Sequence record: PZ026127.1 | Length of the DNA: 64,000 nucleotides | Reading direction: 5' to 3' (one strand) | Origin: a phage | Shown: one piece after another, positions 1 through 64,000 of the stretch | How positions within the stretch are numbered: position 1 is the first letter of the stretch | Layout: each line of letters starts with the position of its first letter | Translations under genes and position numbers: made by a program | Notes under the pieces: model-generated | Told to the model about the DNA's origin: nothing | What the model saw: the letters and a program-made list of their open reading frames with translations, nothing else | The model's database searches: none

Positions 1-263
1 AGATTGGATTCACAGCATACGATCCTGCGTTCCTGAAAGACCTAGGTGAGTTCAAATATTCAAGCAATAAGAATCTACATCTGTTCTTATATACAGTGCC
101 TGTGGAACACGAGCAGTTCAAGGATTGCAAATGTACGGCTTACCATACGTTCCCTGATGGTCGTACTATTCCTGAATTCGATGCGTTCGCTTTGATTAAA
201 CGTCCGCAATGGGAATATGTCATGGGCCAGTCGATGTTTAAGGTTTTAGATTCACTCTTTTGA
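1..263 (+). CDS. 3' end of upstream gene (partial, unknown function)
   Basis: Open frame running to TGA at 261-263; directly precedes the late promoter of the lysozyme gene. Confidence 0.35.
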   Translation, partial: IGFTAYDPAFLKDLGEFKYSSNKNLHLFLYTVPVEHEQFKDCKCTAYHTFPDGRTIPEFDAFALIKRPQWEYVMGQSMFKVLDSLF

Positions 264-290
264 TATAAATACCTCCTATACTCAGGAGGT
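264..290 (+). promoter_or_regulatory. T4-type late promoter plus SD-sequestering hairpin upstream of lysozyme gene
   Basis: TATAAATA at 264-271; inverted repeat ACCTCCT (271-277) / AGGAGGT (284-290) contains the SD; ATG at 294. Matches the known T4 gene e arrangement. Confidence 0.5.
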
Positions 291-293
291 ATT

Positions 294-782
294 ATGGATA
301 TTTTTGATATGTTACGTCAAGACGAAGGTCTTGATTTAAATCTTTATAAAGACACTGAAGGTTATTGGACTATTGGTATTGGCCAATTGATTACTAAGAA
401 CCCATCTAAAGACGTTGCTCGCGCTGAACTTGATAAGCTTATGGGTCGAGTTTGTAATGGTCGTATTACTATGGCTGAAGCCGAACAACTCTTTAACCGG
501 TCGGTTGAAAATGCTCGTAGAGCTATTCTGCGTAATCCTAAATTGAAACCTGTTTATGATGTATTGGACGAAGTTCGTCGTTGTGCTTTAATTAACATGG
601 TCTTCCAAATGGGTGAAGCAGGTGTAGCAGGGTTCACTAACTCTTTACGTATGCTCCAACAGAAACGTTGGGACGATGCGGCAGTTAACCTGGCTCAATC
701 CCGTTGGTATAAACAAACTCCAAATCGTGCTAAGCGCGTGATTTCAACATTTAAAACCGGCACATGGGCTGCTTATAGATAA
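294..782 (+). CDS. e: Phage lysozyme (T4 endolysin e family)
   Basis: 162 aa; close match to T4 lysozyme along its length (LRx[17 protein letters not shown], [32 protein letters not shown], TPNRAKRVI). Confidence 0.95.
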
Positions 783-869
783 AAGCAGTTTACATCTCCT
801 AGAATTGTGATAGTATATCTACAGTTACTTGAACAGACCAATTAAAATATTTACCTTTAAGGAACCCGT

Positions 870-1466
870 ATGAAAACGTATAAAGAATTTATCGCCGAAG
901 CTTCTGTAGGAAAGGTCCAAGGCATTAATAAAGATGAGTGGACTTACAAAGGAAACGGCGTTGACAACCCAGGAAACGGTTTTGACGCTAAAACAGCTCC
1001 TATTGAACGGTATTTAGCTACAAAGGCTTCCGACTTTAAAGCTTTCGCCTGGGAAGGACTTCGCTGGCGTAACGACCTAAATATTGAAGCTGATGGACTT
1101 AAATTTGCCCATATCCAAGATGTTGTTGCTAGTAACTTGGACGCAGCTTTTGTTAAAGCTGACGGTGACCTTCGTCGCTGGAATTTAAAACTGTTCTCTA
1201 AACAGAAAGGTCCTGTATTTGTACCTAAAGCAGGTAAATGGACTATTGATAATAAATTGGCTAAGGCGGTCAACTTCGCCGGTCTTGAATTTGCCAAGCA
1301 TAAATCCGCATGGAAAGGTCTTGATGCAATGACTTTCCGTAAAGAATTTGCCGATGTTATGGTTAAAGGCGGCTTTAAGGCAGAGATAGATACCTCTAAA
1401 GGTACGTTTAAAGACGCTAATATTCAGTACGCTTACGCCGTTGCTAATGCAGCCCGTGGTAATTAA
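870..1466 (+). CDS. Internal protein with capsid targeting sequence (IpIII-like)
   Basis: N-terminus MKTYKEFIAEA matches the T4 internal-protein capsid targeting sequence; 198 aa; adjacent to e as in T4. Confidence 0.6.
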   Translation: MKTYKEFIAEASVGKVQGINKDEWTYKGNGVDNPGNGFDAKTAPIERYLATKASDFKAFAWEGLRWRNDLNIEADGLKFAHIQDVVASNLDAAFVKADGDLRRWNLKLFSKQKGPVFVPKAGKWTIDNKLAKAVNFAGLEFAKHKSAWKGLDAMTFRKEFADVMVKGGFKAEIDTSKGTFKDANIQYAYAVANAARGN

Positions 1467-1491
1467 TAAAGCTGATACTTGATAAAAAGCA

Positions 1492-1542
1492 GTTTACATC
1501 TCCTGTAGTCATGATACTATAGACCTATCAACTACAGGAGAT
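1492..1542 (+). promoter_or_regulatory. Early promoter / stem-loop cassette (PeSL-like) upstream of denV
   Basis: GTTTAC 1492-1497, 17-nt spacer, TGaTACTAT 1512-1520, conserved AGACCTATCAAC; perfect 11-bp inverted repeat ATCTCCTGTAG (1498-1508) / CTACAGGAGAT (1532-1542) enclosing the -10 and SD. Confidence 0.6.
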
Positions 1543-1548
1543 TAAAAA

Positions 1549-1956
1549 ATGACTCGTATCAACCTTACCTTAGTATCTGAATTGGCTGACCAACACTTAA
1601 TGGCTGAATACCGTGAACTCCCACGGATTTTTGGTGCGGTTCGCGAACGTATTGCCAAAGGGCAAGGCTTCTCTGATATCCCTAAAGACTTCCGCCTTGG
1701 TGCAGGGCACGTCAAGTTCTTTTATGACAAAATTGGATTTTTGTTCTTGCGACAAAATGCAATAATTGAGGAACTTCTGAAGCGTGGTTACCAGATTCAA
1801 AATACCCATGTAGACGTAGCGGATATTCCATTACGGCTCATGAACGATTTCACCCCATCCGAAGCTGATATAGCTTTAAGCCAAGCTCGTCTGGACGAAA
1901 AAATTGCACAGCGTCCTACCTGGTACAAACATTACGGCAAGGCTATTTACGCTTAA
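1549..1956 (+). CDS. denV: Endonuclease V (pyrimidine dimer DNA glycosylase)
   Basis: 135 aa; strong match to T4 DenV ([26 protein letters not shown], GAGHVxFFYDK, [25 protein letters not shown]). Confidence 0.92.
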
Positions 1957-1998
1957 TTAAATCCGTGATAGAATATTTCTATCAACTTAAGGAATAAT

Positions 1999-2358
1999 AT
2001 GAAAACTTACCAACAATTTATTACTGAATCTACTCAGCGCATTAACGAAGCTATGTCTCCTGAACAATTGGCTAAGGCTAAAGAAGGGCTGAACCCATCT
2101 GAAGTTTTTAAAGTTACAGGTAAAGACTTTGCTTCCATGGCCACTAACCAAAGTCTGGCTAAAGAACTTAAATCTAAATCTAACTTCATTCATGCTACAT
2201 GGAATGGTGATTCTCTTACTTCAATAAGCGTGTACAATAAAAAAGGTCTCCTTAAGAGCTCTTATGGCGCTGATGCCATCCGTGTTTCTAAATCAGATTG
2301 GCATAAAAACACTACTAAAGCAGAAAAACCTCATAACCCAGCCCTTGACCATCTTTAA
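1999..2358 (+). CDS. Internal protein with capsid targeting sequence
   Basis: N-terminus MKTYQQFITEST; 119 aa; no other recognisable domain. Confidence 0.55.
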   Translation: MKTYQQFITESTQRINEAMSPEQLAKAKEGLNPSEVFKVTGKDFASMATNQSLAKELKSKSNFIHATWNGDSLTSISVYNKKGLLKSSYGADAIRVSKSDWHKNTTKAEKPHNPALDHL

Positions 2359-2366
2359 GGAATAAT

Positions 2367-2624
2367 ATGAAAACTTATCAAGAATTTATTACAGAATCCA
2401 CTTTAGTTTCTAAACGTTGGAATATGATTGTAAACGTTAAACCTTCCGGCACTGAAGTTTCTATGGCCGACCCTAATGATGACGAACTTGAGCACGCTTT
2501 TAGCTCTAAAGAAACTGACGAGAAAGTGGTTAAGCAACTGGTTGCTGATGCAGACCAACTTCGTAAAGTAGCAGATGTTGTTAAGCTGTTTACTAAGAAA
2601 GGTTTTAAACACGAAGAACGTTAA
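2367..2624 (+). CDS. Internal protein with capsid targeting sequence
   Basis: N-terminus MKTYQEFITEST, near-identical to the preceding ORF's N-terminus; 85 aa, acidic. Confidence 0.55.
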   Translation: MKTYQEFITESTLVSKRWNMIVNVKPSGTEVSMADPNDDELEHAFSSKETDEKVVKQLVADADQLRKVADVVKLFTKKGFKHEER

Positions 2625-2773
2625 TTAGCATTTTAAATGGGAGCAACCTGGACCTCACAATTCTGTGAGGGACTCCCGCCAACCTGTAATAAGGTCGAGC
2701 CCAAGTGCGGTAATGGGTAAATGCAGAAAGGGACGAATTAATGTGCCAAGGAACGGCCCTCAAAGGAAATACT

Positions 2774-3301
2774 ATGAAATTTTTAACTCCCATTTATCTA
2801 ACCTTAATGCACGCCTTCGCTGAACGCGCCATTGAACGTTTAGACTCAGACCAATATACCTGGTATGAACCTGCTTCAAGAATGCAAGAGTTTGGTACTC
2901 TTCGACTTGATGGCGGACGCCAAACAGGTAAAACAAGTGCCCTTGCTCAGTTCGCCGCTGATTGGGTTTCCAAGGGTAATGATGTGATTGTTATGTCGAG
3001 TTCTTCGCATCGCTCGCGAGAAATTTGTAATGTAATAAAACAGGTTTCTAAGGCACACCCACATCTCCAAGTCGAAGGTCCTGGTTTTGTTGTCTATGAT
3101 ACTGTGCGCAGTTTCCTTGATGAAGACAATTTCCATAAGTATCGTGGACTATCTGTTACTCGATTATTGATTATTATCGAAGAGCCAATGCGCCTTCCAG
3201 CGATGGATAAGTTCTATGAAGCTTACCAGGTAATGATTAATAAATTTATGTGCCAAGGCGACAAGCCTTTGCCTCTGTTCTTTGTGATAGGAATGCAATG
3301 A
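2774..3301 (+). CDS. Hypothetical P-loop NTPase
   Basis: Walker A-like GGRQTGKTS and Walker B-like LLIIIEEP; start moved to ATG 2774 (SD AAAGGAAA upstream). Confidence 0.4.
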   Translation: MKFLTPIYLTLMHAFAERAIERLDSDQYTWYEPASRMQEFGTLRLDGGRQTGKTSALAQFAADWVSKGNDVIVMSSSSHRSREICNVIKQVSKAHPHLQVEGPGFVVYDTVRSFLDEDNFHKYRGLSVTRLLIIIEEPMRLPAMDKFYEAYQVMINKFMCQGDKPLPLFFVIGMQ

Positions 3302-3594
3302 TGACTGATGAAGAACTTTTTGAGTTCTGTTATTTCTCACGTAAGGTTCGAAGAGAGGACCTTACTGCAAATTTCGAATATGCTTATTTCTACCCATTGG
3401 AATATGTATTCATGACAGGGCCCTTTAAGGGCCCTCGTTTTAGATGTCATGCCCCAAGCATCCGATTAATGAAACAGGTTCCTTACTTCACCCTCGAGTT
3501 CATCTCAGGGCCTTGTAAGGGTATTATTACTCGCAGTCTCTTAACTTATGACCAAGAGATTCATATGATTTCTGATTGGAAAAAATATGTCTAA
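3298..3594 (+). CDS. Hypothetical protein
   Basis: ORF with ATGA start/stop overlap with upstream gene; unknown function. Confidence 0.35.
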   Translation: MMTDEELFEFCYFSRKVRREDLTANFEYAYFYPLEYVFMTGPFKGPRFRCHAPSIRLMKQVPYFTLEFISGPCKGIITRSLLTYDQEIHMISDWKKYV

Positions 3595-3805
3595 ATTGAC
3601 AATTGAAGGTTCTGAAGAAGCTCTGAAAAGATTTGTTGAATGGCTTAATGGACCAGGTGAACAAGACTTTCTGGAAGTCTGGGATGGCGGTCGGTGGAAT
3701 GGTAAAGAAATGATTTACCCGACTACCTATATCTCCGTGCAAGGTTGGACTGAAGGCCTTCGTTTGGTAGAATATGATATCGCAACTGGCGAGGAAGTGA
3801 AATGA
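3587..3805 (+). CDS. Hypothetical protein
   Basis: 72-aa ORF, overlapping start/stop with neighbours. Confidence 0.4.
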   Translation: MSKLTIEGSEEALKRFVEWLNGPGEQDFLEVWDGGRWNGKEMIYPTTYISVQGWTEGLRLVEYDIATGEEVK

Positions 3806-4080
3806 TTGAAGATATCAAGGGTTACAAACCACATACCGACGATAAAATCGGTAAAGTGAATGCTATTAAAGATGCCGAAATTCGGTTAGGGCTGATGTTT
3901 AAAGCTCTAGAAGAAGAACATGTTACCTATTATATGAACTTAGATACCGAAGAGGTTTCTGAACAAGAACTAGACCAGGCTCATGAACGCATTACCCAGA
4001 TTCGTAATGCAATTGACCGTCTGAAAGAAGCAAGCATGTGGGCGTGTCGTTCCGTTTTCCAACCCGAGGAAAAATACTGA
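3802..4080 (+). CDS. Hypothetical protein
   Basis: 92-aa ORF, ATGA overlap with upstream ORF. Confidence 0.4.
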   Translation: MIEDIKGYKPHTDDKIGKVNAIKDAEIRLGLMFKALEEEHVTYYMNLDTEEVSEQELDQAHERITQIRNAIDRLKEASMWACRSVFQPEEKY

Positions 4081-4289
4081 TGAAAATTGAAAGTTTACAA
4101 GATTTCCAGCGTATCATCGGTGAAGCCTGTACTGGCTACCACAAATACTTGCTTGACGACCAAATGGCTTGTCTCGAAGAAGGTGAAGTACAGTATGCAG
4201 CCCAACGCCTTGAACAAGTGAAAGAGTTTTACCCTGTACTGGTAGAAATTTGTTCAGCTGCTGGAAAACTTACCCCATTCCAAGAATAA
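4080..4289 (+). CDS. Hypothetical protein
   Basis: Start at ATG 4080 overlapping upstream stop; 69 aa. Confidence 0.4.
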   Translation: MKIESLQDFQRIIGEACTGYHKYLLDDQMACLEEGEVQYAAQRLEQVKEFYPVLVEICSAAGKLTPFQE

Positions 4290-4293
4290 AGCA

Positions 4294-4344
4294 GTTTACA
4301 TCTCCTGTAGACGTGGTACTATAGACCTATCAACTACAGGAGAT
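4294..4344 (+). promoter_or_regulatory. Early promoter / stem-loop cassette (PeSL-like)
   Basis: GTTTAC 4294-4299; TGgTACTAT 4314-4322; inverted repeat ATCTCCTGTAG (4300-4310) / CTACAGGAGAT (4334-4344); ATG 4351. Confidence 0.6.
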
Positions 4345-4350
4345 TACAAA

Positions 4351-4809
4351 ATGTCAGAAATTAATTCAGAAGTATTCATCCGCCGCAATAAATTACGTCG
4401 TCAGTTCGAAACCGAATTCCGTGAACTGAATACGTCCATCAAAAAAGCCGCCATCAAGAGCGGAGTCCCAGCCTTCTTTATTAAGTACTCTAATCACTTG
4501 TTGGACCGTGCTATCCAACGTGAAATCGACGAAAAATACGTTTTTGCTTTATTCAAGCAACTCCATAACCATGTTAAAGAAATTCATGAATTTTTAATCC
4601 AGGAACCTCTACCTGATGTAGAATCCGAAATTGTCCCTGGTAAAGTGTATCGTCCATTGCGTCTCGAAATTACCGATAAAACCTTATGGCTAGGTATGAC
4701 AGTAGACCGTAAACATCCTGATAAAGGATATTCCCTTAAATGTCGTATGGCATTTGTTAACTCTAAACGTTTAGAAGGTAAAACCAGCACGAAAGTAATC
4801 TATCTTTAA
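4351..4809 (+). CDS. RegB-like endoribonuclease (tentative)
   Basis: 152 aa; size and position between denV and tk as for T4 regB; sequence resemblance is from memory only. Confidence 0.4.
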   Translation: MSEINSEVFIRRNKLRRQFETEFRELNTSIKKAAIKSGVPAFFIKYSNHLLDRAIQREIDEKYVFALFKQLHNHVKEIHEFLIQEPLPDVESEIVPGKVYRPLRLEITDKTLWLGMTVDRKHPDKGYSLKCRMAFVNSKRLEGKTSTKVIYL

Positions 4810-4821
4810 TAATGAGGTCTC

Positions 4822-5361
4822 ATGAAAAAAGTATTAGCCACTTTACTATTGACAGTTAGTATGTCTGCCCATAGCGTAGAGCCTACTTTCAGTAATGAAC
4901 AACTCGATAATTTACATTATGCGTATGCTTTCGGTGAACAATACCAAAAGTCGGGAAAGTTCAAAGAAACCCCTAATCAAAAAGGATTAGGATATATCAT
5001 GGCCGGATTACTATGGCAGGAATCATCTGCCGGAATTAATCAGGGTTTAAATAAAGATAAGCACCATGCTTATGGCATGTTCCAAAATTACTTGCCTACG
5101 TTAAGAAGTCGTGTTCAACAGGTAGGTTGGAAGATGTCTGACAAAGAAATAATTCGTATGGTCCAAAAACGACAGAACAGTGCCTCTTGGGCCTACATTG
5201 AACTGTCTTATTGGATTGATGTTCACAAAGGTGACCTGAGAAAAGCGATTGCTTCTTATAATGCGGGCTGGAACGCCAAAGCAGGCAGTAAATATGCTTC
5301 TGAAGTTCTAGAAAAGGCCAATTACCTAAAATCTAAAAAGATGTTTGAGGCGGTGTATTAA
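4822..5361 (+). CDS. Secreted lytic transglycosylase-like protein (SLT domain)
   Basis: N-terminal signal peptide; SLT-like motifs WQESS, AYGMFQ, ASYNAGW. Confidence 0.55.
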   Translation: MKKVLATLLLTVSMSAHSVEPTFSNEQLDNLHYAYAFGEQYQKSGKFKETPNQKGLGYIMAGLLWQESSAGINQGLNKDKHHAYGMFQNYLPTLRSRVQQVGWKMSDKEIIRMVQKRQNSASWAYIELSYWIDVHKGDLRKAIASYNAGWNAKAGSKYASEVLEKANYLKSKKMFEAVY

Positions 5362-5718
5362 ATGATTAAGCAGATGACTATAGCGCTTATGTTGATTGCT
5401 CCGGGAGTATTAGCGTCACAAGTTTATGATAGTAATAATTCAATTGTCGAGTATGCTACCCGTACAGCAAAAGATTATTGTCATCCGAGTAATACTGAAT
5501 GCATTATCGAATTCAGTTCAAAAATCACAGCTGCTTTTAAAGATGGCCAGAACGACGTAGAGCATCGCCGAATGAAAGAGAAAACTCTTTCTAAAAGATA
5601 CGAGCAACGTCTAAACGTTACTGAATGTATTCCATCTGATAAAAAGTACAAAGAAATGTGCGCGTCTATGGTAGACAGACTCGTTGACTCATACAACCGA
5701 GGATTAAACTCTAAATGA
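5362..5718 (+). CDS. Hypothetical secreted protein
   Basis: N-terminal signal peptide MIKQMTIALMLIAPGVLAS; 118 aa with 4 Cys. Confidence 0.4.
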   Translation: MIKQMTIALMLIAPGVLASQVYDSNNSIVEYATRTAKDYCHPSNTECIIEFSSKITAAFKDGQNDVEHRRMKEKTLSKRYEQRLNVTECIPSDKKYKEMCASMVDRLVDSYNRGLNSK

Positions 5719-6182
5719 TTATTGATTATATTAAGGGCGATATCGTCGCCCTGTTTCTTCAAGGTAATAATGTTGCACACGGGTGCAACTGTTTCCACAC
5801 AATGGGTTCAGGTGTAGCTGGGCAATTGGCTAAGGCTTATCCGCCTATTCTCGCTATTGATAAAACAACTTGTTTAGGTGATTTGGCAAAACTTGGTACG
5901 TTTACTCAAGCTACAGGTAATAAGGGTCAAATTTGCTATAATTTATACACCCAATACGAACCGGGCCCTAATCTTGATTACGGTGCTTTAGTAAACTGTA
6001 TGATAGAATTAAACCGTACCGCAAAGGGTCTTTTGTTTAAACCAAGAATTTATATCCCTCGCATCGGTTGTGGTATTGCTGGTGGTGATTGGGACAAGGT
6101 TTATCAATTGATTAATTTGTTTACTCCTGATATTAATTTAGTGGTGGTAGATTATGAAAGCCCATTACCCACATCCGTTTGA
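5715..6182 (+). CDS. Macro-domain protein (putative ADP-ribose binding/hydrolase)
   Basis: GDIV...NNVAHGCNCFHTMGSGVAGQLAKA resembles the macro-domain N-terminal motif (GDIT...VNAAN...GGGVxxAIxxA); C-terminal IGCGIAGGDW. Confidence 0.5.
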   Translation: MIIDYIKGDIVALFLQGNNVAHGCNCFHTMGSGVAGQLAKAYPPILAIDKTTCLGDLAKLGTFTQATGNKGQICYNLYTQYEPGPNLDYGALVNCMIELNRTAKGLLFKPRIYIPRIGCGIAGGDWDKVYQLINLFTPDINLVVVDYESPLPTSV

Positions 6183-6366
6183 CCCTAAAAACAAAGCGGA
6201 AATTATTCGACGCTGGACCGAAACCCGAGTAACTAAATGCCCTATAAAAAGTCAACACAACACCGATAAATGGTATATTGGCGAATATGTTGAATATACT
6301 TTTATAGATAAAAATAAACGTAAACAGCATGTAGAAGAATATTGCTTAAAGGTGCAATGGTTATGA
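6154..6366 (+). CDS. Hypothetical protein
   Basis: 70-aa basic ORF overlapping 3' end of the upstream gene. Confidence 0.3.
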   Translation: MKAHYPHPFDPKNKAEIIRRWTETRVTKCPIKSQHNTDKWYIGEYVEYTFIDKNKRKQHVEEYCLKVQWL

Positions 6367-6548
6367 GTCTGAGTAAAGAACAGAAAGATAAATTGTTTGA
6401 GCTTATCCATGAACTTCTAGATGAGCATGCAGAAGCAAATTCTTTTTATGATGAATATGGCCCTATAGATGCCGAACACCTGGAAGAATTTGCCAATCGA
6501 TTTGATGAGAAAGAAAATGAATTAATAGCTTATGTAAATAGTCTTTAA
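6363..6548 (+). CDS. Hypothetical acidic protein
   Basis: Start at ATG 6363 (ATGA overlap); 61 aa. Confidence 0.35.
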   Translation: MSLSKEQKDKLFELIHELLDEHAEANSFYDEYGPIDAEHLEEFANRFDEKENELIAYVNSL

Positions 6549-6557
6549 GAAGGTATT

Positions 6558-7130
6558 ATGGCCCAACTTTATTTTCACTACGCAGCAATGAATTCCGGGA
6601 AGACCGCTTCATTGCTAACAGCCGCTCATAACTACAAAGAACGTGGTATGGGCGTACTCCTTTTAAAGCCTGCGATAGACAATAGAGAATCAAGCCATAG
6701 CATTTCGTCTCGTATAGGGATTAGCCAAGAGGCTAATGCAGTGACTCCGGATATGGACCTATACGAGTTCTATCGTTGGGCTGAATCTCAAAAAGATATC
6801 CACTGTGTGTTTGTGGATGAAGCGCAGTTCTTAGAACCTGTACAGATAAAACAACTGGCAAAGATAGTAGACAATTATAATGTTCCAGTTATGTGCTATG
6901 GACTAAGAACTGATTTTCAGGGTAAACTGTTTCCTGGCTCTGCTGAATTACTCGCTACAGCAGATAAACTCGTTGAGTACAAAGGTGTGTGCCATTGTGG
7001 CCGTAAAGCTACTATGACTGCTAGGGTCCAGGATGGTATCGCAATTAAGGACGGCGCCCAAGTTTCTATAGGTGGCAACGATTCTTACGTGTCATTGTGC
7101 AGGAAGCACTGGATAGAAATAACGAGTTGA
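6558..7130 (+). CDS. tk: Thymidine kinase
   Basis: 190 aa; P-loop MNSGKT, C-terminal zinc-ribbon Cys pairs (CHCGRKA...LCRKHW); typical TK architecture and T4 position. Confidence 0.9.
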   Translation: MAQLYFHYAAMNSGKTASLLTAAHNYKERGMGVLLLKPAIDNRESSHSISSRIGISQEANAVTPDMDLYEFYRWAESQKDIHCVFVDEAQFLEPVQIKQLAKIVDNYNVPVMCYGLRTDFQGKLFPGSAELLATADKLVEYKGVCHCGRKATMTARVQDGIAIKDGAQVSIGGNDSYVSLCRKHWIEITS

Positions 7131-7137
7131 GGGTATT

Positions 7138-7416
7138 ATGGACCTAAATTCAAAGATTTTAATTCTAGCGTTCGCTGTGGCTATTTCTTATATTGTTCTT
7201 TCGCCTATCATGGATGATGTGGCTTACAAAAGAGAGATAGAGGTTGTAGCAGCGACGTATAATGCTAATAATAAAGAGTGTCCTAATAAAAACGGGATGG
7301 ATTTAATTAAAGCGCATTATATGCTTTCCATTACCTCGCCTATACAGAGGAATTGGGTTGAATATAATTTTAACGACGTGTTCTATTCTTATTGTCGTAA
7401 GCTTAAAAAGCTATAA
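7138..7416 (+). CDS. Hypothetical membrane protein
   Basis: N-terminal hydrophobic helix; 92 aa. Confidence 0.4.
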   Translation: MDLNSKILILAFAVAISYIVLSPIMDDVAYKREIEVVAATYNANNKECPNKNGMDLIKAHYMLSITSPIQRNWVEYNFNDVFYSYCRKLKKL

Positions 7417-7420
7417 ATAA
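7413..7420 (+). promoter_or_regulatory. Possible late promoter (TATAAATA)
   Basis: Exact TATAAATA in intergenic region. Confidence 0.3.
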
Positions 7421-7508
7421 TAATACTAACCGTAGAGCTTTAGCTTTTGGTAATCGCTATCGGTTAAGGCCGAAAGGCAAATAGTATAAAACAACAAAGG
7501 ACTTTTGT

Positions 7509-7802
7509 ATGGATATTTTCCGTACAGCGGCTTGTATCCTTATGGCGGGATGTTTAAGCCCTACAGTTTCACTAGCAAATGGTGCCAATGATAAATTGAT
7601 GGATGCATTTGCTAGTAGTGCGATGCCTGTTTATGCGCAAATGAGTAGACCCAGCGTAAAGGCCTCCGAAGACTATTGGGCCTATGTTACGGCTTCCTGG
7701 AAGATTTCAAGTTGTCGGACTATAGAAGCGTGCTCAATTGAAGGTCGGGCCATCGGAGAGCGTTATGTAAAACTAATGAAGGTGGAAGATGAAGTTCAAT
7801 GA
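7509..7802 (+). CDS. Hypothetical lipoprotein/secreted protein
   Basis: N-terminal signal-like region with lipobox-like LMAGC. Confidence 0.4.
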   Translation: MDIFRTAACILMAGCLSPTVSLANGANDKLMDAFASSAMPVYAQMSRPSVKASEDYWAYVTASWKISSCRTIEACSIEGRAIGERYVKLMKVEDEVQ

Positions 7803-8172
7803 TTTCGTACCCAGTCGAGGGTCTGAAGTGGATTCTTATATTGGTTGGCTACTGGTTTCTTTAGCCTATTTTAAGTCAGCCCATTTAGAAACCAAAAGCT
7901 ATGCAAGACACAAAGCGTATGACTTCTATTATGTAGAAGTTCAAGGACCACTGGACCAATTTAGTGAGCAATATCTTGGATTCAGTGGCAAAGAATATAA
8001 AGCATCATTACCGTCTGCTTCAGACTTGCCTAAGGACCCGGTAGATTTTCTTGACGAGCTTCTTAAAGCATCTGATAAAATCTATGACACCCTTCCTAAG
8101 GCCATCCAGTCGACTTTGGACGATATCACTGGCGTCTTTTACCAGACTAAGTATTTGCTGACGTTAGAATAA
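7789..8172 (+). CDS. Hypothetical protein
   Basis: 127-aa ORF overlapping upstream stop. Confidence 0.4.
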   Translation: MKFNDFVPSRGSEVDSYIGWLLVSLAYFKSAHLETKSYARHKAYDFYYVEVQGPLDQFSEQYLGFSGKEYKASLPSASDLPKDPVDFLDELLKASDKIYDTLPKAIQSTLDDITGVFYQTKYLLTLE

Positions 8173-8176
8173 TCAA

Positions 8177-8204
8177 AGGTCTCACTTCGGTGGGACCTTT
8201 TTTC
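8177..8204 (+). terminator. Rho-independent terminator (UUCG tetraloop)
   Basis: GGTCTCAC-TTCG-GTGGGACC followed by TTTTTT. Confidence 0.65.
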
Positions 8205-8212
8205 GTTTAGGT

Positions 8213-8263
8213 GTTTACATCCTCTAGGAACATGATACTATAGACCTATCAACTAATGAGGAG
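8213..8263 (+). promoter_or_regulatory. Early promoter / stem-loop cassette (PeSL-like)
   Basis: GTTTAC 8213-8218, TGaTACTAT, TAGACCTATCAAC, partial inverted repeat containing GAGGAG SD; ATG 8270. Confidence 0.55.
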
Positions 8264-8269
8264 AACAGT

Positions 8270-8506
8270 ATGAAACTTACAAGTACTACGGTTTCATTAG
8301 AATATGAAATCAACGGTCGTATCCTTGAGATTAAGATATTCGACGACCGAAGTATCTTCGCTGATTATCGAGGATACAGAATTCGTCTAGAAAAGGACGA
8401 GCTCAAGGAACCATGGCTCCTTAAAGACACATTAAAGGGTTGTGGATGTAAACTGAAGACTACCCAAGCCCAAGAATTAATTTCTACTATCAACAAATAC
8501 TGGTGA
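8270..8506 (+). CDS. Hypothetical protein
   Basis: 78-aa ORF directly downstream of cassette. Confidence 0.45.
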   Translation: MKLTSTTVSLEYEINGRILEIKIFDDRSIFADYRGYRIRLEKDELKEPWLLKDTLKGCGCKLKTTQAQELISTINKYW

Positions 8507-8510
8507 TATT

Positions 8511-8693
8511 ATGTTAACTACTGAACAGATTGAACAAATCCTTAAACTAGCTACTGCTATTGAACGTGATTCTTATGATAGTGCAGTAGAACATTGCGAA
8601 GGCTATTCATATTCCGGAATAGAGCAGTGTAAACGTGATTTGGCTAATTCTAAAGCGGCCTTGGTTGAGTATCTTAATGAGTTGAAAGCATAA
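8511..8693 (+). CDS. Hypothetical protein
   Basis: 60-aa ORF. Confidence 0.35.
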   Translation: MLTTEQIEQILKLATAIERDSYDSAVEHCEGYSYSGIEQCKRDLANSKAALVEYLNELKA

Positions 8694-8814
8694 TGGCTGA
8701 TGGCACAGGAGCCTGAAGATGATTTACTATCTTGAACCTTGGGCTTGGTCAACAATGATTATAGGCCCTATTTTAATCGGTTTATTCTTTTCATGGTTAG
8801 TGAGGAAATTGTAA

Positions 8815-9012
8815 ATGTTATACGATCCAAATGGTTGTTCTGAAGATGGTGTGATTGCCCTTTTAGCAGATGTTGAAGAATCTGACGATGACGTCTTTGT
8901 TAAAGATTGGGAAGAAAAAGGTGGAATTACGCTCCAACAAGAAAATGATATGATTTGTCTGAATGCAGACCAAGTCGAAGAGCTTTATAGTATTTTAAAA
9001 CATAACCGTTGA
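8815..9012 (+). CDS. Hypothetical acidic protein
   Basis: 65-aa ORF. Confidence 0.35.
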   Translation: MLYDPNGCSEDGVIALLADVEESDDDVFVKDWEEKGGITLQQENDMICLNADQVEELYSILKHNR

Positions 9013-9022
9013 GGAATAGAAA

Positions 9023-9583
9023 ATGATTATTGAAACAACTGAATTGTTTGGCGAACTGTCCGCTGAAGTAGTTAATAACGCAATTGAGCTTTCACAAGAA
9101 GACGATAAAATCGTACTGACTATCGCTGATATTAAACCGCTTTATGATTTAATGGTTTTAGATAGACACGATTATCTTAACGGTCGGGCTAGTGCTCCTA
9201 TCGATATCAATGATGATATGTTTGCCTATATCTATAAAAATGAAACCGGGTTTAATCTGGAAAATGGTATTGAATGTCTGAGCATCAGCGATTCTGATAA
9301 ATTCTTTGATTGTATTTTCAAACTGTTCCAGGAAGAATGCAAGCCGGAAGTTGAATGGAAAGTCCCTGGCCAAGATGCCGTGATTCGTTCTAGTGAAACC
9401 TTTGAAGGTGATGAAGAAGAACTGAATTATGATACTGAATTAACCGTGTATCAACATCAGGGCCGTGATTTGTTATCCTTGACCCAAAGACACGATGGTG
9501 AAAGTGAAGTGGTATTTACTAAAGACGAACTAAAAGTTTTAGTCTCTTATCTGAACTCTGTTATCCCAACTATGAACTCTTAA
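9023..9583 (+). CDS. Hypothetical acidic protein
   Basis: 186-aa ORF with SD GAGGAA upstream. Confidence 0.45.
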   Translation: MIIETTELFGELSAEVVNNAIELSQEDDKIVLTIADIKPLYDLMVLDRHDYLNGRASAPIDINDDMFAYIYKNETGFNLENGIECLSISDSDKFFDCIFKLFQEECKPEVEWKVPGQDAVIRSSETFEGDEEELNYDTELTVYQHQGRDLLSLTQRHDGESEVVFTKDELKVLVSYLNSVIPTMNS

Positions 9584-9593
9584 GGAAAATATT

Positions 9594-10052
9594 ATGATTA
9601 TGATTATCAATGCAAACTCTTGGCACGCTAAACTTCATGACCGTTTTTATGACAGTCATTCTCGACCGCACTCTTTATGTGCTTACTTCTGGAAAATGGT
9701 TTGGGCTTGTTTTGCTTGTGCTGTTGTTGCAGGTAGTACGCTTTTTGGATTAACTGTTGCAGGTGTTGGTGTATTAGAGCATTTCTTTGTATTAAGTACC
9801 CCTGTTCTGTTGAGTCTAGGGTTTGTTTTAGGATTGGTTGCAATAGCTCTTATTATTGCGCTATCCATTGGTTTGGCATTCGGTGCGATGAATTTACACG
9901 CATGGTATGATGCCCGTAGAGAAGAAAAGGAACGGCAACGTATTCAAGCTGAGCGTGAAGGCCGAGAAACTAAAGAAAACATCGTTATTCAATACATTAA
10001 AGCTCGTAAATCTAAGGTCTGTCCGGTAATCCACTTCGAGGACAAAGAATGA
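9594..10052 (+). CDS. Hypothetical membrane protein
   Basis: Two predicted hydrophobic helices; basic C-terminus. Confidence 0.45.
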   Translation: MIMIINANSWHAKLHDRFYDSHSRPHSLCAYFWKMVWACFACAVVAGSTLFGLTVAGVGVLEHFFVLSTPVLLSLGFVLGLVAIALIIALSIGLAFGAMNLHAWYDARREEKERQRIQAEREGRETKENIVIQYIKARKSKVCPVIHFEDKE

Positions 10053-11059
10053 GAACAGTTATGAAAGGCTACTTCGGTAGCCACCTTTATGGAACAAGTA
10101 CTCCAGAATCTGATGTTGATTTTAAAGAAATCTTTGTTCCACATCCGCGTGATATTCTGTTAGGTACGGCTATGAACCATACCAACCTGAATACGAATAA
10201 CACAGCTTCTAAAAACACTAAAGATGATGTTGACCACGAGCTTTACAGCCTGAAATATTTCTTTAAACTGGCTGCTGATGGCGAAACCGTTGCTCTGGAT
10301 ATGCTCCACACTCCACCTGAAATGGTGGTTAAATCTGATTTACCTGATGTATGGAAATTTATCCAAGACAATCGTTCTCGGTTCTATACGACTAACATGA
10401 AAGCCTATTTAGGGTACGTCCGTAAGCAAGCTTCTAAATATGGTGTTAAGGGTTCTCGACTAGCTGCACTGCGTGGTGTACTGGCTATTGTTAACCAGAT
10501 TCCTGAACAGTGGGTTGACTATCAAGAAGGAATCCCTGATAGACTTCGTCGTACTAAGGTAGAAGATATCAAACACAGACTCCCTGAAAATGAGTTCTGT
10601 GAATGGGTATTCCATAACCATGAGAAAACAGGCCCTCAAACGTTCTATACTGTTCTAGGACGTAAGTACCAAACTACTTTGTCTTTAATCGAGCTCAAGC
10701 AATCTCTGAATAAGCTTGATGCTGAATATGGCGAACGTGCTCGTAAGGCTGAAGCTAATGAAGGTATCGATTGGAAAGCTCTGAGCCATGCTTATCGTGC
10801 CGGTTATCAGTTGAAGGAAATCTATATGACCGGCGATCTCAAATATCCTTTACGTACAGCACCGTTTATCCTTGAAATCAAACAAGGGCTACATGCTTTT
10901 AAAGATGTGCAGGCTGAACTTGAAGCTATTGTAGATGAAGTCGAAACTAATGCTATCTGGGCCGCTAAGAATGGTATGCCTGATAAGGTAGACATGAAAT
11001 TCTGGGACAAGTTCGTTGAAGAGGTGTACCTAGAAAACCATAACTCGTATTATAAATGA
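10049..11059 (+). CDS. Pol-beta-superfamily nucleotidyltransferase-like protein
   Basis: N-terminal GSHLYGTSTPESDVDF fits the minimal NTase motif GS-x(9-13)-D-x-D; 336 aa. Confidence 0.45.
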   Translation: MRTVMKGYFGSHLYGTSTPESDVDFKEIFVPHPRDILLGTAMNHTNLNTNNTASKNTKDDVDHELYSLKYFFKLAADGETVALDMLHTPPEMVVKSDLPDVWKFIQDNRSRFYTTNMKAYLGYVRKQASKYGVKGSRLAALRGVLAIVNQIPEQWVDYQEGIPDRLRRTKVEDIKHRLPENEFCEWVFHNHEKTGPQTFYTVLGRKYQTTLSLIELKQSLNKLDAEYGERARKAEANEGIDWKALSHAYRAGYQLKEIYMTGDLKYPLRTAPFILEIKQGLHAFKDVQAELEAIVDEVETNAIWAAKNGMPDKVDMKFWDKFVEEVYLENHNSYYK

Positions 11060-11060
11060 T

Positions 11061-11082
11061 AAAAGGCCTTCGGGCCTTTTTT
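11061..11082 (+). terminator. Rho-independent terminator (UUCG tetraloop)
   Basis: AAAGGCC-TTCG-GGCCTTTTTT. Confidence 0.65.
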
Positions 11083-11101
11083 GGGTTTAGTGCAAAAAAG
11101 A

Positions 11102-11150
11102 GTTTACACTCTCGTAGAGCATGTTATTATGGACCTATCAAATCTACTGA
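11102..11150 (+). promoter_or_regulatory. Early promoter cassette (PeSL variant)
   Basis: GTTTAC 11102-11107; TATTAT -10-like; GGACCTATCAA conserved box. Confidence 0.45.
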
Positions 11151-11167
11151 GTGAAATGGAGAATATA

Positions 11168-12148
11168 ATGTTAACTATCAAAATCAACAAAGGTGTCTAT
11201 CGCGGTAATGAAATCTCTGGTACGTTCATGAGTTCAGGTAAAACCTGGTTCCCTAATAAAATTCATGAATCTGAAGCTCACCTCGGTGATGGTAAGGTAT
11301 TCGTACAGATTGATGGTGTTGAACGTGGTGTATGGGTATTCAAATCTGATATCGAAACCGAAGGTGCTGAAGCTCCTGTAGTGGTTACCGAATCTTCTGA
11401 AGAAATGAAACACCGCATCAACAAACGTTTTAAAGTAATGAACATGATGACTAATGGAATCATCGATGGTAAAATTCGTTCCCTTATCATCTCTGGTGCC
11501 GCAGGTATTGGTAAAACATATTCTTTGGATAAAGCATTACAGAATGCCCACGAAAATGAAACTATCGAATATAAATCAATCAACGGAAAGATTAGTGGAA
11601 TCGGTCTTTACGAGCAGCTTTGGAATAACCGCGGCCCTAATAGTGTTCTTCTTATTGATGATGTTGATGTATTCTCTGATATGGATATCCTGAACCTGTT
11701 AAAAGCAGCATTGGATACCGGTGAAAAACGTAAGGTGTGCTGGAGCACTTCAAGTTCTTACCTCGATGATAAAAATATCGATAAAGAATTCGAATACGAA
11801 GGCACCATCGTGTTCATCACCAACGTTGATATCGACCGTGAATTAGAGCGCGGAACTAAACTTGCTCCACACCTCCAGGCTTTAGTATCTCGTTCAGTTT
11901 ACTTAGACCTCGGAGTTCACTCTAACGAAGAGATTATGGTCCGTGTTGAAGACGTTATCCTGTCCACTGATATGATGCAAAACCGTGGTCTGACTGATGC
12001 CGAGACTTATCAAGCACTGTCCTGGATGAAGGCTAATGTATCTCGTCTTCGTAACGTATCATTACGTACAGCTCTTTATCTGGCGGACTTCATTGCCACC
12101 GATAAAAATGACTGGAGCGAAATCGCTGAAGTTACACTTCTGAAATAA
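11168..12148 (+). CDS. AAA-type ATPase, unknown function
   Basis: Walker A GAAGIGKT, Walker B LLIDDVD; start set at ATG 11168 downstream of GGAG (ATG 11156 is an alternative). Confidence 0.5.
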   Translation: MLTIKINKGVYRGNEISGTFMSSGKTWFPNKIHESEAHLGDGKVFVQIDGVERGVWVFKSDIETEGAEAPVVVTESSEEMKHRINKRFKVMNMMTNGIIDGKIRSLIISGAAGIGKTYSLDKALQNAHENETIEYKSINGKISGIGLYEQLWNNRGPNSVLLIDDVDVFSDMDILNLLKAALDTGEKRKVCWSTSSSYLDDKNIDKEFEYEGTIVFITNVDIDRELERGTKLAPHLQALVSRSVYLDLGVHSNEEIMVRVEDVILSTDMMQNRGLTDAETYQALSWMKANVSRLRNVSLRTALYLADFIATDKNDWSEIAEVTLLK

Positions 12149-12158
12149 AGGTGAAATT

Positions 12159-12500
12159 ATGTTCGAACAATTTATTTACAATCTTTATAACGCAGGTCAG
12201 ACTTTTTCCAAAGCTATGAAACAGTCTGTTGAAGACTATATTAATGAATGTAGTACTAAGTTTTCTGAGAAATTCTATAAAAATCCGTGTAGTGGAGGAG
12301 ACTTCAGGAGACTGCGCTTGGCCGTTAACACCCAGGCCTTAATAAATCTAGACCGCAAGCAGGTAAAGTTGGCAGGCGACTTCCGAGATGAACTCTGCGC
12401 CATCAGGAATGAATATCGCATTCGTATTGAACACCAACGGAAAGAGAACACTCAATCCGCATGGTTTAGTGGTCAAGCCGGTGAAAAAAGTTTCTATTAG
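12159..12500 (+). CDS. Hypothetical protein
   Basis: 113-aa ORF. Confidence 0.4.
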   Translation: MFEQFIYNLYNAGQTFSKAMKQSVEDYINECSTKFSEKFYKNPCSGGDFRRLRLAVNTQALINLDRKQVKLAGDFRDELCAIRNEYRIRIEHQRKENTQSAWFSGQAGEKSFY

Positions 12501-12502
12501 TT

Positions 12503-12552
12503 GTTTACATCTCCAGTAGAAATGATACTATAGACCTATCAACTACTGGAGG
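12503..12552 (+). promoter_or_regulatory. Early promoter / stem-loop cassette (PeSL-like)
   Basis: GTTTAC 12503-12508; TGaTACTAT; inverted repeat CTCCAGTAG (12511-12519) / CTACTGGAG (12543-12551), compensatory relative to other copies; ATG 12558. Confidence 0.6.
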
Positions 12553-12557
12553 TTATC

Positions 12558-13082
12558 ATGAACGCTAAAGATATTTTTTCACTGATTAATTTCAACAACG
12601 GTAATTTCAAATCTGAAAAACAAAGCAAGTTCTTTAACGACGTTGCTTGTGGTAATGAGATTACCGTATCTGGAGGAGAGATTTACAAAAGCCGTTGGAA
12701 CTGGATTGTTATCATCGATTCAGTTGGTATTGTAGAGCTCTATAAAAACACTAACAAAAAACGTACTCTTCACTGGAGTCGTGAAACCAATCAAGCTTAT
12801 CAAGCTGAACGTAACAAACGTTTAATGCCTACCGAATCTGACCTGGCAAACGTTAAATCTGATATCGCTTATTTCGATAATCTGATTGCTGAACAACAAG
12901 CAGTTATTGATAAGTTTGACGAAATCAAAGCTTGTAAAGAGATTCCTGAATTTATGCGGGAATCAGTAAACGAACAGTACGCCCTCACTTCAGGTCGTAT
13001 CGAGCAGTACAAATCACAACGAGCTGAACGCCAAGCTCTGCTTCATAAATTTGAAGAGCGTTTAAAGACGGTTCTCGCATAA
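12558..13082 (+). CDS. Hypothetical protein
   Basis: 174-aa ORF downstream of cassette. Confidence 0.45.
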   Translation: MNAKDIFSLINFNNGNFKSEKQSKFFNDVACGNEITVSGGEIYKSRWNWIVIIDSVGIVELYKNTNKKRTLHWSRETNQAYQAERNKRLMPTESDLANVKSDIAYFDNLIAEQQAVIDKFDEIKACKEIPEFMRESVNEQYALTSGRIEQYKSQRAERQALLHKFEERLKTVLA

Positions 13083-13145
13083 ACGCTTTATACCAAGGAT
13101 GGTATAATGGTTCTAGGTTCTTAATTACTTACTGAGGAAATTATT

Positions 13146-13988
13146 ATGTCACAGGCAATTAATCAAATTCGTTCTGAAGTTAAAAAAGTTATTAAATTTG
13201 GTCGTATTCCACTGAATAAAGAAGTGGTTGAAAAGGTTTTGGCCATGATGTGGGAAAAGTTTGAAGTTTGTATTTCTGTAGATGAATTCACTAAAATATT
13301 TGACAAGACTAAAGGTTTGTTTACGTTAGAAGACCGAGTCATGAAATCTCTTCACAGGGCCGGTATGTTGACTCGTGCTAACGCCAGAATTATTCTTAGA
13401 AATTATAACAAAGGCTATGACCTCTATGGTCGTTTAATTCCAGCGATGTCATTTGATGAAGTTGTTAAAGACCTTCGTACTAACCAACGTCGTTTACTAG
13501 CACTGGGTGCTCGCCTTGCAAAAGGTCAAGATAAGCAAATGCCATTTAAGACTAATGGTTCAGGCGATTGGATTATCTTTAATATTGTCAACCAACCAGG
13601 TAACGAAAACGAGTATCTTACTTCAACTTTTAGTGGTTGTCAATATGACAACTGGAAATTCCATCTTCGATTGGCTTTGTCCGAACTCGAACGTAGTGGT
13701 ATTCTTACCTTCGATAATGTTAATACCAGTACAGGCTGGCGTATTAAACTTGTTAAGCCAGGTAATGATGTTAAGAGTCATTCAGAAGCTCCTAAACCGG
13801 AACCTGTACCAGTGCGCAGCAATGAGAAGCACCAAGCTCAAATCGAGTATTTTAGCAATTTGCTTACTTGTCTTAATGTTACAATTCAACAACAAGATGA
13901 TGAGATTTTCCGACTCTCTGGTCTGAATGCTAAAGCCGAGGCTGAACGTCAAAAATATATCGATATCCTAAATCTTCTTAAGGATTAA
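13146..13988 (+). CDS. Hypothetical protein
   Basis: 280-aa ORF; SD GAGGAAA upstream. Confidence 0.45.
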   Translation: MSQAINQIRSEVKKVIKFGRIPLNKEVVEKVLAMMWEKFEVCISVDEFTKIFDKTKGLFTLEDRVMKSLHRAGMLTRANARIILRNYNKGYDLYGRLIPAMSFDEVVKDLRTNQRRLLALGARLAKGQDKQMPFKTNGSGDWIIFNIVNQPGNENEYLTSTFSGCQYDNWKFHLRLALSELERSGILTFDNVNTSTGWRIKLVKPGNDVKSHSEAPKPEPVPVRSNEKHQAQIEYFSNLLTCLNVTIQQQDDEIFRLSGLNAKAEAERQKYIDILNLLKD

Positions 13989-13990
13989 TT

Positions 13991-14206
13991 ATGGAAATTA
14001 TTGGTTTTATTCTTGCTTATCTTGTGATAGGATTTATTACTGCTTTGATTGCGCATAAAACAGGCGCGTGGAACCCGGTTAAAATTGAATCAAGCTATGA
14101 TGCGGTATTCATTACATTTGTATGGCCAGTATTTTGCTTTGCCTGGTTATGTATGCTAATTCTGTGGCCTATCGCTAAACTCTATGAAAAATTATTTGGA
14201 CTCTGA
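13991..14206 (+). CDS. Hypothetical membrane protein
   Basis: 71 aa, two hydrophobic helices. Confidence 0.4.
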   Translation: MEIIGFILAYLVIGFITALIAHKTGAWNPVKIESSYDAVFITFVWPVFCFAWLCMLILWPIAKLYEKLFGL

Positions 14207-14207
14207 T

Positions 14208-15077
14208 ATGAACATTAAAACACGTAAAGAATATTCCATCTATGACCATGACACGACTCGTCGTATCGCTATCGATCGGCTGGCCGACTTCGGTCATATT
14301 TGTAATGGTAATTATACTTATGGTGTAGGTCGTAAAGGGACTTATATTAGTTCTTTGAACGATTATTGCCGTTGCCCTGCTCATTTATTTGGTGCAACAC
14401 TGCGAGCTAATATCAAAGACCTCTTGGCTACTGCAGGACGTATTTCTACGGTTCCTGTCAATATCAAGAATATTAATTTTACGGCTCGTAACCTAGTCAT
14501 TAATATTCTGCCTGACGGTATTCAAGTTCGTTTCCGTCCTACCTCAAAAGGTAATAAGGCCCTTCGTGAAGCATTCGAAACCTTATTCAGAGAGGCAATG
14601 ACCCGTATTAAGGCAGTAGAATCATATAAAGTTACAACCGATGAATATGCTGATTGTTTTGAGCGGGCTGATGCAGTGTATTTTAATGTTAAACTAACTC
14701 GTGAATATCTTTTGTCTTATGCCCCTTATCAATCCCAACAAAAGGAACCACAAATGGAACGTCGTATCTCTACCGCATCATATGGGCCCGTAGGCCAGTA
14801 TGCAGCCTATGACAGATTCAAAACCACGGCTGTACCGAGTCCATTCAATTCTGAACCGTATCATTGGAAAATTAAACCCGAGAATTCTTTGGTGGTTACT
14901 AACCCTACGATGAAACCTATCGAGAAGTATCATGAGGACCACCTCCAGGAATCAATCCACCGTTTAAACGGCCAGATCGAAGATGAGAAAAAGAGTATCC
15001 AAGACGTATTGATTCGCATCAAGAACATGGAACTCCAGCGTGACAAGCTCCGCGCGGCAGTATTAGCTCTAAAATAA
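14208..15077 (+). CDS. Hypothetical protein
   Basis: Long ORF in the 14184 frame; start uncertain (ATG 14208 chosen). Confidence 0.4.
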   Translation: MNIKTRKEYSIYDHDTTRRIAIDRLADFGHICNGNYTYGVGRKGTYISSLNDYCRCPAHLFGATLRANIKDLLATAGRISTVPVNIKNINFTARNLVINILPDGIQVRFRPTSKGNKALREAFETLFREAMTRIKAVESYKVTTDEYADCFERADAVYFNVKLTREYLLSYAPYQSQQKEPQMERRISTASYGPVGQYAAYDRFKTTAVPSPFNSEPYHWKIKPENSLVVTNPTMKPIEKYHEDHLQESIHRLNGQIEDEKKSIQDVLIRIKNMELQRDKLRAAVLALK

Positions 15078-15078
15078 T

Positions 15079-15110
15079 GTTTACATCCAAGGATGGATGG
15101 AGTATAATCT
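15079..15110 (+). promoter_or_regulatory. Sigma70-type early promoter
   Basis: GTTTAC 15079-15084, about 18-nt spacer, TATAAT 15103-15108; ATG 15135. Confidence 0.5.
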
Positions 15111-15134
15111 TTTAAATCTACTGAGGAGAATATC

Positions 15135-16145
15135 ATGACTCGTACTGAATACATCAATGCCTTTACTACGTATATCACTACCAACACCCCTCCGTTAACC
15201 CCATACGAGGTAATAGTTTCTAATATCAATAAATGGGTCGACCAAATTGATGATGCATTATCGCGCTGTTTCAAAGCTGAAATCGAAAAGATTGCAGGCC
15301 GTTTGTGCATTCATGATATCATTAAAACATTTAAAGGTTCTCGACTGCTTTCGCGCCTGGTCAATAAGGACATCCTTTCTGAGTTCGGTAAAGAGAAATA
15401 TCCAGGTTCCAACCGTGTTGTTAGCTACAAATGGTTTGGTGATACCATAAAAGGTTATATCAAAATTAAAGGTATGGACCCTAATAGTTTATTTCCGCAA
15501 CGTTGGGTTAGCGAATTCAAGGCTAACTCTGCATTAATTCTCAAAGCGGCCTCTAAAACTATAGTTTCCGGTGATTGTCGTACTATTCACCCGATGGCTA
15601 ATTGCATGATTAAAACAAATAGTTATAAAGGAAAAGCTATTATTTCTGTTATTTGGTCACCTAATAGGAAACCTAAAGATGATGTGGAAGTTGTAAAGTA
15701 TCAAGATATTGCTTACGATACCTTGAATACTATCGAACAAGCTTTAGCTCTGATGGATACCGTAGAGAAATATGAGACCCAAGAAGTTAAACACCACTTA
15801 GGCTGGAAAGGATATGAAGTCTTAGTAACAGTCCGTGAAATCAAATGTACCGTTCCAAAAACTGATGCTGAAATTTACCAAGAAAAATGTGAGGAAATTG
15901 TGAACACTGATAAAGAGCCTGCTACATTAGAAGATTTGATTAACGACTTGAACAGCCCTATCATGGCCCCTACACCAATTACTAAATCCAAGTTACCGGA
16001 AATCGTGGCCTTAGAAAAAGCGTATAAAGATGCCCTTGCTATTAACAAAAAACTGACTGGGCAATATACCGCTGCCAAGAAACTTTGGGAAGAGTCTACC
16101 AATCGTTTAGACCGTCTTGAACAAGCTCTGGAGCTGTTGAAATGA
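15135..16145 (+). CDS. Hypothetical protein
   Basis: 336-aa ORF. Confidence 0.45.
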   Translation: MTRTEYINAFTTYITTNTPPLTPYEVIVSNINKWVDQIDDALSRCFKAEIEKIAGRLCIHDIIKTFKGSRLLSRLVNKDILSEFGKEKYPGSNRVVSYKWFGDTIKGYIKIKGMDPNSLFPQRWVSEFKANSALILKAASKTIVSGDCRTIHPMANCMIKTNSYKGKAIISVIWSPNRKPKDDVEVVKYQDIAYDTLNTIEQALALMDTVEKYETQEVKHHLGWKGYEVLVTVREIKCTVPKTDAEIYQEKCEEIVNTDKEPATLEDLINDLNSPIMAPTPITKSKLPEIVALEKAYKDALAINKKLTGQYTAAKKLWEESTNRLDRLEQALELLK

Positions 16146-16363
16146 AATACCAATTAGCTGAAGATATTGACCAAACTATTCCTGATTGGAATGCCATTAT
16201 TAAAATTGTCGCACGACGAGAACAAGCTTCTAAGAACGTTCCGAACTGTCCGGAATGTGGAACTGAACAGGTTCAATTGGTCCATTGGCAGACTAGTAAT
16301 CTTCGTTACAAATGCCGCCATTGTAAACATAAATTTGAGCGAGAAGAAAATGGCAAAGCGTAA
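16142..16363 (+). CDS. Small zinc-ribbon protein
   Basis: CPECG...CRHCKH Cys4 arrangement; 73 aa. Confidence 0.4.
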
Positions 16364-16586
16364 AGAATATGTAGAGGCTGCCGATAAGGCAGTCCGCGAA
16401 CTTACTCTAGCTTATTATAAAGAGCACGGTAAATTTCCGGACAGTTATTCAGTATTGAAATCTGCTTTAACTCGCTCGTATAATAATATACTATCTGATG
16501 TGTATAATTTAAAATATGAGCACATGGAAAAATACGGAACAGAACTCGACCGTTCTGAAGCATTCAAACAAATATTAGGAATTTAA
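16350..16586 (+). CDS. Hypothetical protein
   Basis: Start at ATG 16350 in the 16167 frame, overlapping upstream stop. Confidence 0.35.
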
Positions 16587-16587
16587 A

Positions 16588-16851
16588 ATGTTTAAAGTTT
16601 ATGGTTATGATTCAAATATTCACCGTTGTGTTTTCTGTGATAATGCCAAACGACTGCTTGATGTTAAGAAACAACCTTACGAATTCATTAACGTGATGCC
16701 GGAAAAAGGTGTATTTGATGATGAGAAGATTGCTCAACTCCTGGCTGCGCTTGGTCGCGAATCTCAAATCGGTTTGACCATGCCGCAAGTATTTGCCCCT
16801 GATGGAAGTCATATTGGTGGCTTTGACCAACTGCGAGCGTATTTCAAATGA
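16588..16851 (+). CDS. nrdC: Thioredoxin/glutaredoxin (NrdC-like)
   Basis: 87 aa; active-site CVFC followed by DNAKRLL as in T4 NrdC; GGFDQL C-terminal glutaredoxin-like motif. Confidence 0.8.
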   Translation: MFKVYGYDSNIHRCVFCDNAKRLLDVKKQPYEFINVMPEKGVFDDEKIAQLLAALGRESQIGLTMPQVFAPDGSHIGGFDQLRAYFK

Positions 16852-17009
16852 TTGAATTAATGTTGGTTGTTTTGTATCTTATCATCGGTATTGGTTATGC
16901 TAAGACCCTAGCTAAATTAGATGATTCAGGTGACTTTTGTTCATGGCTGACGTCTATGATTTGTTGGCCTTTATTTCTGGTTGGTGCTTCATTCTGGAAC
17001 TTCAAATGA
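16848..17009 (+). CDS. Small hydrophobic membrane peptide
   Basis: 53-aa ORF with ATGA overlap with nrdC; below track cutoff. Confidence 0.3.
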   Translation: MIELMLVVLYLIIGIGYAKTLAKLDDSGDFCSWLTSMICWPLFLVGASFWNFK

Positions 17010-17194
17010 CTGAATTTGATACAGCTTATGGAACCTGCGCAAGAGAGTTTACAAGTGAGTTTGATACTCCTGCGCCTAGTAAAGAAACCGTATTGGCAAA
17101 TCTCCCGGATTGGTTAAAAGAAGAAGCCAACGAATGGGGCTGGACTGATACTTGTGTACGTGACCAGCTATTTGAATTTATGGTGGAATTATGA
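17006..17194 (+). CDS. Hypothetical acidic protein
   Basis: Start at ATG 17006 in the 16937 frame. Confidence 0.35.
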   Translation: MTEFDTAYGTCAREFTSEFDTPAPSKETVLANLPDWLKEEANEWGWTDTCVRDQLFEFMVEL

Positions 17195-17499
17195 TTGAAT
17201 TAAACGAACAAACCATTTTTCTAGGTGATGGTACCGAAGATGACCTGGAATATAAACTATACGAATATATGGTTTGGTTGGCTAAAGCAGAAGGTATAGA
17301 CTTTGCTGTAGCCCATCCATATGGCGAGAACACTGTTGTAATCGGCGGCACCGCTTACGAAGTCCAATGGCAATACGTTGGGCTTGAATCCGAAGAATTT
17401 GAAGAAGATGAACACGGCGATTGGCATCCGGTTGGTCCTTGGTACTGGGACAACGGTGAACCTGATTTTGAAGTAAGTTGTTATTGGTGTGACCGATAA
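17191..17499 (+). CDS. Hypothetical acidic protein
   Basis: 102 aa, Trp-rich C-terminus. Confidence 0.4.
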   Translation: MIELNEQTIFLGDGTEDDLEYKLYEYMVWLAKAEGIDFAVAHPYGENTVVIGGTAYEVQWQYVGLESEEFEEDEHGDWHPVGPWYWDNGEPDFEVSCYWCDR

Positions 17500-17545
17500 G
17501 CCATGGTATGTCGCTCGGTGGAAAACTACCGAGCCAGAGGAACCT

Positions 17546-17575
17546 GTTTACAACGATTCCGAAATAGAGTATAAT
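17546..17575 (+). promoter_or_regulatory. Sigma70-type early promoter
   Basis: GTTTAC 17546-17551, 18-nt spacer, TATAAT 17570-17575. Confidence 0.55.
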
Positions 17576-17615
17576 GAACCTTCAAACAATGATTTAATCG
17601 ATATGGAGTTTGGAT

Positions 17616-17789
17616 ATGAGTACCAAAATTGAAGTTGGCCGTCATAAAGGCCGTCTGATTGAACATTCGCTTTACGAATTGTCGGATTCGGGTTCTTTAC
17701 CTGACTTAGAATCCGATTTGATTAAAGCTGCAGCCGATTATATTCATTGGCTTGAAGCTCAACTTCGCTTTTCCGATGGGGCCTTCTGA
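17616..17789 (+). CDS. Hypothetical small protein
   Basis: 57-aa ORF downstream of promoter; TGATG overlap with next gene. Confidence 0.35.
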   Translation: MSTKIEVGRHKGRLIEHSLYELSDSGSLPDLESDLIKAAADYIHWLEAQLRFSDGAF

Positions 17790-18091
17790 TGAATTTATTT
17801 GAATTTGAAGGTAAAACTGTTCGTATTACTGAAGAAGATGTCGACCACTATGTTGACTGGCCTGAATTAAACGGCAATCGCGGCTTTGAATCAGGCGAGC
17901 TTTGTGAAGGCGCCGAAGTTAAAATCCTTAAGGTGGAGATTTCTCCCTGGGGCGACCCTGAAATCATCGGCGTAACTGCTATCGAATTTAATGGTAAGGT
18001 ATACGAATACACTAAAGAAATGTTTGAAGATACTAAAGCTTCATTCTGGTGTTTTTGGACTAACGATGATAATGAATTTGAGGTCGCATGA
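17789..18091 (+). CDS. Hypothetical acidic protein
   Basis: 100-aa ORF. Confidence 0.4.
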   Translation: MNLFEFEGKTVRITEEDVDHYVDWPELNGNRGFESGELCEGAEVKILKVEISPWGDPEIIGVTAIEFNGKVYEYTKEMFEDTKASFWCFWTNDDNEFEVA

Positions 18092-18445
18092 AAACTGTAT
18101 TAGTCTATACCGAAAAATTAAATGGCGGTAAGGTCTGGAAACTTCTTATTAAAGGAAGTCCTACTGACCAGTTTATGGCCACTTGTGTAGGGTTATACAC
18201 CCGTCCTACTAAAAAGATGATTCGACAATTTAAACGTTTGCATCGTTCGTTCTATAAGGACTAATTATGGACGCCTTATTAGATATGAGAATAGGTCCTG
18301 ATGGTAATCCTTTTGTTATGGTGTTTTGGATTGCTGTTTCTCTATTAGGTTCTTTAGCTTTAGCCTGGATTGTTGCCAAGCTAGAAGGTTATCCTGGAAA
18401 GAAATCTTAATAAATACCCTTATCTAATAATGGTAAGGGTTTATT

Positions 18446-18919
18446 ATGTTGCTGACTGGCAAGCTTTATAAAGAACAAAAAGAACAGATGTACAAAGAAC
18501 AACAGGGCTTGTGTTTAGTATGTAAACAGCATCTAAATACAGATGTTCAAAGTAACCACTTAGACCACTCTCATGATTTAGAAGGGTCACAAGCCGGACG
18601 AGTTCGTGGGTTGCTCTGTAATCTTTGTAATGCCTGGGAAGGGCGCAGCAGACACCAATTTGTACGCTCTGGTCTTAAAGGTCGTGGAAACGACTACCTC
18701 GAGTGTCTTAAAAATCTGGTTGCGTACCTCGAGAATGATTGCTCAAAGAATCCTATTCACCCTACCTTTGTAACTGACAAAACCAAAGAGTTCAGCAGGT
18801 TGGGTAAGGATGAAATGATTGCTGAAATGCTTTCGCATGGAATGACTTATAATGAATCTGATACTAAGAAACAAATGGTCGATTCGTTTAAAAAACAACT
18901 GAGGAAATCGCTTAAATGA
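18446..18919 (+). CDS. 49: Endonuclease VII (Holliday junction resolvase)
   Basis: 157 aa; very strong match to T4 gp49 (MLLTGKLYKE, RGLLCNLCNA, SGLKG, KEFSRLGK, FKKQLRKSLK). Confidence 0.92.
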   Translation: MLLTGKLYKEQKEQMYKEQQGLCLVCKQHLNTDVQSNHLDHSHDLEGSQAGRVRGLLCNLCNAWEGRSRHQFVRSGLKGRGNDYLECLKNLVAYLENDCSKNPIHPTFVTDKTKEFSRLGKDEMIAEMLSHGMTYNESDTKKQMVDSFKKQLRKSLK

Positions 18920-19013
18920 TTAATTTTTATGCCTTAACCGAATCTATGAATGATATTATCCGGCGCATGGGTGTTGAGTATCCTGCTCAATGGTTATTTG
19001 TTGTAACTAATAC

Positions 19014-19241
19014 ATGGACTATCGTATGAACAAATTTCGTAATGCTGTTTCTGATATCCTGGCCAATATTACATTTGTCTTGTTTATCGTGTGCCTTTTA
19101 ATCCTGGTCGTCCCATTTGGATTGCTGTTTATGATTATTGGTGCCCTGAGTACTGAAAAAGGTCTTGAAGGGTCCGAGTTCGACAAACGAATCCAGGCTG
19201 TTCATAGTGTTATTGCAAAAATGATGAAGGTGAAAGAATGA
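19014..19241 (+). CDS. Hypothetical membrane protein
   Basis: 75 aa with central hydrophobic helix. Confidence 0.4.
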   Translation: MDYRMNKFRNAVSDILANITFVLFIVCLLILVVPFGLLFMIIGALSTEKGLEGSEFDKRIQAVHSVIAKMMKVKE

Positions 19242-19534
19242 AACGTTTTGAAGAATATGTAGCTTTGAATTGGACCGCTTGGGACAAGTTTGGTGATGAT
19301 TGGTACTTCCATGACTGTGACCTGAACCCTGAATTCTTTAAAGGTAAGGAAGACGACCTCAAGGACATCTATGCTCTGTCAGAGATTCATGGTATTAAAC
19401 CTACTGTCTATTTCTCTTTTGATGATACCGGGTTCCTTATCCAGATTTACGTCCCATACGGAACTAATGAAGACGAAGTTCTAAAAACTTGGGACTACCA
19501 AGGAGTTATTTCCTGTGGACCAAAAGTTAACTAA
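19238..19534 (+). CDS. Hypothetical protein
   Basis: 98-aa ORF. Confidence 0.4.
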   Translation: MKRFEEYVALNWTAWDKFGDDWYFHDCDLNPEFFKGKEDDLKDIYALSEIHGIKPTVYFSFDDTGFLIQIYVPYGTNEDEVLKTWDYQGVISCGPKVN

Positions 19535-19832
19535 AATTGAGATTTACGGTATCCCTGAGACAGTCATGCGCTGTCCAGGGTGCATTGCTGTTCTATCGCT
19601 CCTAAATTCCCTTTCTATCCCACATACTTTCTATCCTGTGATTAATCAGACGCCGTCAGGCGCAGTATATGACAAGCCTCTTATAGTATCATTGGCCAAA
19701 CGTGCAGGCTTCAAGAGCTTAGCGATACGCTATCCTGCCATATTTGTCGATAATAAGAAAATAGAAAATATTCCTGCCTTCAAATCGCTTTTGATTGAAC
19801 TTGGTTATGACCGAGATTTAATTGAAGATTAG
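19515..19832 (+). CDS. Glutaredoxin/NrdH-like redoxin (tentative)
   Basis: IYGIPET...CPGC motif near N-terminus resembles a thioredoxin-fold CxxC active site. Confidence 0.35.
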   Translation: MDQKLTKIEIYGIPETVMRCPGCIAVLSLLNSLSIPHTFYPVINQTPSGAVYDKPLIVSLAKRAGFKSLAIRYPAIFVDNKKIENIPAFKSLLIELGYDRDLIED

Positions 19833-19833
19833 T

Positions 19834-19886
19834 GTTTACTTCCTCTCCTCACGTGTTATAGTCTATCCTATCAACACATGAGGAGA
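19834..19886 (+). promoter_or_regulatory. Early promoter / stem-loop cassette (PeSL-like)
   Basis: GTTTAC 19834-19839; TGtTATAGT; inverted repeat CTCCTCACGTG (19845-19855) / CACATGAGGAG (19875-19885); ATG 19892. Confidence 0.55.
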
Positions 19887-19891
19887 ACATT

Positions 19892-20074
19892 ATGACTATC
19901 CAAGATAAAGAAATTAAAGCCGACCAGTATTATTTGGTAAATGGGCGTGCGGTTCGTGTAATTGCTGCTAGCGATTCAGACGTATGGTACCGTGTACTAG
20001 ACCATAGAAATATTCCATTGATGGTATGTGACCGTAGTTTGTTTTGTTCGATAGCTAAGGAAATTAAATTATGA
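19892..20074 (+). CDS. Hypothetical protein
   Basis: 60-aa ORF. Confidence 0.4.
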   Translation: MTIQDKEIKADQYYLVNGRAVRVIAASDSDVWYRVLDHRNIPLMVCDRSLFCSIAKEIKL

Positions 20075-20325
20075 GCCTGAAATTACACTCAATGAAAAAT
20101 ATCATTACCCTTAATCTGGATGATGAGCGCCTGATTTTTCTCACCGTCACTGATAAGAATATTGAAATCGCCAACGGCCCGAAAACTTATTGCTGTCCTG
20201 TTAAGAATTGGAAACGCGTAACATTTCTTACTCTGACCGAACGCCTGAAAGATATTAAGTTGGATTTGGATGTCAAAGATGTCCAATACATTAAAAATCT
20301 TATTGGATACAAACTGCTGAGGTAA
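20071..20325 (+). CDS. Hypothetical protein
   Basis: 84-aa ORF. Confidence 0.4.
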   Translation: MSLKLHSMKNIITLNLDDERLIFLTVTDKNIEIANGPKTYCCPVKNWKRVTFLTLTERLKDIKLDLDVKDVQYIKNLIGYKLLR

Positions 20326-20327
20326 CT

Positions 20328-20621
20328 ATGGGTAAAACTATTCGTCGTAAAGAATTGTCTGTAAAAGATTTTTATTATTCCGGACGTCGTAAAGCACCGG
20401 ACGGCGTAAGTCAGGAACTGGTTGAAGAAAATATCTTCCGTTCCGACAAGTGGAAACGTATGCGCGGTGTTGATTCTGAAGTTAAGAACGAAATGAACCG
20501 CCAGCTTCGTAAAGAAGTGAGAAAGCTGAAAAAAGATGTTTACAATGACGATGAACCTGATTACAATACTTCTCATCGAGTTGCAAAACGTAAATCAAAC
20601 GAATGTTATCGTTATAGCTGA
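20328..20621 (+). CDS. Hypothetical basic protein
   Basis: 97-aa, Lys/Arg-rich ORF. Confidence 0.4.
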   Translation: MGKTIRRKELSVKDFYYSGRRKAPDGVSQELVEENIFRSDKWKRMRGVDSEVKNEMNRQLRKEVRKLKKDVYNDDEPDYNTSHRVAKRKSNECYRYS

Positions 20622-20760
20622 GGAAAATATGAATATCAAACGAATGCTTTTTAAGCAAGGACTATACACTTTAAATGTTAGTCCAAAGGGCGATACAACC
20701 ACGTGGTCAGTAAATGACTGGATTAAATTCATTGATAAACACGGAAACTGGAAAATTTAA

Positions 20761-20961
20761 ATGAATCCTGAATCTAAATTATCACAGCGAATTGCTGAAG
20801 CTCGTCGTCAGTTCTTTGAAAATATGATAGCCCAAGGTATTGATGACGAAGTTTTTCTGAACTGGTTTTGGAACCACAAATATTCAAGTTGTTCAGGCGC
20901 TTTATTAATTTCAGCTGCATCTATGTACGAAGGCTGGAAAGGTGCAATGAGTCAAAAATAG
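20761..20961 (+). CDS. Hypothetical protein
   Basis: 66-aa ORF. Confidence 0.35.
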   Translation: MNPESKLSQRIAEARRQFFENMIAQGIDDEVFLNWFWNHKYSSCSGALLISAASMYEGWKGAMSQK

Positions 20962-20990
20962 TTTACAAACTCTTGGGACCAGAGTATAAT
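20961..20990 (+). promoter_or_regulatory. Sigma70-type early promoter
   Basis: GTTTAC 20961-20966, 18-nt spacer, TATAAT 20985-20990, flanked by GGACC/GGTCC repeat. Confidence 0.5.
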
Positions 20991-21029
20991 GGTCCTACGG
21001 ATTATAACTTTAAAACTGAGGAAATTATT

Positions 21030-21359
21030 ATGTCACAAGCTATTAAAAACGTACTGAACTCTTTCGCTTTCGATAAAGTAAACGAACTGATGAATACCGG
21101 TTTTGTGACTCCTCAGGTTCTTGACCAATGGGTTGCTGAACTGCTGCCAATCATGCACTCTAAAGACCAGAAAATTGGTAAGAACGGTATTCGTGAAATC
21201 CTGGTTCAATATATCCTTGATGAATTCGATGTCGCTGCCTTTGGTGTTGAATCCAAAGCTTGGTGCCCTGGTGAAATCACGGATAAAACTATCCGTCGTA
21301 TGAAAAACCAACGTAAGAAAAAATTCGTTGACCTGAAAATTGTTAAGGCAGCGAAATGA
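21030..21359 (+). CDS. Hypothetical protein
   Basis: Start at ATG 21030 downstream of promoter. Confidence 0.45.
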   Translation: MSQAIKNVLNSFAFDKVNELMNTGFVTPQVLDQWVAELLPIMHSKDQKIGKNGIREILVQYILDEFDVAAFGVESKAWCPGEITDKTIRRMKNQRKKKFVDLKIVKAAK

Positions 21360-21622
21360 TTAAAATAAAACTCTCTAATTACGATAAAAACTTGGAAATG
21401 ATTGCTATGAAAGAAGAACTCTTGAATGATGTCCGCTTTACCGGTTATGCAGTTCAATTTAATGGTGATGGGACTCTCCAGATTGAGGGTGACCACTTTA
21501 TCATCGAATACGAATTTAAACAGTACTGGCTTTATGCGAAGGATGAAGTTGGCGGTGTTGATTACGTCGACGAGTTCGATAACCTAGATGATGCCTTGGA
21601 AGGAGCTCGATTCCTACAATGA
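21356..21622 (+). CDS. Hypothetical protein
   Basis: 88-aa ORF. Confidence 0.4.
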   Translation: MIKIKLSNYDKNLEMIAMKEELLNDVRFTGYAVQFNGDGTLQIEGDHFIIEYEFKQYWLYAKDEVGGVDYVDEFDNLDDALEGARFLQ

Positions 21623-21882
21623 AACCCATATCCACCACCCTCGCCTACGAAGGTCTCGGATTTTTCTTAATAGATAACTGTATGGATGTTGAGTTTGTTT
21701 GTGGTGAGACTTCTTTAGTATGGAAGTCTCATATTTCCAAATACAACCATCGCGAATATCCAGGTCTTTTTAAAGAATTTTGTGGATATATGTCTGAACA
21801 TGGATGTACTGATACAATTTCTTATTCCGAGTTCACACAAATCCTTGAAACCGTATTTCAGGCTTATTGCTTACTCCGTTGA
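21619..21882 (+). CDS. Hypothetical protein
   Basis: 87-aa ORF. Confidence 0.4.
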   Translation: MKPISTTLAYEGLGFFLIDNCMDVEFVCGETSLVWKSHISKYNHREYPGLFKEFCGYMSEHGCTDTISYSEFTQILETVFQAYCLLR

Positions 21883-21948
21883 TGCTTTAAAAGGGTCTTC
21901 AAATACTATGATATAATAGACCTATGATTTGAGTTATCTGAGGTAACA

Positions 21949-22506
21949 ATGACCGAAATTAAACTGACTAAAAATAACTATGTAAATAATAAGGAGCTTC
22001 TGAAAGCTATCACCCAATGGAAAACAGAACTCAGAGAAAATACCGATCCTAATAAAATAGTTCGCCAGAACGACGTTATCGGCTTGGCTATTATGCTCAT
22101 TGCTGAAGGACTAAGTAAACGTTTCAACTTCTCAGGATATACCCAATCTTGGAAGCAAGAAATGATTGCTGATGGAATCGAAGCTTCGATTAAAGGTCTT
22201 CACAACTTCGACGAAACAAAATACGACAACCCACATGCATATATCACTATGGCTTGTTTTAATGCCTTCGTTCAGCGTATCAAAAAAGAACGTAAAGAAA
22301 TGGCAAAGAAATATAGCTACTTCGTCCATAATGTCTATGACAGTAATGATGACGACATGGTAGGTATTGCAGATGAAACCTTTATCCAAGATATCTACGA
22401 CAAAATGACTCAGTATGAAACCTCTTTAACTAAAGCACCAGGGTCTGATAAGAGTGCCGAACCTAAAGTTGGTGAACTGGATTTTTTATATGGAACATCA
22501 GATTAA
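21949..22506 (+). CDS. 55: Late-transcription sigma factor gp55
   Basis: 185 aa; very strong match to T4 gp55 (NYVNNKELL, [55 protein letters not shown]). Confidence 0.93.
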
Positions 22507-22720
22507 TATCACTCCACTTTTAGATGGAATGGAAGACTTCGAAGCACTCCCTTATTTTATTAAATTGATATTACGGGATGTTAAAGGTCTTCCTATTGAT
22601 ATTGACCCACTTAACGTCAGGAATATTGAATTCACTTCTCCTGACAATAACGTAGATTACCGTTATCATGTTGAGAACGCTAATTTCTACTTCACTATTG
22701 AATTGACTCCAAAGGATTAA
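22490..22720 (+). CDS. Hypothetical protein
   Basis: ORF overlapping 3' end of 55; start uncertain. Confidence 0.3.
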
Positions 22721-22721
22721 T

Positions 22722-23033
22722 ATGCAAAGCCATGACATTTCTCAATTGACTGATGAGCAAATTGAAGAAGCCCAGCAACGTTTAGAAGAGCACAATATTA
22801 AAGAAGCTAATTCTCAAGCGGCTAAGATTCTTAAGAAGAATGCTCGTGAAATCCGTCGTTTAAATCTCCATGCCCAAGGCGCTGTACTTGAAAACAACTT
22901 TGAAGCATATAAGTACGCTTTAATTAAATTACGTGGTATTTACCGTCAACCTGTTACTGATGAACTTGTTCAATTGATGTGGGAATCTACCCGCAAACAA
23001 ATTTGGGAAATCGTCAATGGCCCTAGTAAATAA
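22722..23033 (+). CDS. Hypothetical protein
   Basis: 103-aa ORF. Confidence 0.4.
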   Translation: MQSHDISQLTDEQIEEAQQRLEEHNIKEANSQAAKILKKNAREIRRLNLHAQGAVLENNFEAYKYALIKLRGIYRQPVTDELVQLMWESTRKQIWEIVNGPSK

Positions 23034-23217
23034 ACCCTTTAAACGGCTTCTTATTGGAGCCGCCTTTAGACTTCGCTCATACGGTAATATCTGTATTAAG
23101 CAGTCCGAAACCGAATATAAAATGGTCGGCCAGTATTCCGATGGAATTTTTCGGATTGAGCCCGTAGCCAAGGTTTGGGTGGATTCACACCAACTTAAGA
23201 AATGGTGGCAACGATGA
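23017..23217 (+). CDS. Hypothetical protein
   Basis: 66-aa ORF. Confidence 0.3.
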   Translation: MALVNKPFKRLLIGAAFRLRSYGNICIKQSETEYKMVGQYSDGIFRIEPVAKVWVDSHQLKKWWQR

Positions 23218-23275
23218 TAACATGGACAGGCGGCTAATGAAAGACGAATACGAAAAAGTTTAAGAGGTTGTATGA

Positions 23276-23449
23276 ATGACGAATTCGATGGATTTTGATA
23301 AGATTAAATCTGACAAAAACGAGATGATTCTTCAATTTGAAGCCGCTCGTATTAAAGCAGAAAACGAAGGTACTATTACATATAAGCCTATCAAGTTCAG
23401 GTCTAATCACGAACCTCTGTACGGTGTATTAGTTGGTAAAGGAGCTTAG
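23276..23449 (+). CDS. Hypothetical small protein
   Basis: 57-aa ORF ending inside the terminator hairpin. Confidence 0.3.
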   Translation: MTNSMDFDKIKSDKNEMILQFEAARIKAENEGTITYKPIKFRSNHEPLYGVLVGKGA

Positions 23450-23461
23450 GCTCCTTTTTTG
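23439..23461 (+). terminator. Rho-independent terminator
   Basis: GGAGC-TTAG-GCTCC followed by TTTTTT. Confidence 0.6.
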
Positions 23462-23503
23462 CTTTATATTCGGATGATAAAATGAACCAACTGAGGAGAA
23501 CAT

Positions 23504-23647
23504 ATGGAACTACTTTTAGGATATGTCGTGTTATTCATGGCATTCTACACATTCACACGAGCCTGTTGGATAGGATTCTTTTCTACTCCTGATGGGTTCA
23601 TCTCAATAATTTTATTTTGCATTGCGATAACGGTGCTCGGCTTATGA
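23504..23647 (+). CDS. Small hydrophobic membrane peptide
   Basis: 47-aa ORF with SD GAGGAGAA; stop overlaps start of gene 47. Confidence 0.35.
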   Translation: MELLLGYVVLFMAFYTFTRACWIGFFSTPDGFISIILFCIAITVLGL

Positions 23648-24666
23648 AAATATTAAACACAGGTGACTGGCACCTTGGAGTGAAGAACGACGACCCTTGG
23701 GTGCAAAATATTCAATTGGCAGGCATTAAAGACGCCATCAATTATTCTAAAGCAAATGGTATCACTGTCTGGATTCAGTATGGTGATATTTTTGATGTTC
23801 GTAAAGCAATTACTCATAAGTGCATGGAATTTGCCAGACATATTTCAGATTTGCTTAAAGAAAATGGCATTACCATGTATACTGTTGTTGGTAACCATGA
23901 TGCACACTACAAAAATACCTTGACTCCGAACGCTGCTTCTGAAGTTCTGGGTAAATACGACCATATCAAGGTTATTGAGAAACCTACTACGGTTAATTTT
24001 GATGGTACAGAAATTGATTTGATTCCATGGATGTGTGAAGAAAACACGACCGATATCATGGACCATATCAAAAATACTACTGCCGATTTCTGTATTGGCC
24101 ACTGGGAATTAAATGGTTTCTATTTCTATAAAGGAATGAAATCACATGGTTTAGAACCTGATTTCCTTAAGAAGTATAAGCAAGTATGGTCTGGTCACTT
24201 CCACACCATTTCTGATGCAGCAAACGTCAAGTATATTGGTACGCCATGGACCCTGACTGCAGGTGATGAGAACGACCCTCGTGGCTTCTGGATTTTCGAT
24301 ACAGAAACCCATAAAATGGATTTCATCATCAATGAAACTTGTTGGCATCGTAAGATTCATTATCCGAATGCGACTATCGATTACAAAGATTTTACAAATA
24401 TTGCGGTTCGTGTTATAGTCGATAAAATTGATGACGGGCTTACCAAGTTCGAATCTGAACTTGAAAAGGTTGTTCACTCTTTACGTATTGTGTCTAAGGT
24501 AGATAACAGTGTTGATATCGATGATTCTGAAGAGGAAGATGAAGTTAAGTCCCTCTTGGATATGATGTATGATTATATCGATGCCCTTCCTGATGGCCGC
24601 ACTGAAGACGATGTTAAAGCCCTTAAGACTATGGCCGCACAACTTTATAATGAGGTTACACGATGA
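23644..24666 (+). CDS. 47: Recombination nuclease gp47 (Mre11/SbcD-like)
   Basis: Phosphoesterase motifs GDWHLG, GDIFD, GNHD, GHxH; located next to gp46 homolog. Confidence 0.88.
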   Translation: MKILNTGDWHLGVKNDDPWVQNIQLAGIKDAINYSKANGITVWIQYGDIFDVRKAITHKCMEFARHISDLLKENGITMYTVVGNHDAHYKNTLTPNAASEVLGKYDHIKVIEKPTTVNFDGTEIDLIPWMCEENTTDIMDHIKNTTADFCIGHWELNGFYFYKGMKSHGLEPDFLKKYKQVWSGHFHTISDAANVKYIGTPWTLTAGDENDPRGFWIFDTETHKMDFIINETCWHRKIHYPNATIDYKDFTNIAVRVIVDKIDDGLTKFESELEKVVHSLRIVSKVDNSVDIDDSEEEDEVKSLLDMMYDYIDALPDGRTEDDVKALKTMAAQLYNEVTR

Positions 24667-24926
24667 CTTTAGATGAATTCAAAAAATCGGGACTTGAACT
24701 AGAACACGACTGCATCGTTATTGATGACGACGGACAAACGAGTATTATTAAGTTCTGGTTTGAAGCCGTGAGCACTCGCGACACCAACGAGCTTATTAAA
24801 GTTTATGTTGCTACTGATTGGGCTGTGGAATTTAGCTTTAATGTAATGGTAGATGATACTCCAGAAACATTAATTCATATGGCTGAATCATGCATCAAGG
24901 ATGCTTATAACGATGAAGACTTTTAA
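24663..24926 (+). CDS. Hypothetical protein
   Basis: 87-aa ORF between 47 and 46. Confidence 0.35.
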   Translation: MTLDEFKKSGLELEHDCIVIDDDGQTSIIKFWFEAVSTRDTNELIKVYVATDWAVEFSFNVMVDDTPETLIHMAESCIKDAYNDEDF

Positions 24927-26595
24927 GTTAAAGAAAGTAACGTATAAAAATATTATGTCGGTAGGGCAGCAGCCCATTACAATTCAACTTGACAAGGTCC
25001 AAAAGACCTTAGTCACCGGTAAAAATGGTGCAGGGAAATCTACTTTCCTTGAAGCCGTTACATTTGCTCTGTTCGGTAAGCCTTTTCGTGATGTTAAGAA
25101 AGGGCAGTTGATTAACTCAAGTAATAAGAAAGACCTTTTGGTCGAACTGTGGATGGAATATGATGGCAAAGAATACTATATCAAGCGCGGGCAAAAACCC
25201 AATATTTTTGAAATCTCTTGTGGCGGTGAACGTCTTGATGAATCTGCCAGCAGTAAAGACTTCCAAGCAGAATTTGAACAGCTTATCGGAATGTCATATA
25301 CCAGTTTCAAACAGATTGTCGTACTTGGTACAGCAGGGTATACCCCTTTCATGGGTTTGTCGACCCCTGCGCGCCGAAAGCTTGTGGAAGACCTCTTAGA
25401 GGTTTCTGTATTAGCGGATATGGACAAGTTGAACAAATCTTTGATTCGTGAGACTAATAGCCAAATCCAAGTAATCGACGTTAAACAGGATTCTATTATC
25501 CAGCAAATTAAAATTTATAATGACAACGAAGAACGTCAGCGTAAATTATCAGGTGAGAACGCAGCACGTCTACAAACAATGTACGATGAGCTCGTTAAAG
25601 AAGCCAGGACTGCGAAGGGCAATATAGAAAAACTGACTGATGAATTACTCAATGTCATCGTCGATGATGACCCTAGCAACTCTATGAGTGACCTGAGCAA
25701 TAAAGGATTTGCAATCAAGAATGATATGGCAACCTTTACTAAGGTCGTGAAATTATACGAAACCGGTGGTAGTTGTCCTACATGTATGCAAGGACTGGAA
25801 GAGCATGGGAACATCCTTACTAAAATTAAGGACAAGAACTTTGAACTTCAAAAATCTTTGGATAAGATTAATGAGCAGTACCAAGAACTCAAGCTCATTA
25901 AGGACCAAGTAACCGAACAACGTAATAAAGCGCTGGCTATTAAATCTCAGATAGCTACTCATAAGCAACAAGCCATTACTGCCGTAGAGAAAGCTAAAAA
26001 AGTTAAAGTATTAATCGACCAAGCAGCTGCTGAGTTCGTAAGTAATGCCGAAGAGATTGCCACGCTTCAAGCAGAGCTTGATAAAATCGTCTCTACCAAA
26101 TCGTCCTTGGTAATGGAAAAATACCATCGTGGAATTCTGACAGAAATGTTGAAGGATACTGGTATTAAAGGTTCCATTATTAAGAAATACATTCCTATCT
26201 TTAATAAGCAGATAAATTCTTATTTGAAGATTATGGAAGCGGACTACGTCTTTACACTAGACGAAGAGTTCAATGAGACGATTAAATCACGTGGACGTGA
26301 AGACTTTAGTTATGCTTCATTTTCACAGGGTGAGAAAGCACGTATTGATATCGCACTACTTTTTACATGGCGCGATATTGCTTCTAAGGTATCAGGTGTT
26401 AATATCAGCACGTTAATTCTTGATGAGGTATTTGACAGTGCTACTGACGCTGAAGGCGTTAAGACCATTGCAACCATCTTGAATAGCCTTGAGGATACGA
26501 ACGTGTTCATTATCTCTCACCGAGACCATGACCCACAAGCTTATGGCCAACATCTTCAAATGAAGAAAGTTGGACGATTCACGGTGATGGAATGA
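24913..26595 (+). CDS. 46: Recombination ATPase gp46 (Rad50/SbcC-like)
   Basis: N-terminal Walker A GKNGAGKST, coiled-coil middle with CPTC zinc hook, C-terminal signature SGGE-like and Walker B LILDEVFD. Confidence 0.9.
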   Translation: MKTFKLKKVTYKNIMSVGQQPITIQLDKVQKTLVTGKNGAGKSTFLEAVTFALFGKPFRDVKKGQLINSSNKKDLLVELWMEYDGKEYYIKRGQKPNIFEISCGGERLDESASSKDFQAEFEQLIGMSYTSFKQIVVLGTAGYTPFMGLSTPARRKLVEDLLEVSVLADMDKLNKSLIRETNSQIQVIDVKQDSIIQQIKIYNDNEERQRKLSGENAARLQTMYDELVKEARTAKGNIEKLTDELLNVIVDDDPSNSMSDLSNKGFAIKNDMATFTKVVKLYETGGSCPTCMQGLEEHGNILTKIKDKNFELQKSLDKINEQYQELKLIKDQVTEQRNKALAIKSQIATHKQQAITAVEKAKKVKVLIDQAAAEFVSNAEEIATLQAELDKIVSTKSSLVMEKYHRGILTEMLKDTGIKGSIIKKYIPIFNKQINSYLKIMEADYVFTLDEEFNETIKSRGREDFSYASFSQGEKARIDIALLFTWRDIASKVSGVNISTLILDEVFDSATDAEGVKTIATILNSLEDTNVFIISHRDHDPQAYGQHLQMKKVGRFTVME

Positions 26596-26783
26596 GTGAT
26601 TTTATAACAGGCCAGCATTTGTTGGCCGTTCCTGAACTAAAGCGGTATGTTTTAGTTAATAACTTCTCTGGAGACGAACATCTTGTTACTGAAGATTATC
26701 TCCGAAATGCTTTTAAGTCAGAGTATGATAGAATCATGTCGAACAGGAATCCTGCCTGGTTCGTTTATGAATACTTTGATTAA
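26592..26783 (+). CDS. Hypothetical protein
   Basis: 63-aa ORF. Confidence 0.35.
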   Translation: MSDFITGQHLLAVPELKRYVLVNNFSGDEHLVTEDYLRNAFKSEYDRIMSNRNPAWFVYEYFD

Positions 26784-26843
26784 ATTAAGTGCTTTAAAAT
26801 ATTGATTTATAATACATCTACCAACCAAATGAGAGAAAATATT

Positions 26844-27257
26844 ATGTTTGCTAACGCTATTACTGTTAAAGATATCCAAGTTAAAACCATTCGTACTGAT
26901 TCCAACCCACATAATCAAAACCGTATCCGTAAATCATGGGTACTGAATATTGATACCGACTCTGCACGTCGTCTGCAGTCTCTTCCACAAGAAACTAAGT
27001 TCATGCTCTACGGTATCATTGATAACGACGTATCCGATAAGTGGGTAGAAATTATGCGTCGCCACTATAATGATTCACTGGCCGCAGGTGCTAAACTGGT
27101 TATCGACCGTGATGGTTCTGAACGTCTCGAAGATGATTATTGTGTAGATTTTGACGAACAACTGCTTGAAGCTGGTGCTATTGTTGCTTCCCAGATTCCA
27201 GAGTATATTGAATCTCTGCCTGAATCCATTCGTAAACAAATGATCGTTATTGCTTAA
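26844..27257 (+). CDS. rpbA: RNA polymerase-binding protein RpbA-like
   Basis: Position between 46 and 45 as in T4; assignment positional. Confidence 0.45.
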   Translation: MFANAITVKDIQVKTIRTDSNPHNQNRIRKSWVLNIDTDSARRLQSLPQETKFMLYGIIDNDVSDKWVEIMRRHYNDSLAAGAKLVIDRDGSERLEDDYCVDFDEQLLEAGAIVASQIPEYIESLPESIRKQMIVIA

Positions 27258-27281
27258 TTTTTGACTTGATAAGGAAACATT

Positions 27282-27980
27282 ATGAAATTCTCTAAAGAAA
27301 CTCTGAACATTCTGAAAAACTTCTCCAGTATTAACCCAGGTATCATGCTTAAGCCTGGTAACACTATTCTAACTCGTTCAGTAACGGGTGCAAGTTATGG
27401 TGAAGCTACTGTAAGCGATACCTTTGATATCGAAGCCGCAATCTACGACCTGAACGGCTTCTTAAGTATTCTGTCATTGGTATCCGATAGTGCTGAAGTT
27501 TCAGTAAGTGAAGACCAAACCACTTTAATTATTAAAGACCAACGTTCAACTATTAAGTGGCCTATTGCTGACCCAAGTACAATTGCATTCCCAAGCAAAG
27601 CTATTCCATTCCCGGTGGCTGAAGTTATTTTTGACCTTAAAGCCGAAGATTACCAACAGTTGATGCGTGTGTCCTCTGGATTGAGTATTGATACATTTGC
27701 TATCACTGTAGACAACGGTAAAATTGTAATCAATGGCTACAAACAAGTTGATGATAAGGACCTGGCACGTCCATTGTATTCCTTAGTGGTTGCAGACCAT
27801 GATGGTCCTGAATTCAAATTCATTATCAACAAAACCAATATGAAAATGATGCCTGCTGATTACCATGTATTGCTATGGGCTCGTGGTGAAGGTCAGGATG
27901 CTCGTTTCGCAGCCAAGTTTGAAGGTTCACAAGCTTCTTATGTATTGGCTATGGAAGCAGGCTCAAGCCACTCGTTCTAA
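27282..27980 (+). CDS. 45: Sliding clamp gp45
   Basis: 232 aa; strong match to T4 gp45 (LKNFxxINxGIMLK, AAIYDLNGFLxILSLVxD, KWPxADPST, MKMxPxxYxxLLWA). Confidence 0.93.
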   Translation: MKFSKETLNILKNFSSINPGIMLKPGNTILTRSVTGASYGEATVSDTFDIEAAIYDLNGFLSILSLVSDSAEVSVSEDQTTLIIKDQRSTIKWPIADPSTIAFPSKAIPFPVAEVIFDLKAEDYQQLMRVSSGLSIDTFAITVDNGKIVINGYKQVDDKDLARPLYSLVVADHDGPEFKFIINKTNMKMMPADYHVLLWARGEGQDARFAAKFEGSQASYVLAMEAGSSHSF

Positions 27981-28546
27981 TGTACATTTGCTATCATAAT
28001 ACAATAACAAATACCAAAACTAAGGATGTCTACCATTATTTCGGTAGACACCGTGTTACTCCTGAAGAATATTATGGTACTGGTAAATTTGTTAAGAAAT
28101 GCAAACGAGAAAATGCTATAACTCCTGGTGTTTGGGAGTTTAGTATTGAGATTGTCCACAAAACGGATACATTTAAAGAAGCCAAACTTATTGAAGAGGC
28201 CCTTGTTAAAGAAGGTATTGCCAAGTATGGTTCACTTTGTGTTAATAAAGCTCCCGGCGGTCCGGGTGGCGTAGATTTCCACAGTGCTGAATCTAAACGT
28301 AAGATGTCTATCACCCGAACCGGAAAATCAAGAACATTTTCCGAAAGCCATAAGCTTAATTGCTCTAAATGGCAACGCTCTGAAATATGGCAGAATTATG
28401 AAGAGCTCCATAAGATTTGGATAGAACTTGGTATGCCTAAAAAGGGTAGATTTAGTACGCTTTTACAAAATTATGGATATAATTATTCTGCAAACGAATT
28501 GAATAAAATTGTTAAACATTTTAATGAGGAAAATAATAATGAGTAA
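27980..28546 (+). CDS. Putative free-standing GIY-YIG-type homing endonuclease (Seg-like)
   Basis: Inserted between 45 and 44; N-terminal YICYHNTITNTKTKDVYHYFGRH (GIY-YIG-like), PGGPGG, NUMOD3-like repeat SAESKRKMSITRTGKSRTFSESHKLNCSK. Confidence 0.55.
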   Translation: MYICYHNTITNTKTKDVYHYFGRHRVTPEEYYGTGKFVKKCKRENAITPGVWEFSIEIVHKTDTFKEAKLIEEALVKEGIAKYGSLCVNKAPGGPGGVDFHSAESKRKMSITRTGKSRTFSESHKLNCSKWQRSEIWQNYEELHKIWIELGMPKKGRFSTLLQNYGYNYSANELNKIVKHFNEENNNE

Positions 28547-29516
28547 AGTGGTAAATGGTTTAACTATTAATGAAAATGACTTCATGTGGGAACAGAAATA
28601 TCGTCCAGGTACTTTATCTGAGTGTATTCTGCCGGCGCATGATAAAGAAACCCTCCAAGCCATTGTTAATAAGGGTCTAATCCCTAACATTATCCTAGTC
28701 TCTGCTTCACCAGGCACAGGTAAAACTACCGTAGCTAAAGCATTGTGTGCTGATACAAATTCAGATATGCTGTTTGTTAACGGTTCTGACTGCCGTATTG
28801 ATTTCGTTCGTAATGAACTTACTCGTTTTGCATCTTCCAAATCTATCGAAGGTAAACGTAAGGTAATTGTTATCGACGAATTCGACCGCGCCGGTGTTGC
28901 TGAAGCTCAACGTCACCTTCGTTCGTTCTTAGAAGCCTATTCCTCAAACTGTTCTGTAATTATTACAGCAAACAATATTGATGGTATTATCGGCCCACTT
29001 CAATCCCGTTGTCGTGTTATTAAATTTGGTGAAGCCACTCCGGCCGACCAAACATCCATGATGAAAGAAATGATTCATCGTGCTGTAGCAATCTGTAAAA
29101 ACGAAAATATCGAAGTCGAAGACCTTAAAGTTATTGCTGCCTTAGTTAAACAAAACTTTCCTGACTTCCGTAAAACAGTTAACCAACTGGACCGTTACTC
29201 ATCCAGTGGTAAAATCGATACAGGCATTTTGAGTATTGTAATGAATACCAATTCGCCTATCGATGAAGTAGTGGCTGCACTTAAAGATAAAAACTTTAAA
29301 GAACTCCGTGCATTAGCTCCACGTCATGTCAACGATTATTCCAACTTTATTATGTCGCTGGCTAACGAACTCTATGGTAAATTGCCTGGACCAAGCATTG
29401 TTAGAATGTACGAAATTGTCGGTGAAAATAACCAATACCACGGTATTGCGGCTAACCCAGAAATTCACATGACTTATCTGTTCATCCAACTTGCTCTGGA
29501 GCTCCAATGGCTATAA
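28539..29516 (+). CDS. 44: Clamp loader large subunit gp44 (AAA+)
   Basis: EQKYRP N-terminus as in T4 gp44; Walker A SPGTGKTT; Walker B VIVIDEFD. Confidence 0.9.
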   Translation: MSKVVNGLTINENDFMWEQKYRPGTLSECILPAHDKETLQAIVNKGLIPNIILVSASPGTGKTTVAKALCADTNSDMLFVNGSDCRIDFVRNELTRFASSKSIEGKRKVIVIDEFDRAGVAEAQRHLRSFLEAYSSNCSVIITANNIDGIIGPLQSRCRVIKFGEATPADQTSMMKEMIHRAVAICKNENIEVEDLKVIAALVKQNFPDFRKTVNQLDRYSSSGKIDTGILSIVMNTNSPIDEVVAALKDKNFKELRALAPRHVNDYSNFIMSLANELYGKLPGPSIVRMYEIVGENNQYHGIAANPEIHMTYLFIQLALELQWL

Positions 29517-30079
29517 GTCTTTTTGATGATGACGTTGAACTGAACGAACATGAAGTTGCTTGGAAATCACGTAACGACGCTGCAATTCAAGCCTTGGCCG
29601 ATTCATTTAAAGAAAAGGCTGAAAACGAACTGTTCGCCATTATGAACGATATCACATATGGTAAGAACCAACGTAACTTGGCTCAGTCGGAAAACTACAA
29701 TCAATTTTGGCTCGATAATAGTTTGAGCCAACATGTGGATTGTATTATGCAGGCTGCAATGGTTAACTGTCTGAAACTTGATGACCAAAGTCATTTCAAC
29801 TATCTTTTACACGCTGTTCCTAAGGGTAAGAGGTTTGGTAAATGGGCTAAGGCCCATGATGATGAAGTTAGTGTAGTTTTTATTACTCGTTTATTGATGA
29901 AATACCATTCAATTAATAATGATGACGCTTATCGTTATCTCGAGACTTATAAAATTAAAGGCCATCTTCCAGCAGTGCTTAAGAAGATGAAAGGGTTGGT
30001 TACGGACGAATTCCTGAAATCCGTAACTAAAAATGTTAAAGAACAAAAAGACTTGAAAAAGAAAGCATTGGAATGGTAA
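29507..30079 (+). CDS. 62: Clamp loader small subunit gp62
   Basis: 190 aa immediately downstream of 44 with overlapping start, as in T4. Confidence 0.75.
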   Translation: MAISLFDDDVELNEHEVAWKSRNDAAIQALADSFKEKAENELFAIMNDITYGKNQRNLAQSENYNQFWLDNSLSQHVDCIMQAAMVNCLKLDDQSHFNYLLHAVPKGKRFGKWAKAHDDEVSVVFITRLLMKYHSINNDDAYRYLETYKIKGHLPAVLKKMKGLVTDEFLKSVTKNVKEQKDLKKKALEW

Positions 30080-30085
30080 ATTAAA

Positions 30086-30448
30086 ATGATTGAAATTACT
30101 CTGAAACAACCTGAAGACTTCTTGAAAGTTAAAGAGACCCTAACTCGTATGGGTATCGCTAATAATAAAGAAAAGAAACTATATCAATCCTGCCACATTC
30201 TGCAAAAGCAAGGGCTATATTATATCGTCCACTTTAAAGAGATGTTACGTATGGATGGCCGCCAAGTTGATATCGATGGTGAAGACTATCAACGTCGAGA
30301 TTCAATTGCCCAGCTTCTTAAGGAGTGGGGACTGATTGATATCGTAGACGACTCTGAGCTGTTCGAAATCACTAATAATTTCCGTGTCATTTCCTTTAAG
30401 CAGAAAAATGACTGGGAACTACTGTCTAAGTATACCATCGGTAATTAA
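30086..30448 (+). CDS. regA: Translational repressor RegA
   Basis: 120 aa; position between 62 and 43; resembles T4 RegA. Confidence 0.8.
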   Translation: MIEITLKQPEDFLKVKETLTRMGIANNKEKKLYQSCHILQKQGLYYIVHFKEMLRMDGRQVDIDGEDYQRRDSIAQLLKEWGLIDIVDDSELFEITNNFRVISFKQKNDWELLSKYTIGN

Positions 30449-30449
30449 T

Positions 30450-30665
30450 ATGATTCTTGAAATTGAAATGTGTGAACGTCTTAAAGAGGTATACGGACTT
30501 TCCCCAACTCAAACGATTTTTGACCTTTCCGAAGAGCTCCAAATAGAATTTCAAAAAGAACTCCATAAGTTGCTACATCCAGGTCAGAAAGTCTTCCAGG
30601 CTATGATTAAAACTAAAGACGAAGATGGTAATTCAACCATTAAACGTCAAACAATAGAAATTTAA
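30450..30665 (+). CDS. Hypothetical protein
   Basis: Start at ATG 30450; 71 aa. Confidence 0.35.
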   Translation: MILEIEMCERLKEVYGLSPTQTIFDLSEELQIEFQKELHKLLHPGQKVFQAMIKTKDEDGNSTIKRQTIEI

Positions 30666-30667
30666 GC

Positions 30668-30689
30668 AAAGGGACTTCGGTCCCTTTTG
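30668..30689 (+). terminator. Rho-independent terminator (UUCG tetraloop)
   Basis: AGGGAC-TTCG-GTCCCTTTT. Confidence 0.6.
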
Positions 30690-30751
30690 GAGTATAATGA
30701 TTCATCAACAAACAAAAGACAATCACTCGTCTATAAAGGAAATGAAATGAA

Positions 30752-33463
30752 ATGCAAGAATTCTATTTGACAGTCGAACAAATCGGTGATAATATTCTCG
30801 AACGTTACATCGATAAAAATGGTAACGAACGTAGTCGTGAAGTTCCATACAAGCCTACAATGTTTATGCATGCTAATCCAGAGCAAGCCGTAAAATACAT
30901 TGATATCTATGGTAAGGGTTGTGTTAAGAAAGAATTCGATTCTATGCGTGATGCATCCCAATGGATGAAACGTATGGATGATATGGGTCTCGAAGCCCTG
31001 GGTATGGACGACTATAAATTAGCCTATTTGTCTGATACCTATCGTAAAGAAATCAAATATGATTCTTCTAAGATTCGTATTGCTAACTTCGACATCGAGG
31101 TAACATCTCCTGATGGATTCCCTGAACCAGCTCAGGCTAAACATCCTATCGATGCCATTACCCACTACGACTCGATTGACGATAAATTCTATGTATTCGA
31201 CCTTTTAGTTTCGCCTTATGGTACTGTTGAAGAGTGGTCGATTAAAATCGCTGAGAAACTCCAAGACGAAGGTGGTGACGAAGTTCCACAGGAAATCATT
31301 GACAAAATCGTTTATCTTCCGTTTAATTCTGAAGAAGAAATGATGCTTGAGTACTTGAATTTCTGGCAACAGAAAACTCCTGTGATTTTGACTGGATGGA
31401 ACGTTGAGTCGTTTGACGTACCGTACGTTTATAACCGTCTGAAAAATCTGTTCGGTGAGAACACTGCTAAGCGATTAAGCCCACATCGTAAAACTCGTGT
31501 TAAAGTTATTGAGAACATGTACGGTGCTCGTGAAATCATTACATTGTTCGGTATCTCTGTTCTGGATTATATCGACCTCTATAAAAAATTCAGCTTCACC
31601 AACCAGCCTTCTTATTCTCTGGATTATGTTTCTGAATATGAATTGAAAGTAGGTAAGTTGAAATATGATGGTCCAATCTCCAAGTTACGTGAGACGAACC
31701 ACCAACGATATATTTCCTATAATATTATCGACGTATATCGTGTAGTGCAGATTGATATGAAACGCCAGTTCATTCTTCTGAGTTTGGACATGGGTTATTA
31801 TGCCAAGATGCAGATTCAGTCGGTGTTCAGTCCAATTAAGACTTGGGACGCTATTATCTTTAATAGCCTTAAAGAGCAAGGCAAGGTAATTCCACAAGCT
31901 CGTTCACACGTGGTCCAACCTTATCCTGGTGCTTTCGTTAAGGAACCGATTCCTAACGCTTACAAATATGTAATGAGTTTCGACCTTACATCTCTGTATC
32001 CGAGTATCATTCGACAAGTGAATATAAGCCCAGAGACCATCGCAGGGACATTCGCTAACGCACCGATACATGAATATATTGCCGGAACAGCTCCGCGTCC
32101 TAGCGACACCTACAGTTGCTCTCCTAACGGCATGATGTATTATAAAGACCGTGAAGGTGTGATTCCGACAGAAATCACAAAGGTATTCTTGCAGCGTAAA
32201 GAACATAAAGGTTACATGCTTGCAGCTCAGCGTAATGGTGAGTTAATTAAAGAAGCATTGGAAAATCCTAATCTCTCGGTTGATAGTCCACTGGATATCG
32301 ATTATCGTTTTGACTTCTCTGACGAAATCAAAGCCCAGATTAAAGCACTGTCAGCGCCTTCTTTAAGAGAAATGTTGAAGAAAGCCGAGCTCACTGAAGT
32401 TGCAGGTAACACGGCTCAGATTAACCGTAAGTTGCTTATCAACTCCCTTTATGGTGCACTTGGTAACGTATGGTTCCGTTACTATGACCTCAGGAACGCA
32501 ACTGCAATCACATTGTTTGGTCAAATGGCCCTCCAATGGATTGAACGTAAGGTTAACGAATATCTGAATAGCGTGTGTAAGACTGAAAATCAGAAGTTCG
32601 TGCTCTATGGTGATACTGACTCCATTTATGTTAAGGCCGATGCAATCATCAATAAAGTAGGCGAAGATAAATTTCGTGACACTAACCACTGGGTCGACTT
32701 CTTAGATAAATTTGCACGTGAACGTATGGAACCAGCTATTGATGCAGGCTTCCGTGAGATGTGCGAATACATGAACAACAAACAACACTTGATGTTCATG
32801 GACCGAGAAGCTATCGCAGGTCCTCCACTTGGTTCTAAAGGTCTTGGTGGATTCTGGACAGGCAAGAAACGTTATGCACTGAACGTTTGGGACATGGAAG
32901 GTACTCGTTATGCCGAACCGCACTTGAAAATCATGGGTCTCGAAACTCAGAAATCAAGTACACCTAAAGCAGTTCAGAAAGCTCTGAAGGAATGTATCCG
33001 TCGTATGCTTCAGGAAGGCGAGGCATCTTTGCAAGAATATTTCAAACAGTTTAATAAGGAATTTAACGAACTCGATTATGTAAGCATTGCAGCAGTATCC
33101 AGTGCTAACAACATCGAGAAATATAATGAAGGTGGATTCCCGGGTTCTAAATGTCCATACCACATCAAAGGTTGCTTAGCTTACATGCGTGCTTCTGCAG
33201 GTGATTTGACTATGCCTCGTATCGTTGATGGTGAAAAGGTATATGTACTGCCACTTAAAGAAGGCAACCCGTTTGGTGAAGCTTGTATGGCATGGCCGTC
33301 AGGTATTGAACTTCCGGTTCAGATTCGTGACCAAGTCCTCCGTTGGATGGACTACAACGTACTGTTCCAAAAGACCTTTATCAAACCTCTGACCGGTTTT
33401 ACTGAGTCTGCTAAAATCGACTACGAGAAAAAAGCAACATTATTTGATATGTTCGACTTTTAA
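30752..33463 (+). CDS. 43: DNA polymerase gp43 (family B)
   Basis: 903 aa; N-terminus matches T4 gp43 (EFYxxxExxGxNIxERYID); exonuclease FDIEV; polymerase motifs SLYPSII, KxLxNSLYG, YGDTDS. Confidence 0.95.
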   Translation: MQEFYLTVEQIGDNILERYIDKNGNERSREVPYKPTMFMHANPEQAVKYIDIYGKGCVKKEFDSMRDASQWMKRMDDMGLEALGMDDYKLAYLSDTYRKEIKYDSSKIRIANFDIEVTSPDGFPEPAQAKHPIDAITHYDSIDDKFYVFDLLVSPYGTVEEWSIKIAEKLQDEGGDEVPQEIIDKIVYLPFNSEEEMMLEYLNFWQQKTPVILTGWNVESFDVPYVYNRLKNLFGENTAKRLSPHRKTRVKVIENMYGAREIITLFGISVLDYIDLYKKFSFTNQPSYSLDYVSEYELKVGKLKYDGPISKLRETNHQRYISYNIIDVYRVVQIDMKRQFILLSLDMGYYAKMQIQSVFSPIKTWDAIIFNSLKEQGKVIPQARSHVVQPYPGAFVKEPIPNAYKYVMSFDLTSLYPSIIRQVNISPETIAGTFANAPIHEYIAGTAPRPSDTYSCSPNGMMYYKDREGVIPTEITKVFLQRKEHKGYMLAAQRNGELIKEALENPNLSVDSPLDIDYRFDFSDEIKAQIKALSAPSLREMLKKAELTEVAGNTAQINRKLLINSLYGALGNVWFRYYDLRNATAITLFGQMALQWIERKVNEYLNSVCKTENQKFVLYGDTDSIYVKADAIINKVGEDKFRDTNHWVDFLDKFARERMEPAIDAGFREMCEYMNNKQHLMFMDREAIAGPPLGSKGLGGFWTGKKRYALNVWDMEGTRYAEPHLKIMGLETQKSSTPKAVQKALKECIRRMLQEGEASLQEYFKQFNKEFNELDYVSIAAVSSANNIEKYNEGGFPGSKCPYHIKGCLAYMRASAGDLTMPRIVDGEKVYVLPLKEGNPFGEACMAWPSGIELPVQIRDQVLRWMDYNVLFQKTFIKPLTGFTESAKIDYEKKATLFDMFDF

Positions 33464-33465
33464 GT

Positions 33466-33520
33466 GTTTACATACCACAAGGAACGTGGTAGTATCCTTC
33501 CTATCAACTACATGAGGAAA
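33466..33520 (+). promoter_or_regulatory. Early promoter cassette (PeSL variant)
   Basis: GTTTAC 33466-33471; TAGTAT; CCTTCCTATCAAC box; ATG 33526. Confidence 0.45.
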
Positions 33521-33525
33521 TTACA

Positions 33526-33762
33526 ATGGAAGCTTTAATCGTTAGTGCTGGTGTTTTAGGATTCGGTTCTCTGGTTATTATGTTCATCGGTTACTTTTTA
33601 CCATGGATTCTGGCTCTTCTGCGAGGCACTCGTAGTAATGTCGGAATTTTCTTCCTTAATCTCCTGTTAGGCTGGACGATGATTGGTTGGGTAGTGGCTT
33701 TAATCTGGGCTATCGTCGCTGAACGTAAATCAAACGCACAAATCATTATTGTTAAGCAATGA
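33526..33762 (+). CDS. Small two-helix membrane protein (Imm-like, positional)
   Basis: 78 aa, two hydrophobic helices, GW...ALIWA motif; occupies the T4 imm position after gene 43. Confidence 0.45.
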   Translation: MEALIVSAGVLGFGSLVIMFIGYFLPWILALLRGTRSNVGIFFLNLLLGWTMIGWVVALIWAIVAERKSNAQIIIVKQ

Positions 33763-33896
33763 AAATAATTATTTTATTTCTTATAATGACTGCCTTTACC
33801 ATTTATTGGGCAGTGGCAATTCCGCCAATGATTCCGACACTCATCATTGGATGGATTATTCTTATAGCACAAATTAAGTATAACTGTTTTAATTGA
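33759..33896 (+). CDS. Small hydrophobic membrane peptide
   Basis: 45-aa ORF, ATGA overlap; below track cutoff. Confidence 0.25.
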   Translation: MKIIILFLIMTAFTIYWAVAIPPMIPTLIIGWIILIAQIKYNCFN

Positions 33897-33903
33897 GGAT
33901 ATT

Positions 33904-34404
33904 ATGAAAAAGTTAATTATCGCAATGAGTATGCTCCTATCAGGTTGCGCGGTCCAATATGGTGATACAGTTTCGGCCGATGAAGTTGGTAAAGCTCGTA
34001 TCGCAGCTGAACAGAAACAATTCGATGGCGAAATGAAATTCCGTGCAGGTTCTGGACTTGTGTACACCCGAGCTAATAATCAATGCGGTAATAACTGTGC
34101 AAAATATGCTCAACAAGAAATCGAATTCCAACGTGAACAAGAGTCCAAGCGTGAAGCGGTACTAGCCAAACACCAGGCAGAAATGAAGCGTCAAGATGAT
34201 TTGTACAAAAAGCAGAAACTGTATGCGATGTGCGTAAACCATATCAATCTACAGATTTCCATCCACGAGGCTCGTTATTACGAAATGCTCGAAACCGAGA
34301 GCTTCGGTAAAGCTCGTGATTATAAGAAACAAATCGATAAGCTCAAGACCAAAGCACCGGCGGCAATAGAACAGTGTATTGAAATCGGTAAAGATAAGAT
34401 TTAA
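33904..34404 (+). CDS. Putative lipoprotein
   Basis: Signal peptide with lipobox LLSGC; coiled-coil-like remainder. Confidence 0.5.
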   Translation: MKKLIIAMSMLLSGCAVQYGDTVSADEVGKARIAAEQKQFDGEMKFRAGSGLVYTRANNQCGNNCAKYAQQEIEFQREQESKREAVLAKHQAEMKRQDDLYKKQKLYAMCVNHINLQISIHEARYYEMLETESFGKARDYKKQIDKLKTKAPAAIEQCIEIGKDKI

Positions 34405-34464
34405 GCAATACCAATTTATTAAAAATAGTGTATAATGTACCTACATTCACTTGAGGAACAGATA

Positions 34465-36138
34465 ATGAAAAAGGTTGTTATTTTAGGCGCGGGTCTTGGC
34501 TCACGGTTGTATCCAATTACCAACGAAATCCCGAAGGTACTGGTTAACTACAAACAACATACTGTATTAAAACATTTGTATGATTTGTATAGTAATCAAT
34601 CAGATGAAATTATTCTGGTTATTCACAGCAAATTTAACGACCTCGTTAAAGGCTATATTAAATCCATTAACATGATTAATAGTGATAAGCCTAAATTCAC
34701 TATTCGTAACGTTGATGTTGCCAATGGTTCGGCTCATGCTATCGATTGCATTGCCGAAGATATCATTGGGCACAATGTCTTGTTTAACTGGTGTGATATT
34801 ATTCCTGAAGGTCATAAAGTTGAGTGGGATAACGACTACTGTTATACCTATGGGACTGACTGTCGTTTTACATTTGAAGAACCGTACTTGCGTGAAATTG
34901 GTACCGGTGGTGGCGTAGTTGGCTTGTATCAGGTGGCTAATTGGACAGGTTTCGACCGTTCTAATTATGGTGAAGACCTTGCTGACAACCTGGATTCAAT
35001 GGTCCATTTGACTGAACGTAAGTTAGACTTTGTAGTTGATGTTGGTGACAAACTGAAACTGGCTAAGGCCCATGAAGATTCTGAAATTAACCGTGAATTT
35101 AATAAATTAGAGTTCACTGAGAATCTAGCTATTAAAGTACCTACAAACGAATTAGGTAAAGAAATCCAATCTAAAGAAATCAATTGGTACAATTCTATTG
35201 ATTCTGAATTCGTTCCTAGCATTGTAGACTTTGCTCCAGGTGAATTCATTAAAATGGAACGTATCTTTGGTCGAACCATGGCAGATGCCTACCGGTTTAT
35301 GTCTAAAGAAACTAAAGTCCTAATGGTTTATAAGGTTATTAGTGCATTACGTTCGTTCGGTGGAACTATCGATAATCCATCTGATGAGCAATGGTATTCT
35401 GATGTTAAGAAAGAAGTATTGGACAAGGTCCTTATTCGTAATGCTTCTATCGCCGGATTGATTGAAGGCTTTGCTCCACAGGGCATTACCCATGTTAACG
35501 ACTTTAAGGTAGGCGACCCTGAAAAACTTCTTCGCCATGCACTAGAAATTCTGTCTGAACATAAAGAACCGTACCAACTTATTCATGGCGACCCGCACTA
35601 CAGTAATATTATGTTGTCGGACGAAGGTGATATTAAAATCATCGACCCACGTGGTTATTTTGGTAATAGTTCTAAAGGCCCTGCGATTTATGATGAAGCT
35701 AAGGTGCTTTATTCTATCGATGGTTATGACAAATTTAACTCTGACCCTCTATGGGGTGGCTTAACTCGTAACGGAACTCGTGTATTCGTTGATATTGAAA
35801 AGGTTATGCCTTTAGATGATATTCCAATGTGTACATTTAAGCACAAGCTCTGGATTGCTGTTATCTGGATGGCATTGGCAGGTTACTTTAAAAATAACCC
35901 TCTGAAAGCTCTGGGTGCTTATTACAACGGTTTGTACCAACTGAGTGTGCTGCTGAAGCGACATCCTCGTAAGCGTAAGCTTATCACAGGTGAATTCGTT
36001 GATGAAGTTCGCGACCCTATCACGGCTCAAATTATCACTCGTTGTCCTGATAAGTGGGTTTTGCTTGACCAAGAAACTGGTGTAAAATATAAACCTACAG
36101 GTTCTACTGAACTCCACAAACAATGGAAGAAAATTTAA
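34465..36138 (+). CDS. Bifunctional sugar-1-phosphate nucleotidyltransferase / APH-family (anomeric sugar) kinase
   Basis: N-terminal KVVILGAGLGSRLYPIT...PKVLV matches the RmlA/GlmU-type NTase signature; C-terminal IHGDPHYSNIML (Brenner HGDxxxxN) and IIDPRG typical of APH/choline-kinase-like kinases. Confidence 0.6.
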   Translation: MKKVVILGAGLGSRLYPITNEIPKVLVNYKQHTVLKHLYDLYSNQSDEIILVIHSKFNDLVKGYIKSINMINSDKPKFTIRNVDVANGSAHAIDCIAEDIIGHNVLFNWCDIIPEGHKVEWDNDYCYTYGTDCRFTFEEPYLREIGTGGGVVGLYQVANWTGFDRSNYGEDLADNLDSMVHLTERKLDFVVDVGDKLKLAKAHEDSEINREFNKLEFTENLAIKVPTNELGKEIQSKEINWYNSIDSEFVPSIVDFAPGEFIKMERIFGRTMADAYRFMSKETKVLMVYKVISALRSFGGTIDNPSDEQWYSDVKKEVLDKVLIRNASIAGLIEGFAPQGITHVNDFKVGDPEKLLRHALEILSEHKEPYQLIHGDPHYSNIMLSDEGDIKIIDPRGYFGNSSKGPAIYDEAKVLYSIDGYDKFNSDPLWGGLTRNGTRVFVDIEKVMPLDDIPMCTFKHKLWIAVIWMALAGYFKNNPLKALGAYYNGLYQLSVLLKRHPRKRKLITGEFVDEVRDPITAQIITRCPDKWVLLDQETGVKYKPTGSTELHKQWKKI

Positions 36139-36521
36139 TGTCACATCGAGTAGAAAATAAGCCTCATTTATGTTTTGACATCGATAACACAATCACGATT
36201 TGGAACCATGACCGTGATTATGAAAACTTTAAACCGGACACCGAAATGGTGTCCATGATTAATAAGCTTTATGATGAAGGATGCGAGATTACCTTGTTCA
36301 CTGCCCGTGGTATGACTTCATGCGGTCCAGGTCGAATCTTGGTTGAAGTAGTTCCTGCATTGGTTAAGAATCTTGAAAAGATTGGATTGAAATATCATAA
36401 TCTGCTTACACATAAGCCGAGTTATACTTTTATCATCGATGACCGAGCAATCCGTCCTGACCACTTTAAAGAAATGGTTCGTGAAGGAACTCTTGAAACC
36501 TATAAGGCATATCATCCGTGA
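36138..36521 (+). CDS. HAD-superfamily phosphatase
   Basis: Motif I FDIDNTIT (DxDxT), motif II LFTARG, motif IV IIDDR; TAATG overlap with upstream gene. Confidence 0.6.
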   Translation: MSHRVENKPHLCFDIDNTITIWNHDRDYENFKPDTEMVSMINKLYDEGCEITLFTARGMTSCGPGRILVEVVPALVKNLEKIGLKYHNLLTHKPSYTFIIDDRAIRPDHFKEMVREGTLETYKAYHP

Positions 36522-37054
36522 AACCAAAAATCATTGTTATCGACGGCCCGGATAATTCCGGGAAGTCTACTTTAATTGAATCGCTTTTATCTGATAAGAA
36601 ATATCGTCTTATCGATTTCCCTAAAAAGATTAATGGTAAGTGCATTTCGATAGGGACTGATAATGACAAGGCTTTAGTCGAGACGTTGTATAAGTTTTTA
36701 GACCCTAATTTTGTCTACATCTTAGACCGTGGATATCCTAGTAATATTGTTTACTCAGGATTCCTTCGTGGTGAAATGGACCCCTATGTAGAACTGGAAG
36801 ATTGGAAAGGGTTTAAATCTGAATTCAATATTATTGAGGTTATTTTAACCCGTAATCCACTGGATAAAGACTTTGAAGATGACCTTATTAAATTAACCAA
36901 AGATGAGTTCAACCTAACTATCCGGCAATATGAAACATGTTTTGAAAACGTGTTTAAAATCTTAAATCACGACGGCCATAATAACTTGCTTAACGTCGAT
37001 ATGGTAGAATTAAAACGTCTGAATGAATATATTGAAAATAAGGTGAATAAATGA
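36518..37054 (+). CDS. P-loop kinase (thymidylate/dNMP kinase-like)
   Basis: IIVIDGPDNSGKSTL Walker A at N-terminus, DRGYPS; 178 aa. Confidence 0.5.
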   Translation: MKPKIIVIDGPDNSGKSTLIESLLSDKKYRLIDFPKKINGKCISIGTDNDKALVETLYKFLDPNFVYILDRGYPSNIVYSGFLRGEMDPYVELEDWKGFKSEFNIIEVILTRNPLDKDFEDDLIKLTKDEFNLTIRQYETCFENVFKILNHDGHNNLLNVDMVELKRLNEYIENKVNK

Positions 37055-37749
37055 AACACATTACCGCTGTTAGTTTTGAAAACGCGTTTAAGCAAATGAA
37101 CGAAGAAATCCTGGAAGCTCCACAGTTTGCAGTTGATTCTCGTATCGGCCGTTGTTATGAAATTGGTTCTGCTTCGGTAGAAGTACTGGATGCAAGCACC
37201 TATAAATTCACCGACCCTCGTATTAATCGTATCAACTATGATTATGCCGAATCTTTCTGGAAGTTTATGATTTCTGGTGGTACTGACGCCGCCGAAGCAT
37301 TTAAGGAATACCCTAATGTTGCTAAGTTCATTGATAAGCCGAAAAGTGACGTATTGCCTGCAAACTTCAACACTTTCTATGGACCTAGAATTGTGGCCCA
37401 ACTCCCAGCCTTACTTAAAGAGCTTAAAGAGAAGCCTAACTCAAGACGAGTTGTGTTCCAAATTCTCCAAGAACAAGACCAAGCCCTCCTTGATTCTGAC
37501 GAATCCTTAGAATATCCATGTACCGATTCGGTGACATATTATATTCGTGATGGACGTCTGTATGCACACACTCATATGCGTTCACAGAACTGTGCTATTG
37601 TTATGCAGCTGGATTTCTATCTGCAGGGTAAACTGATGGCCTTTATTGCTGAACAGTGTGGTGTTGGTCTGGGTACGTATTCCCATACTATGGTTAGTGC
37701 ACACGTATTTGAACGTGATTTTGACTACGTTCGAGGATTCCTGAAATGA
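37051..37749 (+). CDS. 42: dCMP hydroxymethylase (thymidylate synthase fold)
   Basis: RRVVFQI, catalytic Cys in EYPCTDS, MRSQN...LDF with Asp at the pyrimidine-discriminating position as in T4 gp42; T4 position. Confidence 0.75.
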   Translation: MKHITAVSFENAFKQMNEEILEAPQFAVDSRIGRCYEIGSASVEVLDASTYKFTDPRINRINYDYAESFWKFMISGGTDAAEAFKEYPNVAKFIDKPKSDVLPANFNTFYGPRIVAQLPALLKELKEKPNSRRVVFQILQEQDQALLDSDESLEYPCTDSVTYYIRDGRLYAHTHMRSQNCAIVMQLDFYLQGKLMAFIAEQCGVGLGTYSHTMVSAHVFERDFDYVRGFLK

Positions 37750-38639
37750 GTTTGTTTATCGTTCCTATTTTCAGTATGCGTAGTTACGAAACAGGTGAAT
37801 ATGCCGTCCTTAAGGACGGCAATTTTCAACTCCATTTAAACCGTGCTTGCCCAGGTGATTATCTGGCTTATCCTAGAAATTCGAGCGATATCAAAGAATG
37901 CATTGAATTATTTCCTGAACTGAATTTTGTACCTCTTTGGTATAAAGAAAATGCTTATGAAACTCGTAAACATTTTTGGTCTGAAAATGAGTTCGTTGTT
38001 GATTCGTTAATCGAATACTATGACTGCTCAGGATTGGTAACCGATATCACAGGTTATGATGGTGCTCATACCGTACAATTCAACTTTAACATTACAATGG
38101 ACCCTGAAGTTCCTCGTTATTACATCGATGAGTTTATTGATACCGACGTGGGTTCAGTTGAACGTTCGATTTATACTACAGTCTTGAATCAATGTCAGAA
38201 AGACGTCCTGGTGTCACGAGGTGCGTCCTCTGATAAGATTTTTGTAGACCAAAAGGTAATTAATCCTGCAGTAATTGAGCGTTACTCTGAAGGTCTAGCG
38301 CCTATTAAAATTGATGGTATTTTCCATCCATTCCGTATTTCAGATAAATGCTACCAATTCGAAAGAGTTGTAGACCAGGCTGCGGCTGAGGGTTCTCGTC
38401 TTTACATCACCGACCCGAATGATTCATTTAAGCGTGAAGACTATCGTCCTGATGTAGAGATTATTAAATTCAAACCGAGTAAGGTTGAATATTATCAGAT
38501 TCTGAAATCAAGACCTCATATCATTTATCATGAGAATCCCGGTTTAGTATTCCATCCTGGTCTGGCTGAATTCATTTATTTCGGTGCCCACATCCATTCT
38601 GAGCACGAAATGCCAAGTTATGAGGACGTGGTCCTTTAA
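37746..38639 (+). CDS. Orphan protein in beta-glucosyltransferase slot (candidate DNA glycosyltransferase)
   Basis: 297 aa between 42 and uvsX, where T4 has beta-gt; no resemblance to T4 alpha- or beta-gt that I can recognise. Confidence 0.3.
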   Translation: MSLFIVPIFSMRSYETGEYAVLKDGNFQLHLNRACPGDYLAYPRNSSDIKECIELFPELNFVPLWYKENAYETRKHFWSENEFVVDSLIEYYDCSGLVTDITGYDGAHTVQFNFNITMDPEVPRYYIDEFIDTDVGSVERSIYTTVLNQCQKDVLVSRGASSDKIFVDQKVINPAVIERYSEGLAPIKIDGIFHPFRISDKCYQFERVVDQAAAEGSRLYITDPNDSFKREDYRPDVEIIKFKPSKVEYYQILKSRPHIIYHENPGLVFHPGLAEFIYFGAHIHSEHEMPSYEDVVL

Positions 38640-38716
38640 CGCTGTAAATGTGAAGTGATATAATTACCCTATCTTAAAACGTGAGTAAAATATAATGATG
38701 CCTATGGAAAAATATA

Positions 38717-39889
38717 ATGTCTGATTTAAAATCCCGTTTGATTAAAGCTTCTACTTCTAAAATGACCGCCGACCTGACCAAATCTAAATTGTTTAATGGT
38801 CGTGACGAAGTTCCTACTCGTATCCCTATGCTGAATATTGCATTGGGCGGTGCGTTGAATGCAGGCTTACAATCAGGTTTGACAATCTTTGCTGCTCCAT
38901 CTAAACACTTTAAAACGTTGTTTGGACTTACCATGGTTGCGGCATATATGAAGAAATATCCAGACGCAATTTGTTTGTTCTATGACTCTGAGTTTGGTGC
39001 TTCAGAATCTTATTTCCGTTCGATGGGTGTTGATTTGGAACGTGTGGTTCATACACCAATCCAGTCAGTCGAACAGCTTAAAGTTGATATGACCAACCAG
39101 TTAGAAGAAATTACTCGTGGCGAAAAGGTTATTATCTTTATCGACTCCATTGGTAACACTGCTTCTAAGAAAGAAACCGAAGATGCTTTGAACGAGAAAG
39201 TTGTAGGTGATATGACTCGTGCTAAATCACTGAAATCTCTGTTCCGTATCGTAACACCTTATCTGACTATCAAAGATATCCCTTGTGTAGCAATCAACCA
39301 CACGGCTATGGAAATTGGTGGAATGTATCCTAAAGAGATTATGGGTGGTGGTACTGGTATTCTGTACTCTGCTTCTACCGTGTTCTTTATCTCTAAACGT
39401 CAGGTTAAAGATGGTACCGAGCTCACTGGTTATGACTTCACACTGAAGGCTGAGAAATCTCGTACGGTTAAAGAGAAATCAACGTTCCCTATCACCGTTA
39501 ACTTCGAAGGTGGTATCGACCCATTCAGTGGATTGCTTGAAATGGCTACTGATATTGGCTTTGTCGTGAAACCTAAAGCTGGCTGGTATAATCGTGCATT
39601 CCTTGACGAAACCACAGGCGAAATGGTTCAAGAAGAAAAAGCATGGCGTGCTAAAGCTACCGATTGTGTCGAGTTCTGGGGACCGCTGTTTAAACATGCC
39701 CCGTTCCGTGAAGCAATCGAGAATAAGTATAAGCTCGGTGCAATTAATTCTATTAAAGAAGTTGACGATGCAGTGAACGACCTTATTAACTCTCGTGTCT
39801 CTAAGAACGTTGCTGTTAAATTAGGTGGTAATGCCCAAAGCGCCGCTGATATCGAAAACGATTTGGAAGAGATGGATTTAGATGACTGA
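38717..39889 (+). CDS. uvsX: Recombinase UvsX (RecA-like)
   Basis: 390 aa; RecA-fold motifs; T4 position. Confidence 0.9.
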   Translation: MSDLKSRLIKASTSKMTADLTKSKLFNGRDEVPTRIPMLNIALGGALNAGLQSGLTIFAAPSKHFKTLFGLTMVAAYMKKYPDAICLFYDSEFGASESYFRSMGVDLERVVHTPIQSVEQLKVDMTNQLEEITRGEKVIIFIDSIGNTASKKETEDALNEKVVGDMTRAKSLKSLFRIVTPYLTIKDIPCVAINHTAMEIGGMYPKEIMGGGTGILYSASTVFFISKRQVKDGTELTGYDFTLKAEKSRTVKEKSTFPITVNFEGGIDPFSGLLEMATDIGFVVKPKAGWYNRAFLDETTGEMVQEEKAWRAKATDCVEFWGPLFKHAPFREAIENKYKLGAINSIKEVDDAVNDLINSRVSKNVAVKLGGNAQSAADIENDLEEMDLDD

Positions 39890-40211
39890 TTTATCTGATT
39901 TAGATAATTTCGTTAAAGATACCGAAGAGGGTCCTAGTGACCCTCGTTATTATGAGAAATCATTAGATATAATCCGTAAGTCAATGGGATCGGTTAAGCA
40001 GGAAATTATGCTTACTTTACCCGATGGCACTGCTCACATCGTTTATGTGATGAATATTGTTATTGAGAAAGATGGAAAAGTGTCGGTTGATTTCGGAACA
40101 CCTTCCGAAGACCGAAAAGAAGAGCTGGCGCTTCATGTAGAAAAATGTGTTACAATGCAAATACAAGAAGAACTGGATAAAATTAAATCTAAGAGGTGGT
40201 GGAAGTGGTAG
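39882..40211 (+). CDS. gp40-like protein (positional)
   Basis: 109 aa between uvsX and 41 as for T4 gene 40. Confidence 0.4.
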   Translation: MTDLSDLDNFVKDTEEGPSDPRYYEKSLDIIRKSMGSVKQEIMLTLPDGTAHIVYVMNIVIEKDGKVSVDFGTPSEDRKEELALHVEKCVTMQIQEELDKIKSKRWWKW

Positions 40212-41635
40212 AAACTATTTTGGCTCAACTGCTAGGCAATAGTGATTATTTCACTAAGGTCTGGCCTTATATGAATGATTCTTATTTTGACCAGGGTCCT
40301 GCAAAGACCCTTTTCAAAGAAATTAAAAAACATGTCAATGAATATAATGCAGTGCCTTCTAAGAACGCATTGAGCATTGCATTAGATAACAGTACGCTTT
40401 CAGAAGTTGAACACCAAGGCGCTAAAGAGCTTTTAAGTTCGCTGAATGCCGGACCTGAAGACCAAGAATGGTTGGTTAAAGAGACGGAGAAATACGTTCA
40501 GAAAGCAGCGATGTATAATGCAACTTCAAAAATCATTGAAATCCAAACTAATGCCGACCTTCCGGTTGAGCAACAAAATAGAAAACTTCCAGGTATTGGT
40601 GCTATTCCGGATATCATGCGTGATGCATTATCGATTTGTTTCGATTCTGAATTAGGTCATGACTGGATGGATGACTATGAAGAACGATTCAAAAGTTATT
40701 CCGATAAAGCACGTAAGGTTCCATTCCGTCTTAATATTCTGAATAAGATTACCAAGGGTGGTGCTGAGTTTGGTACTGAAAACGTATTGTTGGCAGGAAC
40801 AAACGTAGGTAAGTCTCTTGGTCTTTGTTCATTGGCTGCTGATTACCTTCAATCCGGTTACGATGTTCTTTATATCTCCATGGAGATGGCAGAGGAAGTA
40901 TGTGCTAAGCGTATCGATGCCAACCTTCTGGACGTGTCGCTGGATGATATCGATGATGGTCACGTCTCGTGGCCTGAATATAAAGCTAAGATGGATAAAT
41001 GGCGTTCAACTGCTACCTTGGGTCGTTTAAAGATTAAACAGTACCCTACCGGTGGCGCTAATGCCGATACATTCCGTGCATTATTAAACGAATACAAGCT
41101 CAAACAAAACTTTGTCCCACAGGTCGTTATCGTTGACTACTTGGCTATCTGTGCATCGTCTCGTACGAAAGTTTTCTCTGAAAACAGTTACGGATTGATT
41201 AAGATGGTTGCTGAAGAACTACGTGGACTTGCAGTAGAGAAGAAATTACTGTTGTGGACTGCAGCCCAGACTACTCGTGGTGCGAACGTTGCAGCCGAAA
41301 TCGATATGGCCGATATTGCTGAATCCTTTGGTATTGCACATACTGCAGACTTCATGTTGGGTGTGGTCGAGACAGAAGAGTTCGCTCAGATGGGTATGCA
41401 GATGGTTAAGCAGCTTAAATCTCGTTATGGCGATAAGAGCTACTACAACAAATTTAAGATTGGCGTTAAGAAAGGAAATCAACGTTGGTACGAAGTTGAA
41501 GATGATTCCAACCCAGGCCCAGTGAACACTGTTCGTGAGGCTACAGGTGAGATGAATCGCCAGGCCGAGGTCAATCGACAGACGCGTGTTAATAGAAGTG
41601 ATTTGGACGATTTAGCAGCATCTATCAAATTTTAA
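40196..41635 (+). CDS. 41: Replicative DNA helicase gp41 (DnaB-like)
   Basis: Strong match to T4 gp41 (SKVWPYM, LVKETEKYVQ, AGxNVGKSLGLCSLAADYLQ, LYISMEMAEEVCAKRIDAN); GTG start. Confidence 0.93.
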   Translation: MVEVVETILAQLLGNSDYFTKVWPYMNDSYFDQGPAKTLFKEIKKHVNEYNAVPSKNALSIALDNSTLSEVEHQGAKELLSSLNAGPEDQEWLVKETEKYVQKAAMYNATSKIIEIQTNADLPVEQQNRKLPGIGAIPDIMRDALSICFDSELGHDWMDDYEERFKSYSDKARKVPFRLNILNKITKGGAEFGTENVLLAGTNVGKSLGLCSLAADYLQSGYDVLYISMEMAEEVCAKRIDANLLDVSLDDIDDGHVSWPEYKAKMDKWRSTATLGRLKIKQYPTGGANADTFRALLNEYKLKQNFVPQVVIVDYLAICASSRTKVFSENSYGLIKMVAEELRGLAVEKKLLLWTAAQTTRGANVAAEIDMADIAESFGIAHTADFMLGVVETEEFAQMGMQMVKQLKSRYGDKSYYNKFKIGVKKGNQRWYEVEDDSNPGPVNTVREATGEMNRQAEVNRQTRVNRSDLDDLAASIKF

Positions 41636-41660
41636 GGAGCTTCGGCTCCTTTTTTGTTTT
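41634..41660 (+). terminator. Rho-independent terminator (UUCG tetraloop)
   Basis: AGGAGC-TTCG-GCTCCTTTTTT. Confidence 0.65.
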
Positions 41661-41665
41661 TAAGG

Positions 41666-41712
41666 GTTTACATCTCCTGTAGGCGTGATACTATAGACCT
41701 ATCAACTTGGAG
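41666..41712 (+). promoter_or_regulatory. Early promoter / stem-loop cassette (PeSL-like)
   Basis: GTTTAC 41666-41671; CTCCTGTAGG; TGATACTATAGACCTATCAAC. Confidence 0.55.
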
Positions 41713-41718
41713 AACAAA

Positions 41719-42036
41719 ATGAAAACCATCGACTGTAAAGCAGAATATAAAGTGTATTACCATGGAAGTTGTAGTGTCGCTAATATCGGTAATATGCTTT
41801 GTCCTCCTGAGGAAACAGGAGTTCTGTCTGAAACCGGTCGTAAGAAAAACCTAAATCGTGTGTTCTTTACTGAAGATATCGGTTTGGCTAAGATTTATGC
41901 TGGACGTGCAGCTCGTTCAGTGGGAGGAGAACCCCGTCTTTATCGTGTAATTGCTCCGGTAGATGTGGTTTGTTTAAATGATACTAAAGGCGCTACAGTT
42001 TATCATGCTGAATGGGCCTTCTGTGAGGAAATCTAA
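41719..42036 (+). CDS. Hypothetical protein
   Basis: Start at ATG 41719 (track TTG start lies in promoter). Confidence 0.45.
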   Translation: MKTIDCKAEYKVYYHGSCSVANIGNMLCPPEETGVLSETGRKKNLNRVFFTEDIGLAKIYAGRAARSVGGEPRLYRVIAPVDVVCLNDTKGATVYHAEWAFCEEI

Positions 42037-42231
42037 ATGTCTGAATCAATTAAAGTAAAATTTGTCGGCCATTTCGCCAACGGTGATACCGCTACCAAAG
42101 AAGCTTCAGTGCGTGAAAACGATATTGTGTGGGTGGCTACCCAATTCGCTGAAGTCAATAGTATTCTAGTCAAGGCCTATGTCGACGACGTAGAAGTTTA
42201 TGAACATGATGCTCGCATTGAGGAAATCTAA
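42037..42231 (+). CDS. Hypothetical protein
   Basis: 64-aa ORF. Confidence 0.4.
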   Translation: MSESIKVKFVGHFANGDTATKEASVRENDIVWVATQFAEVNSILVKAYVDDVEVYEHDARIEEI

Positions 42232-42372
42232 ATGGAAGAATTTGAATGTGTAGTATGTGGTTGTTCAGTCTATGAAGACCAAGCGGTATTTGATGCTTGG
42301 GATAACGCAACCTGTTTAGACTGTGACAGCGAATTCGAAGAAATTGCTCATAAACATGAAGGTGAGGAATAA
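42232..42372 (+). CDS. Small zinc-ribbon peptide
   Basis: 46 aa, CVVCG...CLDCD. Confidence 0.3.
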   Translation: MEEFECVVCGCSVYEDQAVFDAWDNATCLDCDSEFEEIAHKHEGEE

Positions 42373-42612
42373 ATGAATATTACCTTAATGAAACCAACTC
42401 CTAGTTCTTTTTGGAATAAATCTTTTGGTAAGCATAACATGTTTATCCAACGTACCGTAAACAACTGGGAACTAGTTCTTTCAGCGGGCCACAACGATTA
42501 TGAACAAGAATATGTAGAGTTCTTCGAATTTCCTGTGAAGCCCACTAAGCGTCAGATTCGTCAGACAAAACGTAAATTCCGTAAAATTTATTTGGAAGAT
42601 TCATTAAAATAA
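42373..42612 (+). CDS. Hypothetical basic protein
   Basis: 79-aa ORF. Confidence 0.4.
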   Translation: MNITLMKPTPSSFWNKSFGKHNMFIQRTVNNWELVLSAGHNDYEQEYVEFFEFPVKPTKRQIRQTKRKFRKIYLEDSLK

Positions 42613-42613
42613 A

Positions 42614-42666
42614 GTTTACAACGGTCTATGGTAGTGATACTATGGACCTATCAACTACCGAGGAGA
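42614..42666 (+). promoter_or_regulatory. Early promoter / stem-loop cassette (PeSL-like)
   Basis: GTTTAC 42614-42619; GTGATACTATGGACCTATCAAC; SD GAGGAG. Confidence 0.55.
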
Positions 42667-42671
42667 ACATT

Positions 42672-42965
42672 ATGAAAAAGTTATTAATCGCAGCAATCCT
42701 TACAGTAGCATCATGTGGCACAGCTCCAGTTACGGCTGGATTGGATAAAGACCTTTGTGAATGGTCTATGACTGCAGACCAAGAATCGGTTGAACATCAG
42801 ATTTATGCCGATATCATGAACATCACTAAACGCGACCGCCCTGATATGGCTAAAGAAGTGTCAGACCAATTAGCTTCAGGTGGTGTTATGCAATATAACT
42901 GGAATTTGTATTGTGATGCCAATTTCGATAACAAAAATATCGTTAAAGAGGTGACAGGTGAATAA
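42672..42965 (+). CDS. Putative lipoprotein
   Basis: Start at ATG 42672; signal peptide with lipobox VASCG. Confidence 0.5.
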   Translation: MKKLLIAAILTVASCGTAPVTAGLDKDLCEWSMTADQESVEHQIYADIMNITKRDRPDMAKEVSDQLASGGVMQYNWNLYCDANFDNKNIVKEVTGE

Positions 42966-43398
42966 GATTAACAGAAATTTAGTTATCAAAAAACTTCGTT
43001 GTAAAAATCCAAATGCACAAGCATACAGGATGTTTTGGAGCGACGACCACCAATACCTGGGTTATTTTCTTGTTGATAGCGATGATCGAATTACAATGGC
43101 TCATAAACTTCTTAACAGAGAATTAAACCATTGGCAAGAACTTATCGCGGTGAGGTCTAAATTATTTTCGTGCAATACAATGCACCAATTGGTTTATTTT
43201 TTCGCTGAAGGTATTCCTGACAAGGTTGAGTTTGATGGATTCGAATTTAAAGACATCCTCCCAGACAACGAATTGAACGACCGCGTTAATATGGACATCC
43301 CTAGCAAGTATATCAAAAACAGTCTGTTGAAAATTCTGGAAGCTCCGGTTTATTCAATAGATGACCAGATTTTTAATGCCTTTATGAATCGAGGTTAA
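42958..43398 (+). CDS. Hypothetical protein
   Basis: 146-aa ORF. Confidence 0.4.
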   Translation: MNKINRNLVIKKLRCKNPNAQAYRMFWSDDHQYLGYFLVDSDDRITMAHKLLNRELNHWQELIAVRSKLFSCNTMHQLVYFFAEGIPDKVEFDGFEFKDILPDNELNDRVNMDIPSKYIKNSLLKILEAPVYSIDDQIFNAFMNRG

Positions 43399-43399
43399 T

Positions 43400-43621
43400 A
43401 TGTTTGTCTTAACTCAATTCTCTAAAGCGGTGTATAGTTACTCTTGTCAGTGGGAAGTCTTTATCGATTCTCCTTCACCTAAGTACGGTGTTTTTGGTCG
43501 AGTAACTACTCAAGCTTATGTTGCACGGCCAACTAAGCGCCAGCTTCGTAAACTTAAAAAGGCCCATCGCCAACTGATTGAGAGAAGGGAACAATATGAC
43601 TGCAATGTGTACGGGCTCTAA
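43400..43621 (+). CDS. Hypothetical protein
   Basis: 73-aa ORF. Confidence 0.35.
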   Translation: MFVLTQFSKAVYSYSCQWEVFIDSPSPKYGVFGRVTTQAYVARPTKRQLRKLKKAHRQLIERREQYDCNVYGL

Positions 43622-43787
43622 GATTTCTGTATTCGAGTTATTCGAAGAATATGAAATCATATCAAAAGACCAAGAAGCTATCCATATTATTGCCGGTGAT
43701 GGGGTGACTTGGATTATTCCACTTTACCACGAAGATACGTACGAAGTCACTGATGCAAATGGTGATAAAGCTATTTTCGTAATATAA
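43578..43787 (+). CDS. Hypothetical protein
   Basis: 69-aa ORF. Confidence 0.3.
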   Translation: MREGNNMTAMCTGSKISVFELFEEYEIISKDQEAIHIIAGDGVTWIIPLYHEDTYEVTDANGDKAIFVI

Positions 43788-43803
43788 ATAAGGCCAGGAG
43801 CCT

Positions 43804-43965
43804 ATGAAATCTTTTAAAGAAGTTATGAACGAAGATATGGTCGCAGGCGATGCAGGTGGTAACCCATCTAATATTGCCTCCGGAACTACCTCAGGCGCGG
43901 TCGTCAACAAAGGGCCTGAACAAATCCCATCTAAAAAGCGTAAAGAAAAATCCGAAAACGAATGA
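43804..43965 (+). CDS. Hypothetical small protein (late-promoter driven)
   Basis: 53-aa ORF preceded by TATAAATA (43783-43790) and SD AGGAG. Confidence 0.35.
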   Translation: MKSFKEVMNEDMVAGDAGGNPSNIASGTTSGAVVNKGPEQIPSKKRKEKSENE

Positions 43966-44003
43966 TATAATGGCTCTATTAATTTAGAGCCCAAGGAAAA
44001 ATA

Positions 44004-45032
44004 ATGTCATATGTCGATAGAGAATTTGCTGTACGTGCCTTGAATTACCAACCTAAATTCAGACAAGTAACTGGTAGTGATTTTAAATTAAACTGTCGTT
44101 GTCGTGTATGTGGCGACTCCCTAAAAGATGAGAACAAAGCTCGTTTTTGGGCCTATCCGGCCAATGACGGCTCCGTAATGCTGCACTGTTTTAACTGTGA
44201 CTATTCAGCAGGAATTAAGAAGTATCTATACGAATATGAGCCTGATTTATATCGAGAATATATTCTTGAGAAACATAAAGAGCAATCGTTCGGGAGACAA
44301 GCTGCACCTAAGGTGGAGATATCAGAAAAGATTAAAGCCAAGATGCCTGTCATCGAAAAGCTTAATTTCTGTGAACGTCTGGATAGAATGCCAAAGGACC
44401 ATCCTATTATCAAATATGTGACGTTACGTTGCATTCCTGAAAACAAATGGAACCGGCTGTGGTTTACTAAAGAATGGCCGGCATTGGTGAACTCTGTCAA
44501 TCCAGGGACCTATTCTAAAGAAATGCCTGAGCCTCGTTTGGTTATTCCAATTTTCAATAAGAATAAACAAATTGAAAGTTTTCAGGGTCGAGCCTTACGT
44601 AAAGATGCTCCACAAAAATATATTACAATAAAAGCTCATGACCAAGCTACAAAAATATATGGAATGGATACAGTTGACGAACGTCAGTTGGTGTGGGTAA
44701 TGGAAGGCCCTATTGACTCTTTGTTTGTTCCGAATGCAATAGCAATTACTGGCGGGTCGTTGGACTTGGCTATGGTTCCATGTAAAGAAACTCGTGCCTG
44801 GGTAATGGACAATGAACCCCGCCATCCTGACACAATTAAGCGTATGCAACGATTAGTTGATGCTGGCGAAAGGGTTCTATTCTGGGACAAGGCTCCATGG
44901 CCTTCTAAAGATATAAATGATATGATTATGAAAGATAAAGCTGATATAAATGATGTACTGGCATATATGAAAGCTAATATAGCCCAAGGTTTAATGGCAA
45001 AAATGAGACTTTCAAAATATTCTAAAATTTAG
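44004..45032 (+). CDS. 61: DNA primase gp61
   Basis: 342 aa; strong match to T4 gp61 (zinc ribbon CRCRVCGDS...CFNCDY; EPRLVIPIxN, FQGRALxKDAPQKYITI, GPIDSLF, DNEPRHPDTIKRM, AQGLMAKMRLSKY). Confidence 0.93.
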   Translation: MSYVDREFAVRALNYQPKFRQVTGSDFKLNCRCRVCGDSLKDENKARFWAYPANDGSVMLHCFNCDYSAGIKKYLYEYEPDLYREYILEKHKEQSFGRQAAPKVEISEKIKAKMPVIEKLNFCERLDRMPKDHPIIKYVTLRCIPENKWNRLWFTKEWPALVNSVNPGTYSKEMPEPRLVIPIFNKNKQIESFQGRALRKDAPQKYITIKAHDQATKIYGMDTVDERQLVWVMEGPIDSLFVPNAIAITGGSLDLAMVPCKETRAWVMDNEPRHPDTIKRMQRLVDAGERVLFWDKAPWPSKDINDMIMKDKADINDVLAYMKANIAQGLMAKMRLSKYSKI

Positions 45033-45229
45033 GCAGGAACTCCGCTAAAGAATCCAATTATGCTTAATACGTGTTCCATTGTAACCGCTGGTAAAATTAT
45101 CCCTTGGCTAGCGGCTACAGGGACTACTAGAAGATTCCAAAGGAATACGTCTAGCGCAAGAAAACCTAACATCATTTTCTTGTCTTTCTTTTCGGCCAAT
45201 TTCCAGATTTGGTAAAAAATACTGCCCAT
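45029..45229 (-). CDS. Small hydrophobic membrane protein on minus strand
   Basis: 66 aa; ATG at 45229 preceded on the minus strand by AGGAGG with about 6-nt spacing; two hydrophobic segments; lies in the 61-56 intergenic region. Confidence 0.5.
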   Translation of the reverse strand: MGSIFYQIWKLAEKKDKKMMLGFLALDVFLWNLLVVPVAASQGIILPAVTMEHVLSIIGFFSGVPA

Positions 45230-45320
45230 GTTATCCTCCTGTTAAATTAATATTTATTCGCTTTAATCTAACAGTTTATAATTATCTAACTTACTAATGA
45301 ATTGAAAAGGAAAAAATATA

Positions 45321-45839
45321 ATGGCATACTTTAACGAATGCGCAAACCTGATTGATGGTGTTGATAAAGCTGAGGAAGCTTATTTTAATGCTCTGATTCA
45401 TGAAGATAAAGACCCTCTGCAAGTTATGCTTGATATGCAGAAATCTTTACAGGTTCGTTTGGCTAATGACCGTGAATATTGTTACCATCCGGACAAATTA
45501 GCGACAGCCGGTGATGTTGTTGCTTGGATGCGTGAACAGAAAGATTGTATTGACGATGAATTCCGTGAACTTCTGACTTCCCTCGGTGAAATGTCTAAAG
45601 GTGAGAAAGATGCATCTGCTGTATGGAAAAAATGGAAAGCCCGTTACCCGGAAGCACAAGCCAAACCTATTTCAGAAATGTCTCCTGAAGACCAGCTTGA
45701 AATTAAATTTGAACTCATTGATATTATGCACTTCGTATTCAATATGGCTATTGGCCTGAATATGTCGGCTGAAGAAATGTTTAAACTTTATTATCTGAAG
45801 AATGCTGAAAACTTTGCAAGGCAGGACCGTGGCTATTAA
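45321..45839 (+). CDS. 56: dCTP pyrophosphatase gp56
   Basis: 172 aa; very strong match to T4 gp56 (MAxFNECA, LQVMLDMQ, CYHPDKL, WMREQKDCIDDEFRELLTSLGEM, KWKARY, YYLKNxENFARQDRGY). Confidence 0.93.
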   Translation: MAYFNECANLIDGVDKAEEAYFNALIHEDKDPLQVMLDMQKSLQVRLANDREYCYHPDKLATAGDVVAWMREQKDCIDDEFRELLTSLGEMSKGEKDASAVWKKWKARYPEAQAKPISEMSPEDQLEIKFELIDIMHFVFNMAIGLNMSAEEMFKLYYLKNAENFARQDRGY

Positions 45840-46497
45840 GGCTAAGTTTTATAGAACTTATTTGATAAAAATTAGGACGCCGAAAGGTGTCTTTTGGTAT
45901 GGTGGTAAACATGAAACCTTTATACTAAATCCAAATAAAGATAGATATCCAGGTTCTGGCAAAATCTTATGGAATATGTATAAAAAGTATGGTCTAAAAT
46001 ATAAAATACGTTGGTTTGTAGGCCACCAAAATTTAGAAGAATCTTTTAATCATGAAAGACTTTTAATAGCCAAAATAAGAGAAAAGCATCCTAACGAATG
46101 CTTGAATATATTACCAGGTGGCGCTGGCAGCGAAGGACATAAATGGACTGAAGAACAGTGTATAGAGCACAAGCTTAGATTAAATAAACCTGAAACTAAG
46201 ATTAAAATGAGGAAGGCTCAAGCTATAGCTCAGAATAGGCCTGAACGTAAAGCTCGTCAATCAGAAATAATGAAAGAGTTTTATGAGAATGGTGGGAATA
46301 AATTAATATCTGAAGCCACTTCTAAAGCTCAACGAACTGCTCCTCATTGGCATGAACCATTGAAAAGCGAAATCTATAATATTTGGCTTTCATTAGGTAA
46401 ACCAACTACAGGTCCTGTAGTCAAAGAACTTAAAGGTAAATATGACGTTACCGCAAGTGCTCTCAAAAATTTAATATACTCTTTTAGAGATATATAA
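45802..46497 (+). CDS. Putative free-standing GIY-YIG-type homing endonuclease (Seg-like)
   Basis: N-terminal YRTYLIKIRTPKGVFWYGGKH, LPGGAGS, NUMOD3-like HKWTEEQCIEHKLRLNK; overlaps 3' end of 56; start uncertain (ATG 45802 or GTG 45829). Confidence 0.5.
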   Translation: MLKTLQGRTVAIKAKFYRTYLIKIRTPKGVFWYGGKHETFILNPNKDRYPGSGKILWNMYKKYGLKYKIRWFVGHQNLEESFNHERLLIAKIREKHPNECLNILPGGAGSEGHKWTEEQCIEHKLRLNKPETKIKMRKAQAIAQNRPERKARQSEIMKEFYENGGNKLISEATSKAQRTAPHWHEPLKSEIYNIWLSLGKPTTGPVVKELKGKYDVTASALKNLIYSFRDI

Positions 46498-46500
46498 ATA
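46493..46500 (+). promoter_or_regulatory. Late promoter (TATAAATA) for soc
   Basis: Exact TATAAATA about 30 nt upstream of soc ATG. Confidence 0.5.
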
Positions 46501-46531
46501 CACCTGTAATTAAACAACAAAGGAGTTAATT

Positions 46532-46765
46532 ATGGGTGGTTTCGTTAATATCAAAACCTTTACACATCCAGCTGGTGAAGGTAAAGAAGTTAAAGGTACT
46601 GAGGTTTCGGTTCCGTTTGAGATTTATTCAAACGAGCACCGTATTGCAGACTCTCATTATCAGACTTTCCCTTCGGCCGTTGCAGCCTATACTACTGTAG
46701 TGACTGATGCAGCCGATTGGCGAACTAAGAACGCAGCAATGTTCACGCCGACCCCAGTAGTTTAA
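46532..46765 (+). CDS. soc: Small outer capsid protein Soc
   Basis: 77 aa; VNIKTF and HYQTFPS motifs as in T4 Soc. Confidence 0.75.
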   Translation: MGGFVNIKTFTHPAGEGKEVKGTEVSVPFEIYSNEHRIADSHYQTFPSAVAAYTTVVTDAADWRTKNAAMFTPTPVV

Positions 46766-46769
46766 TTAT

Positions 46770-46795
46770 AAGGAACCTTCGGGTTCCTTTTTTGG
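46770..46795 (+). terminator. Rho-independent terminator (UUCG tetraloop)
   Basis: GGAACC-TTCG-GGTTCC followed by TTTTTT. Confidence 0.65.
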
Positions 46796-46859
46796 TTTTA
46801 AGGGTTTACTTTCTAAGAAGGTTATGTTAAGATGGTCTTATCTTATAGAGGAGAACACT

Positions 46860-47069
46860 ATGTTAAATCGTTGGATTAAACCAAATAAAACTTTAGATGA
46901 AATTATCGCTAACCACGTATTGAAAAAGTACTTTTATACGCCTTGGTATACCGAAGTTATTGTCCATTCATTTATGATGCATGAAGACGGTTCTATCGAA
47001 TTTAATGCCGAAATCCGTCACGAGACTGATGATATTGATAAAGTTGAATTTAAACGAGGTTTCCTATGA
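46860..47069 (+). CDS. Hypothetical protein
   Basis: Start at ATG 46860 (SD GAGGAGAA). Confidence 0.4.
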   Translation: MLNRWIKPNKTLDEIIANHVLKKYFYTPWYTEVIVHSFMMHEDGSIEFNAEIRHETDDIDKVEFKRGFL

Positions 47070-47389
47070 TTCGTTGGCTTAAGAATTTTTTCAAGACCAA
47101 ACCTGGTGAAGGGGTGGTTCCTATCTCAGGTCTGAAGGAATATGTTTATGTGGGCGATGGTATGATGGAAGAAGTTATCCGTCAACCTGAAAAAGCCGGT
47201 AATGTAGGCCCGGGTGCCCTTCCTTTGAATTCTAAAAAGTTTAAAGAGCATCTAGAAGCTCGTCGCACAAGCCATATTGATACTACTCCTATTATGGTTG
47301 CGGCTGCTGTCAGTTCTTGGACTGGTGATTCTTCTTATTCGTCTTATGACTCAGGAAGCTGTGACTCATCGTCCGGCTCGTGTGATTAA
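47066..47389 (+). CDS. Hypothetical protein with Ser/Cys-rich tail
   Basis: 107 aa; C-terminal low-complexity SSYSSYDSGSCDSSSGSCD. Confidence 0.4.
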   Translation: MIRWLKNFFKTKPGEGVVPISGLKEYVYVGDGMMEEVIRQPEKAGNVGPGALPLNSKKFKEHLEARRTSHIDTTPIMVAAAVSSWTGDSSYSSYDSGSCDSSSGSCD

Positions 47390-47589
47390 TGAAACCTTTA
47401 TCATGGCTTAAAGATTGGCTGGACCGTCCTGGTGATTATCTTGATGACGGGTGGTTGGACCAAGCTAATGCAGAAATGAAACGCGAGTCCGAAGAATGGA
47501 TTCTTAAAGGTATCCGTGAAGAACGCGAAAAGAAATTAGAACGCGAAGCTCTTAGAATTATGCGTGACATCTATGGGGATAAATCATGA
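47389..47589 (+). CDS. Hypothetical protein
   Basis: 66-aa ORF. Confidence 0.35.
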
Positions 47590-47739
47590 CTACTGAAGAG
47601 GCCGAAAAACAAGCTAAAGAGGCACTGGATTTGCTTCTTAAAATTGGTAGTAAAATGATGAAAGAAAACGAGAAATACATCCAAGAAAATAAAATTCCGG
47701 ATGGTCCTTTAGTAGGTAAACTAAGAAGAGGAAATCATA

Positions 47740-48228
47740 ATGAAAGTTTATGAACTAGAATTCCATGTACGTGATTCATCTGGACAGACACGTCCTTATG
47801 ATGCTACGGTGTGTCTTATCTTTGTCGACAATGGTACGAATTCTATAACCCAGTTAGAAACACGATTAAAAGATATTAAGCTTCCAGAAAATATTATGAT
47901 GAAGGCTTACCATAACAAAAATGTTGATGTTGCTGAAGATTGTCCTTTTAGCCTGGCTGAAGCATTACATATCAAGGGTTATCGCCATCCGGACCCGTAT
48001 GGCGAAGGAACAATGGACATTTTCTATAAAGATACCGATAGAATGTCCAACGAACGTCTTAAAGGTCGTACTTATCTTATTTCCGCTACCGAAGACCTTA
48101 TTGAAGTTGAACGTCAGATTTGGAAGCACTTTGATATTGGATTGCGCTTTACCATGACTGAAGACGCTATTCGTGATGCTAAGGTACGAGCTCGTATGTA
48201 CGAGTACGGTCCTATCGGTGGTTACTAA
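47740..48228 (+). CDS. Hypothetical protein
   Basis: 162-aa ORF. Confidence 0.4.
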
Positions 48229-48416
48229 TGGACTTATTTGATATGTTTGTCATTCCGGACCCTGAGCCTGAAACAACTCAGGAGCCGCCTGTTGACCTTG
48301 TCAATGAACTTGATATGATTATACAGAAGCACGGTTTTAAGTTGCCTAAAGATGCTCTTAGCGACCTTGCTTCTTATTACTTAGACCCTCCACCCTGGGC
48401 CCCTTGGGTAAAATAA
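48228..48416 (+). CDS. Hypothetical acidic protein
   Basis: 62-aa Pro-rich ORF. Confidence 0.35.
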   Translation: MDLFDMFVIPDPEPETTQEPPVDLVNELDMIIQKHGFKLPKDALSDLASYYLDPPPWAPWVK

Positions 48417-48419
48417 AGT

Positions 48420-48470
48420 TTTACACCTCCTCCCTTCATGTTATAATGACCTCTAAATCACCGGAGGTCA
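48420..48470 (+). promoter_or_regulatory. Early promoter with downstream SD-containing hairpin
   Basis: TTTACA/TATAAT (48442-48447); hairpin GACCTC (48449-48454) / GAGGTC (48465-48470) includes the SD; ATG 48472. Confidence 0.5.
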
Positions 48471-48471
48471 T

Positions 48472-49041
48472 ATGAACATCGAACAAAAATGTCTTTATCA
48501 AGACCGAATCAATTCCAAATTCTCAAAACACGAACAGAATCTTTTAGAAAAATGTCTGGATGCTAAAAAAGACCCTAACTTCCATTACGACCTTGACAAA
48601 CTGGTTCGCAAGCATGTTACTTCAGCGGTTCCAGTAGAGTTGTATCGTGGGATTACCACCAGAGAACTTGAGCAATTAGAGCTCCTTTCAGTAGGTTGTC
48701 AATGGTCTCCTGGTCGAGTTACTTCTTTTAGTACACAATACTCTCAGGCTCGTCAATTCGCAGGGGCATGGGAATATGGAACCAAAACCATTTTAAGTCT
48801 CAGGAATGCACCGTTCATTTTCGACTACTACAATCATGCTATCGACCTTGTTCTTGCAGGGAATGTGGATGAGCTTGAAATAGATGAAACCCGTATTGAC
48901 CTCTATGATATGGTTGAAACTGAATGTGAGTTCATGGTCTCCAGCCTATCAAGATTTGAGATTGTTGAAATCGAAACCGTCAAAAGGGACCCGTACGAAA
49001 TCGAGTACAAAACAATTCATTTAAAAATGTTGGATTTTTAG
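48472..49041 (+). CDS. ModA/ModB-like ADP-ribosyltransferase paralog 1 (tentative)
   Basis: 189 aa; LYRG motif, S-x-S region, acidic C-terminal motif; tandem paralog upstream of dda as for T4 modA/modB. Confidence 0.4.
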   Translation: MNIEQKCLYQDRINSKFSKHEQNLLEKCLDAKKDPNFHYDLDKLVRKHVTSAVPVELYRGITTRELEQLELLSVGCQWSPGRVTSFSTQYSQARQFAGAWEYGTKTILSLRNAPFIFDYYNHAIDLVLAGNVDELEIDETRIDLYDMVETECEFMVSSLSRFEIVEIETVKRDPYEIEYKTIHLKMLDF

Positions 49042-49070
49042 TTTACAGGCAAGGAAGCTTGTGGTACTAT
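49041..49070 (+). promoter_or_regulatory. Sigma70-type early promoter
   Basis: GTTTAC 49041-49046, TGgTACTAT 49062-49070, CTATCAAC box. Confidence 0.5.
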
Positions 49071-49095
49071 CTTTCTATCAACTGAGGAGAATAAT

Positions 49096-49710
49096 ATGTT
49101 ATATCCAAGCCATAAATTAGCAGAATTTATCAACAATGCCAAATGCGATGATTTCCGTGAGAATACTCAGATAGAAATTGATGAGGTGTATTCTGATTTA
49201 GAACAGAGTACCCTCTGGCAGTGTATGGAAAATAAACCGGATACTATCCAGGAAACTCTGAACAAAATTATTCGTAAGAACCTGACTTCTGTAGTGCCTG
49301 ACAAGTTGTACCGTGGGATTTCTAAGAAGACTATGGCATATCTTGAATCTACTATGTGTGTAGGTGCCGTAATTGAATTCGACCGAGTAATGAGCTTCTC
49401 AAAAGATTTCAATGTAGCTCGTAACTTCGCATCTTATAACTTCTACGGCACATTTAATATCTTTTGTATTAATGATGCACCATTTGTGTACAATTATCAG
49501 GAAGAAATCTTTAAAATGTTATGTGCCGCGCCCCCTGAAGAGTTCCCAGGTGCATTTCCTGAATCTACCCGTGTAGCAAACTTACAATTAATCAATGATG
49601 AAGATGAGATGATGTTCCCTGCGGGAACTACGCTGCGCGTAGACTCTATTGAGAGAAATCCTAAATGGAATAATTACACCATTTGGAATCTTTCCGTTCT
49701 TTCTTACTGA
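49096..49710 (+). CDS. ModA/ModB-like ADP-ribosyltransferase paralog 2 (tentative)
   Basis: 204 aa; shares VP..LYRGI and downstream blocks with the preceding ORF. Confidence 0.4.
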   Translation: MLYPSHKLAEFINNAKCDDFRENTQIEIDEVYSDLEQSTLWQCMENKPDTIQETLNKIIRKNLTSVVPDKLYRGISKKTMAYLESTMCVGAVIEFDRVMSFSKDFNVARNFASYNFYGTFNIFCINDAPFVYNYQEEIFKMLCAAPPEEFPGAFPESTRVANLQLINDEDEMMFPAGTTLRVDSIERNPKWNNYTIWNLSVLSY

Positions 49711-49779
49711 ACCACCCGGTTTAATTGAAAGGCAAAGTCCTTGATTCATTATACCGTCGAAAATTTAAAGCAAAAAAGT

Positions 49780-49830
49780 GTTTACTTTACCGAGCAACAT
49801 GATACTATAGACCTATCAGCTAATCGTCCG
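49780..49830 (+). promoter_or_regulatory. Early promoter cassette (PeSL-like)
   Basis: GTTTAC 49780-49785; CATGATACTATAGACCTATCAGC. Confidence 0.5.
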
Positions 49831-49848
49831 TAAGATGAGAAAAATATT

Positions 49849-50598
49849 ATGCCTACTATTAAAACTAACGATGAATTTGAGTTAAAGGTTTACAAACGTC
49901 GCGAACACACTAAAGCCTCTGCCAAAAAACGTGGTAAGGACTTTAACCTGTCTAGTAAGTACGTTCGTAGACTTCTTGAACAAAAAGTGTGTGCATATTC
50001 AGGCGAGCGCTTTGATGAGAATTCAGATAAAGATAAGATTTCGTTTGAACGCTTTAACAACGATATAGGTTATATCGAAGGTAATGTAATCCCGGTTAAA
50101 GTTAAGTACAACGGGTTGCGAGCTGATTTGTCTTTAGATGAATTGAAACGTGCACAGACTCGTTTAGCGTCCCGTATTTCAGGTGGTTCTAAAATGCCTA
50201 ATAGTTTTAAAGTTACCCCAGATAATTATTATAAAATTCGTAAAATAGTTAAAAATATTAAAGATACCCAAAGAGGTCTTAAAAAGCGTGAAAAACGTCT
50301 TAAGGACCTTATTAAATCAGGAGCCACTGATAATACCCCTTCTGTCATCGCGGTTAAGGCCCGTATCCATGGTTCTAACGCTTCAATAGGTACTATGGAA
50401 AAGGGTCTTAAATCTTTAATTGGTGGGCCTGATTGGCGTGTCAAGTTTAAATTGTCTGAAGCAGAAACGCGTTACGATATGTATGATAAAATTATTCAAG
50501 GTCTGGAGCGTTTAGAACACCTTTCTTTTATTGACAAAATGAAGTTGAAAAAAGGTCTTCCGCTGAATGCTTCAATTTTTTCACTGATTAGAGGTTAA
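49849..50598 (+). CDS. Hypothetical basic protein (Srd-like by size and position)
   Basis: 249 aa upstream of dda; assignment positional only. Confidence 0.3.
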   Translation: MPTIKTNDEFELKVYKRREHTKASAKKRGKDFNLSSKYVRRLLEQKVCAYSGERFDENSDKDKISFERFNNDIGYIEGNVIPVKVKYNGLRADLSLDELKRAQTRLASRISGGSKMPNSFKVTPDNYYKIRKIVKNIKDTQRGLKKREKRLKDLIKSGATDNTPSVIAVKARIHGSNASIGTMEKGLKSLIGGPDWRVKFKLSEAETRYDMYDKIIQGLERLEHLSFIDKMKLKKGLPLNASIFSLIRG

Positions 50599-50599
50599 C

Positions 50600-50899
50600 G
50601 TGATGTACTATGCATACGTATTAGTTCACAAGGACAAAGACGGGTACGAAATTCCATTAGAAGAGGCCGGTGAGGTGACTTTGTATTCGACAAAGATTGG
50701 AGCCGATACCGCTCTATCCGTTTATGAAATGTCAACAAAAAGATATCTTCGGCTTGGACGCCTTGAAACGGTGTGCACACCTAGAAAATGGTGGTTTGAT
50801 AAGTGGGAAACTAAAACAGTATATCCTACCGAAGAACGAGCCCGAGAACTTAAATTAGTTTTAGACACTTTATATGTTAAGCGAGTAAAATTGGCATGA
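50600..50899 (+). CDS. Hypothetical protein
   Basis: 99-aa ORF immediately upstream of dda. Confidence 0.4.
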   Translation: MMYYAYVLVHKDKDGYEIPLEEAGEVTLYSTKIGADTALSVYEMSTKRYLRLGRLETVCTPRKWWFDKWETKTVYPTEERARELKLVLDTLYVKRVKLA

Positions 50900-52227
50900 T
50901 TACATTTGAAGACTTGAACATCGGCCAGAGGACGGCCTTTAAAGAAATCATTGAAGCTATTAAACGACGTAAGGGCGAATGGATTACATTGAACGGCCCT
51001 GCTGGTACGGGTAAAACAACCCTTACCAAATTTATTCTTGACCATCTAGTCAAGAATGGTGAACTCGGAGTTATTTTGACTGCACCTACCCATGCGGCCA
51101 AAAAGGTGTTGTCGAAACTCGCAGGTCAAGAAGCATCAACAATTCATAGAATTCTAAAAATTAACCCTACTACGTACGAAGACCAGGACATCTTTGAACA
51201 ACGCGAAGCTCCTGACTTGAGCAAATGTAATGTTCTAGTTGTTGACGAAGGCTCGATGATTGACGGTAAGCTGTTTAAGATTATTGAATCCTCCGTGCCA
51301 CCATGGTGTACTGTATTAGGGATTGGCGACAGAGCTCAGCTACAGCCAGTGGAACCTGGAAGTGATGGTAGTCCGCAGTTGTCTCCATTCTTTACACATC
51401 CAAAAATCAAGCAATTGCATTTGACCGAAGTAATGCGTAGTAATGCTCCTATCATTGAGGTTGCTACCGAAATCCGTAATGGTGGGTGGTTTAGAGATTG
51501 TATATTCGAAGGACATGGTGTCCATGGTTTTAAATCTCAAACTGCTTTAAAAGATTTTATGATGAATTATTTTTCCATTGTAAAAGACGCGGATGCCTTA
51601 TTTGAAAATAGGATGTTTGCTTATACAAATAAATCGGTTGAAAAGCTGAATAGCATTATTCGTAAAAAGCTTTATGAAACCGATGCACCTTATATCAAGG
51701 GCGAAATCCTAGTGATGCAAGAGCCTTTTATGAAGGAACTTGAATACGATGGTAAGAAATTCTCTGAAACCATTTTTAATAATGGACAAATGGTTCGTAT
51801 TCTGGATGTGAACCATACCTCGTTGTTTTTGTCTGCTAAGGATGTAGGCACTCGTCAAATGATTAATTACTGGGACCTGCAAGTAGAATCTATCGATGAA
51901 GATGATGAGTATTATGTAGAGCATTTAAAGGTTATCGATGAGGCTTCAGTTGAGAAGTTCCATTATTTCTTGGCTAAGGTTGCTACTGAATACAAAGCCA
52001 TGCGTGGAACGGGTAAGAAACCTAAGTGGGCTGATTTCTGGAAAGCCAAGCGAATGTTCAGTAAGGTTCGAGCTCTTCCTGTGAGCACTGTTCATAAATC
52101 CCAAGGACTTACAGTCCAAAACAGTTTCATCTATACTCCATGCATGCATATGGCTGATGCGAATTTAGCTTCACAGCTGGCTTATGTTAGTATTACTCGT
52201 GCTCGTACTGACGCCTACTACGTTTGA
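50896..52227 (+). CDS. dda: DNA helicase Dda (SF1)
   Basis: 443 aa; Walker A GPAGTGKTT, Walker B VVDEGSM, GDRAQLQPV; T4 position. Confidence 0.9.
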   Translation: MITFEDLNIGQRTAFKEIIEAIKRRKGEWITLNGPAGTGKTTLTKFILDHLVKNGELGVILTAPTHAAKKVLSKLAGQEASTIHRILKINPTTYEDQDIFEQREAPDLSKCNVLVVDEGSMIDGKLFKIIESSVPPWCTVLGIGDRAQLQPVEPGSDGSPQLSPFFTHPKIKQLHLTEVMRSNAPIIEVATEIRNGGWFRDCIFEGHGVHGFKSQTALKDFMMNYFSIVKDADALFENRMFAYTNKSVEKLNSIIRKKLYETDAPYIKGEILVMQEPFMKELEYDGKKFSETIFNNGQMVRILDVNHTSLFLSAKDVGTRQMINYWDLQVESIDEDDEYYVEHLKVIDEASVEKFHYFLAKVATEYKAMRGTGKKPKWADFWKAKRMFSKVRALPVSTVHKSQGLTVQNSFIYTPCMHMADANLASQLAYVSITRARTDAYYV

Positions 52228-52234
52228 GGAAAAT

Positions 52235-52474
52235 ATGATTAAAGTAACTAAAGACCAATTTTATAAGTTGAAATTCGAAACCGAACATATTATTAAAGTC
52301 AACCAAAATAATATCAGCATTAGGCAAAAGGCCCATACTGTCCTGAACTCTCTTAAAGAGATTGAAAGTGATTTTATTGCAGTACAAAATCTGATGGACG
52401 ACAATATCTCTTCGGTTTATATTGAAGACTACACCGTTGGCCAAATCCGAGACCTTATGAGGTACGTTAAATGA
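52235..52474 (+). CDS. Hypothetical protein
   Basis: Start at ATG 52235; 79 aa. Confidence 0.4.
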   Translation: MIKVTKDQFYKLKFETEHIIKVNQNNISIRQKAHTVLNSLKEIESDFIAVQNLMDDNISSVYIEDYTVGQIRDLMRYVK

Positions 52475-53145
52475 AAGATATAATTATTGACTTTGAAACC
52501 TTTGCCACTACTCAAAATGCAGCGGTTATCGACCTAGCCGTAATTGCTTACGACCCTAATCCAGAGGTTGTAGAAACGTTTGAAGAGCTTACTCAACGAG
52601 GCCTTCGTATTAAATTTGACCTCGCTTCTCAACGTGATAAACGACTGTTTTCTAAAAGCACGTTGCAGTGGTGGAAAGAGCAAGGGCCTGAAGCGCGTAA
52701 AAACCTGGCTCCATCTGAAATTGATGTGTCCACTTCTATTGGTCTCGGTAATTTCCTGGAATACTGCCGTAAAAACGAAGTAGACCAATGGAAATCCCAG
52801 ATGTGGTGTCGTGGAATGTCCTTTGACTTTCCTATCTTAGTCGACCTTATTCGTGATGCTTATCGTTCTGAAGGGGTTCCTGAGAATGAAATCGATACCA
52901 GTAAATTAGAACCGGTTAAATTCTGGAACCAACGTGACATCCGTACAGCTATTGAAGCATATTCACTAACTCGTGGATTGAGCATGTGTCCTCTGCCTAA
53001 CGGAACATTGAACGGCTTTGTTGCTCATGACTCCATCCATGACTGTGCTAAGGATATCTTGATGCTGAAATATGCCCAACGTTATGCCTTAGGCCTGGAA
53101 GATGTCCCTGAGAATCCGGACCCATTAAGTATAAAAAATCGATAA
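52471..53145 (+). CDS. dexA: Exonuclease A (DEDD 3'-5' exonuclease)
   Basis: 224 aa; N-terminal IIIDFETF (DxE) and C-terminal HDSIHD motifs; T4 position. Confidence 0.8.
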   Translation: MKDIIIDFETFATTQNAAVIDLAVIAYDPNPEVVETFEELTQRGLRIKFDLASQRDKRLFSKSTLQWWKEQGPEARKNLAPSEIDVSTSIGLGNFLEYCRKNEVDQWKSQMWCRGMSFDFPILVDLIRDAYRSEGVPENEIDTSKLEPVKFWNQRDIRTAIEAYSLTRGLSMCPLPNGTLNGFVAHDSIHDCAKDILMLKYAQRYALGLEDVPENPDPLSIKNR

Positions 53146-53149
53146 AAGT

Positions 53150-53200
53150 GTTTACTTCTCCTCATGACATGATATTATCTACCCTATCAACATGAGGAGA
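53150..53200 (+). promoter_or_regulatory. Early promoter / stem-loop cassette (PeSL-like)
   Basis: GTTTAC 53150-53155; inverted repeat TCTCCTCATG (53157-53166) / CATGAGGAGA (53191-53200); ATG 53206. Confidence 0.55.
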
Positions 53201-53205
53201 ACAAA

Positions 53206-53715
53206 ATGAAAATTTATCGAGTGGAGTCATCGTTCAGTATCTTAGATAACAGCGATGTTATAGCAATCACTCACCAACAGTGCCGCCAATTAACACCGTA
53301 TAGAGGCTCGTTTGATGAATGGAGCGAAGGTTGGTTATTAGAAGTAGGTTTCGACAAACCTAATTTTAGACACCACCATACCAATAATAAAAATATTCCA
53401 CTACCAGGTCAAGACAAGTTGTTGGTGGAAAATTCTAATAAAACCATTCGAACTAAGTGGAACCAGCCTGATTATGAAGGCTGTGATGATTATATTCCAG
53501 GTTGGTTTGTTAATCTCTACCATTTTGCTTTTGCCAGTGAGTATGATATGATGCGCTGGTTCACTCGTGAAGAGCGTGAAGAATTATCTTCTAAAGGATT
53601 CTATCTTGCCGTTTACGAAATCCCTGAAGATGAGGTTGTCATTGGTGGCCGCCAAGTAATGTTCCGCAAATCCCATGCTGAACTCGTAGATTTTATTGAA
53701 TTGAGAACAATATGA
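53206..53715 (+). CDS. Hypothetical protein
   Basis: 169-aa ORF. Confidence 0.45.
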   Translation: MKIYRVESSFSILDNSDVIAITHQQCRQLTPYRGSFDEWSEGWLLEVGFDKPNFRHHHTNNKNIPLPGQDKLLVENSNKTIRTKWNQPDYEGCDDYIPGWFVNLYHFAFASEYDMMRWFTREEREELSSKGFYLAVYEIPEDEVVIGGRQVMFRKSHAELVDFIELRTI

Positions 53716-54260
53716 AATTTAATTACAACCCTAAATACACCCCGAATCCGGCAGCTAAACTGATTGATTTTGATGTTTTAAGCACTTATGTATGCCCTGT
53801 TAAACCACTGGAAATTAAGGAACCTGCTATGAATACTCAGACTATCGAAATCGGCAAAACCTACAAACTGGTTGAACCTGAAATTAAAACTAAGGCCTTG
53901 ATTTCTGGCCATAAAACTCTGACTGAGGTTTTTGGCGAAGGCGAATTTATTGTTGAAGAATTTACCAAAAGTGACTGGTTTACTAAATCTTACGTCATCC
54001 ACGGCCGTCGATTAGATAATAACAAAATAGAGAAAATCTTGGTTTATGAAGATGAGTTCATCCTGTTCCAAGAAGTTGAAGAACAAGACCCTACCGACCT
54101 TCTGTGTGCTGCTGTGTCTATCCGTCGTCCTTTTGATAATCCTATCTGTGGTTGGGTAACAGACCAGTGGGTTGAAGACGGTGTTGAGCTGCTGAACGTT
54201 GTACATGCTGGTGATTTTAGCGTAGTACCTCGTAGTGCAGTGGTTAATGTATTGAATTAG
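53712..54260 (+). CDS. Hypothetical protein (paralog of next gene)
   Basis: 182 aa; C-terminal ICGWVTDQWVEDGVELLNVV...VVP shared with 54334-54885. Confidence 0.45.
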   Translation: MKFNYNPKYTPNPAAKLIDFDVLSTYVCPVKPLEIKEPAMNTQTIEIGKTYKLVEPEIKTKALISGHKTLTEVFGEGEFIVEEFTKSDWFTKSYVIHGRRLDNNKIEKILVYEDEFILFQEVEEQDPTDLLCAAVSIRRPFDNPICGWVTDQWVEDGVELLNVVHAGDFSVVPRSAVVNVLN

Positions 54261-54263
54261 TAG

Positions 54264-54298
54264 TTTACTTTATCGAGAGCCATGTTATAATGGCTCTC
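54264..54298 (+). promoter_or_regulatory. Early promoter with inverted repeat flanking -10
   Basis: GTTTAC 54264-54269; TATAAT 54286-54291 flanked by GAGAGCCA / TGGCTCTC. Confidence 0.5.
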
Positions 54299-54333
54299 AT
54301 GGAGAATAAACTTATTAACCAAGAGAGAAAATT

Positions 54334-54885
54334 ATGATTACTATCGGTGAAATTGTTCGTGTATCCAAAGAATCTCGCTCAAAAGCCGCGGGTCGTTTTG
54401 TTGAAGTTGCTGGTATTCGTACTAATTTAGTAGGTGGAATTAAAGAAGTTAAAGTGCGTATTATTCCTAAAAATGGCCAGACTGAAACTCAATTCGCTTA
54501 TGTGCATCCTAAATTCCTGGAATCAACTGAATTCACTGGACACATCGCTCCTGTAGTTGAAGAAGTTGAATCCCATGATGGGTATGTATGTGAAAGCAAT
54601 GATATCCGTGGCGTAGTAGCTCAAGACGTTGAAACTATTGACCAATCTCATGTTGGTGTTGATTTCAAATGGAAATTAGGTAAAGGTGTCTTTTTCGTTT
54701 CACCTAAACCGTTTGAATACAATTGCAAGTATGGTCCGACTTATGAAACCACTAGTATGTCCGGTTACATCACAGACCAATGGGTTGAAGAAGGTGTTAA
54801 GCTGTATAACATCGTGTTCCTTGGCACCTTTAAAGTAGTTCCTGAAAGTTTTATTGTTGAGTACGCTGATATTCATTTTGCATAA
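54334..54885 (+). CDS. Hypothetical protein (paralog of previous gene)
   Basis: 183 aa; C-terminal SGYITDQWVEEGVKLYNIV...VVP. Confidence 0.45.
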   Translation: MITIGEIVRVSKESRSKAAGRFVEVAGIRTNLVGGIKEVKVRIIPKNGQTETQFAYVHPKFLESTEFTGHIAPVVEEVESHDGYVCESNDIRGVVAQDVETIDQSHVGVDFKWKLGKGVFFVSPKPFEYNCKYGPTYETTSMSGYITDQWVEEGVKLYNIVFLGTFKVVPESFIVEYADIHFA

Positions 54886-54897
54886 AGTTTAAAAACA

Positions 54898-54950
54898 GTA
54901 TACAACAGGGTAGTAGTGTGATACTATTACCCTATCAACAAATGAGAGGA
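54898..54950 (+). promoter_or_regulatory. Early promoter cassette (PeSL variant)
   Basis: GTATAC; GTGATACTATTACCCTATCAAC; GGGTA/TACCC repeat. Confidence 0.45.
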
Positions 54951-54957
54951 AAATAAA

Positions 54958-55176
54958 ATGGCTAAAGTTACTGTGAACTCGACTCGTGAAGAATTTGAAG
55001 ATGTTCTGTTCAACCCTGATTTAATCGTGGTTCAAAAGGAACATTCTGATACGTTTTCTCATTTATCGTCGGTTTATGTATACGAAAACCAAGGTGATGA
55101 AAACCCTATCTATGCGGTGTTCCGTGAAATCACTGCTGAAGGCACCGACTTCTGGAAGGAAACTTATAATGCTTAA
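54958..55176 (+). CDS. Hypothetical protein
   Basis: 72-aa ORF. Confidence 0.4.
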   Translation: MAKVTVNSTREEFEDVLFNPDLIVVQKEHSDTFSHLSSVYVYENQGDENPIYAVFREITAEGTDFWKETYNA

Positions 55177-55606
55177 TCAAGAACTTGAATTTGAAAAAGG
55201 TAAATGGTACTATTTTAAAGATGATGCGGCAGAAGCTGAATTCCGTAAGCTGAATTCCCATAATATTAGGAATCCTAATAATTCTTCTATAGCAGATATC
55301 ATTGTCAATTCTGAAGGTTTTTGCCCTGTTAGATTAGCGGCAGGTTATGTGATGAACGTGGACTTGGCTTATGGTGATAACACTGATATGGTTTTATATC
55401 CAAGCGAGCGTAAATTCTTTACGGAAATGGTTGTAGTTGACAGTGAAGACGAATGGGCCGAAGATGGTTTCTCTGAAGACGAAGACACGTCTGAAGATGC
55501 AGCTCCATTCGAACCGAGTGATTTTCCTTTAACTAAAATCACTATCTCTAATAATTCTGAAGCCTGGTCAGTTTTCCAGATGTTGAAAGCTCACTTTAAG
55601 GAATAA
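55169..55606 (+). CDS. Hypothetical acidic protein
   Basis: Start at ATG 55169. Confidence 0.4.
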   Translation: MLNQELEFEKGKWYYFKDDAAEAEFRKLNSHNIRNPNNSSIADIIVNSEGFCPVRLAAGYVMNVDLAYGDNTDMVLYPSERKFFTEMVVVDSEDEWAEDGFSEDEDTSEDAAPFEPSDFPLTKITISNNSEAWSVFQMLKAHFKE

Positions 55607-55607
55607 T

Positions 55608-55784
55608 ATGCCACTTTATGATTACAAATGCCAATCTGAAGACTGTGCAAAAGAATACGAAAAAATCAAGAAAATCTCTGAAAGAGATAATGATGTTTGT
55701 CCTGATTGCCATCGGCTGGCTGTTCGGTTAGTCTCGGCTCCTAAACATGTTAATGGCGGTTTTTACGACCTGCTGACTAAGTGA
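55608..55784 (+). CDS. FmdB-like zinc-ribbon small protein
   Basis: 58 aa; MPLYDYKCQSEDC...CPDC; below track cutoff. Confidence 0.4.
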   Translation: MPLYDYKCQSEDCAKEYEKIKKISERDNDVCPDCHRLAVRLVSAPKHVNGGFYDLLTK

Positions 55785-55790
55785 GAAATT

Positions 55791-56051
55791 ATGAAATATA
55801 TTAATCGTTCTATTGCAGCTCTCGTATTAGCAGTTTCTTTGGTTGGATGTACTGATGCCGATAATGCTACCCGTGTATTGGATGCAAATGGCTACGAACA
55901 AATCCAAATCACAGGATACAACCTATTTGGCTGCTCTGAAGATGATTTCCAACGTACAGGCTTTATTGCTGTGGGTCCGACAGGTAAAAGGGTTGAAGGA
56001 ACTGTTTGTTCTGGATTATTCTTTAAAAAGTCGACCATTCGATTTGATTAA
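55791..56051 (+). CDS. Putative lipoprotein
   Basis: Signal peptide with lipobox LVGC. Confidence 0.45.
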   Translation: MKYINRSIAALVLAVSLVGCTDADNATRVLDANGYEQIQITGYNLFGCSEDDFQRTGFIAVGPTGKRVEGTVCSGLFFKKSTIRFD

Positions 56052-56068
56052 GGGCTTCGGCCCTTTTA
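56050..56068 (+). terminator. Putative terminator hairpin (UUCG tetraloop)
   Basis: AGGGC-TTCG-GCCCTTTT. Confidence 0.45.
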
Positions 56069-56117
56069 TGCTTTAAGTGAAATGGGATAATATTCTCCTA
56101 CTACATGAGGAAATAAC

Positions 56118-57935
56118 ATGATTAAGAATGAAATTAAAGTACTGTCCGACATTGAACATATCAAAAAACGTAGTGGGATGTATATTGGCTCAAGTGCTAA
56201 TGAAGCTCACAGTCGATTCCTGTTTGGTAATTTTACACAGGTAAACTATGTTCCTGGACTGGTTAAATTAATTGATGAAATCATTGATAACTCTGTCGAT
56301 GAAGCTATTCGTACCAATTTTAAATTCGCAAATAAAATTGATGTTCAAATTAAGAATAACCAGGTTTCAGTTTCTGATAATGGTCGTGGTATTCCACAAG
56401 CAATGGTCACCGACCAAAATGGTGAACAGATTCCAGGTCCTGTAGCTGCATGGACTATTCCAAAGGCAGGTGGTAACTTTGGAGATGACGCTGAGCGTAA
56501 GACAGGCGGCATGAATGGTGTCGGTAGTAGTTTAACTAATATCTTCTCTGTTTTGTTCACAGGCATCACCTCTGATGGTGAGAATGAGATTACTGTTAAC
56601 TGTTCAAACGGAATGGAAAACAAAGGTTGGTCTACTAAGAAATCTAAAGGTAAGGGTACTTCGGTTATATTCACCCCAGACTTTAATCATTTCGAAGAAA
56701 ATAGCCTGTCACAAATTTATCTGGATATTACATTAGACCGATTGCAAACTCTGGCCGTAGTTTATCCTGATATTCAATTTACTTTTAATGGTAAAAAAGT
56801 AGATGGCAACTTTAAAAAGTATGCTAAGCAATTTGGTGAAGACTTTGTAATCCAAGAAACCGATAATGTTTCGATGGCATTTACTCCTTCTCCGGATGGA
56901 TTCCGTCAACTGACTTATGTAAACAATATCCACACCAAGAATGGTGGCCACCACGTTGAATGCGTATTCGATGATATTTGTGAACACCTTCTGCCAGGCA
57001 TTAAAAAGAAATACCGTGGAATTGAAGTAACTAAAGCTCGTGTTAAAGAATGCCTTACGATGGTGATGTTCATTCGTGATATGAGCAACATGCGTTTTGA
57101 TTCACAGACTAAAGAACGTTTGACCTCTCCTTTTGGTGAGATTCGCAATCATATCCAAATTGATGCTAAGAAAATTGCTCAAGCCATTCTTAAAGTTGAT
57201 GGGTTGATTATGCCTATCGTTGAAGCTGCTTTAGCACGTAAATTAGCAGCTGAAAAGGCTGCCGAAACTAAAGCCGCTAAGAAAGCTTCTAAAGCCAAGG
57301 TCCATAAGCATATTAAAGCTAACCTATACGGCAAAGATGCTGATACAACCCTGTTCCTAACCGAAGGTGATTCCGCTATGGGTCCTTTCATTGAAGTTCG
57401 TAATAAAGACCTTCAAGGTGGTTACCCATTGCGTGGTAAGGTTATGAATACCTGGGGAATGACAGCAACAGATATCATGAAGAACAAGGAACTATTTGAT
57501 ATCTGTGCAATCACTGGACTTGTTATTGGCGAACCTGCAGAGAAAACTAACTATCGTAATATCGCTATTATGACTGATGCTGATGTGGATGGTACTGGTT
57601 CGATTTATCCATCATTGCTAGCCTTCTTTAGTCAATGGCCCGAATTGTTCGAACAAGGCCGAGTACGGTTCTGTAAAACTCCGGTGATTATTGCCCAGGT
57701 TGGTAAAGAACAGGAATGGTTCTATGACGTTCCTAGTTATACCAAAGCTAAGGACTCTCTACCAAAACATTCTATTCGGTACATCAAAGGACTAGGTTCT
57801 CTTGAGAAAGCTGAATATCGTCGAATGATTCAAGACCCTAAATTTGATGTGGTTCAATTACCTGAAGATTGGAAAGAACAGTTCGAAATGCTCCTTGGTA
57901 ATGACCCACAACTCCGTAAGGCCTGGATGTCGTAA
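56118..57935 (+). CDS. 39: DNA topoisomerase II large subunit (uninterrupted 39/60 form)
   Basis: 605 aa; GHKL ATPase N-terminus (IDNSVDE, GRGIP, GxxGxG) and Toprim-like EGDSA; single ORF rather than T4's split 39 + 60. Confidence 0.88.
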   Translation: MIKNEIKVLSDIEHIKKRSGMYIGSSANEAHSRFLFGNFTQVNYVPGLVKLIDEIIDNSVDEAIRTNFKFANKIDVQIKNNQVSVSDNGRGIPQAMVTDQNGEQIPGPVAAWTIPKAGGNFGDDAERKTGGMNGVGSSLTNIFSVLFTGITSDGENEITVNCSNGMENKGWSTKKSKGKGTSVIFTPDFNHFEENSLSQIYLDITLDRLQTLAVVYPDIQFTFNGKKVDGNFKKYAKQFGEDFVIQETDNVSMAFTPSPDGFRQLTYVNNIHTKNGGHHVECVFDDICEHLLPGIKKKYRGIEVTKARVKECLTMVMFIRDMSNMRFDSQTKERLTSPFGEIRNHIQIDAKKIAQAILKVDGLIMPIVEAALARKLAAEKAAETKAAKKASKAKVHKHIKANLYGKDADTTLFLTEGDSAMGPFIEVRNKDLQGGYPLRGKVMNTWGMTATDIMKNKELFDICAITGLVIGEPAEKTNYRNIAIMTDADVDGTGSIYPSLLAFFSQWPELFEQGRVRFCKTPVIIAQVGKEQEWFYDVPSYTKAKDSLPKHSIRYIKGLGSLEKAEYRRMIQDPKFDVVQLPEDWKEQFEMLLGNDPQLRKAWMS

Positions 57936-57940
57936 TAAAT

Positions 57941-58141
57941 ATGTATGGTACTAATTGGTGCCATACAAAAGGAGACTTTATGAGAAAGTACTGGGTTACG
58001 CTCGTCACCGGTGAATACGGTTATATCTGGACTGATACTAGACCTCAGTTTGCAGAATACGTGACTATTACAGTCGAGACATGGGACGGCGAAGTTTACC
58101 AAACCCGCGGACAAGTCTATAAGGTCGATTCAAGTAACTAA
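57941..58141 (+). CDS. Hypothetical protein
   Basis: 66-aa ORF. Confidence 0.35.
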   Translation: MYGTNWCHTKGDFMRKYWVTLVTGEYGYIWTDTRPQFAEYVTITVETWDGEVYQTRGQVYKVDSSN

Positions 58142-58142
58142 T

Positions 58143-58163
58143 AAGGGCCTTCGGGCCCTTTTC
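58143..58163 (+). terminator. Rho-independent terminator (UUCG tetraloop)
   Basis: GGGCC-TTCG-GGCCC followed by TTTT. Confidence 0.55.
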
Positions 58164-58213
58164 GGGGTTTACAAAGACCTGTGGTTATGATAGGATTATT
58201 TAGAGGTGAGAAT

Positions 58214-58537
58214 ATGATTATGCAAGATAACAGTATAGTGAACACTGACAACCTGGCTCTATCCTTTATGGAAACAGCCATTCGTAACTGTAAGGACGAA
58301 GGAGTAGTGACTACAAGCGGTAAGGGACTTGAATACCTTAAGGCTGTAAAATCTATTGCCTTAAAGATTAAAGATAACCAGGCGCTCTCTCCTGTTGTCC
58401 AGGAAAAGGTTTTAGAGATAATGTATCGCCACAGAGAGCACAAAAGTACAATGGGTTCTATGAGAAGAATTCTGGCTGAACTAGGTTCTACCAGAGAATA
58501 TGTTCAACATGAGGTAGTTAAAAATGACAAACTTTAA
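58214..58537 (+). CDS. Hypothetical protein
   Basis: Start at ATG 58214 downstream of GTTTAC promoter and SD GAGGTGAG. Confidence 0.4.
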   Translation: MIMQDNSIVNTDNLALSFMETAIRNCKDEGVVTTSGKGLEYLKAVKSIALKIKDNQALSPVVQEKVLEIMYRHREHKSTMGSMRRILAELGSTREYVQHEVVKNDKL

Positions 58538-58727
58538 AGTGAATATTGATTTGTTCGATAAAGCCGTCCATAAAGAATTCCGGTTAATCCAACGATTTTT
58601 TGATATCAATGCGGCTGAGGATTTTAAAGAACGCTTTAAAGAAATCAGATATAAAATACTCAACGACATCGCTACTAAGGACGAGCTCCTTGAAGTGGCA
58701 GACATTTTTAAACGTAACCTGAATTGA
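58524..58727 (+). CDS. Hypothetical protein
   Basis: 67-aa ORF. Confidence 0.35.
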   Translation: MTNFKVNIDLFDKAVHKEFRLIQRFFDINAAEDFKERFKEIRYKILNDIATKDELLEVADIFKRNLN

Positions 58728-58734
58728 GAAAAAT

Positions 58735-60945
58735 ATGATTATTGAAACCGAAAAAGAACAAATCATTGGTAATGGTGCTAAGTCCACAGGCTTTACTATT
58801 CAGGCATCGCCTAAGGTCTTTAAAATTTTGTCATCAGACCTTTATAGTAATAAAGTACGTGCCGTAGTTCGTGAACTAATTACCAACATGATTGATGCCC
58901 ATATTCTAAATGGTAATAAAGAACGTTGGAAAGTACAGGTTCCTGGTAAACTAGACCCTCGCTTTGTATGTCGTGATTTCGGTCCGGGTATGAGTGATTT
59001 CCAAATTCGTGGTGATGAAAACGAAACAGGTTTGTACAACTCTTATTTCGCATCATCCAAAACGGCTTCTAACGATTTCATCGGTGGCTTTGGCCTTGGT
59101 TCAAAATCTCCGTTCAGTTATACCGAAACGTTTAATATCACCTCATGGCACAATGGCGAAGTTCGCGGTTATGTAGCATATATGGATGGTGATGGCCCGC
59201 AGATTAAACCTACTTTCGTAGAACCTATGCAGCCAGGTGATAAAACAGGTATCGAAATCACGGTTCCTGTTGATGAAGAAGATTTCCGTAAGTTTGAAAC
59301 TGAAGTTCGTTATATCATGCGGCCTTTCATTGGTCTTGGTGATGTAGACGGTGTTGAAGTTGATTATTTCCCTGAATTTGACGATTACCATCCTGTAACC
59401 ACTACAAATTATGGCAGCTTCGAACGTTCAGGACTTTATGCAGTTTATGGTGGTATTGTTTATCCATTGGATTCTGCCTATAATAAAGGCACATGGATGC
59501 GTACTCGCCATGATGTAGTTTATATTAAGTTCCCTATGGGTTCACTGGATATTGCTCCGTCTCGTGAAGTGTTGTCTCTTGATAAACGTACGATGGAAAA
59601 TATTGCAACCCGTATCGAAGCACTGGATGCAGTGGTCTTTAAAAACGATACACAGGAATGGGTTGAATCTGATAATCCACGCCATGTTTATCGTGACCTT
59701 TCTAACCTTGGTTACAGTGCTCGTGACTATCTTACCAAAAAAGGTGGAACTAGCCTGTTTACTACAGAAAAATTGACATATGAGAAATTATACCAGCGTT
59801 ATACCCTTCAAAACGACCTTATTAATTTAGGTGTGGTTTACGAAGTCGTTTCAGACCCACGTTTGAAACGAATTAAGTCAAGTGGTAATACTTCTTCGGT
59901 AGCAGGACTTAGTAATTTATTAGGCATTAATAAGAAAGAAATCCATGTTGTTTATGATGATGAAAAAGGTCGTGTGCCATTAGTTCGAGGTCTTTGGGCT
60001 CTGGCAATGGACAACAGTGCTTCGGCTAAGAAAATTGTTAAAGAGAACAATATTCCTAAATACGGAACTGACCTTATTTTTGTCGACCCAAATTCAATGT
60101 TGCAAATGCAACAACTTGAAAAGGTTAAAGAACTTTTTAAAGGTGACACAATTCATTTTTATAAAGTCTCTGAACTGAATAAAATTGTTAAGCCATGGAT
60201 TCCGGTTACTGTCCGTTCATCAGAACCGCGTCCTAAAACACCGAGTGCTTATCGTTGGTTCATTAAAGACGGGCGCTGGCAACAAGAGACCATGTATTTG
60301 ACTGCTGCCGAAGCAGAAGAAATTACAGGTTATGTTCTGTTTGGCAGTCGTTCTGATATTATGGGAATGGATGAAGCTTATGGTATCTTTGACATCAATA
60401 CCACTACCATGTGTCGTATGGCTAATTTGATTGGTGCTACCGAATTCCATATCATTCGCCCTCAGATTGCCAAAAAGATTAAAAAGTTAGGCCAATGCGA
60501 ATGCTTGATGGAAGCTACATTAGAAGCTTATGCTGAAGCCTTAGACGCGGTAGATGTTGATGACTACCTTGGTAGCAATACTCGAGCTCGGTATTACCTT
60601 GAAATCATTGCTAAGTTCCCTCAGCTTAATTTCATGACCAAGTATTTCAGTGATAAGCCGGTAACTGAAGCATATACTCGTCTGAGTAATTTCTATGATA
60701 TATTCCGTTATATGAATTTCCATGGTTATATCACTGATGATAAGCTTTCCGTTATCAAGAAAATTTGTAACAATACTTTTTTTAAGTTGACTGATAATGC
60801 TTCAAGCAACAATGATAAAATGACTGTACAGTTTGAATCTGATTACCATTTAGTTTCGGACTACATGTATCGTCGTGGAACATCCATTACCGAGGCTTCT
60901 GTAGCTCAAATTGTTAAATTCATGAAAGCCGTGGAAGCGGCTTAA
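58735..60945 (+). CDS. rIIA: rIIA protein (GHKL ATPase-like N-terminus)
   Basis: 736 aa (T4 rIIA 725 aa); N-terminal ATPase-like motifs (ELITNMIDA, DFGPGMS, GxGxGxKS); followed by rIIB. Confidence 0.8.
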   Translation: MIIETEKEQIIGNGAKSTGFTIQASPKVFKILSSDLYSNKVRAVVRELITNMIDAHILNGNKERWKVQVPGKLDPRFVCRDFGPGMSDFQIRGDENETGLYNSYFASSKTASNDFIGGFGLGSKSPFSYTETFNITSWHNGEVRGYVAYMDGDGPQIKPTFVEPMQPGDKTGIEITVPVDEEDFRKFETEVRYIMRPFIGLGDVDGVEVDYFPEFDDYHPVTTTNYGSFERSGLYAVYGGIVYPLDSAYNKGTWMRTRHDVVYIKFPMGSLDIAPSREVLSLDKRTMENIATRIEALDAVVFKNDTQEWVESDNPRHVYRDLSNLGYSARDYLTKKGGTSLFTTEKLTYEKLYQRYTLQNDLINLGVVYEVVSDPRLKRIKSSGNTSSVAGLSNLLGINKKEIHVVYDDEKGRVPLVRGLWALAMDNSASAKKIVKENNIPKYGTDLIFVDPNSMLQMQQLEKVKELFKGDTIHFYKVSELNKIVKPWIPVTVRSSEPRPKTPSAYRWFIKDGRWQQETMYLTAAEAEEITGYVLFGSRSDIMGMDEAYGIFDINTTTMCRMANLIGATEFHIIRPQIAKKIKKLGQCECLMEATLEAYAEALDAVDVDDYLGSNTRARYYLEIIAKFPQLNFMTKYFSDKPVTEAYTRLSNFYDIFRYMNFHGYITDDKLSVIKKICNNTFFKLTDNASSNNDKMTVQFESDYHLVSDYMYRRGTSITEASVAQIVKFMKAVEAA

Positions 60946-60959
60946 TCTAAGGAAATATT

Positions 60960-61928
60960 ATGTACAATATTAAGTGTTTGACCTCCGCTGAGCAAGTTGA
61001 AATCGTTAAGTTATATATTTCTGGTAATTATACTCAGAATGAGTTGGCTGACTGGTACAGTGTATCAGTTGATACAATCCGTAAAGTCCTGAAAAATGCT
61101 AAAGGAGCTGGACAGGCCCAGGTAGTTATTACCGGAAATATCAAAGTAACAGTTCCTAACGAGCCTAGTGAAGTTCCCGTTGAAGTTACTATTGGCGGCT
61201 CTCGCCCTGAAATTATCTGGAACGCGAGTTCTAAATTCGTATCCATCACTGAAGGTCGTACAGTATGGAACACCACTAATAAGAACAAACATTTTGATGC
61301 CATCGTACAGGCTCTTAAAGAATCTCGTTTCGATGACGCGATTAAACTGATTTCCATTAAAGAAGCCGTTAAGGCCTTTGTTAAAGGCAACGTTCGTATT
61401 GAAGGTGGACGTCTGGTTTACCAAGGCATTGAATTGCGTTCAGGGTTGATTGACCGTATTATCACTTCAATGGAAAACGGTGAAGACTTCGAATTCTACC
61501 TGCCGTTCCTTGAGAACCTGTTAGAAAACCCAAGCGAAAAAGCTGTACAACGTTTGTTCGACTTCTTGGTGGCAAACGACATCAAAATTACTGAAGATGG
61601 TCACTTTATTACGTGGAAGGTGGTTAACTCCGATTACACCGACTGCCGTACCGGTACGTTTGATAACTCGCCAGGCAAACCTGTTAAAATGCCTCGTTCA
61701 CGTGTGAATGATGACGACGAAGTAACTTGTTCAAGTGGTCTGCACGTTTGCTCTCGTAGTTATATCGGTCATTTTGGCAACTCAAGCTGTAAAGTAGTTT
61801 CATGTAAAGTTAACCCACGTGATGTTGTTAGTATTCCGGTCGATTACGGTGATGCTAAAATGCGTGTATGTTATTATGAAGTTCTGGAAGACGTCACCGA
61901 ACAGTTCGCAAACGAATACAAATACTAA
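60960..61928 (+). CDS. rIIB: rIIB protein
   Basis: 322 aa (T4 rIIB 312 aa) immediately downstream of rIIA. Confidence 0.7.
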   Translation: MYNIKCLTSAEQVEIVKLYISGNYTQNELADWYSVSVDTIRKVLKNAKGAGQAQVVITGNIKVTVPNEPSEVPVEVTIGGSRPEIIWNASSKFVSITEGRTVWNTTNKNKHFDAIVQALKESRFDDAIKLISIKEAVKAFVKGNVRIEGGRLVYQGIELRSGLIDRIITSMENGEDFEFYLPFLENLLENPSEKAVQRLFDFLVANDIKITEDGHFITWKVVNSDYTDCRTGTFDNSPGKPVKMPRSRVNDDDEVTCSSGLHVCSRSYIGHFGNSSCKVVSCKVNPRDVVSIPVDYGDAKMRVCYYEVLEDVTEQFANEYKY

Positions 61929-61937
61929 ATCAATAAC

Positions 61938-61953
61938 GGAGGCTTCGGCCTCC
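61938..61953 (+). other. UUCG-tetraloop hairpin without U-tract
   Basis: GGAGGC-TTCG-GCCTCC directly upstream of SD GAGGAA; likely RNA stability or processing element rather than terminator. Confidence 0.4.
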
Positions 61954-61965
61954 TAATGAGGAATT

Positions 61966-62163
61966 ATGTTAGGTTACCAAGCACGTGTAGTTGAAGAATA
62001 CGACCAGTTAGTTCTTAAAATTAATGCACTAGAAACCTTTATTGAAGGTGGTGTTTTTGAAACTCTTGATATCCGTCAACAAGGGTTACTGATTGCCCAA
62101 CTGGACGCGATGGGTGCTTATGCTCATTGTTTAGAAGTTCGTATTTCTTATTTCGGTGAGTAA
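61966..62163 (+). CDS. Hypothetical protein
   Basis: 65-aa ORF. Confidence 0.4.
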   Translation: MLGYQARVVEEYDQLVLKINALETFIEGGVFETLDIRQQGLLIAQLDAMGAYAHCLEVRISYFGE

Positions 62164-62482
62164 AATGATTAATTATATGAATGTTGGCGACGAAGATATC
62201 AAAAATTCATATCTCCAAGGTAACCATGTGGTAGATAAGGTTTATTGTGTAGATGTAATCAAATCCGATAAAGCCACGGGCCATCTTTTCGCCGCAGACG
62301 TGATTTTTGATTCAATTGAAAACCTTAAAAAATTAGACCACAGTAAATTGAGTGAAAACTCTCGTATCTATTTTGGTAATGTTCACGTCGAAGAATTGTA
62401 TATTGGTGGTGATTATGAATCCGTCAAATCCGGGACTAGTTCGACTGTCGAAGATGCCGACATTTACCCTGAAGACATCTGA
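62156..62482 (+). CDS. Hypothetical acidic protein
   Basis: 108-aa ORF. Confidence 0.4.
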   Translation: MSKMINYMNVGDEDIKNSYLQGNHVVDKVYCVDVIKSDKATGHLFAADVIFDSIENLKKLDHSKLSENSRIYFGNVHVEELYIGGDYESVKSGTSSTVEDADIYPEDI

Positions 62483-62492
62483 TTTAACAGGT

Positions 62493-62972
62493 GAAATGAA
62501 GGTCAAGATTAAGGACACCGTATTGTATTCCTTAAGCCAAGACCCGTCCCAAGATAAGAAAGAAGTATTGACTCGGTGTGTCATTGCAACGTATGCCGAG
62601 TATATGGTGGCTGATTGGTTGAAAGGATACGTTAACAGTGGTCTGGAAGACCATGATGACCCTTATACCTATGCCTGGGATGTTTTAGCGCATCCTATGT
62701 ACTGTGGACTTCGTGTAGAGGTTAAGACCCACCAATCAGATTCTAAGTGGATTTCCTGCACTACAGGATACTCTGGTGACTTCCCGTATGGAACAGGGAT
62801 TAACCTGGGACCGCTCCTGAATCATAAAGTTGCAGACTGTATAATTATATTCGACACTTCAGTAAATGAGGCAGGCGACGTCCTGTTCACTCCTAAGTTC
62901 TCTGGTGACAGAGAAGCCATCACAAAGCTAGTCCGTAAGAGTAATTACAACGGCTGGTATCTCGCCTTATAA
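62493..62972 (+). CDS. Hypothetical protein
   Basis: Start at ATG 62493 (SD AGGTGAA); occupies the position after rIIB. Confidence 0.4.
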   Translation, partial: EMKVKIKDTVLYSLSQDPSQDKKEVLTRCVIATYAEYMVADWLKGYVNSGLEDHDDPYTYAWDVLAHPMYCGLRVEVKTHQSDSKWISCTTGYSGDFPYGTGINLGPLLNHKVADCIIIFDTSVNEAGDVLFTPKFSGDREAITKLVRKSNYNGWYLAL

Positions 62973-63044
62973 ATTTTTAAAATAGTATTTACATACGCCA
63001 TGGATGGTGTTACTATCTTCCTATCAACTAATGAGGAGAACAAA

Positions 63045-63311
63045 ATGGATATCAAATTATATTACGCTAAACACAAAGTTACAGGTATGGTTGTTGCCGC
63101 TATGTATGATGCATCAGGTGAAGGTGGTGATGTTACTACAGAGTTATCTCTTTCTGAATGTAAATTTCTCCGTCCCTTAATCGCATCAAAGGAAGATTTA
63201 GAAAAGCTTATTGATGGAAAACTGGATAATGTTGACGGCATAGATATTCTTTATGACCTCCGCACGGCATTGTACAGGGGATTGATTGAGATAAAAGAGG
63301 TGGTGTTTTGA
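63045..63311 (+). CDS. Hypothetical protein
   Basis: Start at ATG 63045 downstream of promoter cassette. Confidence 0.4.
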   Translation: MDIKLYYAKHKVTGMVVAAMYDASGEGGDVTTELSLSECKFLRPLIASKEDLEKLIDGKLDNVDGIDILYDLRTALYRGLIEIKEVVF

Positions 63312-63401
63312 GTAGCAAAATGTGGTGCCTTATTTGGATGGCCTGTATCCCAGTGATTTGCGTATGTTTTAGTTTATTGTTGTGGAAATTGGCATAAATC
63401 A

Positions 63402-63453
63402 GTATACATCTCCATTAATCATGATATTATAGACCTATCAACTAATGGAGATG
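63402..63453 (+). promoter_or_regulatory. Early promoter / stem-loop cassette (PeSL-like)
   Basis: GTATAC; perfect 11-bp inverted repeat CATCTCCATTA / TAATGGAGATG enclosing ATGATATTATAGACCTATCAAC; ATG 63457. Confidence 0.55.
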
Positions 63454-63577
63454 ATTATGAAAAACTTACTTAAAGCAATTTGGAACATGTTTGTGTTGTT
63501 AATGGTATTGAGCATTTTCCCAATCGTTTTTATGATTGACCATGTACGTGTATTCTTTAACTTCTGAGGAAAATATT

Positions 63578-63790
63578 ATGAAACTTTTTAAAGATGTGGT
63601 AGTCGGCGAGAGCTTTGTATTGCATAATGGCCAACAACTGATTCGCATTTCTCCTTTGCAAGTTGGGACTGAATTACAACCTGTTAATGCTACAGACCTT
63701 TATGATTCAACTAAGCGTTTTTGTGTAGGCCCTAGTGTGCAATGCCTTACTGTTGATGAACTGATGGCTATTTCTGTTGACGCTGAATAA
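63578..63790 (+). CDS. Hypothetical protein
   Basis: Start at ATG 63578 (SD GAGGAAAA). Confidence 0.4.
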   Translation: MKLFKDVVVGESFVLHNGQQLIRISPLQVGTELQPVNATDLYDSTKRFCVGPSVQCLTVDELMAISVDAE

Positions 63791-63800
63791 GGAAAATATT

Positions 63801-64000
63801 ATGTCTAAATTATTTTTTGGTAATCGCAACATTATGTTCTTTAAACAGATTAGCATGTCAGAAACATTTGATTTAAGTTATTCAGGCGACACAAAAGCTG
63901 TTAACCTTAAAAATTTAGCGTCTGCAGAATTTGCATTCTATCAGGACCCTGAAACTGGTTTCTACAAATTTATTAAGTTCCGCATGACTATGGACCGCGA
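63801..64000 (+). CDS. Hypothetical protein (5' partial at window end)
   Basis: ATG 63801 with SD AAGGAAAA; ORF runs off the window. Confidence 0.35.
   Translation, partial: MSKLFFGNRNIMFFKQISMSETFDLSYSGDTKAVNLKNLASAEFAFYQDPETGFYKFIKFRMTMDR

Follow-up and report, generated by a model that had tools for sequence, protein, structure and literature searches.

Three open reading frames near the start of a 64,000-nucleotide stretch of phage DNA (sequence record PZ026127.1, hereafter the window) very likely represent three independent tagged cassettes, whose products would, by analogy with T4, be packaged into the phage head, trimmed by the gp21 protease and injected with the DNA, each blocking one host defence, and which would be exchanged between phages by recombination. 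The window belongs to a Dhakavirus wg01-type T-even phage, T4-like and of the JS98/WG01 type. T-even phages have two internal-protein hotspots, one of them being the interval between genes e and vs.8. All three tag-bearing ORFs lie within this locus (e-denV-vs.8; the other locus is ipI near 57B), where the gene order is e-ipIII-denV-IP119-IP85-vs.8. The features of the region are:

264..271, + strand: T4-type late promoter TATAAATA upstream of e, the sole exact late-promoter match in 1-3400
294..782, + strand: gene e (lysozyme; Pfam Phage_lysozyme E = 1.2e-12; phrog_7), upstream anchor of the hotspot
781..817, + strand: copy 1 of a 37-nt repeat resembling a sigma-70 early promoter (GTTTACA ... 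TAGTAT), ahead of ipIII
870..1466, + strand: ipIII orthologue, 198 aa, tag at 870-899 (codons 1-10); phrog_5341 E = 6.6e-115
1485..1521, + strand: early-promoter-like repeat, copy 2, upstream of denV
1549..1956, + strand: denV (endonuclease V; Pfam Pyr_excise E = 3.4e-15; phrog_1183 E = 3.9e-52)
1999..2358, + strand: IP119, uncharacterised, 119 aa, tag at 1999-2028 (FITE↓S, the arrow marking the predicted cut); phrog_3966 'unknown' E = 3.9e-26
2367..2624, + strand: IP85, uncharacterised, 85 aa, tag at 2367-2396 (FITE↓S); identical to WG01 gp114
2638..2760, + strand: pseudoknotted RNA element between IP85 and vs.8 (covariation and covariance-model match)
2774..3301, + strand: vs.8 homologue, P-loop protein (phrog_1488 E = 6.7e-69), downstream anchor of the hotspot

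The initial annotation had assigned the T4 internal-protein targeting peptide to these three ORFs, and we found the ten-residue tag at all three starts (MKTYKEFIAE in ORF 870, MKTYQQFITE in ORF 1999 and MKTYQEFITE in ORF 2367); both T4 IPII and T4 IPIII start with MKTYQEFIAE. In six frames of the whole 64-kb window MKTY occurred three times, each time at the start of one of these ORFs. Since three matches to a ten-residue pattern fall at ORF starts within 1.5 kb, chance cannot account for them. T4 genetics identified Y4 and F7 as needed for targeting and I8 and E10 for processing (PMC9026906), and all four residues were retained in the three ORFs. Inspection for prohead protease cleavage sites, which had been proposed as a check, revealed the gp21 motif L/I-x-E (PMC9026906) at residues 8-10 of every protein (IAE↓A, ITE↓S and ITE↓S). 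The T4 tag by itself brings foreign proteins into heads (PMC3012670, PMC9026906). Because all three ORFs carry this capsid-targeting sequence, they are candidate injected proteins. The genes for the gp21 protease and the gp22 scaffold lie outside the 64-kb window; in WG01, a phage of the same species whose gp115 and gp114 are identical to IP119 and IP85, genes for the portal, gp67, gp68, gp21, gp22, gp23, gp24 and Inh are present.

The suggestion that the three might be novel injected effectors was borne out in so far as all of them bear the tag and so qualify as candidates by sequence, but it did not hold for ORF 870, which by homology is the orthologue of T4 IPIII and hence not novel. Its match to phrog_5341 (IPIII family; Pfam Phage_T4_IpIII) covered residues 1-198, i.e. 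the full length, and identity to T4 IPIII was 87-90%; IP119 and IP85 matched the same family through the tag only in a profile search. ORF 870 and T4 IPIII share length class, position directly after e, tag and cleavage site, whereas ORF 870 has an insertion of five residues close to its N-terminus and K5 in place of Q5, and resides in a phage with probably arabinosylated DNA while T4 DNA is glucosylated. The predicted gp21 cut after E10 (FIAE↓A) would leave a mature protein of 188 aa with a pI of 9.5.

IP119 is, on sequence similarity, a member of the RB69ORF123c / phrog_3966 family. Homologues occur in 91 phage records, with identities of ≥90% in 13 and of about 36% in the other 78, among them RB69ORF123c, which showed 33-36% identity to IP119 across the whole mature part and is likewise encoded between denV and vs.8. 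RB69ORF123c lacks the E10 cleavage residue (FIAA), whereas in IP119 E10 is intact and residues 15-17 (INE↓A) offer a further candidate L/I-x-E site. The mature part of IP119 (109 residues) has a pI of 9.5 and that of IP85 (75 aa) a pI of 6.1. The cut after E10 is predicted to create Ser11 N-termini in both, STQRINEAMSPEQLAK... in IP119 and STLVSK... in IP85, or Ala18 in IP119 if the second site were used. IP85 is rare, with 7 of 50,697 phage records encoding it, all at ≥97% identity. An exhaustive HMMER search of 1.84 billion representative proteins returned two IP85 clusters and added one relative with 56% identity, likewise encoded as the last gene before vs.8; the surroundings of denV in that phage hold five tag-bearing genes. 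Several phages have IP119 without IP85, so the two are separate cassettes.

As had been noted earlier, the mature parts of the three proteins are mutually dissimilar (best pairwise BLASTP E = 0.84), and those of IP119 and IP85 showed no similarity to T4 IPII and IPIII (BLASTP E above 0.4). Searches of Pfam, NCBIfam and PHROGs with IP119 and IP85 returned nothing beyond tag-level matches or families of 'unknown function', a word-indexed homology search returned their own clusters only, and PDB sequences contained no real match to any chain. One match of IP119 to chain 9hnh_A, which has no molecule name, was attributed to chance (whole-sequence E = 4e-4, per-stretch E = 0.67, in a repeated segment). 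AlphaFold2 models calculated with no alignment were of low confidence for IP119 (pLDDT 69) and IP85 (pLDDT 64), and the IP119 model had no PDB fold match at E ≤0.001 in Foldseek. In the literature searched, neither virion proteomics nor injection data turned up for IP119 or IP85, and nothing usable on virion proteomics of JS98-type phages or on RB69ORF123c-125c. Both sequences are already deposited in GenBank as 'hypothetical protein', with IP119 annotated as 'hypothetical' in every source but one, and they are a functionally uncharacterised pair.

Substitution patterns indicate that all three tag-bearing ORFs are real genes under purifying selection (pN/pS 0.053/0.235 for the IPIII orthologue against T4 IPIII; pN 0.42 and pS 0.70 for IP119 against its RB69 homologue; pN 0.31 and pS 0.75 for IP85). 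It seems highly improbable that IP119 and IP85 are not packaged and have kept the MKTY start simply as a recombination or translation-initiation module. Such a module would fit a 48-nt block, comprising the ribosome site and tag codons and repeated at 858, 1987 and 2355, which is conserved as DNA (92% identity between the copies at 1987 and 2355), as well as the tag fragments at cassette 3' ends (NWMKTYK*) and the loss of E10 in RB69ORF123c. However, the four functionally mapped tag residues are intact in IP119, IP85 and the 56%-identical IP85 relative, they were kept although synonymous sites elsewhere in the gene are saturated, and the ten tag residues are sufficient for packaging in T4 (PMC9026906).

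That internal proteins include anti-restriction factors, as the initial annotation noted, has long been established for the variable internal proteins (PMC3012670, PMC12373910), and IP119 and IP85 are probable further members of this established class, whose proteins vary strongly and probably act against restriction. Following T4 biology, the tag would dock each protein on the prohead's scaffolding core of gp22, cleavage by the gp21 protease would follow after E10 (I-A/T-E↓A/S), and the mature proteins of 188, 109 and 75 residues would remain with the packaged DNA and be injected at infection. Each would then bind and block one first-response defence of the host, by analogy with T4 Ip1, Ip2 and Ip3, every one of which inhibits a single GmrSD variant (PMC12373910, PMC9391042). 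The likeliest targets would be variants of the GmrSD-type type IV restriction enzymes which attack sugar-modified phage DNA. T4 IPIII inhibits a two-gene GmrSD enzyme (PMC12373910), and by analogy its orthologue would most likely block the two-gene GmrS1/GmrSD2 type (ECOR17-type). The dissimilarity of IP119 and IP85 to IPI*, IPII and IPIII leaves the same mode of action possible, because Ip1-3 are themselves mutually unrelated.

We consider it unlikely that the three proteins are mainly structural head contents serving DNA charge neutralisation, core assembly, packaging or ejection with no specific host target. The basic character of the mature IPIII orthologue and of IP119 would suit such a role, and in T4 the internal proteins are present in about 300 copies each and bind DNA at low salt (PMC9026906), their lysines touch DNA phosphates (PMC3012670), and IPIII contributes to head assembly, its loss halving the assembly rate and lowering the burst (PMC9026906). 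IP85, however, is not basic, and a generic charge role would leave unexplained why at least 31 unrelated families vary in presence and absence at the strain level. Moreover, all three T4 internal proteins have specific GmrSD targets, and tag-less T4 IPIII expressed in the host is active in the cytoplasm (PMC12373910, PMC9391042).

When ten further ip genes were assayed against five additional active GmrSD groups, no new inhibitory pairs emerged (PMC12373910), and some internal proteins may therefore have targets other than GmrSD. In this phage the DNA modification is probably arabinosylated 5-hydroxycytosine and not glucosyl-hmC, so the T4 targets may not transfer, and arabinosylated DNA would face a different set of modification-dependent nucleases. 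Any cargo can ride on the tag (PMC3012670, PMC9026906). It is thus possible, if doubtful, that IP119 and IP85 are injected effectors against non-GmrSD defences or that they act in an Alt-like takeover of host functions. Alt is a packaged ADP-ribosyltransferase, but no enzymatic domain or family match was found for the two proteins in Pfam, NCBIfam, PHROGs, PDB sequences or the fold search, and their 109 and 75 residues fit stoichiometric binders such as IPI*. GmrSD is also the target of all three internal proteins characterised to date. A rather speculative extension would make IP85, and possibly IP119, an injected inhibitor of a defence outside the range of the characterised internal proteins, an example of which would be a nuclease specific for arabinosylated 5-hydroxycytosine DNA or a non-GmrSD first-response system. 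If this were true, the extreme rarity of IP85 would reflect a counter-move made recently, in an arms race confined to a narrow set of hosts and phages.

Comparison with relatives showed how injected inhibitors of this kind might be gained and lost. The initial annotation had correctly placed denV (1549-1956) between the internal-protein ORFs, after ORF 870 and before ORFs 1999 and 2367. Its description of an arrangement rearranged around denV applies relative to T4 only (e-ipIII-ipII-denV), as tag-bearing genes also flank denV on both sides in JS98, RB69, WG01, ABTNLS3, fDHCT2 and a metagenomic relative; the gene order of Shigella phage PSD9 is identical to that of this phage. Because ipII is absent here, the difference from T4 amounts to gain and loss of cassettes and not to a shuffle of the same genes. 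Among nine relatives compared, cassette content varied at three slots. Slot A separates e from ipIII; this phage has no gene there, whereas in WG01 and ABTNLS3 it holds a gene for a 132-aa protein starting with MKTYNEFIAE that overlaps the end of e. Across 65 IMG/VR loci together with GenBank loci we counted at least 31 unrelated mature-domain families behind the same tag. denV is a fixed gene within this cassette array, present here as a mosaic allele with a central part unlike those of T4, JS98 and WG01, and the vs.8 homologue is 38-50% identical to its counterparts in T4, JS98 and L041.

The late promoter upstream of e is likely the source of late transcripts, from which read-through into the internal-protein genes would follow. 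No exact TATAAATA dedicated to each internal-protein gene was present in the locus and none directly upstream of IP119 or IP85; T4, JS98, PSD9 and L007 likewise have the late promoter upstream of e only. The early-promoter-like block has homologous counterparts in T4 upstream of ipIII, ipII and denV, and the region of copy 2 differs very little from the T4 ipII-denV spacer. An inverted repeat, CTCCTGTAG (1500-1508) and CTACAGGAG (1532-1540), overlaps this copy and covers the -10 region together with the ribosome site of denV. Indel boundaries between relatives coincided with the promoter and tag repeats. In ABTNLS3, which has ipII after ipIII, homology is lost about 20 nt past the ipIII stop and regained at the start of denV. 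The 132-aa cassette found in WG01 and JS98 carries a remnant of the tag at its 3' end, where its product reads '...NWMKTYK*'. Cassettes are therefore probably gained, lost and moved via homologous recombination between repeated boundary DNA, composed of the early-promoter/stem-loop blocks and the block of ribosome site plus tag, and recombination of these repeats would explain why cassette number and position relative to denV vary among close relatives.

The conserved RNA adjacent to the internal-protein genes was a less expected item than the proteins themselves. It adjoins the cassettes and need not belong to them. Stem P1 is formed by 2639-2643/2673-2677, the inner hairpin by 2653-2659/2664-2670, and the pseudoknot by CUG at 2648-2650 pairing with CAG at 2724-2726; the invariant core spans 2682-2713. 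The covariance-model score was 83.5 bits (E = 1e-19), covariation tests on alignments supported the pairing, and the element occurred in more than 1000 phage genomes. Folded as a single sequence, the window copy did not stand out (z = -0.45), and a naive per-sequence search for stem and pseudoknot was no better than shuffles (combined P = 0.30), so the structure is drawn from aligned covariation only. Rfam 15 gave no gathering-score match in the window, chance-level matches only for 2560-2860 (E ≥3), and no match over the copies of the element in Murica, Ivi and PEi20. None was found in E. coli genomes, and in bacterial and archaeal species genomes a first scan returned nothing and a second, looser scan two chance-like matches; an origin from host genomes was rejected on these grounds. 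An HDV-like ribozyme, which has the same topology, was also rejected, as the joining strand has no conserved C and the invariant nucleotides fall in the domain that such ribozymes can do without. A riboswitch specific to vs.8 is unlikely, since outside T-even phages the downstream genes are unrelated.

The overall picture of internal proteins is unchanged by these results, as their class, variability and likely role were already established. They are preformed and delivered with the DNA, act before any phage gene expression, and help to decide which wild strains T-even phages infect. Dozens of tag-bearing families beyond the three of T4 are without a known target, 31 of them in the small sample used here. 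IP119 and IP85 are orphans of a phage-therapy lineage (E. coli, Shigella, Salmonella) with DNA chemistry unlike that of T4, and their targets would add pairs of defence and counter-defence and aid the prediction of host range.

Hypervariable internal-protein loci of T-even phages were reportedly described by Repoila et al. in 1994, the classic description being that of the ipI locus, and PeSL-mediated modular shuffling is said to have been described by Arbiol in 2010. The same features recur here, i.e. a conserved tag, unrelated bodies, promoter/stem-loop flanks and content varying between close relatives; compared with the classic ipI description, it is the second locus (e-denV-vs.8) that behaves alike, and does so at three slots. 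The early-promoter-like block resembles PeSLs, promoter/stem-loop cassettes which have been proposed to mediate such modular shuffling (Comeau 2014, PMC4122927). With T4 IPI* and IPII (Ip1 and Ip2), which are injected GmrSD inhibitors, IP119 and IP85 share the tag, small size, hotspot location and strain-level variability. Anti-CRISPR loci are similar in that small, unrelated and fast-exchanged inhibitor genes are found beside a conserved anchor gene; however, anti-CRISPR-type products are made after infection, whereas internal proteins arrive preformed with the DNA through their packaging tag.

Three genes around denV in the window encoded proteins that begin with the ten-residue capsid-targeting sequence (tag) of the T4 internal proteins:

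294-782, + strand, e lysozyme
870-1466, + strand, 198-aa ORF (ORF 870), start MKTYKEFIAE
1549-1956, + strand, denV
1999-2358, + strand, 119-aa ORF (IP119), start MKTYQQFITE
2367-2624, + strand, 85-aa ORF (IP85), start MKTYQEFITE
2774-3301, + strand, vs.8 homologue, ATG at 2774

Across all six frames of the 64-kb window MKTY was confined to the starts of these three ORFs, confirming the shared tag reported in the initial annotation; T4 IPII and IPIII have the identical start MKTYQEFIAE. At the DNA level a 48-nt block comprising the ribosome site and the tag codons was repeated at 858, 1987 and 2355, the copies at 1987 and 2355 being 92% identical. Pairwise comparison of the three mature parts showed no relatedness among them, as had been claimed, and denV was indeed located between ORF 870 on one side and IP119 and IP85 on the other.

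T4 genetics has assigned capsid targeting chiefly to tag residues 4 and 7 and processing to residues 8 and 10; in IPIII, residues 1-10 are enough for incorporation into heads, and the prohead protease gp21 cleaves after Glu in L/I-x-E (PMC9026906). GFP and a nuclease have also been brought into heads by the tag (PMC3012670). All three ORFs retained Y4, F7, I8 and E10, with variation restricted to positions 5, 6 and 9, so that the cleavage-site inspection proposed in the initial annotation found I8 and E10 intact throughout. IP119 contained a second candidate gp21 site at residues 15-17 (INE, with A after the cut). The head module of T4 type is complete in the related phage WG01, including the gp21 maturation protease, the gp22 scaffold and Inh. 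Packaging and processing of all three products are strongly predicted from these sequences.

ORF 870 matched phrog_5341 (E = 6.6e-115) and was 87-90% identical to T4 IPIII, and is by this similarity an IPIII orthologue. The expectation of novel injected effectors therefore did not hold for this known protein; IP119 and IP85 are new and uncharacterised, and their injection is predicted. Both are sequence-identical to proteins of WG01 (gp115 and gp114, respectively) deposited as hypothetical. IP119 belongs to phrog_3966 ("unknown function") and was detected by tblastn in 91 phage records, 13 of them at >=90% identity, mostly JS98/WG01-type phages, and 78 at about 36%, among them RB69ORF123c. The IP119 copy of Escherichia phage vB_EcoM_ESCO10 (UPW37832.1) has been named 'RNA polymerase ADP-ribosylase'; family searches of the IP119 sequence yielded nothing in favour of this name, which is probably an annotation artefact. 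IP85 showed no family membership beyond the tag and was present in 7 of 50,697 phage genomes. When 1.84 billion representative proteins were searched exhaustively with HMMER, the only hit besides the cluster of IP85 itself was a single relative at 56% identity. This relative is encoded on a metagenomic T-even contig with five tag-bearing genes around denV, where IPIII itself lies downstream of denV. Compared with their most distant homologues, IP85 (pN 0.31, pS 0.75) and IP119 (pN 0.42, pS 0.70) showed non-synonymous divergence far below the saturated synonymous divergence, and both are therefore real genes. Single-sequence AlphaFold2 models were of low confidence (pLDDT 64 for IP85, 69 for IP119), and neither a fold search with this low-confidence IP119 model nor PDB sequence searches gave a meaningful match.

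The region was 97% identical to the Dhakavirus genomes of Salmonella phage ABTNLS3, Shigella phage PSD9 and Escherichia phage WG01, and PSD9 had exactly the gene order of the window.

Gene order between e and vs.8 in related phages (IP, internal-protein gene).
T4: e-ipIII-ipII-denV-vs.8
JS98: e-ipIII-IP(132 aa)-denV-IP(99 aa)-vs.8
WG01: e-IP(132 aa)-ipIII-denV-IP119-IP85-vs.8
ABTNLS3: WG01 order plus ipII between ipIII and denV
RB69: e-IP-denV-IP-IP-IP-vs.8
VR5: e-ip3-ip7-denV-vs.8
fDHCT2: e-ipIII-ipII-denV-IP(99 aa)-vs.8

The description of these genes as rearranged around denV was thus correct with respect to T4; judged from deposited sequences, T4 is the exception, and the window-type arrangement is usual in the group and already on record. 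Because gene orders differ among relatives, we distinguish three slots (e to ipIII, ipIII to denV, denV to vs.8) that are filled and emptied independently with cassettes, each one tagged internal-protein gene. In the window the first two were empty and the third held two cassettes. A sample of 65 IMG/VR loci, taken together with the GenBank loci, yielded 31 mature domains behind the same tag, none related to another.

Cassette boundaries coincided with repeated DNA. A 37-nt early-promoter-like block preceded both ipIII and denV in the window and was homologous to blocks upstream of T4 ipIII, ipII and denV, and ABTNLS3 homology to the window was lost about 20 nt past the ipIII stop and regained at the denV start. 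The 132-aa cassette (MKTYNEFIAE...; absent from the window, found in relatives at L001 2026-2424, L004 1326-1724 and L003 2258-2656) occupied the e-ipIII slot in WG01 and ABTNLS3, where it starts within the last codons of e, and the ipIII-denV slot in JS98. Its 3' end always reads ...NWMKTYK*, a tag fragment, which suggests recombination inside the tag-coding DNA itself. Boundaries at repeats agree with the model of shuffling by promoter/stem-loop units and with earlier findings at the ipI locus (PMC4122927). The denV gene was a mosaic allele, its ends matching T4, JS98 and WG01 and residues of about 30-110 representing a different variant common to ABTNLS3 and metagenomic contig L007.

The interval from the IP85 stop (2624) to the vs.8 ATG (2774) contained a putative RNA element (2638-2760, + strand). 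The 150 nt of this interval were conserved as nucleotide sequence in T4, RB69, JS98, VR5, ABTNLS3 and the metagenomic contig that encodes the IP85 relative, whereas the adjoining vs.8 proteins were just 38-63% identical. The reading frame across the element was not conserved: in T4 the stretch is annotated as an N-terminal extension of vs.8, and in the window this frame forms an ORF of its own (52 aa). By BLASTN, 1066 of 50,697 phage records contained the element. Its 47-nt core was >90% identical in Vequintavirus phages, which are unrelated; in one of these, Murica, the core is intergenic and close to the tRNA cluster. The element was also present in the 45-kb phage Ivi and in similar IMG/VR contigs of about 46 kb. 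No copy was found in 5,426 E. coli genomes, and the element was effectively missing from 185,579 bacterial and archaeal species genomes (no match in a first scan, two chance-like matches in a second, looser one). It matched no Rfam 15 family, and the core sequence was not found in the literature searched. Edwardsiella phage PEi20 carried two tandem copies upstream of vs.8 (L079 1440-1554 and 1575-1694). On metagenomic contig L041 the element was followed by another MKTY internal-protein gene and then vs.8, with a weak partial second copy about 300 nt further downstream, 5' of the vs.8 gene (copies at 9895-9983 and 10297-10440). In four IMG/VR contigs of about 46 kb (L081, L082, L086, L088) the core lay in a long region without a nearby ORF of >=35 aa, flanked by an invariant 8-bp complement, GUUGUGAC ... 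GUCACAAC.

The proposed fold comprises a first stem (P1), a closing helix, an invariant hairpin (ACCU-GUAAYA-AGGU), a 3' hairpin and a pseudoknot that pairs the P1 loop with a stretch lying 3' of the core. In a MAFFT alignment of 12 RB69/JS98-type copies, built without structure guidance, 94.7% of cells were paired versus 27-48% with partners slid, six pairs had changed on both sides, and the covariation score was 0.171 versus 0.063 in shuffles, a value reached by 0 of 500. The long-range helix also emerged independently from RNAalifold, which showed three pair types in it. With a covariance model that left out the pseudoknot, the window copy reached 83.5 bits, and copies from outside the T-even phages reached 34-47 bits (E 1e-7 to 1e-10); in the model-fitted alignment, which leans towards the model, every pair of P1 and the closing helix had both-side changes. 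Six unmodelled nucleotides at fixed columns paired better with the sequence downstream in their own copy than with the corresponding sequence from other lineages (permutation P about 5e-5). Covariation thus supports P1, the closing helix and the pseudoknot as predicted structures. When each sequence was searched naively for any combination of stem and pseudoknot, the real copies did no better than shuffles, and the window copy folded alone was unremarkable. The element lay on the strand of its flanking genes in every context examined, and frequent U-G pairs fit that strand. Since the downstream genes differ outside T-even phages, a vs.8-specific riboswitch is disfavoured and an autonomous RNA module favoured. 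A hairpin immediately ahead of the vs.8 ribosome site, GCC-AAGGAAC-GGC (2745-2757; GCCA-AGGAA-UGGC in relatives), presents GGA in its loop and is, by resemblance, a candidate CsrA-type binding hairpin.

The window also contained an RB69-like arabinosylation cluster (34435-38639) encoding a nucleotidyltransferase/kinase fusion (567 aa), a kinase-like protein and a thymidylate-synthase homologue, and no glucosyltransferases are annotated in WG01, including the region collinear with this cluster. Synthesis of arabinosylated 5-hydroxycytosine has been predicted for Dhakaviruses (PMC13326640). The phage thus probably packages arabinosylated DNA and not glucosyl-hmC DNA, so the host nucleases facing it may differ from those restricting T4. 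Each of the T4 proteins Ip1, Ip2 and Ip3 inhibits a different GmrSD-type type IV restriction enzyme, without cross-protection, and IPIII is active in the cytoplasm without its tag; GmrSD variants were proposed as targets of all proteins from the two Ip loci, and ten further ip genes assayed against five additional active systems found no partner (PMC12373910, PMC9391042). The anti-restriction role invoked in the initial annotation is an idea already established; the observation made there was genuine and its interpretation broadly right. On the model of the T4 proteins, the probable target of the IPIII orthologue is a GmrS1/GmrSD2-type enzyme, while IP119 and IP85 would probably each block another first-response defence, as new members of the established internal-protein class.

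Follow-up and report, generated by a model that had tools for sequence, protein, structure and literature searches.

An anti-Shine-Dalgarno arm embedded in early promoters of a T4-like phage as a candidate translational insulator

Why do early promoters of a T4-like phage carry, within the promoter itself, nucleotides that can pair with the Shine-Dalgarno (SD) sequence of the gene they drive? We addressed this in a 64,000-nucleotide phage DNA (record PZ026127.1, hereafter the window), for which a sequence-only reading had proposed about 20 copies of an early-promoter/stem-loop cassette with covarying arms that enclose the SD. The repeat itself is real: the cassette runs in the order GTTTAC, 17-18 nt, TGnTAnnAT, (AGAC)CTATCAAC, SD and ATG, and a strict pattern (GTTTAC-N16-18-TANNAT-N3-5-CTATCA) has 11 matches, on the + strand only, versus 0 in 100 shuffles. 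The box in its exact form, AGACCTATCAAC, occurs six times, 16 copies bear it when one mismatch in the -35 or the box is tolerated, and the window holds about 24 early-type promoters, every one on the + strand, where chance predicts none. The proposed hairpin did not extend to all copies: a strong SD-enclosing hairpin is found in only seven (denV, regB, nrdC.8, modB, motB.2 and ORFs of 60 and 36 aa), three others being degenerate (8213, 41666 and 11102) and three having a second hairpin type (42614, 54898 and 54263; Table 1). All four inverted repeats that had been quoted (at denV, nrdC.8, motB.2 and the 36-aa ORF) were confirmed where they had been placed. Judged from sequence, roughly one in three strong early promoters of this phage thus appears to carry an SD-pairing arm inside the promoter.

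Table 1. Early-promoter cassettes of the window and the gene e hairpin. RT, read-through RNA; own, RNA from the cassette's own promoter.
Feature	Position	Strand	Arms and landmarks	MFE (kcal/mol)	z	P(SD unpaired), RT	P(SD unpaired), own	Remarks
Classical gene e arrangement	264-296	+	late promoter core TATAAATA 264-271; TACCTCC 270-276 / GGAGGTA 285-291; ATG 294
Early promoter before ipIII	788-872	+	ATCTCC 5' arm kept					no box; 3' partner absent
denV cassette, SD-masking	1492-1551	+	-35 1492-1497; -10 1515-1520; box 1521-1532; ATCTCCTGTAGT 1498-1509 / ACTACAGGAGAT 1531-1542; ATG 1549	-20.7	-6.2	0.00	0.29	DenV family ORF
Box cassette	1945-2001	+			-1.3			no significant hairpin
regB cassette, SD-masking	4294-4353	+	ATCTCCTGTAG 4300-4310 / CTACAGGAGAT 4334-4344; ATG 4351	-18.3	-3.8	0.00	0.26	endoribonuclease family ORF
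Degenerate anti-SD box cassette	8213-8272	+	TCCTC/GAGGA only		-0.1			directly 3' of intrinsic terminator 8175-8200
Box cassette	11102-11170	+	spacer imperfectly paired to UTR upstream of SD		-0.06			3' of terminator 11061-11080
nrdC.8 cassette, SD-masking	12503-12560	+	ATCTCCAGTAG 12509-12519 / CTACTGGAGGT 12543-12553; ATG 12558	-18.3	-3.6	0.00		one U-G pair in helix; named from JS98 orthologue
Cassette before 60-aa ORF	19834-19894	+	TCTCCTCA 19844-19851 / TGAGGAGA 19879-19886; ATG 19892	-21.1	-6.1	0.00	0.42	additional inner helix
Box cassette	33466-33528	+			-1.3			no significant hairpin
Box cassette	41666-41721	+	5' arm ATCTCCTGTAG intact; 3' arm truncated (CTTGGAGAA)		-0.8			3' of terminator 41634-41651
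Box cassette, second hairpin type	42614-42674	+	spacer GGTCTATGGTA 42623-42633 / -10/box TACTATGGACC 42638-42648	-15.7				SD free
Early-type promoter	46804-46862	+						no box; 3' of terminator 46770-46789
modB cassette, gene-e-like variant	48419-48474	+	ATGACCTCT 48446-48454 / GGAGGTCAT 48463-48471; ATG 48472	-13.0	-3.7	0.00	0.46
Box cassette before modA	49041-49098	+						SD unmasked; control gene
Box cassette	49780-49851	+			+0.4			no significant hairpin
motB.2 cassette, SD-masking	53150-53208	+	TTCTCCTCATG 53156-53166 / CATGAGGAGAA 53191-53201; ATG 53206	-19.4	-5.4	0.00	0.78
Early promoter, perfect 9-bp hairpin around -10	54263-54336	+	GAGAGCCAT 54275-54283 / ATGGCTCTC 54290-54298	-22.5	-4.9			no box
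Box cassette, second hairpin type	54898-54960	+	AGGGTAGTAGTG 54907-54918 / TACTATTACCCT 54922-54933	-15.2	-3.4			SD free
Box cassette	62987-63047	+			-0.35			no significant hairpin
Cassette before 36-aa ORF downstream of rIIB	63402-63459	+	CATCTCCATTA 63407-63417 / TAATGGAGATG 63443-63453; ATG 63457	-16.3	-3.8	0.00	0.63

In six of the seven masked copies (-35 starting at 1492, 4294, 12503, 19834, 53150 and 63402) the 5' arm lies in the -35/-10 spacer, and the predicted hairpins have MFEs of -16.3 to -21.1 kcal/mol, a stability reached by 0-1 of 200 shuffles (z -3.6 to -6.2). At modB the 5' arm instead extends from the last bases of the -10 to near the predicted +1, and the 3' arm adjoins the ATG. 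The 5' arm covers promoter positions of about -33 to -23, or the stretch between -10 and +1 in the modB type, and is therefore absent from the promoter's own transcript. The predicted probability that the SD is unpaired is 0.00 in read-through RNA at all seven loci and 0.26-0.78 (26-78%) in their own transcripts; of the 17 other promoters of the window, 4 likewise show a masked SD in read-through RNA.

The element is not peculiar to this phage, since T4 has a near-identical denV cassette. SD masking is present in T4 at all five of denV, regB, nrdC.8, modB and motB.2, the arm sequences being identical to those of the window for denV and different for the other four. Across T4-like genera, read-through masking extends to 56 of 68 distinct upstream regions of these five genes (denV 21/24, regB 10/16, motB.2 9/9, nrdC.8 10/13 and modB 6/6), as against 2 of 10 orthologous regions for the control gene modA. 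The regB lineages include STML-198, CC31 and Klebsiella KP17-type phages; among the distinct upstream regions compared, masking is absent at regB of Klebsiella Potts1-type phages. The denV regions show two architectures, with the 5' arm in the spacer or over the -10 end to +1, which suggests that selection acts on SD masking itself and not on any single sequence.

We consider it rather probable that an anti-Shine-Dalgarno (anti-SD) sequence, embedded in the promoter, serves here as a translational insulator by making translation depend on the early promoter of the gene itself. A subset of strong early promoters of the sigma-70 type contains 8-12 nt, placed in the -35/-10 spacer or (modB type) between -10 and +1, that are complementary to the SD region lying 20-35 nt further on. 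In the mechanism we propose, polymerases arriving from upstream early, middle or late promoters, or by delayed-early read-through, would transcribe both arms, and an 11-17 bp hairpin with the -10 and start-site box in its loop would bury GGAG and leave the cistron untranslated; since RegB requires single-stranded GGAG, the buried motif would probably escape cleavage too. Transcripts begun at the cassette's own promoter would start near the A of CTATCAAC (putatively the seventh nucleotide after the -10), past the 5' arm, and have an unstructured leader of 20-25 nt with a free SD. Because the SD would be free only in this RNA, translation of denV, regB, modB, motB.2, nrdC.8 and the two small ORFs would be tied to their own early promoters. 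The outcome would be a short immediate-early burst of these proteins regardless of genomic context, as would suit a cassette moved by recombination. We infer the existence of the read-through RNA, the translation block and the protection from RegB from these features; with stop codons only 20-40 nt away on the 5' side, however, a ribosome completing the preceding ORF could melt the hairpin. The earlier proposal that the SD would be locked in read-through RNA and translatable from the internal promoter is supported by the agreement of arm geometry, predicted folds and orthologue conservation, for about seven of the roughly 24 promoters. In T4, regB synthesis is described as under tight control from an early promoter that is shut off at 2-3 min (PMC3014915), and modB RNA has a stable structure in vitro (PMC1702504).

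For four T4 genes with late promoters, e, soc, 49 and I-TevI, such masking has been proven (PMC3014915). As in the cassettes described here, the SD and/or AUG of these genes lies in a helix of long transcripts, the promoter sits within or beside the 5' arm, and its own transcripts lack the arm and are translated (PMC3014915). The analogy with gene e drawn by the sequence-only reading is apt: in the window, gene e itself (a Phage_lysozyme match) has its late promoter within a TACCTCC/GGAGGTA hairpin, and modB and many denV cassettes share the gene e geometry, with the 5' arm between -10 and +1. The T4 genes differ in that their internal promoter is late (gp55, TATAAATA) and translation is delayed until late, whereas the internal promoter here is an early sigma-70 promoter, so that translation would be confined to the immediate-early window; the main cassette type differs further in placing the 5' arm in the -35/-10 spacer. 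Inhibitory structures named in a review are only those of e, soc, 49, I-TevI and related endonuclease genes (PMC3014915), and we found no description of an early-promoter-embedded anti-SD in the accessible literature.

The hairpin might alternatively serve as a shield against RegB, hiding internal GGAG in long polycistronic early or middle RNA so that distal genes stay expressed, with the loss of translation being secondary. RegB is encoded in the window, every masked SD includes GGAG or GAGG, secondary structure blocks RegB cleavage (PMC3014915; PMC1702504), and in T4 the regB, motB.2 and nrdC.8 SD regions are cleaved by RegB, the leaders of these genes, like that of modB, being substrates when single-stranded (PMC1702504). 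However, the T4 denV SD is RegB-resistant by sequence (PMC1702504), yet masking is most consistent at denV (21/24), and many further GGAG SDs in the window are unmasked. We therefore regard shielding as an unlikely primary role, but it is compatible with the anti-SD insulator and not exclusive of it.

The cassettes had also been likened to PeSL (promoter-early stem-loop) elements of Aeromonas T4-type phages, an attribution that needs correction: PeSLs were defined in coliphages RB49 and phi1, and Aeromonas phages receive only passing mention (PMC2839356). Like the present cassettes, PeSLs are repeated intergenic units of ~60-100 bp with a strong sigma-70-type early promoter, stem-loop, SD and start codon (PMC2839356; PMC4122927), which precede small or variable early genes and are tied to indels and ORF swaps between close relatives. 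Their stem-loops are local and compact, take five positions before, inside or immediately after the promoter (for PST/T4 drawn just upstream), and are read as terminators or attenuators, SD masking not being in the description (PMC2839356; PMC4122927); the second hairpin type of the window, which overlaps the -10, matches one of the five. Unlike in PeSLs, the key helix of the masked cassettes joins the spacer to the SD over a loop of 22-26 nt with the -10 and start site, has no U-tract, and its predicted effect is on translation. That these stem-loops terminate or attenuate upstream polymerases, the promoter then restarting transcription, is in our view quite unlikely. One RB49/phi1 PeSL stem-loop did lower downstream lacZ to the same extent as the rrnB T1 terminator (PMC2839356), and masked cassettes come without a separate upstream terminator, as if the hairpin substituted for it: an intrinsic terminator lies just upstream of 1 of 27 masked cassettes versus 31 of 123 others (Fisher p = 0.01, orthologues being non-independent), and all four terminator-preceded cassettes in the window are degenerate or unpaired. 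But the stems enclose loops of 22-26 nt and are followed by A-rich spacers rather than U-tracts, a terminator scan that does detect UUCG-loop terminators beside other cassettes returned 0 masked stems, the SD is always the 3' arm, which termination does not require, and the gene-e-like variant ends at the ATG. Terminator-plus-promoter junctions of T4-type early regions, found with the same cassette family in the window, likewise insulate a gene from upstream transcription but act on transcription via a GC stem, UUCG loop and U-tract; they and the SD-masking hairpin are nearly mutually exclusive. The best reading is that a PeSL-type shuffling cassette here implements the logic of gene e by means of an early promoter.

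Module shuffling, which the repeats had been suggested to drive, has one clean and one probable example among about ten indel breakpoints relative to JS98, plus chimeric cassettes in relatives. JS98 has an extra ORF between two near-identical cassettes at the 11102 locus where the window has one cassette, a 234-nt indel relative to JS98 adjoins cassette 48419, and the window's denV ORF, 96% identical to Klebsiella-phage contigs and 68-69% to the JS98 group, follows a JS98/T4-type cassette. PeSL mini-circles were shown in RB49/phi1, JS98-group phages entering that work only with the gene 43 locus (PMC2839356). These data would suit an inverted repeat without an RNA role, either one that acts as DNA, as a cruciform or hairpin and homology patch for recombination and cassette shuffling, or one that is a product of template-switch 'palindrome correction'. 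We hold this to be very unlikely, because recombination needs homology of the -35, -10 and box but not complementary arms, the SD is always the partner of the 5' arm, U-G pairs (A-C mismatches on the opposite strand) are tolerated, and masking is gene-specific and kept with unrelated arms and two architectures. The stems contain 38 G-U versus 25 A-C oppositions, an excess that weakly favours strand-specific structure at the RNA level.

Compensatory changes between the arms, as claimed from the sequence alone, have statistical support. Cognate spacer arms pair with their 5'UTRs more strongly than permuted partners do, both in the window (p = 1e-4 on the mean, 3.5e-4 on the count) and among 99 distinct cassettes of related phages (p < 1/5000). 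In alignment A1, 7 of 11 outer-helix pairs show double-sided changes, a number equalled in 0 of 500 shuffles, with 0-4 pairs in slid registers, although the movement of cassettes as intact units inflates apparent covariation: what counts as independent is a set of about 7-10 arm types, not 25 cells, and relatives have at least seven arm types. Least probable of all is that a CTCC-rich conserved spacer and GGAG SDs are complementary by accident and pair without function, for although the CTCC/GGAG core is nearly invariant and uninformative alone, and non-cognate arms of other masked cassettes pair fairly well, the covarying positions flank the core (A1 columns 7 and 13-16), stems of 13-18 bp (T4 regB, T4-type motB.2, STML-198 regB) reach far past CTCC, the gene-e-like architecture uses no spacer CTCC, and modA lacks the masking property.

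The remaining copies delimit the scope of the anti-SD insulator. Second-type hairpins, in which the spacer pairs with the -10/+1 region and the SD is left free, are equally conserved yet off the SD, so SD masking cannot explain all promoter-spanning hairpins. Comparison of MFE with shuffles revealed no significant structure in window copies outside the strong, degenerate and second-type sets. Natural phages also retain cassettes that are chimeric or degenerate (for example L036 and L006, and copies 41666 and 8213 of the window), and pairing is thus not essential everywhere. The 41666 cassette is probably a recombinant; in its L020 orthologue both arms are perfect.

The window represents the early-gene arm of a phage that is T4-like and belongs to the JS98/WG01/PSD9 group (genus Dhakavirus); it shares 97.7% identity with Shigella phage PSD9 over its first 20 kb and about 88-94% with JS98. 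The + strand carries every gene of the window, in an order that reads, in T4 terms, e, ipIII, denV to regB, nrdC, 46, 45, 43, uvsX, 41, modA/B, motB to rIIA/rIIB. A sigma-70-like early promoter of the form GTTTAC-N17/18-TGnTAnnAT recurs here in 16-24 copies, all on the + strand, each 5' of an ORF and intergenic, as are promoter-early stem-loop (PeSL) cassettes, and like these every copy ends in GGAG or GAGG followed by ATG 5-9 nt on. The pattern GTTTAC-N16-18-TANNAT-N3-5-CTATCA has 11 matches, all on the + strand, and none in 100 dinucleotide shuffles; 16 copies are found if the -35 or the box may hold one mismatch, the exact 12-mer AGACCTATCAAC is present six times, and early-type promoters in the window total about 24. 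The AT-rich tract expected of PeSLs amounts to a slight excess (mean of 63% AT in the 40 nt upstream of the -35 vs 60.7% for the window). As the A of CTATCAAC is the 7th base past the -10, the box would most simply comprise the discriminator and the bases transcribed first; a near-identical ACAACTATCAAC is found in T4 early promoters. A promoter-like site with 10-bp long-range pairing (ACGATGA.../...TTATCGT) also lies within the 55.x coding region at 20538-20610 and has a counterpart at the orthologous T4 position 41261 (-10.5 and -8.4 kcal/mol); the site could be a genuine, structured internal promoter or coincidental.

The sequence-only reading had claimed about 20 cassette copies with covarying arms that enclose the Shine-Dalgarno sequence (SD). 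Its four hairpin examples are present exactly as described, but folding yields seven strong hairpins plus three decayed ones, so that the figure of 20 was too generous: the hairpin is real and limited to about a third of the cassettes. Six of the strong hairpins consist of an 8-12 bp helix between the early portion of the promoter spacer, which supplies the 5' arm, and the SD region, which supplies the 3' arm, together with a small inner helix, TGATA/TATCA, of the extended -10 with the box, whereas the seventh, ahead of modB, resembles that of gene e. A second hairpin type, equally conserved and devoid of a U-tract, joins the spacer to the 3' part of the -10 plus 4-8 nt beyond it, covaries with the box variants AGAC/AGCC/TACC/AGTC and is also present in T4 (57990, 20612 and 73939). 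The other copies are unstructured upon folding.

Cassettes and SD-masking elements of the window. Cassettes are named by the start of the -35; the six spacer-arm hairpins range from -16.3 to -21.1 kcal/mol (z -3.6 to -6.2).
Type	Position	Strand	Gene (start or extent)	Pairing
Spacer-arm, SD-masking	1492	+	denV (1549)	spacer with SD region
Spacer-arm, SD-masking	4294	+	regB (4351)	spacer with SD region
Spacer-arm, SD-masking	12503	+	nrdC.8 (12558)	spacer with SD region
Spacer-arm, SD-masking	19834	+	60-aa ORF (19892)	spacer with SD region
Spacer-arm, SD-masking	53150	+	motB.2 (53206)	spacer with SD region
Spacer-arm, SD-masking	63402	+	36-aa ORF after rIIB (63457)	spacer with SD region
Gene-e-like, SD-masking	48419	+	modB (48472)	arm from -10 end to about +1 masks SD
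Second hairpin type	42614	+		42623-42648, SD free
Second hairpin type	54898	+		54907-54933, SD free
Second hairpin type	54263	+		54275-54298, SD free
Degenerate	8213	+		
Degenerate	41666	+		
Degenerate	11102	+		
5' arm alone kept	788	+		
Gene e (late promoter)	264-271 (TATAAATA late core)	+	e, lysozyme (294-782)	core overlaps 5' arm TACCTCC 270-276, which pairs with GGAGGTA 285-291 just 5' of ATG

Three tests support the claim that the arms covary. First, within the window the RNAduplex energy of a spacer arm with its own 5'UTR was better than with permuted partners (p = 1e-4 on the mean, p = 3.5e-4 for the count of arms reaching -13 kcal/mol or lower). Second, an IMG/VR pattern scan gave 38 loci from JS98-group phages, and among 99 distinct cassettes arm energies were bimodal, with 24 at or below -13 kcal/mol and the others noise (permutation p < 1/5000). 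Third, in an alignment of the hairpin arms (A1) both sides had changed in 7 of 11 outer pairs, a number reached in 0/500 shuffles, with slid registers giving 0-4 pairs; the sequences used for covariation were partly selected for pairing. At least seven arm types occur, including TGTAG/CTACA, AGTAG/CTACT, ATTAG/CTAAT, TCATG/CATGA, TCTAG/CTAGA, TCTCCTCA/TGAGGAGA and an outer A-U/U-A swap. Because cassettes spread as units, the independent covariation events are of the order of ten; cassettes 1492 and 4294, for instance, have arms in common. A count of strand specificity in neutrally scored stems gave 38 G-U vs 25 A-C, a weak difference.

Published PeSL stem-loops are local, occupy five positions around the promoter and are read as terminators (PMC2839356, PMC4122927). 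For the masking stem-loops of the window, sequence argues against a terminator or attenuator role by intrinsic termination: the intrinsic-terminator reading is rejected given the lack of a U-tract, the 22-26 nt loops and the A-rich spacers that follow, and terminator scans listed none of these hairpins, though they detected UUCG-loop terminators beside other cassettes. Such strong terminators lie at 8175-8200, 11061-11080, 41634-41651 and 46770-46789, 11-24 nt 5' of the -35 of four cassettes that are degenerate or unpaired (0/4 with an intact SD-masking hairpin). In a set of 150 distinct cassettes (window, JS98-group loci, JS98 and T4), a terminator lay upstream of 1/27 masked cassettes vs 31/123 of the others (Fisher p = 0.01, with orthologues that are not independent); terminator and anti-SD look like alternative insulation from upstream transcription. 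A palindromic protein-binding site is ruled out by arm sequences that vary between copies and orthologues while pairing is kept. An Rfam scan of the whole window for known RNA families returned no match at gathering thresholds.

Folding in silico of the seven masked cassettes gave a probability of 0.00 that the SD is unpaired in read-through contexts of ~150 nt, as expected of gene-e-type masking, and of 0.26-0.78 in the RNA from the cassette's own promoter, modelled from the 7th base after the -10 as an inferred, unmapped start. The 5' arm is located at about -33 to -23, stops at least 6 nt upstream of the -10 in the spacer type and ends at the predicted +1 in modB. From this geometry it follows that own-promoter transcripts would lack the 5' arm, provided that the promoter is used as predicted. 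Primary 5' ends are predicted near 1527, 4329, 12538, 19869, 48454, 53185 and 63437 in the window and, on the minus strand of T4 (NC_000866), near 65,377 (denV), 62,760 (regB), 53,906 (nrdC.8), 13,149 (modB) and 8,181 (motB.2). We hypothesize that read-through RNA, having both arms, would bury the SD and leave the cistron silent, and that it probably also escapes RegB at the masked site since this RNase requires single-stranded GGAG (PMC3014915; PMC1702504). Own-promoter RNA would have a short open leader permitting immediate translation and would later be inactivated by RegB (in T4 at regB, motB.2, nrdC.8 and modB). The net outcome would be a sharp immediate-early burst that is independent of context, a model in keeping with a published comment on the need for tight control of regB synthesis (PMC3014915). 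We infer every step of this scheme past the complementarity and conservation of the arms.

T4 (NC_000866) has a denV cassette near-identical to that of the window, as well as spacer/SD helices at regB (13 bp, other sequence), motB.2 and nrdC.8. Six of the 20 extended -10 early promoters of T4 change from masked to free (denV, nrdC.10, nrdC.8, nrdC.4, modB and motB.2), while regB is borderline in its own transcript. Masking at denV, regB, nrdC.8, modB and motB.2 is therefore common to two genera, with arms that are mostly different. To compare genera, orthologue loci from IMG/VR were folded and distinct upstream regions scored for a masked SD in read-through RNA. Masking was found at T-even type denV (21/24), regB (10/16), motB.2 (9/9), nrdC.8 (10/13) and modB (6/6); the counts were 2/10 for the control modA, which has its own early promoter and no hairpin in the window, and 4/17 for other window promoters. 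Among the regB lineages are Salmonella phage STML-198/Melville, with 15-bp arms, Enterobacter phage CC31 and the Klebsiella KP17-type, the latter two with a short CTCC/GGAG helix that stacks on an inner second-type hairpin; folded upstream regions of Klebsiella Potts1-type regB were without SD masking. At denV, two architectures produce one outcome, with the 5' arm either in the spacer or over the -10 end and the next ~7 nt like gene e. Because different solutions converge in this manner at the same gene, SD masking itself seems to be selected, and we regard convergence as the strongest argument. The results from T4 and other genera considerably strengthen the mechanism proposed in the sequence-only reading, in which read-through transcripts have a locked SD and internally started ones are translatable, and it is the best-supported reading. 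The T4 prediction is simple to test because T4 has the same element at the same genes.

Valerie et al. in 1986 reportedly mentioned potential stem-loops ahead of T4 ipIII, ipII and denV; the bare inverted repeat of T4 denV may thus be an old observation, made without the reading given here. Full-text searches turned up two T4 reviews of 2010, the RegB papers and two PeSL papers, none with a description of an anti-SD embedded in an early promoter. A dRNA-seq/NAD-cap preprint on T4 (bioRxiv 10.1101/2024.04.04.588121) reports 150 start sites, and the RegB/S1 paper provides no coordinates.

The PeSL definition comes from RB49/phi1 and not, as had been stated, from Aeromonas phages; PeSL stem-loops lie 5' of the -35, over the -35, between the boxes, over the -10, or after the -10 before the start (PMC2839356). 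The window cassettes match them in composition, repetition and shuffling role (PMC2839356, PMC4122927), and the second hairpin type (over the -10) and the modB type do so in stem-loop position. By contrast, the main masking helix connects the spacer with the SD, 3' of the start site, a geometry outside the five positions, and SD masking goes unmentioned in the published PeSL descriptions (PMC2839356, PMC4122927). In the denV loci of jumbo phages (L098-L101, 345-380 kb), a terminator-like GC hairpin whose stem includes the -35 (GGGTTGACTTCGGTCAGCCC) lies ~60 nt 5' and is followed by TTTTT and then TATAAT; this composite terminator/promoter, which does not mask the SD, is similar to the published PeSLs that overlap the -35.

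The likeness to T4 gene e holds for the logic, which the window's own gene e has as well, but the internal promoters differ: those of the masked cassettes are of the early sigma-70 type rather than late (gp55, TATAAATA). T4 e, soc, 49 and I-TevI share this logic but use late promoters, and the review's list holds no early-promoter cases (PMC3014915). Apart from gene e, the late core occurs in the window only at 7412, 43783 and 46493 (+), the last just 5' of soc (46532-46765), a gene with a masked SD in T4 (PMC3014915). The window element is a variation on two known kinds, PeSL cassettes and gene-e-type masking, and no new category.

We tentatively propose, as a reading that is quite possible though short of probable, that T-even-type phages have a conserved class of cis-element, an anti-SD within the early promoter (in the spacer or from -10 to +1), that makes translation of a fixed, dosage-sensitive early gene set strictly dependent on each gene's own promoter. 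The set would include RegB (an RNase), ModB (an ADP-ribosyltransferase), DenV (a DNA glycosylase), motB.2 and nrdC.8; read-through RNAs would be invisible to ribosomes and RegB, independent architectures would have converged in different genera, and the element would travel with PeSL-type cassettes, so that shuffled genes would bring their own translational insulation. If true, this would supply a missing layer of the classic T4 early-gene programme, explaining how RegB, ModB and DenV could be limited to a burst within the first minutes despite continued coverage by longer transcripts, why RegB spares some of the GGAG sites of polycistronic RNAs, and how a shuffled cassette holds its expression level regardless of upstream context. 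The gene e paradigm would widen from 'late only' to 'own promoter only', and PeSL-type cassettes would gain a translational function besides their proposed terminator role. The promoter-embedded anti-SD design could be reused in synthetic operons as a compact, context-insulating part.

The proposal that the repeats drive module shuffling holds in part. Cassettes do mark places of indel or replacement when close relatives are compared, as PeSLs do, and chimeras exist, but cassettes account for 2 of ~10 indel breakpoints with JS98 and about 8 of 10 lie elsewhere; shuffling thus does take place but does not account for most of the differences between the window and JS98. In JS98 (L071, 49220-49580, minus strand) an extra ORF of ~78 aa (MYAIKNYKYG...) is flanked by two near-identical cassettes (GTGTACATCTGCTTTAAACATGTTATTATAGACCTATCA), against the single cassette 11102 (11087-11140) at this place in the window, a textbook PeSL-type indel, and a 234-nt indel relative to JS98 adjoins cassette 48419. 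One comparison locus (L036) joins a 5' arm of the rIIB-downstream type to a 3' arm of the nrdC.8 type, another (L006) joins the 5' half of the second type to the nrdC.8 3' arm, and window cassette 41666 is probably another chimera. The DenV protein (1549-1956) is 96% identical to that of Klebsiella Potts1-type contigs (L072-L074) and 68-69% to that of JS98-group loci (L080-L083), while the cassette ahead of it is of the JS98/T4 type; the denV ORF appears to have been swapped in behind a resident cassette. On the basis of the chimeric cassettes and this mismatch between ORF and cassette, recombination within the conserved -10/box core does occur and can break pairing. Compared with JS98, the window also has an inserted 188-aa ORF between genes 45 and 44 (27980-28575) and a 231-aa ORF between gene 56 and soc (45841-46492), the slot of segF in T4; neither has a Pfam match, and both may be mobile endonuclease-like genes.

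Follow-up and report, generated by a model that had tools for sequence, protein, structure and literature searches.

A probable Seg-type GIY-YIG homing endonuclease gene at the junction of replication genes 45 and 44 in T4-type phages

Introduction

Several free-standing endonuclease genes of phage T4 are known to be joined to the expression signals of their neighbours. The genes segG, segA and segE carry embedded promoters, nrdA/mobE show a stop/start overlap, and half of the T4 free-standing endonuclease genes have poor initiation regions; embedded signals of downstream genes favour the retention of the endonuclease gene (PMC2988022). The T4 Seg enzymes also cause localized marker exclusion (PMC2988022; PMC1564403). 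Our literature searches found no report of an endonuclease at the 45-44 junction, whether in Dhakavirus, in Gaprivervirus or in other relatives of T4.

Here we analyse a gene at this junction in a 64,000-nucleotide stretch of phage DNA (record PZ026127.1), which is called the window throughout. Over this region the identity is 98% with Escherichia phage LQ5, 96-97% with Salmonella phage SHP1 and Escherichia phage MX01 and, where sequence is shared, 92-98% with many Dhakaviruses (JS98-like T4 relatives). An initial annotation, made from the sequence, had proposed a homing endonuclease of the Seg type at this position.

Results

An open reading frame that overlaps both of its neighbours

The ORF list of the window contains an ATG-started frame of 188 aa at 27980..28546 on the + strand, flanked by genes that Pfam and PHROG identify as 45 and 44, so that the gene stands free between them, as had been claimed. 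The features of the locus are as follows.

27282..27980, + strand: gene 45 (sliding clamp), upstream neighbour (Pfam DNA_PPF, 3.9e-14, and gp45-slide_C, 1.5e-34; PHROG 223)
27980..28546, + strand: free-standing Seg-like GIY-YIG homing endonuclease gene, 188 aa (ORF list, PHROG 314, profile search, hhalign to T4 SegE, dN/dS)
28526..28541, + strand: translation initiation region of the essential gene 44, GAGGAAAATAATAATG, inside the last endonuclease codons (E-E-N-N-N)
28539..29516, + strand: gene 44 (clamp-loader large subunit), downstream neighbour (Pfam Gp44_lid, 2e-36, Gp44_C, 2.2e-29, and AAA, 7.8e-17; PHROG 168)
28539..28583, + strand: gene 44 codons 1-15, as the variant that accompanies the endonuclease, MSKVVNGLTINEND... 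(alignments, N-terminal translations)

The TAA of gene 45 (27978-27980) and the ATG of the ORF (27980-27982) share one base (TAATG), which bears out the overlap described in the initial annotation. That annotation also held that T4 has no gene here, and indeed the T4 45-44 junction is a 50-nt spacer with no intervening gene, both in the annotation and in the sequence of AF158101. A second overlap, at the downstream end, had not been mentioned. The gene 44 ATG lies at 28539, as placed by alignment with T4, JS98 and SP18, 8 nt past the GAGGA at 28526-28530, and the final 8 nt of the ORF (ATGAGTAA) overlap the start of gene 44. The last five sense codons and the stop of the ORF thus extend across the initiation region of gene 44 and eight bases into that gene. 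The Gaprivervirus SP18, which lacks the endonuclease gene, has the same 16-nt string as its native initiation region for gene 44; the T4 counterpart is GAGGAAATTATG. The gene 44 ribosome-binding site within the endonuclease gene resembles the T4 gene 44 initiation region, which contains the RegA operator.

We considered whether the ORF could belong to gene 44, as an extension at its N-terminus or as another start. This was ruled out, since the two frames differ and the initiation region at 28526-28541 is conserved with the gene 44 starts of T4, JS98 and SP18. Nor is this a chance ORF, given homologues of 55-98% identity in independent phages and dN/dS values of 0.15-0.34 in the sufficiently divergent pairs.

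Because no Shine-Dalgarno sequence precedes the ORF ATG, translation probably begins there by termination-reinitiation from gene 45. The T4 late promoter TATAAATA occurs four times in the window and nowhere within 15 kb of the gene, and we found no dedicated middle or convincing sigma-70-type promoter nearby, the sigma-70-like sites being weak matches to the consensus. The likeliest arrangement that we infer is low-level translation by reinitiation at UAAUG, with co-transcription of the gene with 45-44-62. RNA folding was not significant for the 5' junction (z −1.96) or for the gene 44 initiation region (+0.5), and we therefore make no claim of hairpin-regulated translation.

The coding region contains a stable hairpin at window positions 28025-28052, UGUCUACC-loop-GGUAGACA, with 8 contiguous pairs across the codons D-V-Y-H-Y-F-G-R-H (the 'YIG' strand). 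Judged by eye, the Bp7 and VR20 alleles can form it too, through G-U changes. With a z of just −1.96, the hairpin may simply result from the conservation of these codons.

A diverged GIY-YIG domain with a NUMOD3-like linker and a helix-turn-helix tail

Searches with the single protein returned little. Neither GIY-YIG model of Pfam (PF01541, PF19835) matched it even at E<1, and the same was true of the Bp7 and VR20 alleles; NCBIfam and a phmmer search against the PDB gave no match, and hhalign of a shallow 5-sequence profile to I-TevI was negative. The only Pfam match was to NUMOD3 (PF07460) at aa 100-116, with an E of 0.068 and 13.5 bits against a cut-off of 20.4, and is therefore sub-threshold. 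PHROGs, on the other hand, assigned the protein to phrog_314, 'homing endonuclease', at 6.5e-16.

A word-indexed protein search found 4 close homologues only, and an exhaustive HMM search was used to go further. The profile of the ORF and these four homologues, run against 1.84 billion representatives, retrieved 498 proteins, and 91 relatives among those that span the N-terminal half were aligned. Pfam recognises many of these relatives: SegE_GIY-YIG matches 45 of the 91, GIY-YIG 32 and NUMOD3 63. The 5-sequence profile aligns to T4 SegE, which is experimentally characterised and itself passes PF19835, with an hhalign probability of 96% and an E of 3e-9. The alignment of the 91-sequence profile with the I-TevI catalytic domain (sequence verified against PDB 1mk0/1ln0) has an E of 2.5e-5.

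The last alignment pairs Y5 with I-TevI Y6, Y20-F21-G22 with Y17-V18-G19, E72 with E75 and N89 with N90, so that counterparts of the metal-binding Glu75 and of Asn90 are present. In the 91-sequence alignment Y5, G22, Y31, G33 and G35 are invariant, Y20, E72 and N89 are found in 90 sequences, and the H24 position is H, R or K in 87; the window protein carries all of the residues that the family conserves. The leading Gly of 'GIY' is missing (Y-I-C-Y), as it is in most relatives. The I-TevI helix with R27 and H31 falls opposite a gap in the hhalign alignment, where the Seg-type family has the invariant loop Y31-x-G33-S/T-G35. Arg27 is essential in I-TevI. R23 and R25 are present in the window protein and are not conserved in the family, while H24 provides a basic position two residues after the Gly. 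These alignments identified no Arg27 equivalent, and H24, R23, R25 and Y31 are candidates for its position; the gap opposite the helix is a family-wide Seg-type trait, shared with the active T4 SegE, which does not single out the window protein.

An AlphaFold model built on the 91-sequence alignment has a mean pLDDT of 91 and shows a three-stranded antiparallel sheet with flanking helices, which is the GIY-YIG fold. The protein can be divided into three parts.

27980..28270, + strand: N-terminal GIY-YIG catalytic domain, aa 1-97 (key residues Y5, Y20, G22, H24, E72, N89, G93-G94)
28277..28378, + strand: linker with NUMOD3-like helices, aa 100-133, SAESKRKMSITRTGK / FSESHKLNCSKWQ (sub-threshold Pfam NUMOD3; family profile against 1i3j)
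28385..28543, + strand: C-terminal three-helix DNA-binding module (helix-turn-helix, homeodomain-like), aa 136-188 (predicted structure; no Pfam family)

The N-terminal domain consists of a strand (2-11), a second strand (17-25), the loop Y31-x-G33-T34-G35, a helix (36-47), a third strand (52-62) and a long helix (65-86). The linker region of the family profile aligns weakly, at E 0.008, to the NUMOD3 helix of the I-TevI DNA-binding domain (1i3j), and its helices presumably contact the DNA minor groove. The C-terminal 50 residues are predicted, with pLDDT >90 for the helix-turn-helix, as a three-helix bundle like the Myb, homeodomain and transposase helix-turn-helix domains.

The GIY-YIG-like motif of the initial annotation is thus recovered by profile, structure and residue conservation, including the catalytic residues on alignment, but is missed when Pfam or NCBIfam is searched with this one protein. 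The NUMOD3-like motif stays below threshold in the window protein, reaches E 0.006-0.008 in the Bp7 and VR20 alleles and is significant in the 63 relatives mentioned above. Both motifs have diverged too far to be called by the standard Pfam models from a single sequence. By the tests available, which are profile, transitive and structural rather than thresholds of curated models, the window protein is a Seg-like GIY-YIG free-standing homing endonuclease of T4-type phages. Annotation pipelines that use the standard GIY-YIG models overlook its branch.

Several of the profile matches cover the C-terminal three-helix module alone, which belongs to no Pfam family. This module of ~55 aa (28385-28543) is common to Seg-like GIY-YIG proteins and to the HNH protein MobD (RB5 mobD, L006, 1201-1515). 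DNA-binding modules are known to shuffle among homing endonucleases, and the occurrence of the module in both MobD and SegE-like proteins fits this behaviour.

The window contains a second Seg-like ORF, of 231 aa, at 45802-46497 (+), between gene 56 (dCTPase, 45321-45839) and soc (46532-46765). It occupies the T4 segF position, is matched by the 91-sequence Seg profile at E 2.4e-26 and has no Pfam match. A late-promoter motif, TATAAATA (46493-46500), lies at its 3' end, just before soc.

A rare gene at a fixed site

We searched 50,697 phage records by tblastn and found homologues of at least 60% identity in 11 records, which represent seven phages: LQ5, SHP1, MX01, Bp7, PSD2002, vB_EcoM_005 and VR20. 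In all seven, and in two metagenomic relatives (64% and 55% identity), the gene is at the 45-44 junction. The remaining matches are below 40% identity and are Seg-like genes elsewhere, for example beside uvsY or tk. A scan of IMG/VR returned only VR20 itself.

The gene is absent from 42 of 51 close Dhakavirus records, and within Gaprivervirus it is carried by VR20 only (2 of 34 records). T4, JS98, ABTNLS3, QL01, WG01, IME08 and SP18 have the allele with the spacer alone. PSD2002, with the gene, and WG01, without it, belong to one ICTV species (Dhakavirus wg01) and have 99.7% identical gene 45 sequences. The comparison with relatives thus showed an ORF that is not conserved at its site, and this absence from T4 and most close relatives, together with the GIY-YIG fold, the conserved residues, the NUMOD3-like linker and the helix-turn-helix tail, supports the Seg-type assignment of the initial annotation.

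The gene product is labelled a 'hypothetical protein' in MX01, VR20, PSD2002 and SHP1 and 'unknown' in Bp7, the LQ5 record is unannotated, and in vB_EcoM_005 the copy is annotated as part of the gene 44 CDS. Gene 44 of Bp7 (L003 1841) is annotated from an upstream ATG (MRKIIMSK...) within the endonuclease gene, probably a mis-annotation. The VR20 endonuclease (L004 2983) is annotated probably four codons too early (MENKMSY...), and the 5' end of those codons probably provides the GGAG ribosome-binding site. One metagenomic copy (L010 3001) has a GTG start directly after the gene 45 stop (TAAGTG).

Filled and empty sites compared

In Dhakaviruses that lack the gene, gene 45 is followed by a 60-nt spacer that consists of a GC hairpin (GGGAGG-ATAT-CCTCCC), then TTGGAGTATAATGTAAAAAC and lastly the initiation region of gene 44, which opens with MLTVNNNEFMWEQ. 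The layout is alike in SP18 and T4, with a UUCG-loop hairpin. In the three empty spacers that we compared (L001 1282-1341, L013 797-854, L016 2868-2917) a GC-rich hairpin comes right after gene 45. A TATAAT-like element follows the hairpin in Dhakavirus and T4, and TACAAA in SP18.

The window has the endonuclease gene in place of the hairpin, the spacer and the first 8 gene 44 codons, together with another gene 44 start, MSKVVNGLTINENDFMWEQ, which is like that of Gaprivervirus (MTTVINGLTVNESD) and unlike that of Dhakaviruses without the gene. At the protein level, gp44 of the latter begins MLTVNNNE..., compared with the variant N-terminus listed above for the window. In VR20 the hairpin is retained upstream, the gene is inserted directly past ...CATGGAG with its own GGAG ribosome-binding site, and its 3' end continues into the native gene 44 sequence AATGAGGAAAATAATAATG; the C-terminal N-E-E-N-N-N of the protein is therefore translated gene 44 leader.

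These comparisons refine the initial proposal of an insertion. At the Dhakavirus locus the insertion is not a simple one, the hairpin spacer and the first 8 gene 44 codons having been replaced by the element's own version. The Dhakavirus copies carry a short foreign piece of gene 44, a co-converted flank, as co-conversion predicts.

Mismatch between the alleles and their flanks

Between the window and Bp7, gene 45 is 97.8% and gene 44 99.4% identical, in contrast to 73-82% for the endonuclease gene. The synonymous divergence (dS) is 0.835 for the endonuclease, 0.09 for gene 45 and 0.033 for gene 44, a difference of about ten-fold or more, and the divergent block is sharply delimited, at ~27990-28500. 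The opposite is found with MX01, where the endonuclease differs at only 10 of 567 positions while gene 45 is just 92% identical; the shift in divergence at 27947-27980 marks the 5' junction. The gene 45 flank of the window is 99.3% identical to that of ABTNLS3, which lacks the gene, with no differences in the final 40 variable columns ahead of the junction (27761-27947), and the PSD2002 flank is 99.7% identical to those of WG01 and QL01, which also lack it.

Since alleles and flanks are mismatched in both directions, the history of the gene is uncoupled from that of its flanks, which speaks against plain vertical inheritance with losses. In comparisons between genera the endonuclease genes are 62-76% identical at the nucleotide level and genes 45 and 44 are 65-75% identical. 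The gene has thus diverged between genera much as core genes have, which indicates that its association with the site is old, and an early presence with repeated later losses could explain some of the pattern.

Selection and decay

The dN/dS of the endonuclease gene is 0.18 between the window and Bp7, 0.15 between the window and VR20 and 0.26-0.34 against the most distant copy; the value of 0.41 between the window and LQ5 is based on very few substitutions. For genes 45 and 44 it is 0.04-0.17. These ratios indicate purifying selection on the endonuclease gene that is weaker than on its two neighbours.

In vB_EcoM_005 (MK295203, L005 1285-2721) endonuclease aa 1-156 are fused in frame to gp44 (from ...LNGLTINEND), and the product is annotated as a 478-aa 'clamp loader subunit'. 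The deletion has taken out the helix-turn-helix module along with the ribosome-binding site, start and opening codons of gene 44. The fusion may be either a stage of decay, with the endonuclease captured as an N-terminal extension of gp44, or an assembly error in a short, 155-kb record.

It could be argued from these data that the gene is decaying or inactive, and that it is kept because its 3' end holds the ribosome-binding site and start of gene 44, which makes a clean deletion hard. The position of the gene 44 initiation region inside the ORF speaks for this, as do the vB_EcoM_005 3' deletion, which would exemplify decay at the locus, and the dN/dS values, which exceed those of genes 45 and 44. 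We nevertheless consider it unlikely, because the family-invariant residues are all intact, the three-module architecture is predicted with high confidence and dN/dS remains well below 1 across a large divergence. Moreover, one allele has recently switched its flank background, for which activity is required now or in the very recent past.

Discussion

The ORF is most probably a free-standing GIY-YIG homing endonuclease gene of the Seg type, as the initial annotation had proposed. The setting of homing would be a mixed infection with a related phage that bears the plain 45-44 spacer. The C-terminal helix-turn-helix and the NUMOD3-like linker would bind a site in or beside the spacer or the 5' end of gene 44, and the N-terminal GIY-YIG domain would then cut both strands, with the 2-nt 3' overhangs expected of GIY-YIG enzymes; the candidate site (TGGAGTAYAAWGTARAAAC) lies within or close to the spacer or the opening codons of gene 44. 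Recombinational repair would copy the endonuclease gene, with a short 5' stretch of gene 44, from the donor, whose own allele is presumably immune, since its spacer and first gene 44 codons are replaced. Expression would come from co-transcription with the 45-44-62 replication operon and low translation through UAAUG reinitiation, and simple deletion would be disfavoured by the absorption of the ribosome-binding site of the essential gene 44.

We see little reason to go further and regard the gene as functionally interlocked with the replication operon, with its translation slaved to termination on the abundant gp45 message and the gene 44 ribosome-binding site supplied by it, instead of as a mere passenger. 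On this reading the vB_EcoM_005 fusion, if real and expressed, would bring a GIY-YIG/NUMOD3 module to the replisome clamp loader and would mark a step in which a homing endonuclease is being domesticated as a replication protein. The reading seems quite improbable to us. A domesticated nuclease or DNA-binding protein that does not home, and that either excludes competitors by cutting or modulates the 45-44-62 operon, is more improbable still. Such a role would suit a gene that lies within an essential replication operon and is translationally linked to it, and localized marker exclusion is known from the T4 Seg enzymes (PMC2988022; PMC1564403), but a beneficial function is not expected to be so rare and patchy (seven phages in 50,697 records), exclusion through cleavage and repair is mechanistically homing, and our searches found no evidence of a regulatory role. 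Least credible of all is an ancestral 45-44 gene with vertical descent, many losses and no horizontal movement, which would account for the constant site and the core-like divergence between genera, but not for Dhakavirus alleles with a dS of 0.84 within flanks of 0.03-0.09, for near-identical alleles beside 92%-identical gene 45 sequences, for a single well-formed T4-like hairpin spacer in place of varied deletion scars in phages without the gene, or for the foreign-type 5' end of gene 44 in the Dhakaviruses that carry it.

With homing as the preferred explanation, the type of element, a Seg-like GIY-YIG homing endonuclease, is already known; no concept is changed and a specialist would not be surprised. 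What is new is a 45-44 homing site in a core replication operon, occupied by a diverged branch that curated models miss and whose copies are unannotated. The locus offers a compact natural series for work on the length of co-conversion tracts, on target-site immunity and on the life cycle of an endonuclease gene: it has two diverged alleles, a copy in another genus, a decayed fusion and, within one species, empty sites. PSD2002 and WG01 form a convenient natural pair for homing work.

Comparison with known systems

The closest characterised relative is T4 SegE (27% similarity over 96 aa). The two share the N-terminal pattern Y...Y-I/F-G-x-H...Y-x-G-S/T-G...E...N-x-x-P-G-G-x-G-G, and both are free-standing, lie between conserved genes and have a NUMOD3-type linker. 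The SegE-like proteins of IME281 and VPA32 align over almost the full length, including the C-terminal module. The identity to SegE and the SegE-like proteins is low and the sites are different, inh/uvsW or uvsY in their case and 45-44 for the window gene; the window protein alone falls below the Pfam SegE_GIY-YIG and GIY-YIG thresholds.

I-TevI provides the closest structure (PDB 1ln0/1mk0 for the catalytic domain and 1i3j for the DNA-binding domain), at 14% sequence identity. It is encoded in an intron (the T4 td intron), whereas the window gene is free-standing, and the window protein has no zinc finger and carries the Y-x-G-S/T-G loop in place of the Arg27/His31 helix. The resemblance to T4 MobD, a putative HNH homing endonuclease, concerns the C-terminal ~55-aa module and part of the linker (34% identity, E 3e-12), whereas the catalytic domain of MobD is HNH (weak Pfam HNH match) and that of the window protein GIY-YIG. 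In its genetic arrangement the window gene is like T4 segF and segG, which are also free-standing and intergenic beside an essential gene and have signals of the downstream gene embedded in them, with the difference that a ribosome-binding site and start region, those of gene 44, are embedded here and not a promoter.
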